IMG/VR virus record: IMGVR_UViG_3300028299_000004
Direction: 5' to 3' (one strand)
DNA length: 64,000 bases
DNA from: an uncultured virus (IMG/VR IMGVR_UViG_3300028299_000004)
Lineage: Duplodnaviria; Heunggongvirae; Uroviricota; Caudoviricetes
This document shows, piece after piece, positions 1 through 64,000 of the stretch. Under the pieces are notes generated by a model, which was not told the origin of the DNA, did not search any database, and was given only the letters and a program-made list of their open reading frames with translations. Position 1 is the stretch's first letter, and each line of letters begins with the position of its first letter. The translations under genes and the position numbers were made by a program.

Positions 1-181
1 TGATGGTAGGCAACATTATGAATGTGTGGATTTTTTTGGTGGTGAAGAATATTATCGTGAACAATTAATTAAAGATAAAATAAAGGATGAATATTGTAAA
101 AATAACAATTTGAATTTGATAAGAATAAATGATAAAAATTTAGATAATTTTTTAGAATTAATTTCATTCTTTCTTTTTTAA
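1..181 (+). CDS. C-terminal end of a free-standing Vsr/DUF559-like PD-(D/E)XK endonuclease (putative homing endonuclease), truncated by the window edge
   Basis: Frame 2 reads DGRQHYECVDFFGGEEYYREQLIKDKIKDEYCKNNNLNLIRI...; TAA at 179-181. Matches the C-terminus of 31691..32758 (EYDGEQHY..FFGG...IKTRFCKENDIKLIRI). Confidence 0.75.
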   Translation, partial: DGRQHYECVDFFGGEEYYREQLIKDKIKDEYCKNNNLNLIRINDKNLDNFLELISFFLF

Positions 182-442
182 AACTTTATCAGTTTTCAAT
201 ATATATTTTGCTTTCATCATTGTAATTTCTCCGTTTCTCAATATTGGAATTTTATGATTTTCGCCAAACGTATATTCTTCATTATTTATGGTTAATCTAA
301 TTAAATTAGTTTTATTTGTTTTTATTATATTTTTAATATTTTTCCATTCATTAGTGTGTGTTAATACTTCATCTTCATAATCAACATCTTTTATTGGAAT
401 ATACCCTCTTTTTGTTAATATTAAAGTGTCCCCATCAATACA
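164..442 (-). mobile_element. N-terminal half (IntN, 92 aa) of a naturally split intein
   Basis: Block A-like CIDGDTLILTKRGYIPIKDV and block B-like GENHKI, then a stop after KKKE. No endonuclease domain and no terminal His-Asn. Confidence 0.85.
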
Positions 443-1954
443 ATCCGCGTCAGACATAAATACAATTTTTCCATATCTTAAATCTTTAGTATCTTTATAT
501 TTCTTTCCAAATTCTAATCCAAGAGCGGATACTATGTTTTTGATTTCTTCATTTTCTTTGACTTTTGTTAATCCCTCACCTCTAACATTCTGTGGTTTTC
601 CCTTTAGGGGAAATGCCCCATAATATTTTCTGCCTGTTACGGAAAATCCTGATAGACAAGTAGATAGAGCTGAATCACCTTCTGTAATGAAGAGGCTACA
701 TTTTTTACTCTCATATGTTCCCGCCATTGTCGCGTCATCTAGTTTTTTGATTTTAACCAACCTATTTTTTTTATTTAATGAGTCTTGGAGTTGAGACTGA
801 CTTTTTAGTAATAATCTATTTGTTATATCTTCAACAATTTTAGACTTTGTTAATCTACGAATAAATGATTCAGATAATATAAAATCCTCTTTTAAATCAG
901 TAACCGTTATTTTTGTAGTCAAGGTTTCTTTTGTTTGATTTTCAAATGTTGGATTGATTATTTTACAATTTAAAAACAAAAATAAATTGTTTTTAATATC
1001 CATTGGGCGAATTCTAATATTCTTATTTGATTTTAATATATGATCTCTAATAATATTAGAAAGTTGAGTTGTTATATAATTAACATGAGTGCCACCGTTT
1101 ATTGTTGATATTCCATTAACCATAGAATTTTGAACAAATGTCTCATCAAAACTAGAAGATATACCAATTTCCCAAAATTCATTTATTTTTTCATATATGT
1201 AATCATTTTCATCCAAAAACATTCCTATATAATCCTTGAAATTCTTCATAGGAATTAATTTATCATTGTAATAGACCTTAACCCTTGGATTATATGACGC
1301 GATATCTATGGTTCTCTTTAATAATATACTTTGAATTTCATCATCTATTTTTTCAATGTCAAATTTTTCAAAATCAGGATAAAAAGTAACTTTTGTGTAA
1401 TTCTTTTTTGATAGTTTTATTTTTGGTTTAAATGTTTTTGATAAATTATTAATGAATTTTTGGGTATAACATCTTTTTCCATCACATGTTTCTATTTCAA
1501 AAGTTTTTGAAAATATGTTTGTTAATTTAGCGCCATAACCATTGCGCCCACCAGTTATTCTTTCTTCTGTATCATCATAATTTTCACCAGTTAATAAGTG
1601 ACCAAATAATAATTCAGGAACATATACCTTTTCTTTTCCATGCATTTGAACTGGTATACCTGGTCCATTATTTTCAATAATTATATGATCTTCAAAAACA
1701 TTGACTTTTATGTATTTAACCTCACCTGTACGAATCGTGTGATCGGACGCGTTAACCAAGATTTCATCAAATAATTTAATAAACCCCTGATTGTATTTTA
1801 TTGTTTGTAATGAAATTTTATTTTCAACACCACTTTCCGCTGTGAATAATTCCTTTTCTTCAGTTATAGTTGAACCTATATATGTATCTGGTCTCTGAAG
1901 AACATGTTCTTTATGCGTTAATTTTATGTATTTTTCTTCTACTTTCTTAACCAT
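164..1954 (-). CDS. Type IIA DNA topoisomerase ATPase/TOPRIM subunit, N-terminal part, fused to the N-half of a split intein
   Basis: HVLQRPDTYIGS, EILVNASD, GGRNGYGAKLTNIFS (GHKL ATPase), EGDSA and PLKGK. The TOPRIM MSDAD motif is followed directly by an intein start, CIDGDT. Confidence 0.93.
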   Translation of the reverse strand: MVKKVEEKYIKLTHKEHVLQRPDTYIGSTITEEKELFTAESGVENKISLQTIKYNQGFIKLFDEILVNASDHTIRTGEVKYIKVNVFEDHIIIENNGPGIPVQMHGKEKVYVPELLFGHLLTGENYDDTEERITGGRNGYGAKLTNIFSKTFEIETCDGKRCYTQKFINNLSKTFKPKIKLSKKNYTKVTFYPDFEKFDIEKIDDEIQSILLKRTIDIASYNPRVKVYYNDKLIPMKNFKDYIGMFLDENDYIYEKINEFWEIGISSSFDETFVQNSMVNGISTINGGTHVNYITTQLSNIIRDHILKSNKNIRIRPMDIKNNLFLFLNCKIINPTFENQTKETLTTKITVTDLKEDFILSESFIRRLTKSKIVEDITNRLLLKSQSQLQDSLNKKNRLVKIKKLDDATMAGTYESKKCSLFITEGDSALSTCLSGFSVTGRKYYGAFPLKGKPQNVRGEGLTKVKENEEIKNIVSALGLEFGKKYKDTKDLRYGKIVFMSDADCIDGDTLILTKRGYIPIKDVDYEDEVLTHTNEWKNIKNIIKTNKTNLIRLTINNEEYTFGENHKIPILRNGEITMMKAKYILKTDKVLKKKE

Positions 1955-2082
1955 TGTAGTTTTTGTATTTTAGATTTTCTTTTTATATATAATTATAATA
2001 TCAAGTTTAGTTTTTTTATTCTTGATTAATGTATTATTTTTATATTGAGATTTTAATATATAATAAAAAATATTATTGTATT

Positions 2083-2463
2083 ATGGGAGTAAATAGATTT
2101 TTATCATATTTTGGTAATAAAAAATCAAAAGAACAGGAAAAAGAACAACTCGTAAAAGAAGCTGTCATAAATAGTGCGTCATTCAATAAAATTAAAGCGG
2201 TTGGACCATGTCAAAAGAAAATATTTGAACTCTTCCCAAACGACGCGTTCATAGTGGTTTTTGACCAAGGTGGAAAGGTTGTTATATATGAAGAGAGTGG
2301 GAGAAATTCATTTGATAATTTAAGAGAAGTAGTTAGTTTATTCGGGTCTAGATTCTTTAACCATTCTGTCTTAAAGAAAGAGTATGGGCAATTAATGATA
2401 GATTTTTATGAAAAAGGTACAGGTATAAAAGTAAGAGATATTTATCAATATGAATTAGATTAA
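2083..2463 (+). CDS. Hypothetical protein
   Basis: ORF track starts at 2029. The ATG at 2083 follows the TAATATATA motif at about 2054 and is the more likely start. Confidence 0.6.
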   Translation: MGVNRFLSYFGNKKSKEQEKEQLVKEAVINSASFNKIKAVGPCQKKIFELFPNDAFIVVFDQGGKVVIYEESGRNSFDNLREVVSLFGSRFFNHSVLKKEYGQLMIDFYEKGTGIKVRDIYQYELD

Positions 2464-2476
2464 AAAAATAACAAAT

Positions 2477-2833
2477 ATGAAAATAAAAAAATTATCAGAA
2501 GAAATTGATATTGACCCATTCAAAGATGAGTTTGATGAAGAAGATTGGAATGAACAGGAAGTAATACTGAGACAAATAGAATGGAATAATATAAAAGGTG
2601 GTGGTAAAGTATCGATGGTTGGGGATGTTAGAATAGGGTATTTTAAACCAATAAAAAGAGGGTTCAGTAAAATTTCTAATTATGAAGTAATTGTTGGGTT
2701 TGGTGATGATGAAGTTGGTGGTATGTATAAAATTAGAAATTATAGAAATAATGGAAAATATACAAATGAAAATGAATGTATGGAAGCGATAGTGTGGTGG
2801 TGGAATGAATTTATAAAAAGAATAACAATATGA
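2477..2833 (+). CDS. Hypothetical protein with MKIKKLSEEID acidic leader (possible internal head protein)
   Basis: ORF; leader shared with neighbouring genes. Confidence 0.65.
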   Translation: MKIKKLSEEIDIDPFKDEFDEEDWNEQEVILRQIEWNNIKGGGKVSMVGDVRIGYFKPIKRGFSKISNYEVIVGFGDDEVGGMYKIRNYRNNGKYTNENECMEAIVWWWNEFIKRITI

Positions 2834-3558
2834 AAATAAAAAGATTATCAGAAGAAATTAATATGGGTGATGGTATACCATCTGACTTTGATCCTAATAA
2901 ACATATTAGAGAAACGGATGATATAGATTTTTTAGAAGAATTATTAAAATTTATAAATAGTGATTTAGAGAGACTTGAAAATCTAAACAATTTCAGAGTT
3001 CAAGCGAAACTAAGTGGCAAGACACCAGAAGAAATTGTTAATTCACTAAAAACAACAACATTAAGAGCTAAAAAAACAGCTGAAGATAGGTTAAAAGAAT
3101 TAAAAAATTTAGAAAAATTATCAGAAGAAATTGATTTTCAAGAAGATTGGGAAGATGAAGATGTTAACAATATAACACCCAATGATTTGAAAGAATTTAG
3201 ACCAATAGATGAAGAATATTTCTTACCAAAAAGAGGTAGATATATGGGATTGGATAATTTAGAAATTGAATCTGACCCATATGTTAAAATAGATCAAGGT
3301 AATCAACACTATAGACCATTTTTAAAAAAAATTGGTAATTTTTCTTTCTATGGTGGAAGAGTCGCACCTAAAAAAGATTTGGAGTTTGATCACGATTGTA
3401 TTGTAGTATTTGAAAATAATATATTAAAATCTGTTATTATAATATATGAAATAGATACAATAATGGAAGGGTTTGGGACTTTTATTTTAACAGGACACGA
3501 TGAAGTTATTGTATATGATCCAGTTGAAAACAGATGTAAATTAAAAAGAACTAGATAA
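2830..3558 (+). CDS. Hypothetical protein with two copies of the KLSEEI leader (possible internal head protein)
   Basis: MKIKRLSEEI at the start and KLSEEIDFQEDWEDED internally; ATGA overlap with the upstream gene. Confidence 0.65.
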   Translation: MKIKRLSEEINMGDGIPSDFDPNKHIRETDDIDFLEELLKFINSDLERLENLNNFRVQAKLSGKTPEEIVNSLKTTTLRAKKTAEDRLKELKNLEKLSEEIDFQEDWEDEDVNNITPNDLKEFRPIDEEYFLPKRGRYMGLDNLEIESDPYVKIDQGNQHYRPFLKKIGNFSFYGGRVAPKKDLEFDHDCIVVFENNILKSVIIIYEIDTIMEGFGTFILTGHDEVIVYDPVENRCKLKRTR

Positions 3559-3575
3559 AAAATAAAAATAAAGAT

Positions 3576-4103
3576 ATGGAATACAACGATTTTGATTCAT
3601 TTAAGATTAATGAAAGTAAAGTAATGAATACTAAAAGTTTTAACGAATTTACATTAGAACTAGGAAGGTGTAGGGATGATATATTTAATTTATATCCAGA
3701 TCATAAATTTGTTATTGAAACAAAGAAAGGAACATGTTTTATTTATTCAAAGTATGAATCTAGATCCAAGTATTGGGATTTGAATCAAATGGTTGAAAAA
3801 GAAGGCAATGTAGATGATAAAAATATAACAAATACAGAAAGTGGTAAAATGATAAAACAACAATATGAAAAATTATCAAAACTTACTGTTAATAATGTAT
3901 ATCAAATACCTTTAACACCAGCTGAACTAGAAAAGTATAATAAAGAAGAAAAGAAAAATAAACCAAGAAGGCCATATGCTGGTGGAGGAGGTGGTGCGGA
4001 ATGGGATTGGTTTGATCGTTATAATGACGCTGGTAACGCTGGTGATACGGGTGGTGATACAGGAGACGAAGTTGATGAATTTGATGATGACGATGAGGGT
4101 TAA
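3576..4103 (+). CDS. Hypothetical protein with acidic, Gly-rich C-terminus
   Basis: ORF; N-terminal FDSFKINES resembles a protease-cleaved leader. Confidence 0.6.
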   Translation: MEYNDFDSFKINESKVMNTKSFNEFTLELGRCRDDIFNLYPDHKFVIETKKGTCFIYSKYESRSKYWDLNQMVEKEGNVDDKNITNTESGKMIKQQYEKLSKLTVNNVYQIPLTPAELEKYNKEEKKNKPRRPYAGGGGGAEWDWFDRYNDAGNAGDTGGDTGDEVDEFDDDDEG

Positions 4104-5734
4104 GATTTAATCATTTTTATAGAATCCGTAAAATATTTAGGTAAATATTTAGATTTATATTTTAGTATATTAGAGAAAGATTCATCCAATATAAATGTAT
4201 CTGAAAAATCATCTTCCGATCTAACCGTTCTTCCATAACATTGAACAATATCCGCGATAGTTTTCCAATCATACCAATCACTATTAGATTCTTGTCTAGA
4301 TTTTATTTTATTTGATGATATATTTGGATATGGAACTTTCAATATTATTGAGAATCTCGCGAGATCATTTTTTAAATCAATACCACTCATCATAGATGGT
4401 GACACCATAATTCTAGGTTCTGGTGATGAAATAAACTCATCATATTTGTCTTCCCTATCATCACTGTTATGGAATATTAATCTTTTATCTGGTATTTGTT
4501 CTTTAACCCATTCACATATTTCATAATTTACTGTATGAATGATGCCTTTATCATTTTTATATTTTCGTAGTATCTTTTTAATTATTTCAACTTGATTTTT
4601 GAATGTGGTTTGTTTTAGATTATAAGTCATCTTTCCAACCTTTATATAAAAAAGAGGCCGTTTTTTTAAATCAAAAGACGAGTTTAATTCGTAGTATGTT
4701 GTTAATTCTGGTTCTATTCCATTCATATATGAGTACATTTCCTTGTTCAAAATAGTCGCGGACATAAAAATTACATGATCATATTTTTCCCAAATTATCT
4801 TTTTTAAATATGGATACCCCCAGATTGGTTGAAGGAGTAACTCAATACCACTATATGTTTCAACCTTGTTTCTACTGTGTGTAATATCTAACGCCCAATT
4901 TTTTGGATTTTCTTCATAACCCTTTATTAAACTATCAAAATTCTCTAGTTGTGATGAACAATAAACTATGTATTTGTTTAGTATATTCTTTACAGATTTA
5001 TCAGATTCAACTCTATTTTTTTCAACTAACTCATCATACATTCTTTGTATATCAACAACAAACTCATCTTTTATAAATTCAATAAAATCAACTGGTGTTT
5101 TTATTTGTCTGAATCTTCGTTCATAGATCTTAATCATTTTTTGATTAAATCCATATTTTTTAAGTACTCTAAAATTTAATTTAGTGGAAATATAATCACA
5201 AAAAACGGACTCAAAATCATGTGCCTCGTCAACTATAAGGACATTAGAATTCTTTCTTTCTATTGAATCAACAAATAAAGATAGAGATATAAACAACGCG
5301 AAATTGGTTATTGATAACTGACTTTCCATCCATTTCATTTTAGAAATATCATAAGGACAATCAAAACAAATTCTTTTTAATATTTTATTTAGTTCCTTCC
5401 CTTCCCCACAATCTGTTTTATGATGATTACACCAATAATTTTTTCTCCCTTTTAAATTTGTGATAAATGGGAAATCCCTAATGTATTGGTCTTGAAGTAG
5501 TTTACTATTTGTCAATATATCAAATTTCGCGTTTTTGTTTATAAAATTTTTATACCAATTCGCGAACATAACAACGAAATAACTTTTTCCGCTACCAGTT
5601 GGCATATTTAACAACATATACTTTTTACCATTGTTTATATTTGTTTTACAAAACTCTAACGCGGTCAGTTGTTGTTCTCTTGGTGGTAGTTCCATAGGAA
5701 AATACACCTTTAAATCCTCAGCTATTTCTATCAT
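4100..5734 (-). CDS. DinG/XPD-family SF2 helicase
   Basis: PTGSGKS Walker A, four-Cys Fe-S-like cluster after LKGRKNYWC, DEAH, MSAT, GIDL, QCYGRTVRSEDD. Confidence 0.9.
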   Translation of the reverse strand: MIEIAEDLKVYFPMELPPREQQLTALEFCKTNINNGKKYMLLNMPTGSGKSYFVVMFANWYKNFINKNAKFDILTNSKLLQDQYIRDFPFITNLKGRKNYWCNHHKTDCGEGKELNKILKRICFDCPYDISKMKWMESQLSITNFALFISLSLFVDSIERKNSNVLIVDEAHDFESVFCDYISTKLNFRVLKKYGFNQKMIKIYERRFRQIKTPVDFIEFIKDEFVVDIQRMYDELVEKNRVESDKSVKNILNKYIVYCSSQLENFDSLIKGYEENPKNWALDITHSRNKVETYSGIELLLQPIWGYPYLKKIIWEKYDHVIFMSATILNKEMYSYMNGIEPELTTYYELNSSFDLKKRPLFYIKVGKMTYNLKQTTFKNQVEIIKKILRKYKNDKGIIHTVNYEICEWVKEQIPDKRLIFHNSDDREDKYDEFISSPEPRIMVSPSMMSGIDLKNDLARFSIILKVPYPNISSNKIKSRQESNSDWYDWKTIADIVQCYGRTVRSEDDFSDTFILDESFSNILKYKSKYLPKYFTDSIKMIKS

Positions 5735-5799
5735 AAGAAATATATGAAGAAAATGTAGAAATGTTTTTTAATATATAAATAAAACTATAGCAATAAAAA

Positions 5800-6060
5800 T
5801 TGAAATATATAAAATTATTTGAAGAAATTGATTTCGATGATATTGATTGGGAAGAAGAAGAATCACCTAAGATTGTTTTTACTCAGGAACAGGTAGATAA
5901 ATTAAACAAATATCAAAAATCTGGTAAGTTTCATCCATATACATGTGGTGGTAATAGAACTGATGAAGATCATTTGGATGGTGAAGGTATTTTAGTAGCA
6001 ACAAAATATGGTTGGATTTGTCCTTATTGTGATTACAAACAAAAATGGGCTCATATATAA
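5800..6060 (+). CDS. Small Cys/His zinc-binding-like protein with MKYIKLFEEID leader
   Basis: TTG start; HPYTC...CPYC; upstream TAATATATA motif. Confidence 0.65.
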   Translation: MKYIKLFEEIDFDDIDWEEEESPKIVFTQEQVDKLNKYQKSGKFHPYTCGGNRTDEDHLDGEGILVATKYGWICPYCDYKQKWAHI

Positions 6061-6073
6061 AATAAAATAAATT

Positions 6074-7579
6074 ATGAAGTATATAAAACCGTTTGAGAAT
6101 ATTAATGAAGGAAATGTTGGAATGGGTAGTCTATATTTTACTGAATATCCTTATCAATATAATACAATGGAGAATCCATCCGATAGAGGAACGGAAGGTA
6201 ATATAGAATATTCTAAAAAGAATAATATGTTTCAATCCATTCAGGATGAATTAAAATTAATAATAAGAGATCATTTAGAAAAAAATAATAAAGATAAAAC
6301 TGTCAATGACGCTGATGTGGAAAATCTACTTAGACATTTTTTTCAACTAGGTGATAATAAAAACGCAGAAATTAAAAATATATCAGATGGTTGTAAAAAT
6401 GTAAAAGAATGTGCGAAGAAAATATTTAATGATTATATTAAATATGTTAGAGTAAATTATTATAACAAGGATGTTGTTAATGACGCGGAACCAACGATGA
6501 ATGAATCAAAAACAAATGGTAAGTATGGATTTTTTATGTTTTTGGAAATGATAGATGATATGAAAAATTCATTTATCAATGAAAATTACTTGAATACATC
6601 TGATTTTAATTTATTTTTTACAACAGATAATATAAAAGACAAAAACAAATTATCAGATAAATTAGAATATAAAAGATCATTAGATGTTGGTTATCAAACT
6701 CTTATACATATTAGAAATTTAAGATTATCTTTTTATTTTGGAGTTAGGGATTATATTTTAGAATATGGATTTCATGATGACCTAAAAAGAATTGTTTATA
6801 AAATAGGAGAATTTAAAATTAATTCCACTTTTTTAAATTCAGTAGAATCATTTAAATGTATTTCATTGATTAGAAATATATTAAAACAAACAAATTTGAA
6901 AAACCTCTCAACATTAAAAAGAGCTAAAGATGATTTGAAATACCTCATAACAGATAATTCTGGTGTAATACAAATATTAGATCAAAGAAGAGTTGACTGT
7001 ACTGTTCAAAAATCAGAAATAAATATAAAAAATTACTCAGAATACTTTGATTCCTGGTGTTTGAAACATCCTTGGTATTATACAACATACAACTATGTTG
7101 ATGAAGAACAAGATATTGTACACTTTCTAGTTAAAATAAAAGACGCGGATACTGATCTGAATCTTATTAAGAAACGAACAGATATAAAACAATTATTGAA
7201 AGAAGATAAAGAATCATCAAATCCAGTTGTTAGAGATAAAATGACAGTAGAACCACAGAAAGCATCTAAATTAAATTCTAGAAGAATGAAAGATATGGCG
7301 AAAAATAATCCATATTTGAATAAGAATAAGAAGAAGGATCAAAAATCGGAAGCGGATAAAAACCGTATAAACTATTTTAAAGATCTAAAGAAAGCGGTTA
7401 TAAAAATAGATAAAGACCAAAATAAAGATAATGGATATCTAACAAAATATATGTATCCAATCGTTCAGAAATTTAATAAACCCCTGTCAGATGTCAAAAA
7501 TGATATTCTATGGATGAATGGAAAGTTAAGAGAAAATCCAAATTTTGTAGAAGATCAAATTGAAAGATTGAAAAATTGA
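6074..7579 (+). CDS. Hypothetical protein with MKYIKPFENINE leader (probable internal head protein)
   Basis: Long ORF; leader plus INE/MNE/LKE sites resembling T4 gp21 cleavage sites. Confidence 0.65.
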   Translation: MKYIKPFENINEGNVGMGSLYFTEYPYQYNTMENPSDRGTEGNIEYSKKNNMFQSIQDELKLIIRDHLEKNNKDKTVNDADVENLLRHFFQLGDNKNAEIKNISDGCKNVKECAKKIFNDYIKYVRVNYYNKDVVNDAEPTMNESKTNGKYGFFMFLEMIDDMKNSFINENYLNTSDFNLFFTTDNIKDKNKLSDKLEYKRSLDVGYQTLIHIRNLRLSFYFGVRDYILEYGFHDDLKRIVYKIGEFKINSTFLNSVESFKCISLIRNILKQTNLKNLSTLKRAKDDLKYLITDNSGVIQILDQRRVDCTVQKSEINIKNYSEYFDSWCLKHPWYYTTYNYVDEEQDIVHFLVKIKDADTDLNLIKKRTDIKQLLKEDKESSNPVVRDKMTVEPQKASKLNSRRMKDMAKNNPYLNKNKKKDQKSEADKNRINYFKDLKKAVIKIDKDQNKDNGYLTKYMYPIVQKFNKPLSDVKNDILWMNGKLRENPNFVEDQIERLKN

Positions 7580-7649
7580 AAATTATTTCATTTTATACAC
7601 ATTTGACAACTTGCCGTTTTTTATATATAAAGAAAAAATTGATTTATAA

Positions 7650-10600
7650 ATGAGTAATAATATGAATCAAAGGAATTCATTCGCCTCACTCGCGGGACAA
7701 CTAGCGGCGTTGAACCAGAACACAGTAGAAGTAGTTACGAAATTGAATGATATCGTAACTTCACAACAATCCGCGGTTTCTATTTCATTGATAGATGAAT
7801 TTGGAACAAAGACAGAATATTATATGCCAACTGTTGGTTTCTTGAAAAACGAAATAGACAAAATTAATACTAACATAAAACGGTTAGCTGGTATTGATAC
7901 AACAACAAATATTATAGATGGTAAAAGTATTAAGAAAGTGTATGTAACAGACTTAAACAATGAACCATACCCTGTAGCGTCTATTAATGAAATTACAAAA
8001 TTTCAACCAATTAACAATCATTTTTTTGATTCTATGATAAATCCTTTATTAACTATAGAATTAGACTTATCAGATAAAGTTACATCAGATGTTAATAAAA
8101 TATTATCAAGAAGATACATAGTCAGATTTGAAAGAAATTCTGATTTTACATTAACTTCCGATGGATTAAAATCATTTAATTCATTTCAAGAAAAATTTTT
8201 AAATAGAACTGATATAAATATTAGTGAATTTGAAGATTGGTACGCTGTTGAATCAGATGTTGGTATATTAAAAGATGTTGTTGAACCATATGATGAACAA
8301 GTATTTGATCTTAGTGTTAACGAAGTTAATTATCATGGATTATTTTCAATTATAAAAACAGAGAATGATACATTAAATAAGAAATTTTGGTATCATGTAA
8401 ATACACTTACTTATTATACATTAGATGGAAATGATGTAACATTATCGGTTGGTGATAATTTGGCGTTAAATCGTTTGAGTACATCATCAAGATGGGTTGT
8501 TAAAGAAGTAAATACAGAATCATCCAATTATCGTCTAATATTAGAAAGAGTTGAAGGATATGATCCAATTCCAATAGGAACAAATATATTGAGATATTAC
8601 AGTGATTTATCTTATCAAAAGAAAGTTAAAATATCTGTTGGGTTTGATGAATTTACTGTATTATTTATAAAACCAATAAATACTCATAGTAACGTTATAT
8701 CATCAACATGGTCAAATGGTACATCTTTTTATAGTAACGATTTAATATTAACAACAGACTCAAATACTGATCTATCACAATTTTATCTAAGAAAAGTATA
8801 TGATTATGGAAAACTTTTAGAGGATATGATACTTAAAAAGATTCCATCAGAATACGCTGAAAAACCAAATAAAGTAGCGTTGGATGTTAGTAATTTTAAG
8901 GTTGTTCAAATAAATCAACACTTAACTGATACTGAAAATAGTAGAGTTTTGAGAAACTTACATTCAAATAAAATAACATCAAAAGCGAAGTTATCTCAAA
9001 TAAATTCCGCGGTTATTGATAAAAATAAAGAATTAAATACTAGAACATTCTCATCAATTAGTGATTACAATTCTGTAAATAATGAGTTACAGAAACTCAT
9101 TAATGACCAAGAAAAAGAAACAAAAACACTATCATCATTGGTTTCTCAAATTGGAACAAAGAAAACAGAAAGTAAATCGGACGCGAAATTTAGATTAAGA
9201 GGATTTTGGAATATACCAGCACCTATTTATAATGGTAAAACAGAAGCTCAACATATTGTACAGTTTAGAGTACAATATCGTTATAGTGCGAAATCTGGTC
9301 AACTAAATCCAACAGCGGGATTTAAAATTTATTCATCCGCTAATTCTGAAGCAGCAACAACAGATGGAAGAGTAGCTATACCTACACCACCCCCACCCCC
9401 ACCCAGAACTGGTGGTGTAGCGGGAGCGGTACTAAAGGGTAATATAAAAGCTTCATCTGTGCAAACTGGAACAGCTGAAACAACAGACAAGATAAAAACT
9501 GGGTATTTTTCAAATTGGGTTGAATTTATAACAGATGTAAGAAAAAGATATTGGGATCCAGAGAGGGGAATGTGGTATTGGAAAGTAGAAGATGTTGAGG
9601 ACGCTGATACACCAAATATCAATCAATTAGATATACCAATACAACCAAATGAAAAGGTTGAAGTTAGAATGAAAGCTATATCAGAGGTTGGATGGCCAGA
9701 AACATTGGTTGAATCTGATTGGAGTGATATAATGACAATAGAATTCCCAAATGATTTAGATAGTATATTAAATGAAAATGATTTCATATTAAAAGAAGCG
9801 ACACAAGACGAATCTTTGGTTAGTATGGAAAGTACATTAACATCAAGAGGAATATACCGACACGTACAGGATTCATTTTATTTGAATGAAACATATTTTT
9901 CACATTCTGATAAAAGTGTTCAGGTTGGATTTAAAGATAGTAATGGAAATTTTTTAAATCTATATGATTATTTACAACAATTAACAGATAGAATAAAGAC
10001 TCTAGAAAGTCAAATTAGTCAGGCTAAGGGTGAATTGGAAGTTTATTTACATAGTCCAAATGGTGGAATTAGAAAGATAAGAGACAAAGATTTACTTAAT
10101 TTAACTGTTGAATTAGAAGATTATTCAGTTGAAGCGTCTGGTGCGACCGCCGCGAGAGACTATTACAATACTATAACATTGTTAGATGGGTATAGATTAG
10201 AATTTAAGAATATATCATCATCTAGTGCATTAGGATTAATTTCCAGTAGAAATTATGATTCTGGTAATACATCAAATACCTTTTATCAATATGGTAATTC
10301 TAAAGCGTTATTTGTTGATTATAATAATGATTTATATACACAATTTGATAATCAATTTGTTTGGTTTAGTGATAATTCTGGTGGTGATCAAATTTATTCT
10401 GGTACTTCCGCTCAAGGATCTAACGCGATATTGGGTAGTGTTAATTGGAATTTAGGTACATCTGGAGAATCATCTGGTTTTTATAATTCGTTGTTTAATG
10501 TCATATCAGATGCGAAATGGACAGGTGGTGGATCATCAAAAGACTTATATGTAACAGTTCACCCTAGAATTTATAATTCATCAGATTTGGTTGAAAATGG

Positions 10601-10886
10601 TCAAGAAAGAAAGAAGGGTATATCCGCTAGTGACAGTTATTTTATAGATATGTATGCTTATTTTAAATTAGATGGAAACAAACCAGATAATGCATTTTTC
10701 ACAGTTCCAACATCTGGGACACCAAAAGTCAGATATAGACATGTTAAAGTATTTGTAGAACCAGATACACTATCAAGACCATTTGAATTTGATATTAAGT
10801 TTAAATTCAGACAGTGGAGAGAAGCGTTACTTGGTGGAAATATAACAACATATAGTGCTGAATCTGGTCAAGCGGGTATAGACTAA
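7650..10886 (+). CDS. Large putative virion structural protein (1078 aa)
   Basis: Long ORF, late-type promoter at about 7621, coiled-coil segments and a Pro-rich linker. Confidence 0.6.
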   Translation: MSNNMNQRNSFASLAGQLAALNQNTVEVVTKLNDIVTSQQSAVSISLIDEFGTKTEYYMPTVGFLKNEIDKINTNIKRLAGIDTTTNIIDGKSIKKVYVTDLNNEPYPVASINEITKFQPINNHFFDSMINPLLTIELDLSDKVTSDVNKILSRRYIVRFERNSDFTLTSDGLKSFNSFQEKFLNRTDINISEFEDWYAVESDVGILKDVVEPYDEQVFDLSVNEVNYHGLFSIIKTENDTLNKKFWYHVNTLTYYTLDGNDVTLSVGDNLALNRLSTSSRWVVKEVNTESSNYRLILERVEGYDPIPIGTNILRYYSDLSYQKKVKISVGFDEFTVLFIKPINTHSNVISSTWSNGTSFYSNDLILTTDSNTDLSQFYLRKVYDYGKLLEDMILKKIPSEYAEKPNKVALDVSNFKVVQINQHLTDTENSRVLRNLHSNKITSKAKLSQINSAVIDKNKELNTRTFSSISDYNSVNNELQKLINDQEKETKTLSSLVSQIGTKKTESKSDAKFRLRGFWNIPAPIYNGKTEAQHIVQFRVQYRYSAKSGQLNPTAGFKIYSSANSEAATTDGRVAIPTPPPPPPRTGGVAGAVLKGNIKASSVQTGTAETTDKIKTGYFSNWVEFITDVRKRYWDPERGMWYWKVEDVEDADTPNINQLDIPIQPNEKVEVRMKAISEVGWPETLVESDWSDIMTIEFPNDLDSILNENDFILKEATQDESLVSMESTLTSRGIYRHVQDSFYLNETYFSHSDKSVQVGFKDSNGNFLNLYDYLQQLTDRIKTLESQISQAKGELEVYLHSPNGGIRKIRDKDLLNLTVELEDYSVEASGATAARDYYNTITLLDGYRLEFKNISSSSALGLISSRNYDSGNTSNTFYQYGNSKALFVDYNNDLYTQFDNQFVWFSDNSGGDQIYSGTSAQGSNAILGSVNWNLGTSGESSGFYNSLFNVISDAKWTGGGSSKDLYVTVHPRIYNSSDLVENGQERKKGISASDSYFIDMYAYFKLDGNKPDNAFFTVPTSGTPKVRYRHVKVFVEPDTLSRPFEFDIKFKFRQWREALLGGNITTYSAESGQAGID

Positions 10887-10899
10887 AAACATCTAACAT

Positions 10900-13800
10900 A
10901 TGATTGATAAGAGTTTTCAAATTATAAGAACAAATCCATTATTGACAACGAATTATAAGGTTGTTATTGATTCATCACATTCCTTGTATCTAGAGAGTTT
11001 TGATTCTAATAAGGAATTAAGTACTATAAAATATAAACATTTTGGTATAAATAAGAATTCTTATTTAGAAGATATGGTTCCAAAATTTTATGATGGATTA
11101 CCAAAAGAAAACGCGTTTTATGTAAAATACGATAATGATAATGACTTAGTTTATAGTGATTATAAACAACAATTTGATGATATCTATTACGCTGGATGTG
11201 ATTATATATCAGATACTTGGTATCAGGAAGAATTTCAATATCTCGCCCCACTTTACATAAGAAAAAATTATCTACCAAATGGATTTATAGTACTAAGAGT
11301 TGATGACCCATGTGTTTATAATGAAACAAATAGTGGATATGAAATTGGTAATCTAAATAGAACTAATTTTAGAACCGAAGTTATAGATAAATGGAAATGT
11401 GTTTCATATTTTGATTTATCAGAAACATCTGATATTGGTAATTGGTTAAGGAAGAATTTTACAGAAAATGAACGATTCCCATTAACTCCATTTGAACTAG
11501 ATACTAGAAGAGTTAATTTTTCTAGATGGTTTGGTATGGATTATGAAACTGGTGTATATACAGAAAAACCGATGTACCTAGATAAGAATCTATCAATTGA
11601 TAATCCACATTTTAGATTTGAAAAAATTATTACAGAGGGATATAAAAATAATTCATTAATTTTTCCAAATATTTTAAATTTACAATTTCTATTTGATGAT
11701 ACACCAGCGACTCCAAATGAATTAAAGAAATACTCAATAAATAGATATTATGGTTTTTATGTAGAGAATTTAGAATTTGTTACAAATTTAACATCCTACG
11801 TTACACCAGATTTGATTAGTGGCACAACTCTTATTAATAATATAATTGTTACTGGTATGACTGGATTAACATGGGATGTATGTGATAAAGAATATGATCC
11901 ATATATTCCATCAGTAAATCCTTTTGTAGAAACCTGGAATACAAATAAAAGATATTTTATTTATATTAAGGATGATTTACAAGAAGTTAAACGAGTAAAG
12001 AATGAAGATAATAATGAGTGGATGTATAAGGTTATTTCAGAAGAAACATTAGATTCATATTGGAATACAGTGACTACATATCAATATACAACAAATATAG
12101 AATATGATGAACAATCATATAGTTATTTAAATCCTAAAATAGGAACAAGTTTTTCAATAGATCCATATACTGATTGTAGTGGAAATGATAATGTAATGTA
12201 TGCGGATTTATATTTGATTAAAATAAATGATAGATTACACGTTTTAAAATATTTATCTGGGTCAACGATAAGACTAGTAGATACTGATGATAAAAACTAT
12301 GTGATGAATAAATATTTCATCCAATCCGATTACGCGATTACTTCAGATACTAGTAAATTAAAATATTGGATAGGTGGTGATAACTCCGAATATTATAAAG
12401 AAGTTACAATAGAAAATATCAATAGAAAACCACTAGTTTATTCTGTATATAAGGTTAAATTTTCTGATATTAAGGATTTTGATTTTGATAGAGTTCATAC
12501 AGATTATTCAGATTTTGATTATGAAAAAACAAAATACAATGAAACAGTAGAAGAAAAATTATACACCGATGAATTTAGAGATGAATCATTTCCAAGAGAT
12601 AAAAAAGTAGAACCATCTGGCTCAGAAGCCCAATATAAAATAATGAATATATCATCCGAGTATTCCGCGGGCAATGAATTGTTTGAAATAAATAAAAGTG
12701 GTGATTTGACAGATATATGGAGAAAGAATCAGAGTGTTTGTAAATGGGGGTTTATGGGATCTATATCTCATTCTGATTACCAATATAAATTAAATAATAA
12801 TTTGGAGTTGGGATCATTATTAAATAGATCAGTTGATACATTTTCAACAAGACCAACACCACTTGGTAAAAATTTAGATTATTTTTATAGAGTTGGAAAT
12901 CTATATGACTCTAATGGTGATTTATATTATCTTAATCAGTCAACTAATATACAAACAGAATTTATATCAAAAATAGATTCAAATGGATTAAGCCAAAATG
13001 GTGGTGATAGTTTTAATATGGGGATTTATTTTGAAATAAACGCTCCTAGTAATTTTGATTTTGATTATTTCAATTTCTTCTTTAACAACAATATGTATAT
13101 TCAAGATAATAATTTATTATTTAATAAAACATTTGTCAAATATGCTGTTCTAAATAATGGTACATTACACAGACCTCCTAGTACGGTATTCAAAGGTATT
13201 AAATTCTCAGTATCAGAACTTGTTGATATAATAAGAGATGATGATGGATTTATAACAAGAGTAATAACAAAAACATCAGAAAAATATAATGGATATAAAC
13301 TAAGTATTATTTTAAATGATGTATATTATAATCAACAAAGTGGTATTCCATATGTTGTTAATGGCATTAATAATTATAATGGAATAATAAACATTAACGA
13401 TAATGGTATTCATATTATAATGAATGAAAAATATAAAAATATATTAATAATAATTAATGTGGGTATAATAATTTCTAGTGGTAGTAATACATTTAATAAT
13501 GTGGAGTTATATCATGAAAAAATAGGTCTTTATAAAAATATAGATGTTAACGGAAATATCATTAGTACAAATTATAATCCAAATATGTTAGTCGCTTCAA
13601 ATTTTATTAACGCGTTGAATGATATGAATAATAAATATAGTTTTGATAATTATATTAGATATCATTACATAAAAGAGGAAAATGGAATTACCATCACCGG
13701 ATCAACATCTATTAATGGATCAGATAATATTATTCCACCTAGTTTTATAATAGAAGCTTCAAAACCAGATGAAATAAATATAAAAACTAATTCATATGTG

Positions 13801-15018
13801 GTTTCACCAATTTATGGGCCATCACCATTGAGTCTTTATAGTAAACAAAATATTCTAGCTAATTCTCAAAGAATTAATGAACCACTCGCGAGATCAATAA
13901 TTGTGAATCCGAATATAGATAATACAATTGGTGTTTATACGGATTATAGTAACAAAGTTTTGAGTACAACATCAACAAATAAAATTTATAGACATAGGGG
14001 ACAATATGAACCAATATTTAAAAATATAGATGTTTTTAGACCACAAATATTTTGTTATGATGGATTCTATACTGGTCTTACCGCTGGTACAACAACATAC
14101 GAAAGTGAATTTACATTATCAACATCAGTTGACCAGTCCCTAGGTGATACATTCGCAACCCCAGCTCCATCATGGAGATCTTGGAGAAATACATCATCAG
14201 ATTCAATACATGTTAGTACTTATGGTGCTTATGTAAATGTTCCGATTCCAACATCACCAGAAGAAACAACGTATTATGTTTTATTCAGTGACTTTGATTT
14301 CCCTATTCCAACATTATCAACAATAAATGGAATAACAGTTGATATAGAACGAAAAACACACGAGAGTAATGGTACTGATATTTATGTTAGAGACTATGTA
14401 GTTGGTATTACATCTAATGGTATCAACTTTCAATCAGATTCTCCACTTTCTGATAATAAAGCGGATACTGGTCCATACTGGCCATCAACATTTACAACAA
14501 AAACATATGGTAGTTCTAGTGATAAATGGGGATTAACATGGAATTCAACAAAAATAAATAGTACAAATTTTGGAGTATACATAGCAGTTTCTGTTAGATA
14601 CCAATCGGCTAAAGAGGGTGGAAGTAAAGTGATGCCTGATATTAGAAATGTTTCCGTAACTGTAAATTATGATTATTCTGGTACAACTATTAATTATACA
14701 TCATTTAATAATTTTGATAGAAATTTAAAATTTGATGAAACACTATATAACTTTGGTGTTGTAGATGAACAAATATATTCAAAGGTAAATATAAGTAATA
14801 GAAAGATTCTTAGATTCAAGGATAATAAATATCCTATGGTTGATCAATATGGATATTCATATGATGAGAGATTTATTTTTAAATCAAATTGGGATAATGA
14901 TTTTTACTGGAATACATTAGAAACATTTGAAGATGATGATACAACATTTACAAAACCAGTATTAAAGACAGGTATAAGAACATACAGTGATCCTAGTGGA
15001 CAAATGGGAACAGCGTAA
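10900..15018 (+). CDS. Large putative virion structural protein (1372 aa), baseplate/tail-like
   Basis: Long ORF downstream of 7650 on the same strand; Thr/Ser-rich beta-type C-terminal region. Confidence 0.55.
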   Translation: MIDKSFQIIRTNPLLTTNYKVVIDSSHSLYLESFDSNKELSTIKYKHFGINKNSYLEDMVPKFYDGLPKENAFYVKYDNDNDLVYSDYKQQFDDIYYAGCDYISDTWYQEEFQYLAPLYIRKNYLPNGFIVLRVDDPCVYNETNSGYEIGNLNRTNFRTEVIDKWKCVSYFDLSETSDIGNWLRKNFTENERFPLTPFELDTRRVNFSRWFGMDYETGVYTEKPMYLDKNLSIDNPHFRFEKIITEGYKNNSLIFPNILNLQFLFDDTPATPNELKKYSINRYYGFYVENLEFVTNLTSYVTPDLISGTTLINNIIVTGMTGLTWDVCDKEYDPYIPSVNPFVETWNTNKRYFIYIKDDLQEVKRVKNEDNNEWMYKVISEETLDSYWNTVTTYQYTTNIEYDEQSYSYLNPKIGTSFSIDPYTDCSGNDNVMYADLYLIKINDRLHVLKYLSGSTIRLVDTDDKNYVMNKYFIQSDYAITSDTSKLKYWIGGDNSEYYKEVTIENINRKPLVYSVYKVKFSDIKDFDFDRVHTDYSDFDYEKTKYNETVEEKLYTDEFRDESFPRDKKVEPSGSEAQYKIMNISSEYSAGNELFEINKSGDLTDIWRKNQSVCKWGFMGSISHSDYQYKLNNNLELGSLLNRSVDTFSTRPTPLGKNLDYFYRVGNLYDSNGDLYYLNQSTNIQTEFISKIDSNGLSQNGGDSFNMGIYFEINAPSNFDFDYFNFFFNNNMYIQDNNLLFNKTFVKYAVLNNGTLHRPPSTVFKGIKFSVSELVDIIRDDDGFITRVITKTSEKYNGYKLSIILNDVYYNQQSGIPYVVNGINNYNGIININDNGIHIIMNEKYKNILIIINVGIIISSGSNTFNNVELYHEKIGLYKNIDVNGNIISTNYNPNMLVASNFINALNDMNNKYSFDNYIRYHYIKEENGITITGSTSINGSDNIIPPSFIIEASKPDEINIKTNSYVVSPIYGPSPLSLYSKQNILANSQRINEPLARSIIVNPNIDNTIGVYTDYSNKVLSTTSTNKIYRHRGQYEPIFKNIDVFRPQIFCYDGFYTGLTAGTTTYESEFTLSTSVDQSLGDTFATPAPSWRSWRNTSSDSIHVSTYGAYVNVPIPTSPEETTYYVLFSDFDFPIPTLSTINGITVDIERKTHESNGTDIYVRDYVVGITSNGINFQSDSPLSDNKADTGPYWPSTFTTKTYGSSSDKWGLTWNSTKINSTNFGVYIAVSVRYQSAKEGGSKVMPDIRNVSVTVNYDYSGTTINYTSFNNFDRNLKFDETLYNFGVVDEQIYSKVNISNRKILRFKDNKYPMVDQYGYSYDERFIFKSNWDNDFYWNTLETFEDDDTTFTKPVLKTGIRTYSDPSGQMGTA

Positions 15019-15019
15019 T

Positions 15020-15466
15020 TTACTCTAATCCAATTAATTCATACAGAGTTATCTTATTCTTTATTCCGTAATTTATTTGTTCCATATTTTTTAATGAATC
15101 CTTTAAAAAATCTATATGTATATCATACATATCTTTTCTAAGATCATACATAGATATATCAGATTCTATTAATTTTAGTCTATCTGGACCCTGTACTTTT
15201 ATAGGATATTTTGTTAAATAAAACTCTAGTTTTTTCTTTCTTAATGATTTTAGAATTGGTAAAAATTGATATAATTCATAAGTTATATACTTTATCTCAT
15301 CGGATAATATCTGTTTCTGACTCAGTACATCAGCTTGTAAATCAACAACTTCATTAACTGAACATTTTAATCTAACACTTAATTCTTTTATTGTTTTGTT
15401 CCAATAGTCCTCTTTACTAGATAATTGAGTTTGTAACTCTTTATTCATTTCATCAATGTCTTTCAT
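15020..15466 (-). CDS. uvsY: UvsY-like recombination mediator
   Basis: 148-aa helical protein with UvsY-like C-terminus (IDFLKDSLKNMEQINYGIKNKI), close to uvsW as in T4-like phages. Confidence 0.6.
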   Translation of the reverse strand: MKDIDEMNKELQTQLSSKEDYWNKTIKELSVRLKCSVNEVVDLQADVLSQKQILSDEIKYITYELYQFLPILKSLRKKKLEFYLTKYPIKVQGPDRLKLIESDISMYDLRKDMYDIHIDFLKDSLKNMEQINYGIKNKITLYELIGLE

Positions 15467-15508
15467 AATTTTAATATTTTAATTATTATATTTTTAAATA
15501 CAAATTGT

Positions 15509-16243
15509 TTATATTTTTTTATAAAAAATATTAAAATAATAATTAAACTTATAGTCTATTGAACTCTTAGTTTGATTATAAACAATTTTTAGTTTTGATA
15601 AATTTTCAAATTGATCTATTCTAGATAAACTATAGTCTTTAACAATGTTTACAGAATCAAATAATTTATCATCATATTGACAATTGTATTGAGTTAATAA
15701 TTGTTGAAACATGGTTGATTTATTTAATATATTTTCATATTTTACATAGAAATCTATTTTATCAAATTCATATCTGTTTAATACATTATAATCTATAAAT
15801 TTATATACATTTAAATTTATTCCACCCCTATTTTTAGTATTTATTTTCTTTATAGATTTAAACGATCTAGCTTCTTTTATTTTAACAAATAGATAATCTT
15901 TTAATATTTTTTTTATATCTATTTCTATATTCCATTTTGTATTATTTTCTAAATCTTGTATATTTTGATTTAATATTTTTATGGTATGATACTGTTCTTT
16001 CAAATCACTTAAATTTCTCAAAATAGGAACCTCTAATGTTCCAAAACTTTTATTATCATAATATTGAAACCCATCATTTACACTATCTTGTAATTCGGTG
16101 TACTGTATAGACTTATTATCTATTATTATCGTATCTTCTATGTCTATCAATTTAGAACCAAAGAAACTTCTAACTTCATTCATATTCTTTGTACCATTAT
16201 CAGTTTCCTTATTATACCTTTTTAATATAAGATCATTTTTCAT
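15509..16243 (-). CDS. Hypothetical protein
   Basis: 244-aa ORF with TATATATA motif upstream. Confidence 0.6.
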   Translation of the reverse strand: MKNDLILKRYNKETDNGTKNMNEVRSFFGSKLIDIEDTIIIDNKSIQYTELQDSVNDGFQYYDNKSFGTLEVPILRNLSDLKEQYHTIKILNQNIQDLENNTKWNIEIDIKKILKDYLFVKIKEARSFKSIKKINTKNRGGINLNVYKFIDYNVLNRYEFDKIDFYVKYENILNKSTMFQQLLTQYNCQYDDKLFDSVNIVKDYSLSRIDQFENLSKLKIVYNQTKSSIDYKFNYYFNIFYKKI

Positions 16244-16291
16244 AAAAAACTTTTTATTTTTAATTATATATAAAATAAAATTAGTTACGAA

Positions 16292-17854
16292 GTGAAATTT
16301 AAAATAAACGAAAGTTCTACAAAATTAATATTAAAAGAATCATCCAAAGAGGAATATAATCAACTTAAACTTTATCTAAATAGATATGTTAATAATTATA
16401 GATTTATGCCTAGATATCGTTATGGTATTTGGGACGGCCGAGTTGATTTTTTTGATAATGGGATTATAAATATTGGTTTGTGGAATGAGGTTTTAAGATG
16501 TTGTAAAGAATATGGATATAATTTTGATATAGAGAATAAAGAATTATTCCCGAAAAATCATATAATAACAATGGAAGATGTGGAAAATTTTTGTAAAGAT
16601 TTTTATAAAGATCATAAACAAAAAGAAAATAAAGATAAACCATTTGTACCACATGATCATCAAATTGAAGCTATATTCAAGGTTTTTCAATGGAATTATG
16701 GTTTATTAGAGATTGCGACTGCGGGTGGTAAATCATTAGTTTTCGGAACATTGATATTTTATTATTTAACAAAAATAAATCCAAACGCGAAATTTTTGTT
16801 AATCGTTCCAAATATGAATCTAGTGACTCAATTTTATAATGATTTAATGGAATATAATCTAGGATTTCATATGGAGAATAAAACTCCATTAGATATAAGA
16901 ATAGAAGAAATAATGTCAGATCATCCTAGGAAATACTTTGGTGAGAAAGAACCAAATATTTATATTGGTTGTTATCCTAGTTTAGAAAAAAGGCCAAAAG
17001 AATGGATATCACAATTTGATGTAGTTTGCTGCGATGAGGCACATACTGCCAAGGCGCGCACAATTACAACAATCCTAGAGAAGACTTTTGGCAGCACCAA
17101 AATACGGTTTGGTATGTCTGGTACATATCCAACAGAAGGTTCAGCAGAACTCTTTACAATTGAATCTATGATAGGCCCACGGCTAATGTTGATTGGTACA
17201 AAGAAATTAATAGAGAAAGGTATCATATCAAATGTTAAAGTCAAATCATTGATCCTTAATTATGAGGATAAGAAGTTCGCGGAGAATGTTTTTACTATAA
17301 AACAACATGGTGGTGGAGGAAAAGCGTGGCTATTGGAAAAAGAATACGCTCAAAAATCATTGAAACGAAAACAATTTATTGGAAAACTCATAAAAAAATT
17401 TCAAAATAATTCACTTGTCTTATTTATAAATATTGAATTTGGTAAAGATATGTATAATTATTTTAGAGACAATATAGAAGGAATTGATTTTTATTATATT
17501 GATGGAAGTGTTGATGTTAAAAAAAGAGAACATATAAAACAACAAATGGAAATAACGGACGGAAACATAAAAGTATTAGTAGCGTCTTATGGTACACTAA
17601 GTGTAGGTGTGAATATAAAATCAATAACAAATGTAGTATTTGCGGATTCATATAAATCAGATCAAAAGATTAGGCAGTCCATAGGAAGAGCTTTGAGAAT
17701 TCACAAGGATAAAGAAAAAGCGATAATTTTTGATTTAGTTGATCGTTTTCATCCAGCGTTTAAAAATATACTATATAACCATTATTTGTTTAGAAAGAAG
17801 GAAATTTATAATAAACAAGAGTTTTCACATGATGAAATTAATATTGTTTTATGA
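16292..17854 (+). CDS. uvsW: UvsW-like SF2 DNA helicase
   Basis: YRFMPRYRYGIWDG, ATAGGKS, DEAH, GMSGT, QSIGRALR; GTG start. Confidence 0.92.
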   Translation: MKFKINESSTKLILKESSKEEYNQLKLYLNRYVNNYRFMPRYRYGIWDGRVDFFDNGIINIGLWNEVLRCCKEYGYNFDIENKELFPKNHIITMEDVENFCKDFYKDHKQKENKDKPFVPHDHQIEAIFKVFQWNYGLLEIATAGGKSLVFGTLIFYYLTKINPNAKFLLIVPNMNLVTQFYNDLMEYNLGFHMENKTPLDIRIEEIMSDHPRKYFGEKEPNIYIGCYPSLEKRPKEWISQFDVVCCDEAHTAKARTITTILEKTFGSTKIRFGMSGTYPTEGSAELFTIESMIGPRLMLIGTKKLIEKGIISNVKVKSLILNYEDKKFAENVFTIKQHGGGGKAWLLEKEYAQKSLKRKQFIGKLIKKFQNNSLVLFINIEFGKDMYNYFRDNIEGIDFYYIDGSVDVKKREHIKQQMEITDGNIKVLVASYGTLSVGVNIKSITNVVFADSYKSDQKIRQSIGRALRIHKDKEKAIIFDLVDRFHPAFKNILYNHYLFRKKEIYNKQEFSHDEINIVL

Positions 17855-17896
17855 AAAACTTTTCAATTATATTCATTTATAATTAAAAAATAATAT

Positions 17897-18388
17897 TTGA
17901 TTATGATAATAACAATACAACCTAGTGATCTAATTAAAAGGTGTCTCTGGTCGGACTACAAAAGATTTTGTTTAACTCATTTAACAGATGATGATATTAA
18001 TAAATCAATACAGGAAGATAAACCATTTATTATCTCCGAATCAGATGCGTATGTTATTGGTTTGTTGAAAGTTATAGAAACAGATAAAATAGTATATAGA
18101 TTCAAAATTTTTATTGATGAATTGTTAAAAGTTAGAAGTAATTTATTTGATAGTAAATTATATATCAATAAGAATGTTGTTATGAATGAAGTTAGGGATT
18201 TTAAAAATAGGTTTCCAGAATCATATAAACCACCATTTGAATATAAATTATCAATAGAAGAATTAATTAAATATGTTGATGAATTGCATATAAATATAGA
18301 TGAACTAAAAACATTCAAGAAAATTTTGAATGATAAAACATATGTTTTTGTTTCATCAAACGATGTTAAATCATTGATTAATTCCTAA
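17897..18388 (+). CDS. Hypothetical protein
   Basis: ORF with an AAACT-N17-TATAAT motif upstream; the real start may be the ATG at 17903. Confidence 0.6.
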   Translation: MIMIITIQPSDLIKRCLWSDYKRFCLTHLTDDDINKSIQEDKPFIISESDAYVIGLLKVIETDKIVYRFKIFIDELLKVRSNLFDSKLYINKNVVMNEVRDFKNRFPESYKPPFEYKLSIEELIKYVDELHINIDELKTFKKILNDKTYVFVSSNDVKSLINS

Positions 18389-18956
18389 ATACAATCGAGT
18401 CTTTCATTACCCAGTATGTGACAATATTAAATTCATCACTAGAGAGTTTTGATACATTTGTATCAACGTCTATATGTCTTCTATATTTTAATCTCTCTAG
18501 TGTTGGTTTTTCCACATACAATTCATCTAATATTTTATTACACTTGTAAATATTTTTCTTTGGGTACTTTTTTATGAAATAATAGAAATAATTTTCAATT
18601 AATTCCGCGGTCGCGTAACGTTTTAAAATCATATGTTTTTTTAAATTATTTATCTTATCGTAAGAATAAAAATCTTTTTTTATTTTATCTTTATAATTTT
18701 GAATATCTTCTAGTGTTGATAAATCTTCAATATTAAACCAAATTGATAATGAATCTTGTTCCATTGGTTTTTTTGACATATATTTCCAATTTGGTTTCCA
18801 ATCCTCCTCACCTAATATTTCATAATCCCATGATTTTTCTTCATCATTATATTTCTTTACCGCGTCACCCTTTTTTGGTTTTGGTTCCTTTTTCTTCCAC
18901 GACCTAGTAGTAACATCCCAATACTCATCCTTATCCCATCCATAACTAATAGACAT
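18378..18956 (-). CDS. Hypothetical protein, paralog of 18958..19788
   Basis: Shared C-terminal domain (TLEDI..Y.D....FY...YW...D..VF). Confidence 0.65.
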   Translation of the reverse strand: MSISYGWDKDEYWDVTTRSWKKKEPKPKKGDAVKKYNDEEKSWDYEILGEEDWKPNWKYMSKKPMEQDSLSIWFNIEDLSTLEDIQNYKDKIKKDFYSYDKINNLKKHMILKRYATAELIENYFYYFIKKYPKKNIYKCNKILDELYVEKPTLERLKYRRHIDVDTNVSKLSSDEFNIVTYWVMKDSIVFRN

Positions 18957-18957
18957 A

Positions 18958-19788
18958 TTATTTCCTTCTTTTTCTATTTTCTAGTGTTTTAAATACAACA
19001 CCATCATTTAGTATCCAATAAAAAATAACACCATTATCAAATCCATGAATATCATACATTTCTTTATAAAATGGTATTCTACCCTTTTTTCTAATTTCCC
19101 ACATTTCATCATATGGAATTTCCCCTATGAATCTATATATTTTCATCGCTGGAAAAACTTCGGCTAAATGATTAAAATATCTTTCTATTATATAAGTTAT
19201 CGCTAGTCTTCTTCCCAATATCTTTTTCTGAAATGGATTTAGATTTTTCAATTCATAAAATTTTTTATTTAATCCATCTCTATATTCTAGAATATCTTCT
19301 AATGTGACTAAATTATTTTGTATTTCTTCATCCGAAAAAAATTCATCAACTTTCATAATCATTAACTCTTCTTCATCTAAATCATCTACGATATCTGGTG
19401 CATCCTCATCCTCTTCCTCCTCCATTTCTTCCTCCATTTCTTCCTCTTCATCACTGTGTTGGATCGTCCCATCGAGTCGGAGACCACTATTTTTTGGTTT
19501 TGTTGGTGTTTTTTTGTTCTTTTTTAATATTCTTTTTTTCTCTTCTTCTTCATCAGATTTATATATTAAATTGTATTTAATAAGTGATGGTAAATTCAAT
19601 TTTGTTCCAATATTTGAATCATCTTCATCAAACACAATATAAATATCATCTCCTATTATTTTTTTTATGACGCCTAGTCCTTTTATGGGGTGAAGTATTC
19701 TTTCTCCAACTTTAAATTCTGGTTCATTTTCTTCACCAGTCCAATGTGGATCACCTGTTTTTGTCATTTCAAATATTTTTTTAAACAT
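18958..19788 (-). CDS. Hypothetical protein with SH3/KOW-like N-terminal region and acidic linker
   Basis: FKVGERILHPIKGLGVIKKI, poly-E tract, MFKKIFE leader. Confidence 0.65.
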   Translation of the reverse strand: MFKKIFEMTKTGDPHWTGEENEPEFKVGERILHPIKGLGVIKKIIGDDIYIVFDEDDSNIGTKLNLPSLIKYNLIYKSDEEEEKKRILKKNKKTPTKPKNSGLRLDGTIQHSDEEEEMEEEMEEEEDEDAPDIVDDLDEEELMIMKVDEFFSDEEIQNNLVTLEDILEYRDGLNKKFYELKNLNPFQKKILGRRLAITYIIERYFNHLAEVFPAMKIYRFIGEIPYDEMWEIRKKGRIPFYKEMYDIHGFDNGVIFYWILNDGVVFKTLENRKRRK

Positions 19789-19836
19789 TTATATGTTATT
19801 TTTTTTATATATATTTTATTTTAAATATCATTTTAT

Positions 19837-20052
19837 CTATTCATAACTTTGAATCGCAATCCACTGTAAAATTTCATCACGATCTGTATCATTAAATAAC
19901 CAATATCCAATTCCTCTAATTTTGTCTAACATTATTAATTCATATTTTATTAGATTATCTGATCTTAAATCATTAATACGAACTTTATCAATTATTATAA
20001 TTTCACCACTAGGTATGCCGATTATTTCAATCTTGTCAATAGACTTTTTCAT
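19837..20052 (-). CDS. Small hypothetical protein (IGIPSGEI paralog)
   Basis: Shares IGIPSGEI with 20036..20221. Confidence 0.55.
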   Translation of the reverse strand: MKKSIDKIEIIGIPSGEIIIIDKVRINDLRSDNLIKYELIMLDKIRGIGYWLFNDTDRDEILQWIAIQSYE

Positions 20053-20221
20053 ATTCTATTATTCTTTTTATTACATCTTTTTCATAGTCCTGATAACACC
20101 AATAATTAATATTCTTGTCAAAATAAATATACCCATATGATTCTAATCTATTTCTCATAAAATTAAATACATAGAATATTTCCCCACTAGGTATGCCGAT
20201 TAATTCATTTTTTCTAGCCAT
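20036..20221 (-). CDS. Small hypothetical protein (IGIPSGEI paralog)
   Basis: Shares IGIPSGEI with 19837..20052. Confidence 0.55.
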   Translation of the reverse strand: MARKNELIGIPSGEIFYVFNFMRNRLESYGYIYFDKNINYWCYQDYEKDVIKRIIEYEKVY

Positions 20222-20245
20222 ATATAAATATACTCAAAATTTTTT

Positions 20246-22702
20246 TTAATCCCAACGGTTTCTTGGGAAATTATCAGTATAAAGTTTTCTATTCGCGTTA
20301 TCAGCGACAACTAATTTGTTTTCATCAACAACAATTAGTTGACTCAATATTGTATTAATTGATTCTGTTGGTATAACATCATTAAATACCCTTAGATTTG
20401 TATATTTTATATTTGAACCAATTATTTCCATATCTGTATTATGTGAGAAATTAACTGGATACGCGTCCCCTATGGATTTACTAGTTAATAACTCAAATGT
20501 TGTAGTTATATTATGTACCTCTGTATTAGTAACTGGTTTGAAATCTATACTAGTTAAATATGTGTATCCTGTTGTATCATTAGAATTTACGGTTGCGGTT
20601 TCATATGAATTTGGGTGGAACATTTTTATATTATAACTACCTGGTCTCTTATATAAGTACATATCAACTTTTTCCAATCTTTGATTAATGTTTACAACAA
20701 CCGCGTACCAAATATTTGTTTTTACTTGAATTGTTAATGTATAAATTTGATTATTTATTTGGAATAATATTTGATTTTTATGATACCATAATCTATATCC
20801 AACCTTATTCGATTCGTTGAAATTATTTAACAAATTAAAATTCTTAGTGTTACTTACATTATAAAATTTATAGTCATCTTTTTTCGGATTATCTGGGTCA
20901 TATTGATTATTGAAACTAAACCAACAAAGGAATGATCTATTTTCTGATTCTCTCAAATTTTGATCAGCTTTATTATAAATGACTGCTCTTTTACCAGAAA
21001 CATCTTTGAAATTGTAATAATAATCGGCAAAATTTATATTACCAGAATATAATTGTTCTTGAACTATTATAACATCTTTGTAAATAATATGTCTCATAAG
21101 TTCATGAGTCATTGGTTTGGTTTGTTCTTTGTTAGCTATTTTTTCTTTTTCATCAGTTTCCTCTATTCCAAATATCTCATCAAGTGTTGTGTTCTTGGTG
21201 AGTTTTTCAATTTTAATTCGTGATTCTTCTGAAATAAATTTGATATTCGCCTTTTGTTCGTATTTTTCTAATATAACTTTCCAATAAATACCTGCATTCA
21301 TAATTTCTCTAAATACTTGGGCGTGTTTAACACGATATAATCTGTTTAATTCACAGAAAAACAAAAAGTCATTTTGAGCTGGTCGTTTATCAATACCAAA
21401 GTGATTTTTAAATTCATCTTTTAAGATATGGATTTCAAATGTATCAAATAAATCTAGATTAAATTTATTTATTTTTATAGTATTATCAGGGAATTTATTT
21501 TCTGGAACTAAAACTTTAATGGTCTTAACATCAATAACATTATATAATTGATACTCATGTAACATCATATCCATTCCATTATCATCAATACCTGTTAAAT
21601 GATAATCAACCTTCCAAGCAAAAATACTATTAATATCGTTCGCGATTTTCTTATATAAATCGGTTATTTTATCTGTTTCATATGGATTCCATAATTCATT
21701 CTGCGTTGAGTGATTCTCATCTTCTAATTGTTGAATTGAATCATTACTCATATAACAGCTCAATCCCTGAGTATAAAAATTCATCTTTAAATCATAACCA
21801 ATTGATGTTGACATACTAGATGATGTTGTTTGATTTGAGTATGTTGGATAACCACAACTAAATGTTTGTGTTGTTATATCAGTTGTGTTTGTATATGTGG
21901 TTAAACAGTCCTGTCTTAATCCATATCTATTTAATTTTAAATAATTAGCACTTACATTTTGAAAATCACCTATTAAAATTATATCATATATTCTTGTTGG
22001 CTGGTCTGATGGATATTTTTGAGTTAATAAATACTGCATTTTACAAAATCTAAGTTCATTAAATCTTTCTGTTGAAATATTTTCTGTTGTTAATGGTGTC
22101 CATTGTGTATATGATCTACCGTTATCATAAGTCATACGATATCTAATATCTATGTTACCTGTATTACCCGCAGATATTACCTGAAAATCACTAGCTGAAA
22201 ATACCTTATATATATCTTGTGGTTCTAATATTATTTGATTATTATCGTTTGTTATTGTGACAATTCCATCAGTTTTATCAATTTCATATTGTCCCAAAAT
22301 AACTATGTTACTTATCCATATATTTGTAGGTACAACACCGTCGGTTGGGTCATCAACTCTAAATACAAATAATTCAAAATCAAATGGTTGATATGGGTTT
22401 AATGTTAACCCAGATAATAATTCTATTTCTAATAAATCAGACCAACACCCATCACATGGAATCAAATCATTCGTGTCAGCGTTTTTAAATTTGAAAAACA
22501 ATTTTAAATACTGTGTATCATCAATAACACCATCTATTCTATATGTTATTCCACTTATTTTGGATACACCAGTTATTGGTTCATCAATAGTTAAATGTAA
22601 ACTATTATCATTTGTTTCTCCAGTTGAATATTTTAATTCTTCGGTACCAACGAAATTGATTGTAAAAGTTTCATCATATTTTTTGCTTAAAACATAATCC
22701 AT
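20246..22702 (-). CDS. Neck/head-closure protein (T4 gp14-like core) with extra domains, including a LamG-like C-terminus
   Basis: Central FEIHILKDEFKNHFG..KRP..DFLFF...NRLYRV resembles gp14-like neck proteins; C-terminal W..V.VNI..TNLRVFN resembles LamG. Confidence 0.55.
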   Translation of the reverse strand: MDYVLSKKYDETFTINFVGTEELKYSTGETNDNSLHLTIDEPITGVSKISGITYRIDGVIDDTQYLKLFFKFKNADTNDLIPCDGCWSDLLEIELLSGLTLNPYQPFDFELFVFRVDDPTDGVVPTNIWISNIVILGQYEIDKTDGIVTITNDNNQIILEPQDIYKVFSASDFQVISAGNTGNIDIRYRMTYDNGRSYTQWTPLTTENISTERFNELRFCKMQYLLTQKYPSDQPTRIYDIILIGDFQNVSANYLKLNRYGLRQDCLTTYTNTTDITTQTFSCGYPTYSNQTTSSSMSTSIGYDLKMNFYTQGLSCYMSNDSIQQLEDENHSTQNELWNPYETDKITDLYKKIANDINSIFAWKVDYHLTGIDDNGMDMMLHEYQLYNVIDVKTIKVLVPENKFPDNTIKINKFNLDLFDTFEIHILKDEFKNHFGIDKRPAQNDFLFFCELNRLYRVKHAQVFREIMNAGIYWKVILEKYEQKANIKFISEESRIKIEKLTKNTTLDEIFGIEETDEKEKIANKEQTKPMTHELMRHIIYKDVIIVQEQLYSGNINFADYYYNFKDVSGKRAVIYNKADQNLRESENRSFLCWFSFNNQYDPDNPKKDDYKFYNVSNTKNFNLLNNFNESNKVGYRLWYHKNQILFQINNQIYTLTIQVKTNIWYAVVVNINQRLEKVDMYLYKRPGSYNIKMFHPNSYETATVNSNDTTGYTYLTSIDFKPVTNTEVHNITTTFELLTSKSIGDAYPVNFSHNTDMEIIGSNIKYTNLRVFNDVIPTESINTILSQLIVVDENKLVVADNANRKLYTDNFPRNRWD

Positions 22703-22758
22703 TATGATAATTTGATTATTTTATTTTTATATATATATAAAAATATTAAGGAGATAAA

Positions 22759-22965
22759 ATGGAACATACTAAATTATTTGATGAGTATCATTGGGATAAT
22801 ATTCCGAGAACTAATGGTGAAAATAGAAAAATATTTTCTAAAGAGAGAGCTATGTGGTTAAAAACTATGATAGATAAAGATCAGAATGACCAATTAACAA
22901 AATCAGACAAAATTAAAAATATACTAAGAGAAATAGATGAAGTATTAGAACTTCATAATTTTTAA
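22759..22965 (+). CDS. Small protein with MEHTKLFDEY leader
   Basis: ORF with AAGGAG upstream and a TATATATA motif. Confidence 0.6.
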   Translation: MEHTKLFDEYHWDNIPRTNGENRKIFSKERAMWLKTMIDKDQNDQLTKSDKIKNILREIDEVLELHNF

Positions 22966-22982
22966 AAAAATAAAAAAATATA

Positions 22983-24395
22983 ATGCCATATATTATACCA
23001 AATAATTTGTTAACACCAACTGAGAAGGTTATAAAATTCTATCAGTGTGCGATGATATCGGTTGAGGGTCCACAGATAAAAGGGAAGATTAATATGGAAG
23101 GACTAGAAATTCCTTATGATTCCCAATACACATCAATGATGACTCTGAACGCGAGTGCGAGTAATCAACCAGTACTATATGGATTTTTAGGTAATAATGT
23201 TACATTTCTAATGATAAAAGCTACATATATACCAAGAGATCCAAATTGGGCTGTAGAATCAACTCAATACATAGAATATTATTTTTCTGATAACCCAAAT
23301 CAAAAAAGATATATGGGAAAATTACTCATATTAACTGGTAATAGTGAGAAAAGAATACCACAAATTTATTTGACTAATCCAAGTACAACACAAAAGGTTT
23401 ATTTAGAGATATTTATGGCTAATCAAACACAAGATGATATTAGTGGTACAGGTGCACTTGAAGAAATCAATCTTATCACTGGTCTATATTATAATAATCT
23501 AATGTCAGATAGTATGTCATTCCTATCACCCATTTCTATTGGATCAACAGAATTACATATCACTGATAATGATGAAAATGTGGTGTTAGCTATTCCATAT
23601 GAAAATATAAATACAATAACTAGAATAACTGATGATGATACACATACATTATTAATCGGAACGGATTCAGAAGAGAAAATAAGATTGGAATTTTTGAGTG
23701 ATTTTAATATGAAACAATCCCATAGTAGATTATCCTGGGTACTAGAAAATACTAGAAATAGATATTTAACTAGAACATTACCAACAATAGACGCTGATCC
23801 ACCAGTAATCACTTGGACAACATCTGGTTCAACAACTGGGTATACGATATTACCTTGGGATGGAACTGGATATACAACTGATGCTATAATAGAAATTTTC
23901 CTTTCTGGTGTAACTGACGCGAGAGATGGAATAATTAGTATACTAGATTCAGAATTACTTATTTATAATAGTGGAAGTATAATACCACTAACTGGAATAA
24001 CTACGGAAGGTTTTTATTCATTGTATTTTACCGTGAGTGATATCGCGGGTAATGAAAATACACAAATAAAATATGCGGTGACAGATGATGAAGCACCTGG
24101 AATCCGATTCTATAGTTACGCGTCTGGAAGTACATACACAATGAGTATTTCGGGTGATACTGTTTCTGGAACATATATAAACGCTGGAGATATTAGAACA
24201 TTCACAATTGATTATGTTTATGATAATGTTGATAGTGGATTGACTGTTTCTGATGTTGATGTTACTATATGGTATCAATCAAGTGCTACAACAACCGCTA
24301 CAATATCTGGTGTAACATACATTGTTTCTTATGAACTAACAGATACAGCGGGCAATACATTTGATACAGATAAATATATGACAACTAGAAGTTAA
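22983..24395 (+). CDS. Putative virion protein with two Ig-like (DxxxP...DxAGN) repeats
   Basis: DADPPVI...VSDIAGN and DDEAPGI...TDTAGN; many [ST]GxT motifs. Confidence 0.6.
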   Translation: MPYIIPNNLLTPTEKVIKFYQCAMISVEGPQIKGKINMEGLEIPYDSQYTSMMTLNASASNQPVLYGFLGNNVTFLMIKATYIPRDPNWAVESTQYIEYYFSDNPNQKRYMGKLLILTGNSEKRIPQIYLTNPSTTQKVYLEIFMANQTQDDISGTGALEEINLITGLYYNNLMSDSMSFLSPISIGSTELHITDNDENVVLAIPYENINTITRITDDDTHTLLIGTDSEEKIRLEFLSDFNMKQSHSRLSWVLENTRNRYLTRTLPTIDADPPVITWTTSGSTTGYTILPWDGTGYTTDAIIEIFLSGVTDARDGIISILDSELLIYNSGSIIPLTGITTEGFYSLYFTVSDIAGNENTQIKYAVTDDEAPGIRFYSYASGSTYTMSISGDTVSGTYINAGDIRTFTIDYVYDNVDSGLTVSDVDVTIWYQSSATTTATISGVTYIVSYELTDTAGNTFDTDKYMTTRS

Positions 24396-24412
24396 AAAAT
24401 AAAATATAAAAA

Positions 24413-25045
24413 ATGAGATTTGATTATAAATCATCCAATTTTATTTCAACACCAGCGACTGGTGATAAGAGGATAAGAATATACGATAAAAATAAAAATC
24501 TTAGATTCAGTATAGAACCAGAATTATCATATTTTTATGTTAATAACAATTGTGTTGTAATAAAAGTAACGAATAAAAATGATATAACATTATCTTTTGA
24601 GACTAAACGAGACGCGTTACTCGCGATATCAAAATTGATTGATGTTAAGAGATTTTTTGTAAACACTGTGTCCTCAAATATTTTAGGGTATATTTATTCA
24701 TCATTAAATTTAAACATGCCCGCGTCCGCGACGACAGCGAATGGTGATCTAGCGTGTGACTACCCAGTATTGGATACACCAAGATCACATATTAGGGTAA
24801 AAGTAAATGGTGTAGAATACAATGCGGCGTCACCATCTACGGATCTTAACGCGGAATGTTTCTTCGCTCCTGGTGGATTGTCAGGTACAGCGGCTGCGGC
24901 GGCAGCTAGACAAAAAGGTGGTGAACAAAAAGGAGATTATCTATATTGGATTGGTGAATATTGGGGGGATTATAATGTTGTTGGTGCAGGATTTCAATTA
25001 ACTACCAATGATGATATAGATTTCATTTTCCTAACCGACCCATGA
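24413..25045 (+). CDS. Putative virion protein
   Basis: C-terminal domain similar to 25604..26119 (NG..Y...GD.LY...GF.LT..D.I). Confidence 0.55.
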   Translation: MRFDYKSSNFISTPATGDKRIRIYDKNKNLRFSIEPELSYFYVNNNCVVIKVTNKNDITLSFETKRDALLAISKLIDVKRFFVNTVSSNILGYIYSSLNLNMPASATTANGDLACDYPVLDTPRSHIRVKVNGVEYNAASPSTDLNAECFFAPGGLSGTAAAAAARQKGGEQKGDYLYWIGEYWGDYNVVGAGFQLTTNDDIDFIFLTDP

Positions 25046-25495
25046 ACAATGGTGGTATTATACCACAACTTCTACGCCACAAGCACAATGTAACCATTCA
25101 CTTTGTGTGACGCTAGGTTGGTTCCTCAACCCAAAATTTCTTATATTTATAGCAGCATTTATATCCCTATCGTGTTTTTTACCACAGATGGAACAAACCC
25201 ATTCCCTATTATTTAAAGCCAATTCTTTATTAATTGTTCCACAAGAACTACAAGTTTTTGATGAAGGATCAAATCTACCAATTATTGAAAGGTTTTTTCC
25301 ATACCAATCACATTTATATTCCAACATTGACTTGAATTCATTCCACCCCATATCAGATATAGCTCTTGATAGATTATTGTTTTTCAACATATTACTTACA
25401 CCAAGATAAACGAATCTAACTTGACCAAAAATATTAGACATCATTTCTTTTTGATTATTAGTAGGATATATTCTATATTTATATGATTTTAACAT
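25042..25495 (-). mobile_element. tnpB: Internally deleted IS200/IS605 tnpB with its right end (CDS 25058..25495)
   Basis: KSYKYRIYPT..Q...FGQVRFVY joined directly to LGVSNM...AISDMGW.EF..MLEYK...PSSKTCSSCG...W.C..CG..HDRDINAAINI. RuvC-I and the middle of the protein are missing. Hairpin GTGGTA-TTA-TACCAC at 25052-25066. Confidence 0.85.
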
Positions 25496-25603
25496 TTTAA
25501 CGAAAAACTCTTTTTTCCTTAAACTATATATTAAAATTTAAAAATCATTTTTCATAAAAGTTATTTTTATATATACATATATAAAAATAACTTTTAAATC
25601 CTT

Positions 25604-26119
25604 ATGCCTAAAGTAAGAGCACAACAAATAAATTACCCATATCTACACTTTAGTGGTAATACAGGATCAGATACTATAAATTTAGGGCGTGGTATAACTT
25701 TCTATGGTTCATCTGGTATTAGTGTTACTATTATTGATGAAATATCATATATTGGTATACAGTCAGATACAACAGAAAATAGTAGTTCTATATCATATTC
25801 AACTAGTGGATTGAAATCAGCGACTTTATTTGTTGAAAATTTCAATGTATCTATTACAGGAAGTACAATACACGATACTGGAATTAATATAACCAATACA
25901 CCAGCTGGTAATGGATATATTTCACTATCACTAAATGGGTTGAATTATATAATATCAGATACAACACTTGGACCATTTTTCTTTGGTACGAACAGTGCTA
26001 CAACAATAAGTCATGAGTTGGTATCTAGTGGAGATACATTATATTATAATCCATTAACAAAAGGATTTAATTTAACAATTGATGACGAAATTATATTAAA
26101 TTATATGAAAATAAATTAA
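25604..26119 (+). CDS. Putative virion protein
   Basis: MPKVRAQQI N-terminus shared with the next gene; late-type promoter upstream. Confidence 0.55.
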   Translation: MPKVRAQQINYPYLHFSGNTGSDTINLGRGITFYGSSGISVTIIDEISYIGIQSDTTENSSSISYSTSGLKSATLFVENFNVSITGSTIHDTGINITNTPAGNGYISLSLNGLNYIISDTTLGPFFFGTNSATTISHELVSSGDTLYYNPLTKGFNLTIDDEIILNYMKIN

Positions 26120-26125
26120 AAATAA

Positions 26126-26605
26126 ATGCCTAAAGTAAAAACTAAACAAATAGAAGCGGACGCACATTTTTCAATGATGGACTCATGGACATATGATAAA
26201 TTTAGAATTACAGGATTAGCTGATCCGGTTAATTTATATGATGCGGTTAATCTTCAAACATTGTATAGTTACGCGTTTAGTGGTGGTACATTATCTTTAA
26301 GTGGTCTTACAGATGTTACTATTATAAATCCAATTAATGATCAAATACTAGTGTATTCTGGTGGAACCTGGGTGAATATTTATAATTCAGGTGGAACACT
26401 AGCGAATTTGGGAGATGTTAATTTAACTAGTTTAAGTGAAAATCAGTTTTTAGTTTATTCTGGTGGGACTTGGATAAATACATCAAATGTTTATGGAAAT
26501 TATGTGTATATATCAAATTGGAGAATATATGAAGATACTGATAATCTAGTTATTGAAAAATATTCAGGTGGAACTTGGATAAATTGTGGGGAATTTTTCA
26601 TCTAA
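26126..26605 (+). CDS. Putative fibre/virion protein with L.Y.SGGTW.N repeats
   Basis: ITGLADPV...DAVN and L..LTDV.I...QILVYSGGTWVN repeats, typical of phage fibres. Confidence 0.6.
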   Translation: MPKVKTKQIEADAHFSMMDSWTYDKFRITGLADPVNLYDAVNLQTLYSYAFSGGTLSLSGLTDVTIINPINDQILVYSGGTWVNIYNSGGTLANLGDVNLTSLSENQFLVYSGGTWINTSNVYGNYVYISNWRIYEDTDNLVIEKYSGGTWINCGEFFI

Positions 26606-26641
26606 TAATTTTAATATATAATAAAAAATAAATAAAATAAA

Positions 26642-28006
26642 ATGGGACTACCAAGAAAACATAATCTAGAACAATTAAAAAGAGTTAGAGCTATAACAAA
26701 AGGTCACGATATCGCTGATGTTGTTAAGAAAGGTGAACATAAAACCGAAGAAAAAATGCCTAACGCTTTTTGGATGGATAATCCATTAGACAGAAATATA
26801 GATACATATGAAAATTTCATAAAAAAAGATAATAAACTTAAAATGGAAAAAAGCGTTAAGATTAATGAGGAATTAGATTATGAAGAAAAATCGTTTATAT
26901 TATTTGATAATTATCTATCTTCGGATTATTCTGATGATATAGAACAAAGAGATCCATCGGAAGTTGTTGAAGATATGATAGATAAATTCGGTAAAACTTA
27001 TGATGTATCTGAATTAGATTATATGAGAGAAGAGTTGAGAAAATTGGTAGAAGATTATAAACTAGAAAATACATATGAATTGCATGAAAATATAAATAAC
27101 AAGGGTATGGGTGTGGATGGATTAAATAGTTTTTTTCAAAATAATTATAAACAAACAAATACGCCAAATAATAGCTTAAGTTTATTACAAGTTGGTAAAT
27201 TTGTAAAAATAGGAAAAGATGAAGGTATTATTGATTTTGTTAGTAATGATGGTGTTACAATATATTTATCAGAAGGTGGAACAAAGAAATTTACTTTTTC
27301 AGAATTTTTCAGAAAATTCAAAGATGACAATATTCTTATAAAAGAAGGTAGTGGATTTCCTAGTGAATTTTGGTCACCAGAACCAGAATTAGCACCAGAA
27401 CCTGATTATCCAGAACGAGAAGTTATTGAATTAGATCCAGAAGAGGAAGAAATTCAACCAGAAATCCAAATAGATGAAGATGAAGGTGAAGTTCAAATAT
27501 ATGAAGATGATGAAGATGAAGGTGAAGTACAAGAATTTGAAGACACTATAAGAAGAATAGGACCAACAACTAGACCAAATATACCAAATTTACCAAATAC
27601 CCCAAGGCCAAATATTAGGCCAACTAAAAATCCAAATATTAGACCATTTGAACCAACTATACCAAAACCAAAAATAAATCCAGAATCACTAGATATTCCA
27701 AGTTTCTACGAAGAAGAAGAGGACATTCAACCAGAAAGAACATTTACTGGAACAGAGGATGATCCATTCGGATATAATGAAAATATTTATATTAATAAAA
27801 CAACATATATTAAATGTCAAGATTGTGGTCAGATGGTTATTGATGACTTTGAAGGTAAAATATCACATATCTATAATAAACATTTCTATAAACCAAAAAT
27901 GGATGGGTCTGTACCTGTTGTGGTTAATAGTGGTAGACCAGTATCGTGGCCAAGTGGTGGTGCTGTAGAACAAAAATTGGTTAATAAATATTTTATAAAT
28001 AAATGA
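26642..28006 (+). CDS. Acidic, Pro-rich hypothetical protein (possible internal head protein) with C-terminal CxxC..H..H
   Basis: ORF; INE/LHE/IKE sites; late-type promoter at about 26611. Confidence 0.6.
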   Translation: MGLPRKHNLEQLKRVRAITKGHDIADVVKKGEHKTEEKMPNAFWMDNPLDRNIDTYENFIKKDNKLKMEKSVKINEELDYEEKSFILFDNYLSSDYSDDIEQRDPSEVVEDMIDKFGKTYDVSELDYMREELRKLVEDYKLENTYELHENINNKGMGVDGLNSFFQNNYKQTNTPNNSLSLLQVGKFVKIGKDEGIIDFVSNDGVTIYLSEGGTKKFTFSEFFRKFKDDNILIKEGSGFPSEFWSPEPELAPEPDYPEREVIELDPEEEEIQPEIQIDEDEGEVQIYEDDEDEGEVQEFEDTIRRIGPTTRPNIPNLPNTPRPNIRPTKNPNIRPFEPTIPKPKINPESLDIPSFYEEEEDIQPERTFTGTEDDPFGYNENIYINKTTYIKCQDCGQMVIDDFEGKISHIYNKHFYKPKMDGSVPVVVNSGRPVSWPSGGAVEQKLVNKYFINK

Positions 28007-28022
28007 AAAAAAATAAGAAAAT

Positions 28023-28247
28023 ATGAAATATATAAAATTATTTGAAGAGATTGATTTTGATGAAAATGATTTTGAATGGGATGAAGAAGACTAGAAACCA
28101 GAATGTATGCCAAATCTTTTTTATGAGTTTTTAATTGAAAATAATTGTTTTGATGAATGGGTGAATAAATTTAAAGATAAAGAATCTATCAATATGAGAA
28201 AACATTCAACACAGGCATATGGTTTAAAAAAACCTGACATCCCTTAG
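28023..28247 (+). pseudogene. MKYIKLFEEID-leader gene interrupted by in-frame TAG
   Basis: ATG at 28023 gives MKYIKLFEEIDFDENDFEWDEED; TAG at 28092-28094; then KPECMPNLFYEFLIENNCFDEWVNKF... to TAG at 28245-28247. Confidence 0.55.
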
Positions 28248-28376
28248 GTAATCTCAACCCTCCATGTTGAATGTAATATACTTGAAATAAAAAAAATATC
28301 AAATATTATTTGTTCAAAAAATTATAATAATCTAAAAAATTATAAATCTAAATTAGAGAAAAAAAATAATAAAATT

Positions 28377-30977
28377 GTGAAATATAAAAATAGAGAAGAT
28401 TTCTTATCAATTATTGATAACTTGAAACTAAAAAATGGTTGTGAAATAGGTGTATATAAAGGCGATTATAGTATTAAAATATTAGAAAAAACAAATTTAG
28501 ATAAACTCTATCTAATAGATCCTTGGAAGCATTTAGATAATTATAAAGATATTAGTAATCATAATGATAATGATTTTAAGGTAATACTAGAAGAAGTAAA
28601 AAATAAAACACATAAATTCAAAGATAGAGTTGAAATTATTCAAGATTTATCTGAGAATGTGAATTCTGATTTCAAAGATAATTATTTTGATTTTATATAT
28701 TTAGATGCAAATCATTCATATGAAGCATCAAAAAAAGATATAGAATTGTGGTATAGTAAAGTAAGACCTGGTGGTATTTTTTCAGGTCATGATTATTTAA
28801 ATGGAATTTTACCACAGGGAGAATTTGGTGTTAAACAGGCTATTGATGAATTTTCTAAAAAAAATAACCTCAAAATACACACTACAGGTGAAGATGAATG
28901 GAAATCGTGGTATATAATTAAACCTATTAACATTGTTCTTTATTGTACAAAAAATTATTTAGATAATTCCTTGTATCTAATAAAAACCTTGAATTCTTTT
29001 CACGATAATTTGATTTTTTATCTTTACACATTAAATTTTGAATATAAATGTGATATAAAAAATGTAAATATAATTAAAATTCAAGATGAACGAATCACTA
29101 CAAATATGAAATTTAAAGGAAACGCCAATGATAACGATAATAAAAATATGTTCATGTCAATTTTCTTTAAAAGTAGAGTTATGCTAGATTCTATAACCAA
29201 TCTAAAATTATCTAATGCTATTTATATGGATTCTGACATACTACCAACAGGAAATATCAATTCTTTATTTAATTATTTTGATAAAATTACAAATTACCCA
29301 TTAATTCAGGAAGGGTTATTTGAATATCAAATAAATTTTGGTCGAGGCAATCCTTTTAAGGATAATGGTTTTGATGAAACTAATATATTGGAATATCCTT
29401 TAATGAATAAATTGTCCATTCCAATAAAAAATAGAACTAAATATTCTAATGCTTCTATTGAATTATATAATAAAACCTGTAAGGAATTTTTAGAAGAATA
29501 TGACAAGTTAAATAATGAGGCTTACAATTTAAGTATTTCAGACATCAATTTCTATTACCCATTTACAGATGAAACTAGTATCAACGTTCTTTTGTGGAAA
29601 TATCAATACAATAATAGATTGCCTTTCCTTCAAATGAACATTGATAATATTGATAATATTAAAGAATTTTATGAATCAAATTATGATAATGAAAAACAAA
29701 TAACAGGATTTGTTAGAGTGCCATCAAAAGAAAAAAAGAAAGATATACTTTTTTTTCATGGTGTGAAAGGTGAAGTCTCTAAAGAAACTTTCAATACTCT
29801 AAATAATATGTTTAAGTATAATTTAAACATAAAAGAAAATAAAATTACATTAACTACAAAATTAGATTTTAATAGAAATTTAAAAGTATCTATATGTGAT
29901 ATAAATGATGATATAATCTATGAAACAAGCACAATTTTTAATAAAAATGTTGAATATTGGTATGCACCTTCAAATAAATTAGAAAAATTTGAAGAAATAA
30001 TTGTTAAAGTTTATGATAATGAAAAACTTATATTCAAAAAAACAATTATTAATGATAATTGTTTATTTTTAAGAAATAATATCTTGGTTAAAAAACCTGC
30101 ATTACTAATACATTCAAATTGTTATGGAGACACATTAAATACAACACCACTAATTAGAACATTATCAAATGCTTATGGTTGCAAAATTGACATTTTTACG
30201 TATTTACCTGAATTGTTTATTAATAGTCCATATATAGATAAAATTTATTCAGTTAATGAAGTCTCAAATAGTAAGCATGAATTATATGAGATTGGAAAAT
30301 CCATGTTAAATAATTATCATAAACAAATAAGAAAAACACATTTAGTAGATTTTTTTACAATAGACTTAGGATTCACATTAACATCTGAAGAAAAACAATT
30401 AGACTTTTTTCCTGATCCTTGGCAAAATAAATTTGAATTACCAGAAAAATATATCTGTATAAACCCCTCAATTACTTGGCCGTCAAAGAGTTGGAAACTA
30501 GAAAATTGGCAGGAATTAATTTCAAAAATAGATATGAAAATTGTTGTTTTAGGTAAAAAAGTTGTTCATCTTGAAAATGATATTAAATCCTTTTCAATTT
30601 TAAAAAATGATAATATAATTGATTTAACTGAGAAGACCACATTATCAGATGCTTGGTATATTATAAATAATGCTGAATCATTTATAACTTTTGATTCAGG
30701 ATTGTTGCATCTTGCAGGAACCACTGATACTCATATTATTCAACTTGGTAGTTATATTCATCCTCTATCAAAAACACCATTTAGAAAAGGGTCACAAACA
30801 TATAAATATACTTTTATTGGTGGTGTATGTAAATTATTTTGTGCTTCAGATTTAAAATATAGCGTAGATGTAGTACAAAGTCTTCAAAATTATCCAATAG
30901 GTAAGCAATGTTTAGAAAAATATTCAGAATATAGATGTCATCCAACACCAGAACAGGTGTTTGATGAGATAAATTAA
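28377..30977 (+). CDS. Multidomain protein: class I SAM methyltransferase, GT-A-like domain and GT9/heptosyltransferase-like domain
   Basis: EIGVYKG...IYLDANHSY...GGIFSGHDY (Methyltransf_24-like); YMDSD (DxD); GDTL..TP...INPS.TW.SK.W...DSGLLHLAG with a C-terminal Cys cluster. Confidence 0.8.
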   Translation: MKYKNREDFLSIIDNLKLKNGCEIGVYKGDYSIKILEKTNLDKLYLIDPWKHLDNYKDISNHNDNDFKVILEEVKNKTHKFKDRVEIIQDLSENVNSDFKDNYFDFIYLDANHSYEASKKDIELWYSKVRPGGIFSGHDYLNGILPQGEFGVKQAIDEFSKKNNLKIHTTGEDEWKSWYIIKPINIVLYCTKNYLDNSLYLIKTLNSFHDNLIFYLYTLNFEYKCDIKNVNIIKIQDERITTNMKFKGNANDNDNKNMFMSIFFKSRVMLDSITNLKLSNAIYMDSDILPTGNINSLFNYFDKITNYPLIQEGLFEYQINFGRGNPFKDNGFDETNILEYPLMNKLSIPIKNRTKYSNASIELYNKTCKEFLEEYDKLNNEAYNLSISDINFYYPFTDETSINVLLWKYQYNNRLPFLQMNIDNIDNIKEFYESNYDNEKQITGFVRVPSKEKKKDILFFHGVKGEVSKETFNTLNNMFKYNLNIKENKITLTTKLDFNRNLKVSICDINDDIIYETSTIFNKNVEYWYAPSNKLEKFEEIIVKVYDNEKLIFKKTIINDNCLFLRNNILVKKPALLIHSNCYGDTLNTTPLIRTLSNAYGCKIDIFTYLPELFINSPYIDKIYSVNEVSNSKHELYEIGKSMLNNYHKQIRKTHLVDFFTIDLGFTLTSEEKQLDFFPDPWQNKFELPEKYICINPSITWPSKSWKLENWQELISKIDMKIVVLGKKVVHLENDIKSFSILKNDNIIDLTEKTTLSDAWYIINNAESFITFDSGLLHLAGTTDTHIIQLGSYIHPLSKTPFRKGSQTYKYTFIGGVCKLFCASDLKYSVDVVQSLQNYPIGKQCLEKYSEYRCHPTPEQVFDEIN

Positions 30978-31371
30978 TTACACATTTACATAGTTCTGAA
31001 TTTTGGTTAAAAATTAAAGAAATAGAAGCATTTGATGAAATAAAATTTACCAATTTTATGATTAATAAAATTGGACTTGGTGCGACCATATTTTATTTTA
31101 ATCTATTTAATAAATATCTAAAAAGTTTAGATTATAACTTTGAAAAGATAATTTCTTATGAAGATGTTATACATTATTTAAAATTTTGGATAAAACTTAA
31201 ATGTTTCAAAAGAAAAAATTTTTCCTTTTGCACTAGGATCATCGAGATTTATTTCAATATCTTTTATTTTATTTTTCATCAAAAATTCTTATCATCCATT
31301 TTTTATGTAATTTTCCCCAGAATGAATATATATTTAAGGGTCAATATTTAACAAACGCATTTCCGTAGAAT

Positions 31372-31405
31372 AAAAAAAACCTCAGAATATTCTGAGGTTT
31401 TTTTT
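31372..31405. terminator. Bidirectional rho-independent terminator
   Basis: A8-CCTCAGAATATTCTGAGG-T8 perfect palindrome, downstream of csp. Confidence 0.85.
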
Positions 31406-31426
31406 GGAAAAAAATGTATATCTTGG

Positions 31427-31621
31427 TTAATCTATTAGTTTAACATTAATTGCATTCAATCCTTTTTTGCCTTCAGTTAGTTCAAAACTAACTTCGTCAT
31501 TTTCAAATACCTTGTCTACTAAACCTGTAGCGTGCACAAAATATTCTTTTCCTGTTTCATTTTCAGCGATAAACCCAAACCCTTTGCTCTCGTTGAAAAA
31601 TTTAATTCTGCCATTCATCAT
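31427..31621 (-). CDS. csp: Cold-shock protein (CspA family)
   Basis: RNP1 KGFGFI and RNP2 FVH; KKGLNAINVK. Confidence 0.95.
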   Translation of the reverse strand: MMNGRIKFFNESKGFGFIAENETGKEYFVHATGLVDKVFENDEVSFELTEGKKGLNAINVKLID

Positions 31622-31690
31622 TTATTATTATTATTTTTTTTTATTGTAGAATAAACTACAAAGTGTATATAGTAAAAAACTTTTTATGTT

Positions 31691-32758
31691 TTAATCTATT
31701 TTTGATAGTTTTTCATTTATATTTTCATTATACCCAATTCTTATTAGTTTAATATCATTTTCTTTACAAAATCTAGTTTTTATACCATCTCTTATTTTTT
31801 GCTTTTTTAAACTTATAGATCCACCAAAAAATTCAATTGGTTTATAATGTTGTTCCCCATCGTATTCTATACAAATATTATATTTTGGTAAATAGAAGTC
31901 AAATGTTAGTTTATTTATATTTTTACAATTATCAAAACTTTTCTGGCACTGATAAAAAACATTTTTCCAATCGAGAATATCTCTTATAATTTTTTCACCA
32001 ATGGATTCTTTACATTTAGGGCATCCCGAACCATTTATATGATCATTTGGTATTTGTTCAAATACTCCATGTTTAGGACAAATTATTTTTACTTTTGTTT
32101 TAGAATTAATGTAATTAGTTAAAGAATAATCATATTTATTATTATGTATTAGATTAGATTTTTCTATAAAAGTATAGATATCATCAAACATATTTTTTTT
32201 GTAACATAGATTACACCCCTGTTTCTTTTTTAGATGTGCATATGGATATTGTTCAAATACTCCATGAATAGGACATATTATCTTAATTTTCGTTTTATTA
32301 TTTTTATAATCAACTAAAGAATAATCATATCTATTTTCGTGAATTTTTTTGCATTCATTAATAAATTCTTCGGTAGTTGGTATATTTTTTTCACAAAATG
32401 GACATTTTTGTTTTAAGTTAATATGATTATTTGGTGTTTGTTCAAATATTCCATGAATAGGACATATTATCTTAATTTTCGTTTTATTATTTTTATAATC
32501 AACTAAAGAATAATCATATCTATTTTCGTGAATTTTTAAACATTTATCTATAAATTCTTTGGTGTTTGGTTTATATTTTTTACTACATTTAGAACAACCT
32601 TGTTTTCTACATATGTGATGATATGGTGTTTGTTCAAATATTCCATGAATAGGACATATTATCTTAACTTTCGTTTTATTATTTTTATAATCAACTAATG
32701 AATAATCGTACTTGTTACTATGGATCAGATTAGATTTTTCTATGAACTTTTTTTTCAA
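31691..32758 (-). CDS. Putative homing endonuclease: four DUF723-like zinc repeats plus Vsr/DUF559-like nuclease
   Basis: Four YDYSLVDY...KIICP.HG.FEQ.P..H....C..C repeats; FDFYLP...IEYDGEQH; TTG start. Confidence 0.8.
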   Translation of the reverse strand: MKKKFIEKSNLIHSNKYDYSLVDYKNNKTKVKIICPIHGIFEQTPYHHICRKQGCSKCSKKYKPNTKEFIDKCLKIHENRYDYSLVDYKNNKTKIKIICPIHGIFEQTPNNHINLKQKCPFCEKNIPTTEEFINECKKIHENRYDYSLVDYKNNKTKIKIICPIHGVFEQYPYAHLKKKQGCNLCYKKNMFDDIYTFIEKSNLIHNNKYDYSLTNYINSKTKVKIICPKHGVFEQIPNDHINGSGCPKCKESIGEKIIRDILDWKNVFYQCQKSFDNCKNINKLTFDFYLPKYNICIEYDGEQHYKPIEFFGGSISLKKQKIRDGIKTRFCKENDIKLIRIGYNENINEKLSKID

Positions 32759-32784
32759 ACTTATTCTTACTTTTCTTTTATATA
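32757..32784 (+). promoter_or_regulatory. Putative early/middle promoter AAACW-N15-17-TATA (representative copy, before polB)
   Basis: 17-nt spacing also before the topoisomerase, DinG, 17897, 43473 and gp55-like genes; 15-nt spacing before uvsY, csp and 40533. Confidence 0.5.
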
Positions 32785-32804
32785 TTAAAAAATGATTATT
32801 CTTT

Positions 32805-34325
32805 ATGATTGTAGATTATGAATATAAATCAAACCAACTAATCCTATCTTATATAGGAGATGATGGTAATATAAAATTAAAATATTATAAATGGGGGAAT
32901 CCAACAAAATTTGTTATTTGTGATGATGATGACCCAGATAAACATGGTAAGTATGTCACATGGGATGGTAAATCAGTAAAAGAAATCTATACTAGAAATC
33001 CAAATAGATATTCTATTTATGAATTCTTAGATAAGTTACCAAAAGAAGAACAGGATAAAATATTTCCATATAAAGAACCTAATATATTTTTTATAGATAT
33101 TGAGAATGAGATATTGGATAAAAAACCAGAACCACATTTAGCGGAGAGTCGTATTCAAACAATATCAATAGTTTTTAAGGATAAAGTTATGGTTATGGGT
33201 GTAGAGGAATTAACTGACACACAATCAGATTCAATAAATGAAGATATAAATAATTATTTTGAAAAATTCGGAATAAAGTATAAGTTTAAATATACTAGAT
33301 ATAAAAATGAATATGACTTACTATTAAATTTCTTTACAAAACTTGTTCCTAACATGCCTGTTATGACAGGATGGAATTTCCTAGATTATGACTGGGTATT
33401 TCTTGTTAACAGAGCGAGGAGAATTGGAATAGACCCATCAGTATCATCATATACGAAGAAATTAGTTACTAGTTTTGATGATACAATATATTGGGAGATG
33501 CCCGCACATAGAATCATTGTTGATTATATGGAATTATATAAAAAGTGGGATACATCTATTAAAGTAAAAGAAAGTAATTCATTAGATTTTGTATCTGATA
33601 ATGTTCTTGGTGTTAAAAAAGTTAATTATGAAGGTAATCTCAAAATATTACATGATACTGATTATAAGAAGTTCGTTTATTATAACGCGGTAGACTCTAT
33701 ATTGGTTCAGAGAATCCATGAAAAAATGAGATATATTGATGTCCTATACGGCATCGCAACACTTTCTGGAATTAAACTCTTGGACGCGTACAATACATTA
33801 CCAGTTACAGAAGGTATTTTAAGAAAAAAATTAAAAACACAAAAGAATGTTGTTTTATGTAAAGGTGATGATGTTGAAACTGAAGGTGTTGAGGGTGCTT
33901 GGGTTATGGTACCAAAACGAGGTATGGCACAATGGACCTGCTGCTATGATTTCGCCTCCCTATATCCAACAACTATGATACAATTTAACATATCAGCGGA
34001 CTCATATAAAGGGTTTACAGATAGAGAAATCATAAGATCTAGAAAGGCAAATAGATTAAAATATTCTGATAAATATAATAGCCTAGAAAAAGTAGATAAA
34101 GAGACTTCTGTATTTAATAATCACAGAATAGAAATAGAAAAAGATGATATAGTATTATTAAATGGGTCGGTATTTAAGAAAGAAGTTGGTGTTGTAAGTG
34201 AAGTTATGAGTGAGATTTATTCTGGTAGAAAATCATATAAGAAAAAAATGTTTTTAGCTCATAGTGAAATGGAAGAATACAAACAAGAAATGGATAAAAT
34301 AGAAAAAGAGTTATGTAAAATGTAA
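32805..34325 (+). CDS. Family B DNA polymerase, N-terminal subunit (exonuclease and motif A) of an apparently split gene
   Basis: DIE (ExoI), GWNFLDYD (ExoII), YNAVD (ExoIII), YDFASLYP. Ends after RKSYKKKM with no KxxxNSxYG or YGDTDS motif. Confidence 0.88.
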   Translation: MIVDYEYKSNQLILSYIGDDGNIKLKYYKWGNPTKFVICDDDDPDKHGKYVTWDGKSVKEIYTRNPNRYSIYEFLDKLPKEEQDKIFPYKEPNIFFIDIENEILDKKPEPHLAESRIQTISIVFKDKVMVMGVEELTDTQSDSINEDINNYFEKFGIKYKFKYTRYKNEYDLLLNFFTKLVPNMPVMTGWNFLDYDWVFLVNRARRIGIDPSVSSYTKKLVTSFDDTIYWEMPAHRIIVDYMELYKKWDTSIKVKESNSLDFVSDNVLGVKKVNYEGNLKILHDTDYKKFVYYNAVDSILVQRIHEKMRYIDVLYGIATLSGIKLLDAYNTLPVTEGILRKKLKTQKNVVLCKGDDVETEGVEGAWVMVPKRGMAQWTCCYDFASLYPTTMIQFNISADSYKGFTDREIIRSRKANRLKYSDKYNSLEKVDKETSVFNNHRIEIEKDDIVLLNGSVFKKEVGVVSEVMSEIYSGRKSYKKKMFLAHSEMEEYKQEMDKIEKELCKM

Positions 34326-34334
34326 AATAAAATT

Positions 34335-35147
34335 ATGGAAGAAAAAACAAATGAAAGATTTAATATTGAGTTTGATGTTGAGAAAACATTCTTAGCGTTA
34401 ACTAGTTATAATGTAAGATTCGGACAAGAATATACATTAGAGCCACTTTTACCAAAAGGTATAAAAGAAGATGAATATGGGAATTATGTATATACTATCG
34501 GAGAAAGTAGAACAATGTTTACCGCACACCTAGATGACGCGTCTTGGGGTAATAGTGGGAAAAAGGTTACTCATAGAAGAGATGGTGATTTTATAACAAC
34601 TGATGGTTCAACAATTTTAGGAGCGGATGATAAAGCTGGTGTTACGATTTTAATGTATATGATAAATAATAGAATACCAGGAACTTATTATTTCTTTTTA
34701 GGTGAAGAGAGTGGAATGCAGGGAGCGAAAGGAATTTTGAGTATAAAAAGAGAATGGTTTACTGAGAATTTTGATAGATGTGTCTCCTTTGATAGAAGAG
34801 GATATGGTTCAATTATCTCTAGACAAATAGGTAGAAAAGGATGTTCCGATGAATTCGTAGACACATTAAAATCCCAATATGACTCATTAGGACTTCCACA
34901 TAGAAATGACCCAGGTGGAATATATACCGATAGTGCTTCATTTATTGGAATAATCCCAGAATGTACCAATATATCAGTTGGATATTTTAATGAACACACA
35001 TCATATGAAAGACAGAATATAATTTACTTAGAAAAACTTTGTAAAGCGTCAATTAAGATTGATTGGGAATCATTACCAACAGTTGGTGTTAAAGGTGGTG
35101 GAGATGATAGATATTATGGATTTGGGGAATATGGTGATTGGTATTAG
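34335..35147 (+). CDS. M28/M20-like zinc peptidase
   Basis: HLDD, GADDKAG, GEE, FDRRG, YTDS, NISVGY..EH. Confidence 0.8.
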   Translation: MEEKTNERFNIEFDVEKTFLALTSYNVRFGQEYTLEPLLPKGIKEDEYGNYVYTIGESRTMFTAHLDDASWGNSGKKVTHRRDGDFITTDGSTILGADDKAGVTILMYMINNRIPGTYYFFLGEESGMQGAKGILSIKREWFTENFDRCVSFDRRGYGSIISRQIGRKGCSDEFVDTLKSQYDSLGLPHRNDPGGIYTDSASFIGIIPECTNISVGYFNEHTSYERQNIIYLEKLCKASIKIDWESLPTVGVKGGGDDRYYGFGEYGDWY

Positions 35148-35207
35148 TAATTGGAAAAATAACACTATATCATATAACTATATAATATTATAAAACTATT
35201 AAAATTT

Positions 35208-35603
35208 ATGGAAAATATGGAAGAAAATAAAGATAAGAAGGTTAATTTTTATGGTAAGATTGTTCGTATGCCTAAAAACACAAAAGCGTCCCATTCTATT
35301 TCTTTCCTCGAAAATATAAAAGTTTCTAAACAAAAACTATGGTATATTCTTATTCAAAAACAAGATGATCAACTTCAAATGATTAAATACAATAATAAAA
35401 TGGGAGTTGATATGAATAAATTTGTTGAGAGTCTTAAATTATATTATGAACATAATGAGAATATATCAGAACATATACAAAATCTTCAAATAGACGGCAA
35501 TGATAAGTTTTCAATAATAATGAATATTCCTAAGGTTGAAATAGATGGTAAGAAACTTATATCAATAATAACAGAAGACCTAATAAAATTACTTTATAAG
35601 TAA
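35208..35603 (+). CDS. Hypothetical protein
   Basis: 131-aa ORF. Confidence 0.65.
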   Translation: MENMEENKDKKVNFYGKIVRMPKNTKASHSISFLENIKVSKQKLWYILIQKQDDQLQMIKYNNKMGVDMNKFVESLKLYYEHNENISEHIQNLQIDGNDKFSIIMNIPKVEIDGKKLISIITEDLIKLLYK

Positions 35604-35713
35604 AATTTCCTCATTCCTTCACTTTTTTTCGTTATTCTAAAATCTACTATTTTACTACCGTCATTTTAAGACAGTGGTAATAAGATTTTATCAAAATCAA
35701 ACAAAAGAAAATT

Positions 35714-37894
35714 TCATAAAACAAATTCATTTTTGATTTTATGAATTACCATTTCAGGTGTTATTGATTTTGAACATATAAATTTATCCACATTGTCTTT
35801 ATTTACAGGACACCAATTCCAATCTCCTCTATCAAAATCAAATCTTGTATCATTAAAACATCCGTTACAAACATTTGGATTATGGATTCTTATAATATTT
35901 TCTTTGAATTCAAATTCAGGTTTACTAAATCCAGAAATCATAACAGTTTTCTTACCTAACGCCCATGTTAACCACGATAATCCAGAGGATACCGTTATCA
36001 AAAATTCGGAATGATATATTATATTCATTAATTCTTTTAGTGGTAGACCTGTTCTATCAATTATATTTGTCAGATTAGTTTTTTCTTTACTAACAACAAC
36101 TACTTGAAAACCAAGAGATTTTAATTCATCACATAGTATTTGCCATCCATTTGGATAATTCCAATATTTCGCACCCGCGGTTGAATGTTCTGATATACAG
36201 ATATATTTTCCTTTTATTGGTTTTTCACCCTTTTCAAATGATACTTTAGGTCTAATTTCTTTGAATTCTAATCCAAGTATATCTGAAATAGTTTGTTGTA
36301 AAGGAATTGTCCTATAATCATTTGGGTGTAAATCACGATTGCCACCCCATGGTGGTGAAAACCAACCAGTTTTATAGGTAGCGTATATTGGTGGAAAGTC
36401 ATAATCAAATCCAACAAATTTTATATCTGGATATTCTTTTTCAAATAAATAATTATGATGTGTTGTACAATAAACATTACAATTATGTTTTCTTCTGAAT
36501 TCTTCTACATAAGGAACCCAACATATGGTATCACCCAATGATTTACTTTCAAATTTAATAAATACATTTTTATTTTCAAAATTGGTAATTACTTCGTAAT
36601 CTTCATTATCTTCTAAATCTTTCATTGAAATTCTATATTCATTAAAACATTTCTTATTTAGTTTAGTCCAATATCTTTTACCATTTTCTAATATACCATC
36701 TTTTGGTATTTGAGTTTCATATACAATGTTATTACTCTTTAAATCATATATCTTTATATCAAATTTTTTTTTCATTGTTATTGACGATGATAAAGTAATT
36801 GATAAACCATCATTCATATTGATATCGGTGGTTATTTTAGTTTTTATTGGATTTTGTATTTTTATTGGTGTATTATCATATATGTCAATTATTTTATCTC
36901 TAACTCTTTCATTATCAAATTTTTCATCTATTTCTTTTATATTATAATATATTTGTTCTAGTAATTTTACGATATTTGACCAATCATATTCTTTCACTGA
37001 CTCAAGTGATTTTTGTTGTAAAAGATTATAATTATTAATTACATATCTTATTTTTTTTACAACGTCATTGGTATCTAATTTAGTTCTTATTAAACCACCA
37101 ATTTCTTTTTTTCCACTGTATGTCCCAACAACTAGTAATCCACAGGATAATGATTCTAGTAATGTTAGATTTGGTTGCCCAGCTTCTAAATTAGATTGGT
37201 GTAAGAATATTGTATGTGAATTATAAATTTCAACCAACTCATCTTCTCCTGGATCACTTATAATATTCAATCTATCATATTCTAATAAATCTTTATGGTG
37301 GTCAAAAAATGATTTATTTCCATTTGGACCAACTATAGTTATTGGTAAATCTAGTTCTTTCGCCGCTTCAATCGCGTACCGAAATCCCTTTCTATCTTCT
37401 TCTGGTTTACCAATCAATCCATTATTCGCGACACATAGGAGTTTATGTGATAACTTTTTATAATCCTTAAATTTATATTTTTCTGTATCAACACCATGAG
37501 ATAAGAAAAATAATTTATCTGTTTGATCAAAATAGTCAATCAAATATTCAGCGTGAGTGATAGATATTATTGATTTTTTCATCGCATCCAAATTATCTTT
37601 AAAAACTTTTGAATCTTTTCCCCACTTGTACGCGTGATGATCATGTAAGGAAAATAAAAATCTTTTCTTATGAATTTCATAAATATCAGTTACCGCTTGA
37701 TTGTACATATGACAATGAATTATATCATAATTCTTATCAACGAATTTTTGTGGTACACAAATATCAACAGTATGACCTAATTTTTCCAATTGTATTTTAT
37801 AGTTCCATATAACTTTTTCAATCGCACCCCATCCCTTTGGTGGTATTTCTATATTGCCTGGACTTATATGACATATTTTTAGTTTATCTTTCAT
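35714..37894 (-). CDS. GT4 glycosyltransferase fused to a TibC/AAH-like autotransporter O-heptosyltransferase domain
   Basis: N-terminal IPPKGWGAIEK, RKG and EAGQPNLTLLESLSCG (GT-B/GT4). C-terminal SLGDTICWVPY.EEFR.KH.C, PLQQ...DILGL, STA.AKYWN...GW, SSGLSWL.WA, ISGFS....EF, CNGC...WCP...C. Confidence 0.85.
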   Translation of the reverse strand: MKDKLKICHISPGNIEIPPKGWGAIEKVIWNYKIQLEKLGHTVDICVPQKFVDKNYDIIHCHMYNQAVTDIYEIHKKRFLFSLHDHHAYKWGKDSKVFKDNLDAMKKSIISITHAEYLIDYFDQTDKLFFLSHGVDTEKYKFKDYKKLSHKLLCVANNGLIGKPEEDRKGFRYAIEAAKELDLPITIVGPNGNKSFFDHHKDLLEYDRLNIISDPGEDELVEIYNSHTIFLHQSNLEAGQPNLTLLESLSCGLLVVGTYSGKKEIGGLIRTKLDTNDVVKKIRYVINNYNLLQQKSLESVKEYDWSNIVKLLEQIYYNIKEIDEKFDNERVRDKIIDIYDNTPIKIQNPIKTKITTDINMNDGLSITLSSSITMKKKFDIKIYDLKSNNIVYETQIPKDGILENGKRYWTKLNKKCFNEYRISMKDLEDNEDYEVITNFENKNVFIKFESKSLGDTICWVPYVEEFRRKHNCNVYCTTHHNYLFEKEYPDIKFVGFDYDFPPIYATYKTGWFSPPWGGNRDLHPNDYRTIPLQQTISDILGLEFKEIRPKVSFEKGEKPIKGKYICISEHSTAGAKYWNYPNGWQILCDELKSLGFQVVVVSKEKTNLTNIIDRTGLPLKELMNIIYHSEFLITVSSGLSWLTWALGKKTVMISGFSKPEFEFKENIIRIHNPNVCNGCFNDTRFDFDRGDWNWCPVNKDNVDKFICSKSITPEMVIHKIKNEFVL

Positions 37895-37899
37895 AATAT

Positions 37900-40533
37900 T
37901 TAATATATTTTTTCATAACATTTTGTAAATAAATGACTTTCTAGATTTAAGATTTTTTTCTCAACTTTTGAGATTATATCCGTTCTATCACCATAAAAAT
38001 CTATTAAATTTTTCTTTATTAATAATGGTGAATCTTTATCCGAGAATAGATACGCGTCGTTTGATAAATCATTATTCATAACCCAATTTTTAAATCCATC
38101 AGTTATTTTTTCATTACCATTTAATAATAATATCCACTCTTCTTGACCTTCCATATATTTAACCCCCAATAATCTAGATATATTTTCCCAATATTGGTCA
38201 TCTTTATTTACAGAATTATTAAATTCGTGGACAATAAAATTTACATTGTCCTTATGATTTTCTTCATATGTTCTATTTAATAAATCTTCATCTTCTTTTG
38301 TTCCATCAAAGAAACAATCACAAGTTGAAATATTAACAACTGTGCTAATACTTTTAACAGAATCAATTACTTTTTTTATACTATTAAATAAATTTGTATT
38401 ATAATTTATAACAGTTCCGAGTTTGATGGTTTTTTTAATCTTATTTTCAAATGTTCCTCTATTTGATAATAAATCATCAAAATTATCTTTATTTATTGGC
38501 CCAAATGTTTCTTCCTCTAATAACTTGTTTGTATTGGAATCCAAGATTCTAGTTTCAATTACGATATTATCCTCTTTAATTTCTATTTCTTCATTGAAAA
38601 TTATTTTATTATTTATTTCTCTCTCATATGATTTAATGGCATTTCCATCAACAATGTAATTTACTATTAATTTACGATTATCTATAACATTGTTTGATGA
38701 AAACCATACAACAAAAGAATTTTTATCTTTTACTTTCAGATATGTTAAATATTCTACACCAGAGAATATATTTATTTTACCTGTAAATATCTCATCTTCT
38801 GTTGTTTCTTGAATAAAAATTTTATCTAGTTTGTTTTCTAGTTTTTTGTAAAAATATCTTTCTAAGAAATTATCACAATCTAATTTTTTACACTCCTCGT
38901 TGAATTTTTCTGGTGTTCTTGGATTAGTAAATGTATTTTTATATAAATCAATATCAATTATAAAAAATACAGTTTTAAAAACATCTAATTTATTATCAGA
39001 AAATTTCATAAAATATCCACTCTTTTTCCCAACATCAATACCTTTAGAAATACTATCTATCTTATTAATATCTTCATCACTAAAAATATAATCATATGTT
39101 ACATTTATAACTCTTGTATATCCCAATGATGACGCGAGTTGAACGCTGTTTTCAATATTATTTAAAACTGTTAGAGATTGATTCAATTTATTTTTTCTTG
39201 GGATTTTATCAAAAATTATATCAGCTCTAAATTCATTTGTTTCATACCAATAATTTTTATATAACGAATGTTCAATCAATGGATTATAATTATCATATAT
39301 ATAATAATCAACCATATTTTGTATCTCCCTATCAACTGGTATATGAGAAGATAATATTATTTTTTTACCATGTTTCTTTATAGATTTTATACACTCTTTT
39401 GTTATATCACTTTTAATCTCAGTATCTGGATATGTTGATAAAATGAAAATTTCATCAGTATTTTTTGGTATTATTTTTTCCTCTGTTTTTATAATTGGTT
39501 TTGTTTCAACTTTTTGAAAATATAAATCTTTAGAAAAATCTTGTTTTTCACTATCAAATTTAAAATCATTAAAATTATATACTGTTTCCGAATCTGTTCT
39601 TATATCACCAGATAAATAAGTTATTAGCTTTTCTTTATCATATTTACCACAATAAACATCCAATGGGAATAAAAATTGTGGAATCTTATATTCTAACGCT
39701 TCTTTTATAACAAGTGGATTTAATTCTTTATCAAAACGAAATCCCATTGATGTAAATAAGAATATATCACACGATTTATAGAAATCATCAACATCTTTTC
39801 TTTCTCCCCAAATAATACAATTGTCTGGTTTATTTTTCATAAGTGGTTCCCAATAATGTTGAAAATTTCCAGCTTGGTTACCAACAAAATGAAATTTAAT
39901 TTTTTTATCAGTTAATTGTCTAGCGATTTCAAACGCGTACGCTTGATTTTTACGAGGTGTAAATAATCCAACATTTAATACATGTTTATACTCTGGATCT
40001 AATCCTAGTTTCAACATTGATAATTTCTTTTTAGATAATAATCTTTTTTTATTTTCAATGGGGTATTCAACCACATCTATTGGAACTCCAAATCTATTAA
40101 ATTTGAAACAATTATATTGGCTAACAAAGATAAATTTATCTGGAAAGAACATTTTATTATCAACATTATAATCGGAAGAGTGAGTTGTCTCAAATATTTT
40201 ATATCTTCTATTGGAATTATATAATCTTGTGGATATCTCATATTCCATAAACATCTCTGGTATTTCCTCCAAATGAATTATATCTGGATTAATCCTATTT
40301 ATTATAGTAAACAATTCTGTTTTATCATCACCAAGTGTGAAAAATTTATCATTATCAACTAATTGTTTTATTCTATTTTTTTGAATAACATAATGTTGAG
40401 ATATATTTCTATATTCTATTACATATACTTCATAATAATCTTTTATTAATTCTATTCTCTTTACTAAAACCTGGGGACCCCCCCCAGTTGACATATGTGG
40501 AGCAATTGATAATAATTTCTTTTTCATAAACAA
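37900..40533 (-). CDS. Multidomain glycosyltransferase (GT4 N-terminus plus further GT-like domains)
   Basis: PHMSTGG.PQ, VGLFTPRKNQ, ELNPLVIKEAL; middle domain ILSSH...DY.IYD..NP. Confidence 0.8.
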   Translation of the reverse strand: MFMKKKLLSIAPHMSTGGGPQVLVKRIELIKDYYEVYVIEYRNISQHYVIQKNRIKQLVDNDKFFTLGDDKTELFTIINRINPDIIHLEEIPEMFMEYEISTRLYNSNRRYKIFETTHSSDYNVDNKMFFPDKFIFVSQYNCFKFNRFGVPIDVVEYPIENKKRLLSKKKLSMLKLGLDPEYKHVLNVGLFTPRKNQAYAFEIARQLTDKKIKFHFVGNQAGNFQHYWEPLMKNKPDNCIIWGERKDVDDFYKSCDIFLFTSMGFRFDKELNPLVIKEALEYKIPQFLFPLDVYCGKYDKEKLITYLSGDIRTDSETVYNFNDFKFDSEKQDFSKDLYFQKVETKPIIKTEEKIIPKNTDEIFILSTYPDTEIKSDITKECIKSIKKHGKKIILSSHIPVDREIQNMVDYYIYDNYNPLIEHSLYKNYWYETNEFRADIIFDKIPRKNKLNQSLTVLNNIENSVQLASSLGYTRVINVTYDYIFSDEDINKIDSISKGIDVGKKSGYFMKFSDNKLDVFKTVFFIIDIDLYKNTFTNPRTPEKFNEECKKLDCDNFLERYFYKKLENKLDKIFIQETTEDEIFTGKINIFSGVEYLTYLKVKDKNSFVVWFSSNNVIDNRKLIVNYIVDGNAIKSYEREINNKIIFNEEIEIKEDNIVIETRILDSNTNKLLEEETFGPINKDNFDDLLSNRGTFENKIKKTIKLGTVINYNTNLFNSIKKVIDSVKSISTVVNISTCDCFFDGTKEDEDLLNRTYEENHKDNVNFIVHEFNNSVNKDDQYWENISRLLGVKYMEGQEEWILLLNGNEKITDGFKNWVMNNDLSNDAYLFSDKDSPLLIKKNLIDFYGDRTDIISKVEKKILNLESHLFTKCYEKIY

Positions 40534-40643
40534 TAGTTTTTCTTTTTATTATTTATAGATAAAAGTGTTGATAGTTTTAAAATATTTCAAATTTCTTGTA
40601 TTCTCTTTTTTATATATAAGAAGAAAAGTTTTTTTATAACTAA

Positions 40644-41840
40644 ATGGGATTCAAAACTAATACTTTATATCTAAGTGGTGGAACTTCGGGAGTTTTATTA
40701 ACAATATCAGGTGGATTATCAAGTACATCTGAGTATGGATCATTATATACAAATGTTGATGGTAAACTAATATATGAAGAAACTAATGGTGATCATTATA
40801 TTTTGGGTCCAACTGGTGGTACTAGTTTATCCGCATTTACATATACTGACTCACCTGGTAGTTTAAATATAGTTCAAGATGATGGTCAAACTTTCCCATT
40901 AGATTTAACAACATCATTAGATAATAGATATTCAGCTAGTGGTAGTTCTGGTACAAGTGGAACATCTGGAACAAGTGGTGTTGATGGTGATTTCCTTGGT
41001 TCAAGTGGAACCTCAGGTGATGATGGAACATCAGGTACAGATGGCACTTCAGGTGATGATGGAACTTCAGGCACAGACGGCACTTCAGGAACCTCAGGAA
41101 CTTCAGGCACAGATGGTACATCAGGCACAGATGGAACCTCAGGAACTTCAGGCACAGACGGCACTTCAGGAACATCGGGCACAGATGGCACTTCAGGCAC
41201 AGATGGTACTTCAGGAACTTCAGGCACAGATGGAACTTCAGGCACAGATGGTACTTCAGGAACTTCAGGTGATGATGGCACTTCAGGCACAGATGGAACT
41301 TCAGGTGATGATGGCACTTCAGGCACAGATGGTACTTCAGGAACTTCAGGTGATGATGGCACTTCAGGCACCGATGGTACTTCAGGCACAGACGGCACTT
41401 CAGGAACCTCAGGCACAGATGGAACTTCAGGCACAGATGGTACTTCAGGAACTTCAGGTGATGATGGCACTTCAGGCATAGATGGTACTTCAGGCACAGA
41501 TGGCACTTCAGGAACTTCAGGCACAGATGGCACTTCAGGAACTTCAGGCACAGATGGCACTTCAGGCACAGACGGCACTTCAGGAACTTCAGGCACAGAT
41601 GGAACCTCAGGAACTTCAGGTGATGATGGAACTTCAGGTACAGATGGCACTTCAGGAACTTCAGGTGATGATGGAACTTCAGGCACAGATGGTACTTCAG
41701 GCACAGACGGCACTTCAGGAACTTCAGGTGATGATGGCACTTCAGGCACAGATGGCACTTCAGGTGATGATGGAACTTCAGGTGATGATGGCACTTCAGG
41801 CATGATAATTATAAAGTTATATATATTAAAAGAGATATAA
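40644..41840 (+). CDS. Collagen-like Gly-Thr-Ser/Gly-Thr-Asp/Gly-Asp-Asp repeat protein (putative fibre), C-terminus apparently lost
   Basis: About 90 Gly-X-Y triplets; late-type promoter at about 40610; repeat stops abruptly near 41800. Confidence 0.75.
40941..41801 (+). repeat. 9-nt-unit coding tandem repeat (GGN ACT TCA / GGC ACA GAT / GGT GAT GAT)
   Basis: Visible directly as a GC-rich island. Confidence 0.95.
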
Positions 41841-42259
41841 AAGATGTATTAGTGAGTTATTATCATTTTTTAAAAAGAGGTGATAATTTTCCAGAATTTA
41901 AAGAATGGATTTTTATGAACCCAAAAGAAATTGGAAATAAGTATGTTGATGAAAATCTAGATCCACATATTATATTAGAACCAAAAGATTACATTGACAG
42001 ATGGAAATTACATTATAATGGTTGGATAAAATATAAGAATAATTTATTAATAGTTGATTACGAAGATTTATTAAATGATTTTCCATTACAAAAAGAAAGA
42101 TTAGAAAATTATTTAGATAAGAAAGTATCAAATAAATTACCTGATAAAAACGATAAATTTTTACCAAATATAAAACCAAATAAAGGAATAATTGGGTGGC
42201 ATAAAGAATTTATGAATGAAGAATTAATTAAAAGAATTAATAAAAGAATTAATATGTGA
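41801..42259 (+). pseudogene. Sulfotransferase, N-terminally truncated
   Basis: Frame from 41801 reads [23 protein letters not shown] (3'-phosphate-binding motif), then W..H..GW, YEDL and KGIIG.HK. The 5'-PSB loop is absent and there is an in-frame TGA at 41786. Confidence 0.75.
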
Positions 42260-43418
42260 ATGCCCAACTATAAGCAGCACCTCCACCAGGACTTCTTCTT
42301 TTAACTGATCCACTAGATTGTATAAATAAAAAGGTATGATTACCACAAATTGCAACCGCCGAGCATTTATTTACAATACTATTATCACCAATACCCGCTT
42401 TATCATTATATCCCCACCCCCATCCTTTTCCAGCAGGGTCTATAAGAATAGCAGGATAAGGTTGATACCATGCTCTATAATGATATATAGAACAAAAAGT
42501 TTTGGTACCATATACAGCGACTGGTGTGCTTTGATCATCTAGATCACCTTGACCTAGTTGAGCTTCAGAACCCCTACCCCAAGACCAAAGGGCATCACTT
42601 TTATCTATTCCTACAATAGCATCTGTACCAACAGATATTTGAACAAATGTGTGATTACCACATACCGCGACAGGAGTACTTTGATGATTATACCAAGTTC
42701 CGTGACCTAAACAACCTCTTGTGTCGTTTCCCCACGTCCATCCCATTCCATGTATGTCTACCCCCATTGCCACTTTGTCACTAACGGAAATGAAAGAAAA
42801 TGTGTGATTACCACATACAGCGACTGGTGTTGATCTATCAGCTACTGTGTTATCTCCAAGTACACCATCAGAATTTGCTCCCCAACTCCACGCTAGTTCA
42901 TGATTATCAATCGCGACAGTATTCATTTGTGTTGAAAATCCAGCTTGGTTATAATTAACATGACAAAAAGTGTGATTACCACATACAGCGACTGGTGTAC
43001 ATTTATCCGCTGTTGAATTATTACCTATCTTACCTCTAGAACCATATCCCCAACCCCACATTTGACCATTATTATCCAATCCCATTGAAAATCTTTCTGC
43101 CATAATACAGGCTTGAATATATACAAAAGTGTGATTGCCACAAACTGCAACTGGTGTTGAATATCCAGTTTGATTATTACAGCCCAATTCACCTCTATTA
43201 TTCCAACCCCATGCCCACGCCATACCATTTTTATCTAATCCTATTGAGTGATTTAATCCTCTACTTATTTGTATGAATGTGTGATTACCACACACAGCGA
43301 CTGGTGTCGAACGATTTGTTCCACTTCTGTCTCCATTTACACCATAATCACCATTTCCCCAACACCAACCCATTTGATGATTATCAATTCTTGGAGTATA
43401 ATTATATACGTCAGCCAT
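42249..43418 (-). CDS. RCC1-like repeat beta-propeller protein
   Basis: Seven roughly 50-aa repeats of W.WG.N..G.LG......STPVAVCGNHTF. Confidence 0.85.
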   Translation of the reverse strand: MADVYNYTPRIDNHQMGWCWGNGDYGVNGDRSGTNRSTPVAVCGNHTFIQISRGLNHSIGLDKNGMAWAWGWNNRGELGCNNQTGYSTPVAVCGNHTFVYIQACIMAERFSMGLDNNGQMWGWGYGSRGKIGNNSTADKCTPVAVCGNHTFCHVNYNQAGFSTQMNTVAIDNHELAWSWGANSDGVLGDNTVADRSTPVAVCGNHTFSFISVSDKVAMGVDIHGMGWTWGNDTRGCLGHGTWYNHQSTPVAVCGNHTFVQISVGTDAIVGIDKSDALWSWGRGSEAQLGQGDLDDQSTPVAVYGTKTFCSIYHYRAWYQPYPAILIDPAGKGWGWGYNDKAGIGDNSIVNKCSAVAICGNHTFLFIQSSGSVKRRSPGGGAAYSWAFTY

Positions 43419-43472
43419 TTAGTAAACTTTTAATTTATTTTTCTTTATATATTAAAAAACAAGGTTTAAAAA

Positions 43473-45095
43473 ATGAAAAAATATTGTGTTTATACAGTTT
43501 CAATAGGAGAATATTATGATCATATAAAAAAAATAACTCATCCAATAATTAAAAAATACGCTGATAAAATTGGTGCTGATTTTATAGTAGAAGATAAACC
43601 AAATCCTAATTTCATAACTCAAAAATGGCAAAAATTTCAAATTTATAATTTTTTAAATAAATATGAAAGAGTATTATATTTAGATACTGATTTAATTATA
43701 AGAGATGATTGCCCAAATTTATTTGATATCGTTCCAGATGATAAACTTGGTATGTTTAATGAAGGAAAATATACATCAAGATTTGAATACATACAAGATG
43801 CGAGTAAAATATATGAAATAGAACTTTATAAATGGAATAATAAATTTTATAATTCGGGTGTGATGGTTATATCTAGAATCCATAAGCAACTATTCAAATT
43901 ACCACTCTTAACAGATACAATAGAAACTGATCAACCTTATATTAATTTAAAAATTGCTGTTGATAAAATAGAAATGTTCGATTTATCTTATAAATTTAAT
44001 AGAATGGACATATTAGATAAAGAAACTGGAATTCATAGATTTGATTCATATATTATTCATTATGCTGGCGCTCCACAAGATCAATTATTCCCAATTCTTC
44101 TCAATGATGTTCAAGAATTAAATAATACTTCCCCTTACTATGAAAAATATTCTAAACAAAAAATGGTAATTAAAGTTTCCGCTGGTATGGGTGATCAATT
44201 ATGTGCGGAACCAGTTATTAGATATATTAGAAATACATATTTTTCATCTGATAATATAGATATTACTGTAGTTTCCCATCATCCTAGGTTATTTGAACAT
44301 ATTAAAGGTATAACTTTAATGGATTATACTCAATATAAAGATATTAGAGGTGTATTAGAATTACATATGACACCAGATGACGAACATTCAACACATGGTA
44401 TGAGTCATGTTATGTTTCATCCAACAGATTTCGCGTCAATGAGTACTATTAAAATGACAATACCACTTAAAGATAAACCTATTAAATGTGTTGTACACCA
44501 AGAAGATATAGATGAATTAATTGATATAGTGGGTAATAAAGTGAAATTGGAAGATTTAATTGTTGTTCATCCAGGTCGTTGGTGGAATAGTAAGACATTT
44601 CCTAGTAAATGGTGGCAAGAAATTGTTGATGGTTTATCTAAGAGTGGTCATAAATTAGCAATAGTTGGAAAAACATTATCTTCAAAAATTGGAGAAGAAC
44701 AAGGTTATCAAAAAATAAAATGCCCTAAAGGTTCTTATGATTTTAGAGATTTAACATCTTTGGGTGGATTAATTGCTTTGATTGGAAAGGCGAAATGTAC
44801 ATTAACTAATGATAGTTCACCACTTCATATCGCGGGTGTGTTTAGAAATTGGATTGTTGTCATACCAACAGCTAAACACCCAGACCATATTTTACCATTT
44901 AGAGCTAATGATGAAGGACATATAGAACAATATTATAAATCAAAAGCACTTTATAAAAGATTAACTATAAAAGATTTGGATCTTTGTTGGTTATCTGAAG
45001 AACCAGATACTATTGATAAGGTAGTTGGTGATATTTTAAATTATATTCCAAAACCACAAGAAGTTATTGATGAAATTAATAATATTAAATTTTAA
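43473..45095 (+). CDS. GT8-like glycosyltransferase fused to a GT9-like domain
   Basis: YLDTDL, YNSGVM, DQ..IN, IHYAG; then GMGDQLC.EP, HPG..W.SK.FP, NDSSPLHIAG. Confidence 0.8.
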   Translation: MKKYCVYTVSIGEYYDHIKKITHPIIKKYADKIGADFIVEDKPNPNFITQKWQKFQIYNFLNKYERVLYLDTDLIIRDDCPNLFDIVPDDKLGMFNEGKYTSRFEYIQDASKIYEIELYKWNNKFYNSGVMVISRIHKQLFKLPLLTDTIETDQPYINLKIAVDKIEMFDLSYKFNRMDILDKETGIHRFDSYIIHYAGAPQDQLFPILLNDVQELNNTSPYYEKYSKQKMVIKVSAGMGDQLCAEPVIRYIRNTYFSSDNIDITVVSHHPRLFEHIKGITLMDYTQYKDIRGVLELHMTPDDEHSTHGMSHVMFHPTDFASMSTIKMTIPLKDKPIKCVVHQEDIDELIDIVGNKVKLEDLIVVHPGRWWNSKTFPSKWWQEIVDGLSKSGHKLAIVGKTLSSKIGEEQGYQKIKCPKGSYDFRDLTSLGGLIALIGKAKCTLTNDSSPLHIAGVFRNWIVVIPTAKHPDHILPFRANDEGHIEQYYKSKALYKRLTIKDLDLCWLSEEPDTIDKVVGDILNYIPKPQEVIDEINNIKF

Positions 45096-45139
45096 TAGTT
45101 CAGCGGTTTTTAATATATAGAAATAAAATATATTTAACA

Positions 45140-46006
45140 ATGGCTGATTCCAATATAACATTTGATAATTCTTTTAATTTCAATAATGTGTTTTTTAGAA
45201 TGTTACATATATCATTATCTAGAACATTAAATAAAAGAATAAGATGGATTAATTATTTCAAAGACGAAAAAAGATGTGTATCTGTTTCAATGTATCTAAA
45301 ACTACTAGGTTCGGAGAGATTTTTATTAGATTCTTTTTTAGATGATGTTACAGATATGAGAGTTGAATTAAACACTGATGTAATACCAAGAGGAATCATA
45401 ACACCAACAAGTTATAGTATAGTTAGTGATGAATTTTCTAATCCAAATATTTATATACCTAAGAATACAAAAATTCATGATATCTATACTAAAATAATAA
45501 CAAAGGTTCGTGCGATACCACTGAGTGTTGCGTATGATATTGAAATTCGGGTTGATAACGAATTAGATATATTCAAATGTTCTGAAAAAATAATGAATTT
45601 ATTTTTTAATTATTATTATTTTAATATGGATTATTTTGGAATAAAAATAGATAATGTACTAGAACTCCCAGATGATAGAACAATAAAATTTCCAGATGAG
45701 AATGATTTGGCTAGTGATACAGATAAAAGTATAACATTTTCTCTTAATGTTAGAACACACTATCCATCATGGCAAGTAGATACAGATGATGTAGAATGTG
45801 AAGATACTGAATTTGAGAATATCAAAAGAGTATATTGGAAATCATATATTCATGACATTGAAAAATTAGAAAATGAAACACTACCACAAAATCCAAATGA
45901 TAGAGAAGCTGAAGATTTTGGAAAAGAGGGTGATTTTTCAGTGGATAATCCAACATACACAAAATTAGATAGAGAAGACCCCGTTACTGGAATTACTTGG
46001 GGCTAA
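45140..46006 (+). CDS. Tail completion/sheath stabiliser (T4 gp15-like)
   Basis: IPRG...IPLSVAYDIEIRVD...D.FK..EKI..F pattern resembles gp15; late-type promoter upstream. Confidence 0.65.
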   Translation: MADSNITFDNSFNFNNVFFRMLHISLSRTLNKRIRWINYFKDEKRCVSVSMYLKLLGSERFLLDSFLDDVTDMRVELNTDVIPRGIITPTSYSIVSDEFSNPNIYIPKNTKIHDIYTKIITKVRAIPLSVAYDIEIRVDNELDIFKCSEKIMNLFFNYYYFNMDYFGIKIDNVLELPDDRTIKFPDENDLASDTDKSITFSLNVRTHYPSWQVDTDDVECEDTEFENIKRVYWKSYIHDIEKLENETLPQNPNDREAEDFGKEGDFSVDNPTYTKLDREDPVTGITWG

Positions 46007-46200
46007 CCATGAACTACAACGATTAAAGATGTAGTTGTTTTTCTACACAGCACGATTAAACCAATGTTTTACGTTATGTTACGACTAGATTGTTTAAGTT
46101 TAAGTTTTAAGATATCAGTGGTTGTGATATTAATTAATTAAAGTCATATTTAATCAAATTAATTAAAGATTTAGTTGTTTTCTTTGACTGACTCTATAAA
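46007..46200 (-). mobile_element. Non-autonomous IS200/IS605-like relic (PATE-like, both ends without ORFs)
   Basis: Direct repeat ATTAAAGAT(G/T)TAGTTGTTTT at 46022-46041 and 46162-46181. The minus-strand end ...ACAACTACATCTTTAATCGTTGTAGTTCAT resembles a tnpB-element right end. Confidence 0.45.
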
Positions 46201-46312
46201 AATAGTCAAAATAGAAAAAAATGAGTTTTAAGTATATATATATACATATATAATGAATTGTAATGATAATTTTTATTTTATGTAACATTGCAACAAAAAC
46301 AAAATAAAACCT

Positions 46313-47602
46313 ATGAAAAATCTAAAATTAGAACTTTTCAATTTTAAACAAAAACTTAGTTTTGATCAAACTGATATTTCTTTCATTACAGAAAGTATAC
46401 TAAACGAATTTGATTATTATTCAGAAAAAGAACTAAGAAAACTTTTAAATGAAAAATTTTTGAAATATACCTACGATACAGAGGTAAAGAAATTATTAGA
46501 ATCCGTTGACACAGAAATTGAATCGTATCCATTAGTATATGAATTGAAAGATTTATATAAACAAGTTGAAAGAACAAATCAAGGTATGATTTACCGTCAA
46601 CCTTTGAATGTTATTTTAGAAATCATCAATAAACCAACGGATGATACACGAATGGAATCAATTCTAAATGAATTGAAAATTTATGATTGGGTACCACAAA
46701 TTAAGAAATTTATTTATAATTTAACAAAGAGTCCAATTGAAAGACAAAATATGACCGATTCTGGTAAAGCCAACAAGATTTACACTATGGTTGAGAAAGT
46801 AAACGATGGTTATCTTGCTTATATCTCAGATAGGTGGTTTATACTTAATGAAAATGAAGTAAAACAAACTCTTATTGAAGATCATATTGAAGATGATGAT
46901 AGAATTAGAGAGTTAAGAATTGTTGAACAAGTTTTAAAACTCGCGGATATTGAAAATAATATAATTAATCTCAAAGTAGATGAAAATATTGTTTTAGGTA
47001 TTTCAACAAAAGATGATAAGAAAATTTATATCAATGGTGAAGAATTAGATTCAGAAACAACCTTAGAAAATATTTTCAATTCACCAATCATTCCTTATCT
47101 AAAGAAAGATTATTATTTATTAACAACCACAATCAAAGAGAATATAAAAAATATCGTAGAATTAGACGTAGCGATGAGAATTGATAATATCCTAAATCCA
47201 TATCTAGAAGCGTTCGCGTTTAATTACAAAGACAAAATCTATCTTTATAGCAAAGATCTTAGAACAGGTTCATCATTCTATCAATACGAATCAGTAAATG
47301 AACTTATCAATGATATCAGAAAAGAGTTAGACTATGATATTACTCCATTTTTTGAAAATAAACTTTCAAAAGAAATGAAGAAGTTGAGAACTTTAGAAGA
47401 TAAAGAAAAAGTTATTAAAATGAAGATAAAAGAAACCAATGAATCAATTGATCTTTTAAAAGAAGAACCAGAATTATTGGAATCTGATAAGAATGTTAAA
47501 TTAACATTTAATAATCTTTTACTTTACAAACACCAATTAAATTTAAAGTTGAATGAATTGAAAGATAAAAAAACTCAATTCAAGAAATCAATACTTAAGT
47601 AA
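46313..47602 (+). CDS. Hypothetical protein, probably structural
   Basis: Late-type promoter, own terminator, C-terminal coiled coil. Confidence 0.65.
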   Translation: MKNLKLELFNFKQKLSFDQTDISFITESILNEFDYYSEKELRKLLNEKFLKYTYDTEVKKLLESVDTEIESYPLVYELKDLYKQVERTNQGMIYRQPLNVILEIINKPTDDTRMESILNELKIYDWVPQIKKFIYNLTKSPIERQNMTDSGKANKIYTMVEKVNDGYLAYISDRWFILNENEVKQTLIEDHIEDDDRIRELRIVEQVLKLADIENNIINLKVDENIVLGISTKDDKKIYINGEELDSETTLENIFNSPIIPYLKKDYYLLTTTIKENIKNIVELDVAMRIDNILNPYLEAFAFNYKDKIYLYSKDLRTGSSFYQYESVNELINDIRKELDYDITPFFENKLSKEMKKLRTLEDKEKVIKMKIKETNESIDLLKEEPELLESDKNVKLTFNNLLLYKHQLNLKLNELKDKKTQFKKSILK

Positions 47603-47611
47603 ATAATTATT

Positions 47612-47657
47612 AAAAAACAGAAAAGGTGGTTAGTAAACCCACCTTTTCTGTTTTTTT
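47612..47657 (+). terminator. Rho-independent terminator
   Basis: AAAAAACAGAAAAGGTGG...CCACCTTTTCTGTTTTTT inverted repeat. Confidence 0.85.
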
Positions 47658-47784
47658 AAACTTTTAAACAAATTCTAATTATATAAATTATAATTTACTA
47701 TAACTTTCTTCTATTCTTAAATAGCAATTCTATCTTAAAATAAATATAGATTAAAAATTTCCAAAAAAGAAAAATTTTATTATA

Positions 47785-48159
47785 ATGGCAAATTATTTAA
47801 AAGACGATGAATTATATTATGAAATCGTATTGAGCAAAGGTCGAGGTAAGTTAACAAAGAAAGCGGAGAATATGTTGATATTGATTGGTAATAATGTTAT
47901 CAGAAAGAAAGAAAAAACATATAAAAATCCTAGTGATAAGGAGGATTGTTTGCATCAAGGATTTTTAATGATGTTTCAAAATTGGCAGAATTTTAATGAA
48001 AAAAGATACAAGAGTGCATTACCTTATTTTTCAGAAATTTTTAAACGAGCGATGGCGGGCGGATTAAAAGAAATTTATAATATAAAACCAAATAAAGATA
48101 GGGTAACATTTATAAGTCTAGATTCTAGCAATAATGGTCAGGGATTACATAACATATAA
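47785..48159 (+). CDS. Late-transcription sigma factor (T4 gp55-like)
   Basis: NYLKDDEL, DKEDC, NFNE.....ALPYFSEI..RA pattern. Confidence 0.75.
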   Translation: MANYLKDDELYYEIVLSKGRGKLTKKAENMLILIGNNVIRKKEKTYKNPSDKEDCLHQGFLMMFQNWQNFNEKRYKSALPYFSEIFKRAMAGGLKEIYNIKPNKDRVTFISLDSSNNGQGLHNI

Positions 48160-48197
48160 TTATGAGAGAAATATGTCAGGAAAAATATTAATTAAGT

Positions 48198-48910
48198 ATG
48201 GGTAAAGAATATAGAGAAAAAAATAAAGAAAAAATTAAAAAACGTAACGCTGAATACTATATTCGTAATAAAGAACGAATTGATAGGAGAAATAAAGAAT
48301 ATAATGAAAGAAATAAAGAAGATTTATTAATAAAGTCGAAAGAACATTATGAAAAAAATAAAGAAGATTTATTAGTAAAATCGAAAGAATATTATGAAAA
48401 AAATAAGGATAAAATTAAAAACCGACGAAAAAAATATTATGAAAAAAATAAAGAAGATTTATTAGTAAAATCGAAAGAATATTATGAAAAAAATAAGGAT
48501 AAACACTATGAATCTACAAAAATTTGGAGAGAAAAACACAGAAAAGAATTTTAGAGTATAGAAGACTAAAAACCAAAGAAGATAGGATAAATAGACCATA
48601 TTATTATGCTTGGAGGGATATGTTAAAAAGAACTTTTAAAAGAATAGGAAAAAAGAAAGAAGGCCATACTATTGATATATTGGGATATTCTTCGATAGAT
48701 TTGAAAAATCATATAGAAAATAGATTTCTTTCTGGGATGTGTTGGAGTAATTATGGTGAATGGGAAATAGATCATATAAAAGAAATTTGTACGTTCGATA
48801 ATAATACTTCACATAATGTAATTAATTCTCTTGATAATTTGCAACCACTGTGGAAATCTGATAATTTAAAAAAATGGTATAAACTAAGAGATAAAATAAA
48901 ACATGAGTAA
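48198..48910 (+). pseudogene. HNH endonuclease split by a -1 frameshift (48198..48554 and 48524..48910)
   Basis: KEYYEKNK repeats, then ILGYS..DLK.HIE..F..GM.WSNYGEWEIDHIK...NLQPLW..DN. The frame changes near 48545-48554. Confidence 0.7.
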
Positions 48911-49391
48911 GAACAAGCCAAATAGACAAGATATGTATTATCAAGGTCAATTTACACCTAAAATCCCAGAAAAATATCTAGGAGATGTTAGTGATATACA
49001 ATTCAGATCAAAGTGGGAATATAAATTTTGTTATTATTGTGACTATGAAGAGTCTGTTGAGAAATGGAGTTGTGAGACTATAGAAATCCCTTATAATTTT
49101 ATAGAAAATGAACAATATGTAACAAAAACATATATACCAGATTTTTGGGTTAAATTTAAAAATGGTGATGAGTTTATTATAGAAGTAAAACCATATAAAC
49201 AAATAGTGGAACCAATACCACCAAAAAATAGTTCAATTAAATCACTAGAGGGTTATGAATATAGATTAAGAGAATATTTAAAAAATATGTTAAAGTGGGA
49301 ATCTGCGGAAGAATATTGTAAGAGAAGAGGATTAACTTTTTATCTCTTAACTGAAAAATATTTTGAAGACAAACAAATAAAATTATTCTAA
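48903..49391 (+). CDS. Head completion nuclease (T4 gp4-like, TnsA-type)
   Basis: G.FTPK.PEKY.GD...I.FRS.WE, W..E...IPY, YIPDF, IEVKP..Q, KW..A. Confidence 0.88.
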   Translation: MSKNKPNRQDMYYQGQFTPKIPEKYLGDVSDIQFRSKWEYKFCYYCDYEESVEKWSCETIEIPYNFIENEQYVTKTYIPDFWVKFKNGDEFIIEVKPYKQIVEPIPPKNSSIKSLEGYEYRLREYLKNMLKWESAEEYCKRRGLTFYLLTEKYFEDKQIKLF

Positions 49392-50137
49392 TGGGAAAAT
49401 TTAAAGATTATTGTGGTTCATTATTCGGTCAGTATAGAGGAAATCTTGTAAAGATAATAACAGATTCAACAGATAGATTATTTGAATTAGTAAGAAAAAA
49501 TAATTTAGAAGTGTCATCTTCTAAAGATATAAAAAAAGGAAAATTTTATTTAATAAAATATTTGTATGGTGGAAATCCAATATGGTGTCCAATATTTGTT
49601 ATAGATGATAGATTCAATACAAAAACACAAAAAAGAATTTTATATTCCATAAATTTGGAATACTTACCATACCAATTCAAAATACTTTATTTTGATATTT
49701 TATTTGATGGTCATAAATCTATTATTGAATATAATAAGGAACAAAATGATCAGAATAGAGATGTTAATTATGAAAAATCATTTAATGTTGATTTTGAAAT
49801 TATACAAAAAAGTTTAAAACAATATGGATATGATTACGCGATAACCGCGTATAATTATATGAAGATAGATGGAATGGATGGTGGAAAACCAAAAATGTAT
49901 GGTATATCAACAAATTTTGCATCAAGGTTGATGTTTGTTGATACGAAAAAAGTTAATATAAAATCAATGAAAGATATGTCAATAATTGTTGAGAGTTATG
50001 ATATAAAAAATAAACTAGATGATATAGTAAGGATATTAGAAAATATAAAAGAAGATTTGGATCAAGATGATCAAAAACAATATTTTAAGAAATTGAAATT
50101 AATGGAGGATAAATATAAGTTATTTTCAGAACCTTAA
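49391..50137 (+). CDS. DNA end protector-like protein (T4 gp2-like)
   Basis: GKFY...Y, P.FVI and INLEYLP motifs; adjacent to the gp4-like gene. Confidence 0.5.
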   Translation: MGKFKDYCGSLFGQYRGNLVKIITDSTDRLFELVRKNNLEVSSSKDIKKGKFYLIKYLYGGNPIWCPIFVIDDRFNTKTQKRILYSINLEYLPYQFKILYFDILFDGHKSIIEYNKEQNDQNRDVNYEKSFNVDFEIIQKSLKQYGYDYAITAYNYMKIDGMDGGKPKMYGISTNFASRLMFVDTKKVNIKSMKDMSIIVESYDIKNKLDDIVRILENIKEDLDQDDQKQYFKKLKLMEDKYKLFSEP

Positions 50138-50156
50138 AATTTAATATATAAACCAC

Positions 50157-51071
50157 ATGAACTACAAAGATAGATATATAGAAAAATCAAGGAATATTCA
50201 CAACAATAAATATGATTATTCACTTGTTGATTATAAGACAGCTAAACTAAAAGTAAAAATTATTTGCCCAATTCATGGTGTGTTTGAACAAAATATGGAT
50301 AATCATTCAAATGGTCAAGGATGCCCAGTGTGTAAAAAATATAAATTAATAAAAAATAACTTATCAAATACTGTAAAATTTATAGAAAAATCAAGGAATA
50401 TTCACAACAATAAATATGATTATTCACTTGTTGATTATAAGACAGCTAAACTAAAAGTAAAAATTATTTGCCCAATTCATGGTGTGTTTGAACAAAAACC
50501 TAATAATAATTTAAGTGGGTTTGGATGTAGTAAATGTGTAATTGAATCTAAAATACTTGGAAATAATCAATTTATAGAAAAATCTAAAAAGATACATAGT
50601 GATAAGTATGATTATTCGTTAGTTAATTATAAAGATTCAAAATCAAAAATAAAAATTATTTGCCCAATTCATGGAGTGTTTGAACAAAAACCTAATAATC
50701 ATTTAAGTGGAAATGATTGTCCATTATGTTCAAATATAAAAAACAGAAAAAGAACAATAAATAGAATAAAAATTAATAAATTAAATGATAATCAATTATA
50801 TCCAAATTATAATAAAGAAGCTTGTTTATTATTTGATAAAATAAGTAAAGAAAATAGTGTATTTATACAACACGCTATGAATGGTGGAGAAATTTTTATA
50901 AAAGAATTGGGTTATTGGGTTGATGGTTATGATGAAAGAAATAACGTTGTTTATGAATATGATGAAAATCAACATTTTGATAAAAATGGAAAATTAAAAG
51001 GAAAAGATGTCATAAGACAAAAAGAAATAGAAAATTTATTGGAATGTGAGTTTGTAAGAATAAAAAAATAA
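50157..51071 (+). CDS. Putative homing endonuclease (three DUF723-like repeats plus PD-(D/E)XK-like nuclease)
   Basis: KYDYSLVDY..KIICPIHGVFEQ repeats; GGE....GYWVDGYD..NN.VYEYDE..H. Confidence 0.78.
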   Translation: MNYKDRYIEKSRNIHNNKYDYSLVDYKTAKLKVKIICPIHGVFEQNMDNHSNGQGCPVCKKYKLIKNNLSNTVKFIEKSRNIHNNKYDYSLVDYKTAKLKVKIICPIHGVFEQKPNNNLSGFGCSKCVIESKILGNNQFIEKSKKIHSDKYDYSLVNYKDSKSKIKIICPIHGVFEQKPNNHLSGNDCPLCSNIKNRKRTINRIKINKLNDNQLYPNYNKEACLLFDKISKENSVFIQHAMNGGEIFIKELGYWVDGYDERNNVVYEYDENQHFDKNGKLKGKDVIRQKEIENLLECEFVRIKK

Positions 51072-51080
51072 TAGAAATAA

Positions 51081-52880
51081 ATGGCTACATATAGTAGATT
51101 TGGGAATGTTCAAGACCCATCAGGAAATAACAACTTAGGTTTTTTTAATAGAATATTAAGAGGATTGTCATCATTTGGTATGAATTGGAATGATGAGAGA
51201 ATAACAAACGCATATTCAATCGGACCACAGGAAGATACACAAGATCTTATTTATGAACCAGGTACAAATATGTATGATCTTTTTACAAAGAAAGTAATTT
51301 CAAGAATATTAGATCGTAAATCAATCGCGTATCTAGACAGAGCTTATTTTGATAAAAGAAAAATTTTAAGACAATATTCAATTAAGGATGAGATAAAAGA
51401 TTATATAACACAAGTCGCGGATGAAGTTATTATTTATGATACAGACAATAGATTTTGTGAACAGAGAAATTTACCAGACGAATTTACAACAGAATTGAAA
51501 CAAAAATATAAAGAGAATTTTGAAAGAATGATGGCGAGTTTTGATTTTTTCAACGGTAACGCTGTCCATACTTATATGAAAAATTTACTTATAGATGGTT
51601 ATATTTCTTTTGAAATCGTATATGATAAGAAACAAAAAAATATAATAGATCTCGCTCCGATTGATCCAATAACTTTAGTTGTAGCGACAGATCCAGGAAC
51701 AAATACAATTATCTGGATTCAACACCCAGATAATCCACAAATAAGAAGAATTTTATTAGATTCACAAATAATATACATTTCATATTCAAATAATAATGAG
51801 TATTTTGAAACTAGTTATGTTGAAAATCTAATAAGGCCATACAATCAATTGAAAATGTTGGAACAAACAAAATTACTTTATAATATTAATCAAGCGGCGA
51901 TTTATAAGAAATTTATTATACCAACAAATGGATTGACTCGTGCTCAAGCGGAACAACAAATCACACAGTTAATGTCAGAATATCATGAAGATGTTCAATG
52001 GGATGATCAGATGGGTACGGTTACAATAAACGGTAGTCAGAACATTCCATTCAGTAAAGATATATGGTTACCATCAGGTGGAGAAGGTACACCAGATGTC
52101 ACTATAGAATCCCCTGGTGGTATAGATTTGAACGAGGATATGATGTTACAATGGTTCTATAAAATTATGAAACGTGCATCAAAGATTCCAGCTGGTAGAT
52201 TAGATGAAGATAGTGGTGGTGGAAATGTTTATAATGATTCTTCTGATATAACAAGAGATGAAATAAAATTTAAAAATTATATAGATAGACTCAGAACAAT
52301 TTTCAAAGAACTTTTAACTAAACCAATTAGAATTCAAATGATATTGGATTTTCCAGAATTAAAAGAAGATGTTTTATTCAAAAATTCCGTAAAATTAGAT
52401 TTTAACTCAAATGGATTATTTGAAGAATGGAAATATTTGAATAACTTATCAAAAAGAGCTGAAATTTCGTCAAGTCTAAATTCAAATCTTATGGACGCGG
52501 ATGGATTACCATATTTTGATATTGAATGGATAGTTAAATATATTATGAAATTAACAGATGAACAGATAGAAGAAAATAGAAAATTCAAAATGTTAAGATT
52601 AAAACAAGGAGGCCAACAACAAGAAGGTGGTGGAGGAGATTTTGGTGGTGGAGGAGACTTCGGTGGGGGAGGAGACTTCGGTGGGGGAGGAGACTTCGGT
52701 GGGGGAGGAGACTTCGGTGGCGGAGGTGGTGACTTCGGTGGTGGAGAAGATTTCGGTGGTGGAGAAGATTTTGGAGGAGGTGAAGATTTCGGTGGTGGAG
52801 CCCAAGGTGGAGGTGCACAAGCTGGTGGAGGTGCACAAGCTGGAGGTGGAGCCCAAGGTGGAGGACAATTACAATTCTAA
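51081..52880 (+). CDS. Portal protein (T4 gp20-like) with Gly-rich tail
   Basis: IDG.I.FEI, SYVENLIRPYNQLKMLE, D.WLP, SKIP..RL, ITRDEIKF..YIDRLR..F. Confidence 0.92.
   Translation: MATYSRFGNVQDPSGNNNLGFFNRILRGLSSFGMNWNDERITNAYSIGPQEDTQDLIYEPGTNMYDLFTKKVISRILDRKSIAYLDRAYFDKRKILRQYSIKDEIKDYITQVADEVIIYDTDNRFCEQRNLPDEFTTELKQKYKENFERMMASFDFFNGNAVHTYMKNLLIDGYISFEIVYDKKQKNIIDLAPIDPITLVVATDPGTNTIIWIQHPDNPQIRRILLDSQIIYISYSNNNEYFETSYVENLIRPYNQLKMLEQTKLLYNINQAAIYKKFIIPTNGLTRAQAEQQITQLMSEYHEDVQWDDQMGTVTINGSQNIPFSKDIWLPSGGEGTPDVTIESPGGIDLNEDMMLQWFYKIMKRASKIPAGRLDEDSGGGNVYNDSSDITRDEIKFKNYIDRLRTIFKELLTKPIRIQMILDFPELKEDVLFKNSVKLDFNSNGLFEEWKYLNNLSKRAEISSSLNSNLMDADGLPYFDIEWIVKYIMKLTDEQIEENRKFKMLRLKQGGQQQEGGGGDFGGGGDFGGGGDFGGGGDFGGGGDFGGGGGDFGGGEDFGGGEDFGGGEDFGGGAQGGGAQAGGGAQAGGGAQGGGQLQF
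52624..52866 (+). repeat. GGGGDF/GGGEDF/GGGAQA coding repeats in the portal C-terminus
   Basis: 18-nt units such as GGAGACTTCGGTGGGGGA. Confidence 0.9.
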
Positions 52881-52885
52881 AAAAT

Positions 52886-53215
52886 ATGAATAAGTATTAT
52901 CATTTTTTCAAAAATGTAATGGTTCAATTAGGTCATTCTGATTGGACTATTCGTTTTTGTGATGATAATTATTGTTGGGTGAATAAAAAGAGAATTGATG
53001 TAAATTTAGATTATAATGGCGATGTTAGGCAAATGATTTTACATGAGATAGCCCATATTGATACAGCTAAATTTTGTAATCAAAAACATAATCCTAGTTT
53101 TTGGAAACATTTAGATATGTTAACAAAAAAATATTTAAAAAAAGAATTGGATAAGAATCAGATAAATCATAAAAGATATATGAGTAATGGTATATATTCA
53201 ATTGTTTATCAATAG
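52886..53215 (+). CDS. SprT-like zinc metalloprotease-family protein
   Basis: LHEIAH.......H...FW. Confidence 0.65.
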   Translation: MNKYYHFFKNVMVQLGHSDWTIRFCDDNYCWVNKKRIDVNLDYNGDVRQMILHEIAHIDTAKFCNQKHNPSFWKHLDMLTKKYLKKELDKNQINHKRYMSNGIYSIVYQ

Positions 53216-54991
53216 TTCAAATTTTAAGTTCCCACTATCATATATTCTATATATTCCTCTTTCTAGCATAATCTCGTGTTCTGTTTTTTCAGGTGAATAT
53301 CCTTCTTTAATAAGAACATCTTTTCTGAAATTAAATCTATGATGTCTCATTCTATCAATAACATAATAATAACTTGGTTGTGTTTTATGGACAAATTCAA
53401 ATCCCAATTTTTTATACAAATCACCTGTACTCCATGAACGATCCGCGTACGTTGTAATCATTTTTGGTGAGTAGTTATTTACAAAATATTTAAATAATCT
53501 ATCTGCACCACCTGTTACACTAGTATTCAATAAAGAACAAAACCTTAACAATTCATATTCATCTTCTTCTGTATTCTTCTTTCCCATTGAAACTCTTCTT
53601 TTTCCAAAAGTTATTAAACTAACTAATTCATCCAAATAGAATAATCCTATTTTAATATTTGATCCAACAAATCCCTGAATATGATTTCTCTCTAGAAATT
53701 CTCTAACTAACTTATTATCGGTTATTTCACCAATTTCTGTATTTCTTCCATATATTTTATTTGGTGTTTTTCCTAACTTATTTAATACCATTGACTTAAC
53801 AATATTTTCCTTGTAAATCCAATCGTCTTCATAAATATGTATTAATTGTATTCCTTTTTCTTCACACATTTCTGTTTTTTCTAGGTGGTAATTATTTGGT
53901 TTATTTAATTCATTATGCCAATATAATCCATTAAATTCAAACGCGAGTTTTAGGTTAGGGATATAGATATCTAATTCGCGACCCAATTCTCTATAGTTGT
54001 ATAATATATCAACGTAGTTTTCTTTAATGAAATCTTGTAATTGAATTTCATAACCAGAATTAGAATATGAATTTATAGGATTACAAACAGTACATAATTC
54101 AGTATTTAGTTTGACTCTATTGTAAATTAGTGATGATGAGATTTCAAATTCATGATTTTTATTACACATAAAGGTATATGTATTATTTATTATTTTTAGT
54201 ATTTTTTTATGTTTATATTTTTTTAACAATTTTTTTGTCTTTGTATCTAATGACTTTTGTTTTATCTTATTATTTTTCATAGGATTATCTACATGATAAT
54301 TCTTGAATAATGTCTCTTCCGATTTTTCTTTTATTTCTTTATTCATAATAGGACAAGTATTTCCATATCTTTCAATATTTGTTTTTAACATTTTCTCTAA
54401 AATCTCGTTGGATTCCAATGGTGTCTTTACTCCATATTTATTCAAAATAGTATTTCTATGTTTGTCTTTTATAATATTTGATTTCATTGGGTTATTAACA
54501 CCATATTTCAATAAACAAGTCTTCTTTGATTTCATTTTGGTTTCTTCTAATTGCATTGGATGATCAACACCATATCGTTGTTGATTCGTTTCAATCATTT
54601 TATCTATAACATCTTTATTCTTAGATGCGTTCTCAAATCCATATTTTTCTAAATTTGTTTTTTTTATTTTTTCTTTTATTTTTTTTTATTGAAAAACATT
54701 TTCCACACCATATTTTTCTAGATTGGTTCTTACTGTTTTAATATATTTACATTTATTACAATAATATTTCTCTTTATTATTATTAGTTATTTTATTATAT
54801 GTTTTATTATTAATTTTCCGTTTTGTGCCACAATTAACACATTTCACAATTATATCAGTTCTAGAATATGTTGGTAAATCTATTGCACTTACAATTATTT
54901 TTTTATTACGTTCAATATTATAATGTTTTTCAGTATAATGTGAAAAATTTTTATTATTTATTAACACCTCAATGAATTCTGATACTATCAT
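53198..54991 (-). pseudogene. Hef-like putative homing endonuclease interrupted by a single in-frame TAA
   Basis: ORFs 54686..54991 and 53198..54598 are in the same frame. The 29 codons between them continue the TNLEKYG repeat. Nuclease motifs ELDIYIP...EFNGLYWH, ELLRFC and IYDSG are present. Confidence 0.75.
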
Positions 54992-55059
54992 ATTTATTTT
55001 TTATTCTTATATATAAATTTTCAATGGTTCATATTGGTACTTTTGATAGACTTTTAAAT

Positions 55060-55090
55060 AAAAAAAGGGAGATAAAATCTCCCTTTTTTT
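55060..55090 (-). terminator. Rho-independent terminator of the major capsid gene
   Basis: A7-GGGAGAT-AAA-ATCTCCC-T7. Confidence 0.85.
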
Positions 55091-55107
55091 GTATAGTAGT
55101 GTTTCTA

Positions 55108-56844
55108 TTAAATAAGAACACCATTTGAGTCAGTTACAGCAATTGACATGAATTGTTTCTCAGGAAAAAATCCAATATCCGCTACTGCATATCTAGAACG
55201 GATTAACATTCTAGGTGCCCAAGTTGCTTCAGAGATTAAGCTGATTGATTGAGCCATTAGATAAGGAATGAAAACAAGACCTGGTTGGTCAACTGAATTC
55301 TTTCTTCCTAAGAAAATTTGATTGTCGTCCCATCTCATATATGGGTCGACATAAATCGCAATCGTTCCTATATTACCCATTGGGTAAAGTTGACCGTTGT
55401 TATTCAATTTACCAGCTTGTACTGGGCTGATTGTGTAACCAGCAACATCTTGAATAACAGATGCTAGATTACCGTTTGTGATCAAGTATTGAGCTGGACC
55501 AACACGGCCGTCTGTTGCGATAAAGTTAGAAGCGTTGTTGATTTTAGCAACAAGTTTTCTTTGGATTGAGTGGTATGTTTCACCACCTGGAGCTGCGAAA
55601 CCAGCTGCTTCTGGAAGTGCTAGATAAGTATCAACATTGAAGTCAAATTTACTTACACCAGCGTTATCTTTAGGAGCTGTATGTGAAGCTCTGTTCAATA
55701 AAGCGAGTTCTCTAATTTTAGCAACGATTTCCTTAGAAATAACTTGCGTTAATTCGTTGATAAGAACACCTTCTAGTTTTTGAACGATATCCATACCTGT
55801 TGAAGCTTTAATGTCTTCAATTTGTGTTCTTTTTAGAGAAGATGAAATTTCTACATCACCAACCTGAATTGATTTTGTAAATACATCTGGTCCGATAACA
55901 CCTGGATATGTTTTTTCGTCTTGGAATCTTGTCATTGGATCATATAGATTCCATCCTGCGGAGAATCCTGGGATGTGATCTTCCATCAATGACACTAATT
56001 CAATGTCTGCTGTTCCTGCGAATGCACCTGTTGCACCTGTTAAAGCTGTGCTACCCGAAAGGTGGGTAATACCAGAAGCTCCGAAAATATCAGAAATTGA
56101 TCCTGTTTGAACAAATGTGTTCTTAGTTGTATCATATGTACCTGGTACATACTGAATATCAACTTGTGGATAAATTTGTCTGAATGAGCGGAACATTGGA
56201 TAACCATCTACTCTTGAGAATCCCAAGAATTCTAGCCATCCTGATTTGTTATCACTAACTGATCCAGTGAAAGCCACGATTTGACCTGGGGTAGCTGTTC
56301 CACTACCTAGTTTTACGAATGTTCTTGTGTCAAGTCCACCGATTCTTTCTTGGATACCAAGTACACTTAGTTGTGCGTTAAGACCAGCTTTCAATGTTGT
56401 GATATCAGCTGTTGTTGATGATCCAACTTTGAATACAAGTGGTCTGTCATTAGTGTCCTCATCGTTGTTATCATATTTGAAGTCAACGAAAAGAAGTTCA
56501 ATTCTTGGTGAAGCTGTTGGTTTAACAGCTACAAGATCTAAACCGATAGTTTGAGCAGCAATCTTCATAGAAACTGGTAAAAGGTTCTGAGCTACATCAC
56601 CTGATCCAACCGCACCACTACCTGTACCCCATATTTGACCTGGGACAGCACCTACTACTGGTGCAGTAACTGGGCCCATACCATTAAGATTATGTAATGT
56701 TGAATAAGCTACGTTTTCATTCATTTGATGCATTTCAGCGTATTCAGCCATCCACTCTCTCTTTGAATCATCAATTACTTGTAGATGTTCTAGAATTGGT
56801 CCCCATTTTTTAATTGCTTTTGGTTTGTCTATTAAAAAGTTCAT
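55108..56844 (-). CDS. Major capsid protein (T4 gp23-like)
   Basis: KKWGPILE, IGLDLVAVKP, LINELTQ.I.KEI, G.I..IAIYVDPY, PGLVFIPY, P.MLIRSRYA. Confidence 0.92.
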   Translation of the reverse strand: MNFLIDKPKAIKKWGPILEHLQVIDDSKREWMAEYAEMHQMNENVAYSTLHNLNGMGPVTAPVVGAVPGQIWGTGSGAVGSGDVAQNLLPVSMKIAAQTIGLDLVAVKPTASPRIELLFVDFKYDNNDEDTNDRPLVFKVGSSTTADITTLKAGLNAQLSVLGIQERIGGLDTRTFVKLGSGTATPGQIVAFTGSVSDNKSGWLEFLGFSRVDGYPMFRSFRQIYPQVDIQYVPGTYDTTKNTFVQTGSISDIFGASGITHLSGSTALTGATGAFAGTADIELVSLMEDHIPGFSAGWNLYDPMTRFQDEKTYPGVIGPDVFTKSIQVGDVEISSSLKRTQIEDIKASTGMDIVQKLEGVLINELTQVISKEIVAKIRELALLNRASHTAPKDNAGVSKFDFNVDTYLALPEAAGFAAPGGETYHSIQRKLVAKINNASNFIATDGRVGPAQYLITNGNLASVIQDVAGYTISPVQAGKLNNNGQLYPMGNIGTIAIYVDPYMRWDDNQIFLGRKNSVDQPGLVFIPYLMAQSISLISEATWAPRMLIRSRYAVADIGFFPEKQFMSIAVTDSNGVLI

Positions 56845-56869
56845 TTTTAGTTAATTTTTTTTTTGAATC

Positions 56870-56880
56870 TTTATATATTC
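56870..56880 (-). promoter_or_regulatory. Putative late promoter (W-ATATATA) of the major capsid gene, representative of about 20 copies
   Basis: GAATATATAAA about 26 nt upstream of the ATG. The same motif precedes 2083, 5800, 7650, 26642, 40644, 45140, 50157 and 59433, and the minus-strand starts at 25495, 43418, 54991, 59262 and 63248. Confidence 0.6.
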
Positions 56881-56907
56881 AGTTTAAAAACTGAATTTTT
56901 TCCATTT

Positions 56908-59262
56908 TTATAGATTTTTGAGTCTATTCATATATTTCTCTAGTTGCTGTTCATTCAACTTCTGATTATCATAAATCATAGTCTCCTTTAACAGTTTTTT
57001 GCCTGGTTCAACTTTTGAATATTTTTCAAGACCTTTTGATCTCCAGAAACTTTCCATATTAGATTCTGATAGATTTGAATAAAACGAAGCACTGTTTACA
57101 ATGCTTTGTCTATTTTTGTTGTCTAAACTTTCCCAAATTGGTTTTAAATCAGTTGGTAGGTTTTCAACAAGTTTTTCCTCAAAGGTTTTTTCTGGTTTTG
57201 AAAGAGCTTTTTCCATAAGTCTTAGTACATCAGATTCGGATGTGTAACCATTACTTTCGTTTATTGTGTAAATTACGGTTTCCTTATCTTCTGGACTTAG
57301 ATTATACCAAGAAGCTTTTCTTTTTTCAGTTAAAAACATTAAGAAATGTGGTTCATTTTCTTCAGAAGCTTTACGTTTTTTAGATTCCTTTATAAACCTT
57401 TTTATATTCTCTTGTAAAGAGTTTTCATTTTCTAGTAATTTTCCATCTCCAAGTGGAGTGACTCTAGATTCTTGAATTTCTTGAACTTCTCCAGAATCTG
57501 ATAGTTTAATGACTACTATGCCGTTTTCATCGTTAACCGCTAAAACTTCACCAGTTTCGTCATCATCAATTTTTACTACCATTCCAGGAGCTATTCCAGT
57601 TTCACCTTCATCATCTAGTTCTTCGCCTTGAATATCATCATCATCATCAAATTCTTCTTGACCTTGAATCTGATCTTGAACTTGACCTTGAATCTGTCCT
57701 TGAGCTTGACCTTGAATTTGGATATTTTCTTGACCTTGAATATCATCATCATCCTCTTCGTCAATATCAATTTCTTCATCACCTTCAAAATCTTCATCAT
57801 CATTATAATATTTTGACATATCACCATCTGGTGAGAAATCTAATTCATCATCACCCATTGATTCGTTTAATTTTCCAGTTTTACTATCAATTAATTTGTC
57901 AAGGCTTTCAGCGAGATAATTTCCGTAAGCGATATTATCGGATACATTTTCAGCGATATACTCAGAATATTTGATATTGTTATCAACGTGTTCAGCGATA
58001 TACTCAGAATATTTGATATTGTTATCAACGTGTTCAGCGATATACTCAGAATATTTGATATTGTTATCAAGATTTTCAGCGACGTATTCAGCGTAAACAA
58101 TACTTTTGTCAAGATTTTCAGCGATGTATTGTGAGTAGTCAATTGTTTTGTCTAGATTTTCAGCAACATACTGTGAATAATCTATAGACTTTTCTAGATT
58201 TTCAGCTAGATATTCTGAGTATTTAATGTTTTTGTCAACATTTTCAGCGATATATTCTGTAAAATCAATACTCTTATCTAATGTTTCAGCTATATATTCG
58301 GTATATTCAATACCTTTGTCAATATTTTCAGCTAGGTAATCAGAGAAGTTAATTGATTTTTCAAGATTTTCAGCTAAATAATCATTGTGTTCAATGATTT
58401 TGTTAGTCTTCTTTTCTAACGTTTTTTCTTTGTCAACTAAAATTTGAACATTCTCAGCCATGTAATCTAAATATTCAGTCATCTTCTTGAATCCTTCAAA
58501 TAGGGATTCATATTTTTCTTCAAGTTTCAACAACTCTTTTGGATCGTATTTACCTGAACCGAGATGACCTTTAATTGATTTCTTTGTTTCTTCAATTTGT
58601 TCAGTTAGGTAATTTGAATACTCGACCATTTGTTGTTTTGTTACAAAATCGTTTTTATTCATATCGAATAATTCATTAATTTTTGACTCATCGGATATAT
58701 CATATATCCTAAAGTTTGCATTTTCATTGAATCCAAAGGATTCATTCAAAGATTTAACTTCCATTCGAGCTGAACTAAAACCAGGATCAGCGACAGCGTC
58801 GTATGTGAAAAGTTTTTTGATAGTTACAGTACCGTTAGATTCTGTAACTCCAGCAGCTCTTGATGAAACAAAAATTGGACAATCATCATCTACTAATGCT
58901 TTCGCTTCACGACCAAAGTGAGTACTTAATAATTTTATAGTACCCTCAATAGAATTCTTTTCTTTTGAAAATTGAATTGATTCAATCGTGTGTGATACTC
59001 TAGTTAATGAAGTATCAAAAACATCGGGGTGATCAAATTCACCGTAGATGGCTCCCAAATTTTTCTTTCGTTCAATAAGCTCAGTAAGATGTGGCAAAAA
59101 TTTATCAGCCGTATAAATTCTTTCATTTCTATTCATAACATCAAATTCAGTAAAAATACCACCTAGTATATACTGTTTTTTCGAGTCAGGAATTGTAATG
59201 TTGGTTTCGTTTAATTTTTGTAACCCCTTTGTGCTATGTTCTACTATTAATACATTTTTCAT
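56908..59262 (-). CDS. Prohead protease (T4 gp21-like) fused to a scaffold-like region
   Basis: NRNERIY, GEFDHP, VSH, VSSRAAG and YDAVADPGF, followed by 14-aa repeats and an acidic region. Confidence 0.9.
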   Translation of the reverse strand: MKNVLIVEHSTKGLQKLNETNITIPDSKKQYILGGIFTEFDVMNRNERIYTADKFLPHLTELIERKKNLGAIYGEFDHPDVFDTSLTRVSHTIESIQFSKEKNSIEGTIKLLSTHFGREAKALVDDDCPIFVSSRAAGVTESNGTVTIKKLFTYDAVADPGFSSARMEVKSLNESFGFNENANFRIYDISDESKINELFDMNKNDFVTKQQMVEYSNYLTEQIEETKKSIKGHLGSGKYDPKELLKLEEKYESLFEGFKKMTEYLDYMAENVQILVDKEKTLEKKTNKIIEHNDYLAENLEKSINFSDYLAENIDKGIEYTEYIAETLDKSIDFTEYIAENVDKNIKYSEYLAENLEKSIDYSQYVAENLDKTIDYSQYIAENLDKSIVYAEYVAENLDNNIKYSEYIAEHVDNNIKYSEYIAEHVDNNIKYSEYIAENVSDNIAYGNYLAESLDKLIDSKTGKLNESMGDDELDFSPDGDMSKYYNDDEDFEGDEEIDIDEEDDDDIQGQENIQIQGQAQGQIQGQVQDQIQGQEEFDDDDDIQGEELDDEGETGIAPGMVVKIDDDETGEVLAVNDENGIVVIKLSDSGEVQEIQESRVTPLGDGKLLENENSLQENIKRFIKESKKRKASEENEPHFLMFLTEKRKASWYNLSPEDKETVIYTINESNGYTSESDVLRLMEKALSKPEKTFEEKLVENLPTDLKPIWESLDNKNRQSIVNSASFYSNLSESNMESFWRSKGLEKYSKVEPGKKLLKETMIYDNQKLNEQQLEKYMNRLKNL
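57900..58390 (-). repeat. 42-nt (14-aa) tandem coding repeat, EY(I/L)AE(N/H)(L/V)DxxIxYS
   Basis: About 11-12 units; near-identical copies at 57950-58075. Confidence 0.9.
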
Positions 59263-59432
59263 ATTGGAGCTTTTCTTATTTTATTTCTATATATAAAGTC
59301 AAAAATGTGTGTTTTTTCCATTTTTAAATATGTTTTTTATATTTTATAATATTTTATTTATCAAATGTTTAATAAAATATAAAAAACCATTTACAGAATT
59401 TAATATATAAGAACAAAAGTAAAATATGATAT

Positions 59433-60983
59433 ATGATACAATTGCCTATAAAAAATATGAAAGGAATAACAGAATTTAAACTGAAAAAAGAAAATTTAGA
59501 ATTTTTCAATAAAATATTTGATAAAATTAAAATAGATAATATTTCGTTGTCTGAGAGAATATGGCTTTATCAAAATAAATTAATAGAACCACCATTTTGT
59601 CCAAACTGTGGTATAAATAAATTAAAATTTAAAAAATTTTATATCGGATATTATAAATATTGTTCAAAGAAATGTGCTGCTGAATATACACATAAGGATA
59701 TATGTATAAAGAATAAAAGAATAAAAAAATTATTAGAATGTAATAATGATGCCACAATAAGAAAAAATATGACATTGAAATCAATAGAAACAAAAAATAA
59801 TTTTTCAATTGAAAAAAAGAAAAGAATAAATGAAAAAAGAAGAAAAACGAATATTGATAGATATGGTGTTGATATAATTTCAAAAAATTATGATATAAAA
59901 CAAAAAATAAAAAATTCTAATATAATCACTAAGAAAAATAACAAGGAATCAAACTTTAGAAATAAAATAAAAAAATATGGATTTGAATTAATTTCTATGA
60001 ATAATGACGATATAACAGTTAAAAATCAAAAATGTAATCATAAATTTGATATCCATATTTCACTTTTTAACCAAAGAAATAGACTTGGTATAACAATTTG
60101 CACGATATGTAATCCAATAAATGGAGTATCTGATTTTGAGAATAAAATAAAAGAGTTTATAAAATCAATATATGATGATGAAATTATTTGTAATAAAAGA
60201 TTTGGCAAATATGAAGTTGATATATTACTACCAAATATTAATTTGGGATTTGAATGTAATGGATTATGGTGGCACTCAGAGGTATATAGGGAAAATCAAT
60301 ATCATATAAATAAGTATAATTTTTTCAAAGAAAAAAATATAAAAATTATCAATATATGGGAAGATTGGTGGATATATAAAAACGATATTGTTAAATCTAT
60401 GATATTAGATAAGTTGGGACAAGTACCAACTATAATATATGGAAGAAAATGTGAAATAAAAGAAATAACTGATAATAAATTAGTTAGAGAATTTTTAGAA
60501 AAAAATCATATTCAGGGATTCATTAATTCATCAATAAAATTGGGTCTTTTTTATAATGAAGAGTTAGTTAGTTTAATGATATTCGGAAAAAGAAGAATTA
60601 AGAAAAACACAAAAGAAAGTGAATATGAATTATTGAGATTTTGTAGTAAACTGAATACAAATATTATAAGAGCTGCTGACAAGTTATTTAAATACTTTGT
60701 AAAGAATTATAAACCTGTTATGATTACAACATACATAGACCAGTCATGGAGCACAGGAGACTTGTATGAAAAATTAGGATTTAAGTTTAATTGTGTAACA
60801 CATCCAAATTATTATTATTTTCATAAAGATGAAAGAATCAGATTTAATAAATTTAATTTCAGAAAAGATATTTTGGTTAAAGATGGATATGATTCAAACA
60901 AAACAGAACACCAAATAATGACAGAAAGAAATTTTTACAGAATATATGACTGTGGAAATTTAAATTATATTTTTACAATTTAA
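59433..60983 (+). CDS. Hef-like putative homing endonuclease, paralog of 53198..54991
   Basis: EVDILLP...GFECNGLWWH, IYGRKCEIKEITDNKLVREFLE.NHIQG, ELLRFC, IYDCG. Confidence 0.78.
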   Translation: MIQLPIKNMKGITEFKLKKENLEFFNKIFDKIKIDNISLSERIWLYQNKLIEPPFCPNCGINKLKFKKFYIGYYKYCSKKCAAEYTHKDICIKNKRIKKLLECNNDATIRKNMTLKSIETKNNFSIEKKKRINEKRRKTNIDRYGVDIISKNYDIKQKIKNSNIITKKNNKESNFRNKIKKYGFELISMNNDDITVKNQKCNHKFDIHISLFNQRNRLGITICTICNPINGVSDFENKIKEFIKSIYDDEIICNKRFGKYEVDILLPNINLGFECNGLWWHSEVYRENQYHINKYNFFKEKNIKIINIWEDWWIYKNDIVKSMILDKLGQVPTIIYGRKCEIKEITDNKLVREFLEKNHIQGFINSSIKLGLFYNEELVSLMIFGKRRIKKNTKESEYELLRFCSKLNTNIIRAADKLFKYFVKNYKPVMITTYIDQSWSTGDLYEKLGFKFNCVTHPNYYYFHKDERIRFNKFNFRKDILVKDGYDSNKTEHQIMTERNFYRIYDCGNLNYIFTI

Positions 60984-60990
60984 TCAATTT

Positions 60991-61251
60991 TTAATTACTA
61001 TATCTATTGTAATATTTAGATACAGTATAATTATATAGATTTCTTACAGGTAGTACACTTTCAATAGTCCATATGAATAATCCTTTCATATAAGTGGTTA
61101 AGAATGTGTACATAAAATTATTTCTAAATATGTATTTAGAAAAAGATTTTCTTATAAAATTTGTTTCATAATCATAATGAGTATGAATCTCATTATCATT
61201 TCTATGTTTTAAATCATATAATTCTTTTATTTGTGATTCTCTTTCTATCAT
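60991..61251 (-). CDS. Small hypothetical protein downstream of the baseplate gene
   Basis: 86-aa ORF on the same strand as the gp6-like gene. Confidence 0.55.
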   Translation of the reverse strand: MIERESQIKELYDLKHRNDNEIHTHYDYETNFIRKSFSKYIFRNNFMYTFLTTYMKGLFIWTIESVLPVRNLYNYTVSKYYNRYSN

Positions 61252-61277
61252 TTTATTTTATTAGTTTTTAAGTTGTT

Positions 61278-63248
61278 TTACAAAACACTCATTTGTGATT
61301 TTGTATTAACAGATTTTTGTGTTTTAATTTCACTTCTTAATTTTGTTGTTGTTGTTGGTTTTATTTTTGGATTTTCATTATTTTTAATTTCATAATTAGC
61401 GTAATTATTTCCAGTCCATATTATGTTAACAGAACTTAATCCATTTATTGTTGTTACATCATTATAATAAACCCCATTACGATCATACCACCCGCCTCTA
61501 AGAACAGGTAATTCATCTTGTTCAACTACTATATCACCTTGTACTGGATCTATACCAAGAACAGCGTCTGGATTGTATTGAGTTTTTTTATATATTTTTT
61601 TATTTTTTATTGTAACAACTTCGTCCTCTAAAACATTATAATTTTTCAAATCATTTGTTTTTGATCCCTCTCTGTGATAATCCTCATTCTTTTTACAAAC
61701 AAATTCTATGTTGATACTATCAATCGCGGATATTTGGTTTTTCACGGTTCTTATTAAATCAGATTTAATTACTCTATCAAATCTTTCATTATCAATAAAA
61801 TAATCAGATATTACCTCAATAACATTGTTTCTAACATTATCCTTAACATCACTACTGAATTTTCTTATATAGACATTTATAACATATAACGATATTTTTG
61901 GTTGTATTATTATAACATTAGAGGTTATTCCAATAGTTCCCATTTTTTTCAGATAATTCATAATTTTTTCTTTTTCTTGGTCATCAAGATAGAAAACATC
62001 AAAAGGAACATTAAAATAATTATATTCACCAATAAAATAATTTTTAATTTTTGGTATCAAATATATGTAAATCTGATTATCATATATTGTTGGAAAATAT
62101 TTTACCATTTTATCTCTAACTTTATCAACATCAATATTATTTCCGAATGTTTCTATTATAAATTTTTCAATATATTTATTATTACTGAAATTATTTTCAT
62201 CCAATATATTGTACGCGTTTACTTTTGAAAACATATTCAATCTTTTTAAATGATATATAAATTGTTCAGGAGCAGCGAGAACAAAATTTCTAGACACATA
62301 TGGTAAAACAGATTTCATATATTCTACACTTTCTCCATCCGATCCAAAGTTTATATCATCATGAATATAAATATCAAATAGTTTGTCAATATTCAATATA
62401 TTTCCTTCGGAGTCTAATATATTATCCTCAAATGAAAAATCATTGATGACATTTGTTAATATATTTCCATCAGATCCGTCTGTTACCAAATATGAAACTT
62501 CTATAATAGATCCGATATCAGGAATAAATCCAAAATTTCCTGTTCCAAAATAAACATCTAATCCACCATCAAATCCTGTTCTTGTGTAACAAGCGTATTC
62601 GTTTGGTAACATATCATACATTCCATCAACTATTTTTAATGAAATACCATTATAATAAACAGAGAATGAGAAATTATCAATGATTTGATCTCTATTTACA
62701 ACTACCGCGATTGATTGATTTTTTTTACCATCACCGGTATATTGTTGTGATTCGTATTCTCCTTGTTTTACATTAAAAAATAAATCTGAATTTGGACTAA
62801 CATCATATACATTTTTTATAGAATCTCCAGTATTTATTGTATAGAATAAATTATTTGATTTATTTTTCATTTTTGTGTGATTCATAACAACTATTTTACC
62901 ACCTTTTATATCTTCGGTTAAACTTATACCAACTTTCAATTTCATTCTTATTGTACCAATCGCGGAAATAGAACGACTTGGATTATGACCACTTATTCTA
63001 ACCGCGTTTTTTATTATACGAGGATTTGTTGATGAGTGAACATCATTTTGTTTTATCGCGTTTTTAATGTATATGAGTTGATTACTGAATAAAATCTTTT
63101 GGATATGCATTATCATTCCACTTGGTGACATATGAGTAAAAACTTTATCAGATTTTTGATAAGTTTCTTTTAACCATCTTTCCAATTGAGCTGTTAAATT
63201 ATCATATGTTATTTCTATAAAATCGTAAAATTTATTATTTATCGCCAT
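61278..63248 (-). CDS. Baseplate wedge protein (T4 gp6-like)
   Basis: GHNPSR.ISA, VYFG.G.FG.IP.IG..IEVSYL..DG..GN, GSDGES.E, F.LA.P..F. Confidence 0.8.
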   Translation of the reverse strand: MAINNKFYDFIEITYDNLTAQLERWLKETYQKSDKVFTHMSPSGMIMHIQKILFSNQLIYIKNAIKQNDVHSSTNPRIIKNAVRISGHNPSRSISAIGTIRMKLKVGISLTEDIKGGKIVVMNHTKMKNKSNNLFYTINTGDSIKNVYDVSPNSDLFFNVKQGEYESQQYTGDGKKNQSIAVVVNRDQIIDNFSFSVYYNGISLKIVDGMYDMLPNEYACYTRTGFDGGLDVYFGTGNFGFIPDIGSIIEVSYLVTDGSDGNILTNVINDFSFEDNILDSEGNILNIDKLFDIYIHDDINFGSDGESVEYMKSVLPYVSRNFVLAAPEQFIYHLKRLNMFSKVNAYNILDENNFSNNKYIEKFIIETFGNNIDVDKVRDKMVKYFPTIYDNQIYIYLIPKIKNYFIGEYNYFNVPFDVFYLDDQEKEKIMNYLKKMGTIGITSNVIIIQPKISLYVINVYIRKFSSDVKDNVRNNVIEVISDYFIDNERFDRVIKSDLIRTVKNQISAIDSINIEFVCKKNEDYHREGSKTNDLKNYNVLEDEVVTIKNKKIYKKTQYNPDAVLGIDPVQGDIVVEQDELPVLRGGWYDRNGVYYNDVTTINGLSSVNIIWTGNNYANYEIKNNENPKIKPTTTTKLRSEIKTQKSVNTKSQMSVL

Positions 63249-63282
63249 TTAAGGTGTTTGTATTTTTTGGTATATATTAAAA

Positions 63283-63942
63283 TTATATATATTTCGTTTT
63301 TATTGTTTCTCCAATAATCTCTATCAAATTATTTAGGTCTGATTTTTCAACAGTTACAGTTTCATCATAAATTTTAAAATCAAATCTATAATTAGATTTT
63401 TCTAATTTCTTTATTGTTAATTTAATATCAAATTGATTATTTAAATTAATTACAAAACTGAAAAATAATGATTTACATGGAATAATATTATATCTTTCAT
63501 CCATTTTAACATTAAAAATAGATAAGTTTTTAATATTGTTTTTGTAAAACCAATTATTAATAAGAGTACTAGGTGATTTAATAAATTCTGATAATGTTTT
63601 TATATTATCACCGAATTTATTATTAGATATAATATCTTTTATCTTTGATTCTAAATCATTGATAGTGTCAAAATAATAAACATTATAATTACAATTTATA
63701 TCAAATAGATATTTAAATTCAAATCCATTATCAGATTCTGTTAAATAAACTTTATCATTATCAACATTGAATAATAATTTTGTGTAAATAACATTTGTTT
63801 TATTATAAAACAGATTTTTTATATCTATAACTAACCTATACCCACTATCAATTTTCTCATAAACGGTGTCAACAGACTGAACATTTGAATCGTTAAATAT
63901 ATTTTTTATAGATTTATCCAATTCCTGTATACTTAAACTCAT
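63283..63942 (-). CDS. Hypothetical protein
   Basis: 219-aa ORF. Confidence 0.6.
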   Translation of the reverse strand: MSLSIQELDKSIKNIFNDSNVQSVDTVYEKIDSGYRLVIDIKNLFYNKTNVIYTKLLFNVDNDKVYLTESDNGFEFKYLFDINCNYNVYYFDTINDLESKIKDIISNNKFGDNIKTLSEFIKSPSTLINNWFYKNNIKNLSIFNVKMDERYNIIPCKSLFFSFVINLNNQFDIKLTIKKLEKSNYRFDFKIYDETVTVEKSDLNNLIEIIGETIKTKYI

Positions 63943-64000
63943 ATTACAATATTATTTTTTAATATAATCACTAGATAGAAATTCTCTGATAACCAAATAT

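Follow-up and report, generated by a model that had tools for sequence, protein, structure and literature searches.

A candidate TibC-type glycosylation system beside a collagen-like gene in a huge T4-like phage

Between positions 28377 and 45095 of a 64,000-nucleotide stretch of an uncultured virus (IMG/VR IMGVR_UViG_3300028299_000004; hereafter the window), four multidomain glycosyltransferase genes occur with a Ser/Thr-rich collagen-like gene. We asked what such enzymes might modify. The source phage is AT-rich, T4-like and huge, and its closest relative is the 735-kb LR756501. The initial annotation had proposed that the phage builds, extends and caps glycans on its own virion proteins, with transferase genes surrounding a fibre gene and an RCC1 propeller gene. 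Pfam recovered all four transferase genes with their domains where that annotation had placed them. The genes said to be surrounded are present, but the transferase genes are scattered across 17 kb with unrelated open reading frames (ORFs) intervening; 28377..30977 is separated from the other three by two ORFs, one DUF723/zinc-ribbon and one peptidase-like, and by a fragment of DNA polymerase B. Because the four transferase genes, including a TibC relative, adjoin a proline-free Gly-Thr-Ser collagen-like gene, the phage probably glycosylates its own fibres. Literature searches returned no paper on phage TibC-type fibre glycosylation.

The TibC-family enzyme and its companions

The central gene, 35714..37894 (minus strand), encodes 726 amino acids (aa). 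Its N-terminal half (residues ~1-330) is of GT4 type, with Pfam Glycos_transf_1/Glyco_trans_1_4 at residues 161-288, and its C-terminal half (residues ~341-723, Glyco_transf_9 at 554-661) is a true member of the TibC/AAH family. The protein scored 277.7 bits against the autotransporter O-heptosyltransferase model TIGR04414 (cut-off, 200) and matched PDB 4RAP with an E value of 1.2e-51, spanning TibC residues 38-379. Its AF2 model (pLDDT 88.3) aligned to TibC with a TM score of 0.87, against 0.44-0.53 for the E. coli WaaF/WaaC chains (Foldseek). The TibC/AAH likeness noticed initially was therefore borne out. A WaaC/WaaF-type lipopolysaccharide (LPS) enzyme was rejected, as the LPS heptosyltransferase I model gave only 20.8 bits (cut-off, 185.3), and the domain falls on the TibC side by both score and fold. 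WaaC and WaaF (GT9) share a distantly related GT-B core but lack the beta-barrel and Cys finger (PMC4358343).

The curated score places the domain in the same family as TibC-TibA and Aah-AIDA-I of E. coli (BAHT; PDB 4RAP/4RB4; PMC4358343), and the beta-barrel, GT-B core and four-Cys finger are held in common, as are the catalytic Asp, the beta-phosphate Thr/Lys and the sugar-contact Trp. D455 corresponds to the catalytic D110 of TibC, and three of the four donor contacts are retained (T572, K576 and W641 for T226, K230 and W305). The CxxC...C...C cluster is real: all four iron-finger cysteines of TibC (C339, C342, C358 and C370) align with C676, C679, C695 and C707. L622 replaces the adenine-contact R286, and S636 replaces P300. 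The thumb segment has 15 residues compared to 25 in 26/26 canonical rows (10 shorter), making a dodecamer ring doubtful. Heptose, the sugar suggested by the initial annotation, is not established, given the Arg286-to-Leu change, the lack of gmhA in all five related large phage genomes and the lack of rfaE domain II at cut-off in the same five. TibC and Aah work in the cytoplasm, where they attach numerous sugars to Ser residues of a surface protein with repeats; the phage enzyme is likened to them here from its genes. In contrast to them, the phage enzyme is virus-encoded and GT4-fused; the window gave no match to AIDA or autotransporter domains, and a collagen-like repeat takes the place of the autotransporter partner.

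Directly upstream in the same operon, 37900..40533 (minus strand) encodes an 877-aa enzyme with a GT4-type part (residues ~1-330; Glycos_transf_1 at 175-285, E 9e-11) followed by ~550 aa, here called X2, that match no Pfam family. Its TTG start at 40533 is uncertain, and the ESM Atlas record, which yielded leads only (score 0.86), begins at an ATG two codons inward. Over the first ~320 aa, identity to the related loci L085, L010, L090 and L001 is 62-71%. X2 was also found at further TibC loci, 16 of them viral and 8 from genomes, usually in a GT4-X2 gene immediately upstream of the TibC ORF.

The 866-aa product of 28377..30977 (plus strand) comprises a SAM methyltransferase (residues 23-140; Methyltransf_24, E 7e-17), an unnamed ~280-aa domain, X1 (residues ~186-465), a beta-sandwich (residues ~476-571) and a GT9-type domain, fam2 (residues 572-865; Glyco_transf_9 at 670-790, E 3e-13), which has a CxxxC...C...C cluster of its own. 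A hidden Markov model (HMM) of the TibC branch matched residues 476-794 (E 1.2e-18). The top PDB match of its AF2 model (pLDDT 79.1) was TibC (E 5.8e-14, TM 0.48), with WaaF behind at 2.7e-9. The fourth gene, 43473..45095 (plus strand), encodes 540 aa with Glyco_transf_8 at residues 36-133 and Glyco_transf_9 at 361-493, so that Glyco_transf_9 is found in all three GT9-type domains. Its GT9-type part (residues ~228-493) can be placed in the fam2 group as a divergent member (fam2 HMM, 79.6 bits, residues 228-481); among PDB entries it matched WaaF only (E 0.42) and not TibC. In L086, an orthologue with 55% identity precedes the same conserved gene. None of the four enzymes has a membrane-like segment, with 19-residue hydropathy peaking at 1.26.

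At other loci, domains from each of the four genes turn up again, either in fusion with TibC domains or as their neighbours, which is consistent with the build-extend-cap assembly that the initial annotation envisaged. GT4 is present in 37 of 42 TibC fusion ORFs, and such ORFs also carry FkbM and other methyltransferases, GT2, GT25, GT32-like and pyruvyl transferase domains. X1 was found within TibC ORFs at many viral loci, and 58 of 120 database homologues combine fam2 with a strong TibC domain in one protein. This recurrence does not extend to two further genes in the region, an RCC1-repeat propeller protein (42249..43418, minus strand, 389 aa; RCC1, E 2e-31) and a 135-aa sulfotransferase fragment (41852..42259, plus strand). 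The remaining TibC loci (83 viral, 80 genome) yielded no homologue of either, and their membership is therefore unsupported. The latter is probably a sulfotransferase remnant, since its Sulfotransfer_1 match (23.2 bits; cut-off, 22) covers only model positions 106-191 of 255.

The collagen-like gene and its association with TibC-like genes

The proposed acceptor, 40644..41840 (plus strand, 398 aa; Pfam Collagen, E 1e-41), has an ATG start and consists of a ~100-aa N-terminal part, 6 + 90 Gly-X-Y triplets in frame and an 11-aa tail. The 90 triplets are uninterrupted and are mainly GTS (52), GTD (24) and GDD (11), with Thr (76) and Asp (11) at X and Ser (53) and Asp (36) at Y. Ser and Thr account for 130 of the repeat's 270 residues; Pro, Lys and Arg are all absent from it. 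The underlying tandem array (41006-41802) has periods that are multiples of 9, with 64-80% matches. PHROG tail-fibre families match the protein via the repeat only, no relatives of the N-terminal domain were found at E <= 1e-3, and outside the repeat there is no similarity to the collagen protein of L001. The GC content is 51% in the repeat and 39% in the RCC1 gene, compared to 24-27% in neighbouring genes. This foreign composition, the truncated sulfotransferase neighbour, the orphan N-terminus and the near lack of a C-terminal domain suggest that the ORF may be decaying or not virion-borne.

The gene diverges from the transferase operon across 110 bp (40534..40643). TATAAATA occurs there once, at 40550-40557 (minus strand), and is given little weight because the window as a whole shows no enrichment for it (36 copies versus 28.65 expected, with at least 36 in 8 of 100 shuffles). 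L001 has an equivalent divergent arrangement with a 98-bp spacer, and in LR756501 a collagen gene (minus strand) opposes GT4-X and GT4-TibC genes (plus strand) in the same layout. LR756501 carries further collagen giants at 104-123, 257-260 and 394-421 kb, and the adjacency there is thus one of many.

A relative was found in at least 573 IMG/VR stretches. Where flank was fetched (up to 10 kb), an ORF with at least eight Gly-X-Y triplets was present at 43 of 70 distinct TibC loci; these ORFs are mostly about one-third Gly, with Ser and Thr at least half. In five complete phage genomes of 318-548 kb, chosen on size alone, collagen genes occupy one or two places, one of which is 0.7-6 kb from a TibC gene in every genome (combined p 0.001, distances read by hand). 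In a 144-row tree made with FastTree only, whose rows are not independent, the group that includes the window (113 rows, support 94) has a Ser/Thr collagen-like gene in the flank of 65 rows, versus a collagen-like neighbour in 0/26 for a clade (support 100) that includes the Trinickia genes followed by AIDA-repeat adhesins. In chromosomes of bacteria such as Methylobacter, Arenicellales and Polaromonas, genes for small collagen-like proteins (99-290 aa) are found 8-170 bp from a TibC-like gene. Pfam Collagen matched three of the four that were run (L101 was negative), and N-termini at four loci resemble signal or lipoprotein peptides by eye. The expected co-occurrence with Ser/Thr-repeat genes thus holds in phages and bacteria. 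L085 and L090, the closest relatives, have the same transferase pair directly against the homologue of the gene at 45140, with no collagen gene between, and in four records chosen for a collagen-free flank the nearest collagen match lay ~10, 36, 47 and at least 75 kb away.

Possible targets and a proposed mechanism

The enzymes might instead remodel the host surface (LPS core, O-chain or capsule), for example to block superinfection, with the collagen-like gene a bystander in a hypervariable region. GT8 and GT9 are classic LPS-core families, and the GT9 domains of the 540-aa and 866-aa enzymes weakly match LPS heptosyltransferase models (27-40 bits; cut-offs, 134-170). In PMC7029224, transferases and fibre genes of aquatic T4-like phages cluster in hypervariable regions, and transferase clusters in the pelagimyophage tail-fibre hypervariable region are read as host remodelling. 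Such gathering could give proximity without function. The transferase pair that L085 and L090 retain without an adjacent collagen gene would also fit. However, chance proximity is countered by the bacterial two-gene cassettes, in which members of this enzyme branch have collagen-like partner genes in ordinary chromosomes, a number of them with N-termini that look signal-like by eye. The key domain exceeds the TIGR04414 cut-off and has the N-terminal beta-barrel and Cys finger missing in WaaC/WaaF, and the window ORFs scanned revealed no gene for a flippase, ligase or polymerase. We consider host remodelling unlikely.

Other proteins could be the acceptors, either capsid or tail proteins of the phage or adhesins and other proteins on the host surface. 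Head and baseplate genes adjoin the cassette, and Freeman and colleagues reportedly described, in 2023, glycans on mycobacteriophage capsid and tail-tube proteins. Beta-helical adhesins are TibC/AAH substrates (PMC4358343), and L085 and L090 are again compatible. This reading appears improbable in view of the autotransporter-free window, the shortened thumb, which in TibC forms the TibA-binding ring, and a statistical association specific to Gly-Ser/Thr repeats. It is very unlikely that 40.5-45.1 kb is a recent, partly decayed island whose collagen-like ORF is no working substrate in this phage: the GC contrast, the truncated sulfotransferase, the orphan N-terminal domain with its abrupt tail and the absence of the stretch, including the RCC1 gene, from L085 and L090 point that way, but the 96 triplets remain in frame behind an ATG in a diverged array, LR756501 has a matching divergent arrangement, and the GT8-GT9 gene within the stretch has its L086 orthologue. 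Modification of phage DNA, as by the glucosyltransferases of T4, is suggested by the T4-like nature of the phage and is hardly credible, since no domain matches any DNA glucosyltransferase family and the key domain comes from a protein-acting one.

Virus-encoded virion glycosylation is known from chlorovirus PBCV-1 (A064R) and mimivirus fibrils, and viruses that glycosylate their virions bring their own, often multidomain transferases, some with methyltransferase domains, for structural proteins. These systems and that of mycobacteriophages differ from the window set in enzyme families and acceptors, and literature searches found no virus system in which a TibC-type enzyme initiates or collagen-like proteins serve as acceptors. 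A parallel in gene order is SgtA-BclA3 of Clostridioides difficile, where, according to PMC7157674, a dedicated transferase encoded beside bclA3 puts O-GlcNAc on Thr of GPT repeats, initiating O-glycans on Gly-X-Thr repeats of a surface fibre. SgtA differs in being a GT-A enzyme with a UDP-GlcNAc donor and a fold unrelated to TibC, and its Gly-Pro-Thr substrate lies on the spore surface, whereas the phage repeats are proline-free. Bacillus anthracis BclA is also glycosylated, judging from titles cited within PMC11923368.

Cytoplasmic O-glycosylation of collagen-like fibre proteins is the reading we favour, with moderate confidence. Soluble phage enzymes would assemble O-linked glycans straight on protein. 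The TibC-like domain of the 726-aa enzyme would initiate, with Asp455 as the base, by transferring sugar from a nucleotide sugar to Ser/Thr hydroxyls. The likeliest acceptors would be proline-free Gly-Thr/Ser-Ser/Asp collagen-like fibre proteins, with 40644..41840, divergent beside the operon, as one candidate; others may sit elsewhere in the genome. The fused and neighbouring GT4, GT8, fam2-GT9, X1 and X2 domains would then lengthen the glycan, and the methyltransferase would cap it. According to the part of PMC11923368 that cites Bann 2000, (Gly-Pro-Thr)10 is triple-helical only once galactosylated. As proline and Lys/Asp or Lys/Glu pairs are all missing from the phage repeat, the triple helix may depend on the glycan to fold or persist, with shielding of the fibre as a further possible role.

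The TibC-like domain of the 726-aa transferase

The C-terminal half of the 726-aa protein (35714..37894, minus strand), described as TibC/AAH-like in the initial annotation, scored 277.7 bits against the model for bacterial autotransporter heptosyltransferases (BAHT; TIGR04414; curated cut-off, 200 bits), with the match spanning profile positions 15 to 372 of 374. Query residues 375 to 716 aligned with residues 38 to 379 of the TibC chains (PDB 4RAP; E = 1.2e-51), and no PDB sequence other than TibC was matched by this half at an E value of ≤1. An AlphaFold2 model of the domain, built with 20 relatives in the alignment (pLDDT 88.3), has N-terminal strands followed by alternating helix-strand lobes and matched 4RAP with a TM score of 0.87 over 380 columns (Foldseek), compared with 0.53 for WaaF and 0.39 to 0.49 for WaaC chains. 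The model and the alignment together contain the elements of a BAHT protomer, i.e., an N-terminal beta-barrel, a GT-B catalytic core, and an inserted Cys4 finger with predicted iron binding. The alternative that the domain groups with the lipopolysaccharide (LPS) enzymes WaaC and WaaF is contradicted by these low TM scores and by a score of 20.8 bits against LPS heptosyltransferase I (TIGR02193; cut-off, 185.3). Judged by sequence and modeled fold, the 726-aa enzyme is a true member of the TibC/AAH family.

The residue roles described for TibC in PMC4358343 (catalytic Asp, donor contacts, iron finger, and thumb) were mapped onto the 726-aa protein and compared across 143 family rows, comprising 26 canonical rows and 117 others. 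The catalytic base Asp110 corresponds to D455 and is Asp in every row (26/26 canonical and 117/117 others). The donor contacts Thr226, Lys230, and Trp305 are retained as T572, K576, and W641, and the iron-finger residues Cys339, Cys342, Cys358, and Cys370 align with C676, C679, C695, and C707. However, Arg286, which contacts adenine N1 of the donor in TibC (PMC4358343), is replaced by Leu622; all 26 canonical rows have an Arg at this position, compared with just 35 of the other 117. The position of Pro300, given as the D,D-heptose selector (PMC4358343), is Ser, as in AAH. The segment bearing the beta-hairpin thumb, which builds the dodecamer ring of TibC, is shortened to 15 residues, compared with 25 in 26/26 canonical rows, and is 15 to 16 residues long in 65 of the 117 others; the 726-aa protein probably lacks the dodecamer-building hairpin of the BAHT family. 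These alignments suggest that two features linked to TibC chemistry and assembly, ADP recognition and the dodecamer ring, have not been kept, and that the phage enzyme probably differs from TibC in its assembly state and possibly in its donor.

The collagen-like gene and its genomic setting

The 398-aa product of 40644..41840 (plus strand) matches Pfam Collagen (PF01391) with an E value of 1e-41. It contains 6 + 90 Gly-X-Y triplets, the 90 without interruption, which would form a putative triple helix. Position X is mostly Thr (76) or Asp (11) and position Y mostly Ser (53) or Asp (36), while Pro, Lys, and Arg are all absent from the repeat. At the DNA level, the array (41006-41802) repeats with periods that are multiples of 9 and with 64 to 80% matches, indicating a diverged array rather than a fresh expansion. 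The PHROG tail-fiber matches of this protein come from the repeat, and its N-terminal 105 residues had no relative at an E value of ≤1e-3 among 319 candidates of 218 to 697 aa. No AIDA/autotransporter domain was found among the window ORFs scanned. The sequence TATAAATA is present upstream of the transferase operon but is not enriched in the window.

The four multidomain transferase genes had been described as surrounding this fiber gene and an RCC1 gene. All domains named in that description were found by Pfam at the respective genes, but the four do not make up an unbroken cluster: a zinc-ribbon/DUF723 ORF, a polymerase fragment, and a peptidase-like ORF intervene between the first and second transferase genes. 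Synteny within the phage lineage is limited to the pair 37900..40533 and 35714..37894 (loci L001, L010, L085, and L090 of phage relatives). In L085 and L090 this pair abuts a homologue of 45140..46006, and the region 40534..45139, which holds the collagen-like gene, a sulfotransferase fragment (41852..42259, plus strand), an RCC1 gene (42249..43418, minus strand), and a GT8-GT9 gene (43473..45095, plus strand), is missing between the same flanks. It thus looks like a variable insert that was probably acquired. Its GC content is raised: 39% for the RCC1 gene, 51% for the collagen repeat, and 24 to 27% for neighboring genes. The sulfotransferase ORF retains only model positions 106 to 191 of 255.

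The window as a whole has a GC content of about 27% and encodes a T4-type portal, a gp23-type capsid protein, a prohead protease, UvsW, a gyrase B/topoisomerase subunit, and a family B polymerase fragment. By capsid protein, the window is closest to LR756501 and LR756503, two "uncultured phage" assemblies of 735 kb (67% identity), followed by other assemblies of 460 to 640 kb. Together with the T4-type structural genes, this indicates a huge T4-like phage. These records are the "huge phages" reported by Al-Shayeb et al. 2020.

Several other genes of the window were recorded. The family B DNA polymerase ORF (32805-34325, plus strand) covers the exonuclease part but, of the polymerase domain, only roughly its initial 130 positions; the gene looks split or interrupted. 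In front of it lies a DUF723/zinc-ribbon repeat ORF (31691-32758, minus strand), a paralogue of which (50157-51071, plus strand) directly precedes the portal gene. Two paralogous HNH homing-endonuclease-like genes (53198-54598, minus strand, and 59433-60983, plus strand; PHROG 3339; E = 4e-126 and 2e-104) flank, one on each side, the block with the capsid and prohead protease genes. The phage genome also carries a 145-aa TnpB/IS605 OrfB fragment (25058-25495, minus strand) with a Cas12f1-like TNB domain and HTH_OrfB. Two very large ORFs of 1,078 and 1,372 aa (7650-10886 and 10900-15018, both plus strand) match no Pfam family; the sole match of the former is PHROG 29329, a family without assigned function.

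Pairing of TibC-like and collagen-like genes in phages and bacteria

The TibC-like domain has 416 database relatives at an E value of ≤1e-10, many of which are fusions with GT4, FkbM methyltransferase, GT2, or Methyltransf_24 domains. In IMG/VR, relatives are encoded by at least 573 stretches. A viral sample of 80 loci retained from these stretches, together with loci L001 to L003 and the window, yielded 70 distinct TibC ORFs of 341 to 1,603 aa. The proposed co-occurrence with Gly-Ser/Thr repeat genes was borne out for 43 of the 70, whose fetched flanks include an ORF with a run of 8 or more Gly-X-Y triplets; many flanks were shortened by contig ends. The repeat runs are mostly about one-third Gly and half or more Ser plus Thr. 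As a control, nine whole phage records were scanned with the Collagen model: five complete genomes of 318 to 548 kb chosen on size alone and four records chosen because their flanks had no repeat. Among the matches listed, the five complete genomes have collagen genes at one or two places each, and in all five one such place lies 0.7 to 6 kb from the TibC gene, across contig ends in four. With distances read by hand, the rough combined probability is 0.001 for these five and 0.003 for all nine. Against such a link, in the four flank-negative records the nearest collagen match was about 10, 36, 47, and 75 kb away or more. LR756501 carries collagen giants at several places besides the one adjoining its TibC gene. 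The window's portal and UvsW genes, intended as unrelated markers, had only 8 close relatives and gave no loci.

The cultured Microcystis phage Mel-JY01 (PP395634) has an open 1,016-aa collagen-like ORF (L002:2-3049, plus strand; Pfam Collagen, E = 1.4e-66) that is absent from the deposited annotation, in which minus-strand hypothetical genes are drawn across it. Next come a "structural protein" gene and, after it, a 1,226-aa GT4..TibC fusion annotated as "methyltransferase FkbM."

The initial annotation had further proposed that the transferases build, extend, and cap glycans as one system. This is supported in part, as GT4, the GT9-type family fam2, and two unnamed domains, X1 and X2, recur with TibC, but the RCC1 gene and the sulfotransferase fragment did not recur in other TibC loci and may not be members of it. 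Among 42 TibC fusion ORFs, a GT4 domain is present in 37, FkbM in 6, other methyltransferases in 5, GT25 in 3, GT32-like and DUF6165 domains in 2 each, and GT2 and pyruvyl transferase in 1 each. At its C terminus, the 866-aa protein (28377..30977, plus strand) has a GT9 domain of fam2, a distinct family that carries a CxxxC...C...C cluster of its own; in 58 of 120 database members of fam2, the chain also includes a strong TibC domain. In a model of the 866-aa protein (pLDDT 79.1), TibC was the best PDB match (E = 5.8e-14; TM score, 0.48), with WaaF behind, and its scores against LPS heptosyltransferase models were 29 to 40 bits (cut-offs, 134 to 200). The GT9 part of the 540-aa GT8-GT9 protein is a distant fam2 member (79.6 bits) that scored 27 bits against the LPS heptosyltransferase model (cut-off, 134.6). 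None of the three GT9-type proteins (726, 866, and 540 aa) reached the curated score of an LPS heptosyltransferase model. X1, which lies in the middle of the 866-aa protein, is also present in 26 other viral loci, mostly within TibC ORFs. X2, which forms the C-terminal part of the 877-aa protein (37900..40533, minus strand), was found again in 16 further viral loci and in 8 genome loci, often in a GT4-X2 gene directly upstream of the TibC ORF. Neither matched a Pfam family even at E values up to 5; in the ESM Atlas they fall in viral clusters with a score of 0.86, which is under its own threshold and serves as a lead only.

Scanning 185,579 species genomes yielded 85 stretches. From these, 80 loci were retained, 30 of which have a Gly-X-Y repeat ORF in the flank. 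A quick tree of 144 rows was computed with FastTree; some of its long branches are flagged, and it does not include E. coli TibC. In this tree, a clade of 26 rows (support 100) contains Acetobacteraceae, Trinickia, Selenomonadaceae, and Lentisphaeria-type sequences, none with a collagen-like neighbor. The Trinickia TibC homologue is followed by an AIDA-repeat adhesin gene, the canonical pairing. The window falls in a second group of 113 rows (support 94), as do all viral rows except two; a Ser/Thr collagen-like neighbor is present for 65 of the 113 (Fisher P = 1e-8 versus 0/26; the rows are not independent). This group includes ordinary chromosomes (Methylobacter luteus, a complete Methylobacter chromosome, a 5.2-Mb Arenicellales chromosome, and Polaromonas), on which collagen-like ORFs of 99 to 290 aa lie 8 to 170 bp from the TibC-like gene. 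The collagen-like proteins at four bacterial loci have N termini that resemble signal or lipoprotein peptides by eye, and Pfam Collagen was found in three of the four small bacterial proteins run. The proximity in phages could be a mere side effect of hypervariable fiber regions, but this explanation is disfavored because bacterial chromosomes carry the same pairing.

Compact cassettes of a TibC-like gene with genes for one or two small Gly-Thr/Ser collagen-like proteins were located at L115:8863-11065, L121:8929-11113, L101:9902-12523, L117:9974-11408, and similar loci on chromosomes of Methylobacter, Arenicellales, and betaproteobacteria; in Arenicellales a DUF6502 gene is directly upstream. 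In Acetobacter and Gluconobacter (L146:11158-14310 and L161:11100-13520), the next gene encodes a large Hint_2-domain protein and not an AIDA-type adhesin. Hint_2 proteins may be a further acceptor class of the canonical branch.

Proposed glycan assembly and its implications

Collagen helices are stabilized by proline and by Lys-Asp or Lys-Glu pairs (PMC11923368), and the repeat of the window has neither of the stabilizers named there. The same source describes Thr triplets as overrepresented in viral and bacterial collagen-like proteins and (Gly-Pro-Thr)10 as helical only if galactosylated. SgtA, which is encoded beside the collagen-like BclA3 gene, is described as starting O-glycans on the Thr residues of BclA3 (PMC7157674). 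On the strength of the missing stabilizers and these two precedents, we propose that the TibC-like domain would start a glycan on Ser/Thr of the collagen-like repeat, that the other transferase domains would lengthen it, and that a methyl group would cap it. The glycan may help the helix to fold or stay stable and may shield the fiber. No membrane-like segment was found in any of the four enzymes. They would, like TibC, work in the cytoplasm on a protein that is not yet assembled. DNA modification by these transferases was rejected, as there is no matching family.

The evidence on the sugar points in both directions. A heptose-like donor is favored by three of the four donor contacts (T572, K576, and W641) and by the AAH-type Ser. 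Against it stand the loss of the adenine contact and the gene content of five large phage genomes that are related. In these five, gmhA was not found and rfaE domain II was not matched above the cut-off; sub-cut-off matches of about 55 bits (versus 181.5) in two of them lie far from the TibC gene and were rejected as a pathway gene, being generic cytidylyltransferase-like only. The "cytidylyltransferase like protein" of Mel-JY01 matched no NCBIfam model. The donor of the short-thumb branch may be other than ADP-heptose altogether.

The initial annotation was accurate in its observations and in its family assignment, and the interpretation of a TibC-family enzyme in a phage with an acceptor class other than adhesins is partly supported. 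A broader reading, to which we give somewhat less than an even chance, is that a distinct TibC/AAH branch, with a short thumb and an adenine-binding Arg that is often lost, constitutes a dedicated "collagen glycosylase" that occurs in large aquatic phages, by the hundreds, and in some bacteria. Sugars, from a donor that is perhaps not ADP-heptose, would here replace hydroxyproline and salt bridges in Gly-Thr/Ser helices free of proline and lysine, so that these helices could fold into fibers. In the literature on TibC-type enzymes, on glycosyltransferases and collagen-like proteins of phages, and on virion O-glycosylation, as represented by listings and abstract openings, we found no description of a pairing with a collagen-like partner; the papers on TibC-type enzymes include none on a phage enzyme.

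If this reading is true, TibC/AAH enzymes, otherwise placed only in adhesin virulence systems, would have a second, probably larger role and a new acceptor class, and the stabilization of collagen-like helices without proline or charge pairs would be explained. Pelagimyophage transferase clusters have been read as modifying the host O-chain or O-antigen (PMC7029224); the reading of such clusters given there would be overturned, and many "LPS-type" transferase clusters in tail-fiber regions would instead represent virion glycosylation rather than host-surface modification. Because Mel-JY01 is a cultured phage with the same cassette beside a collagen-like ORF, the idea is directly testable. Glycan coats on fibers are relevant to host range, protease resistance, and immune recognition of phages, and self-glycosylated fibers would be widespread in large environmental phages.
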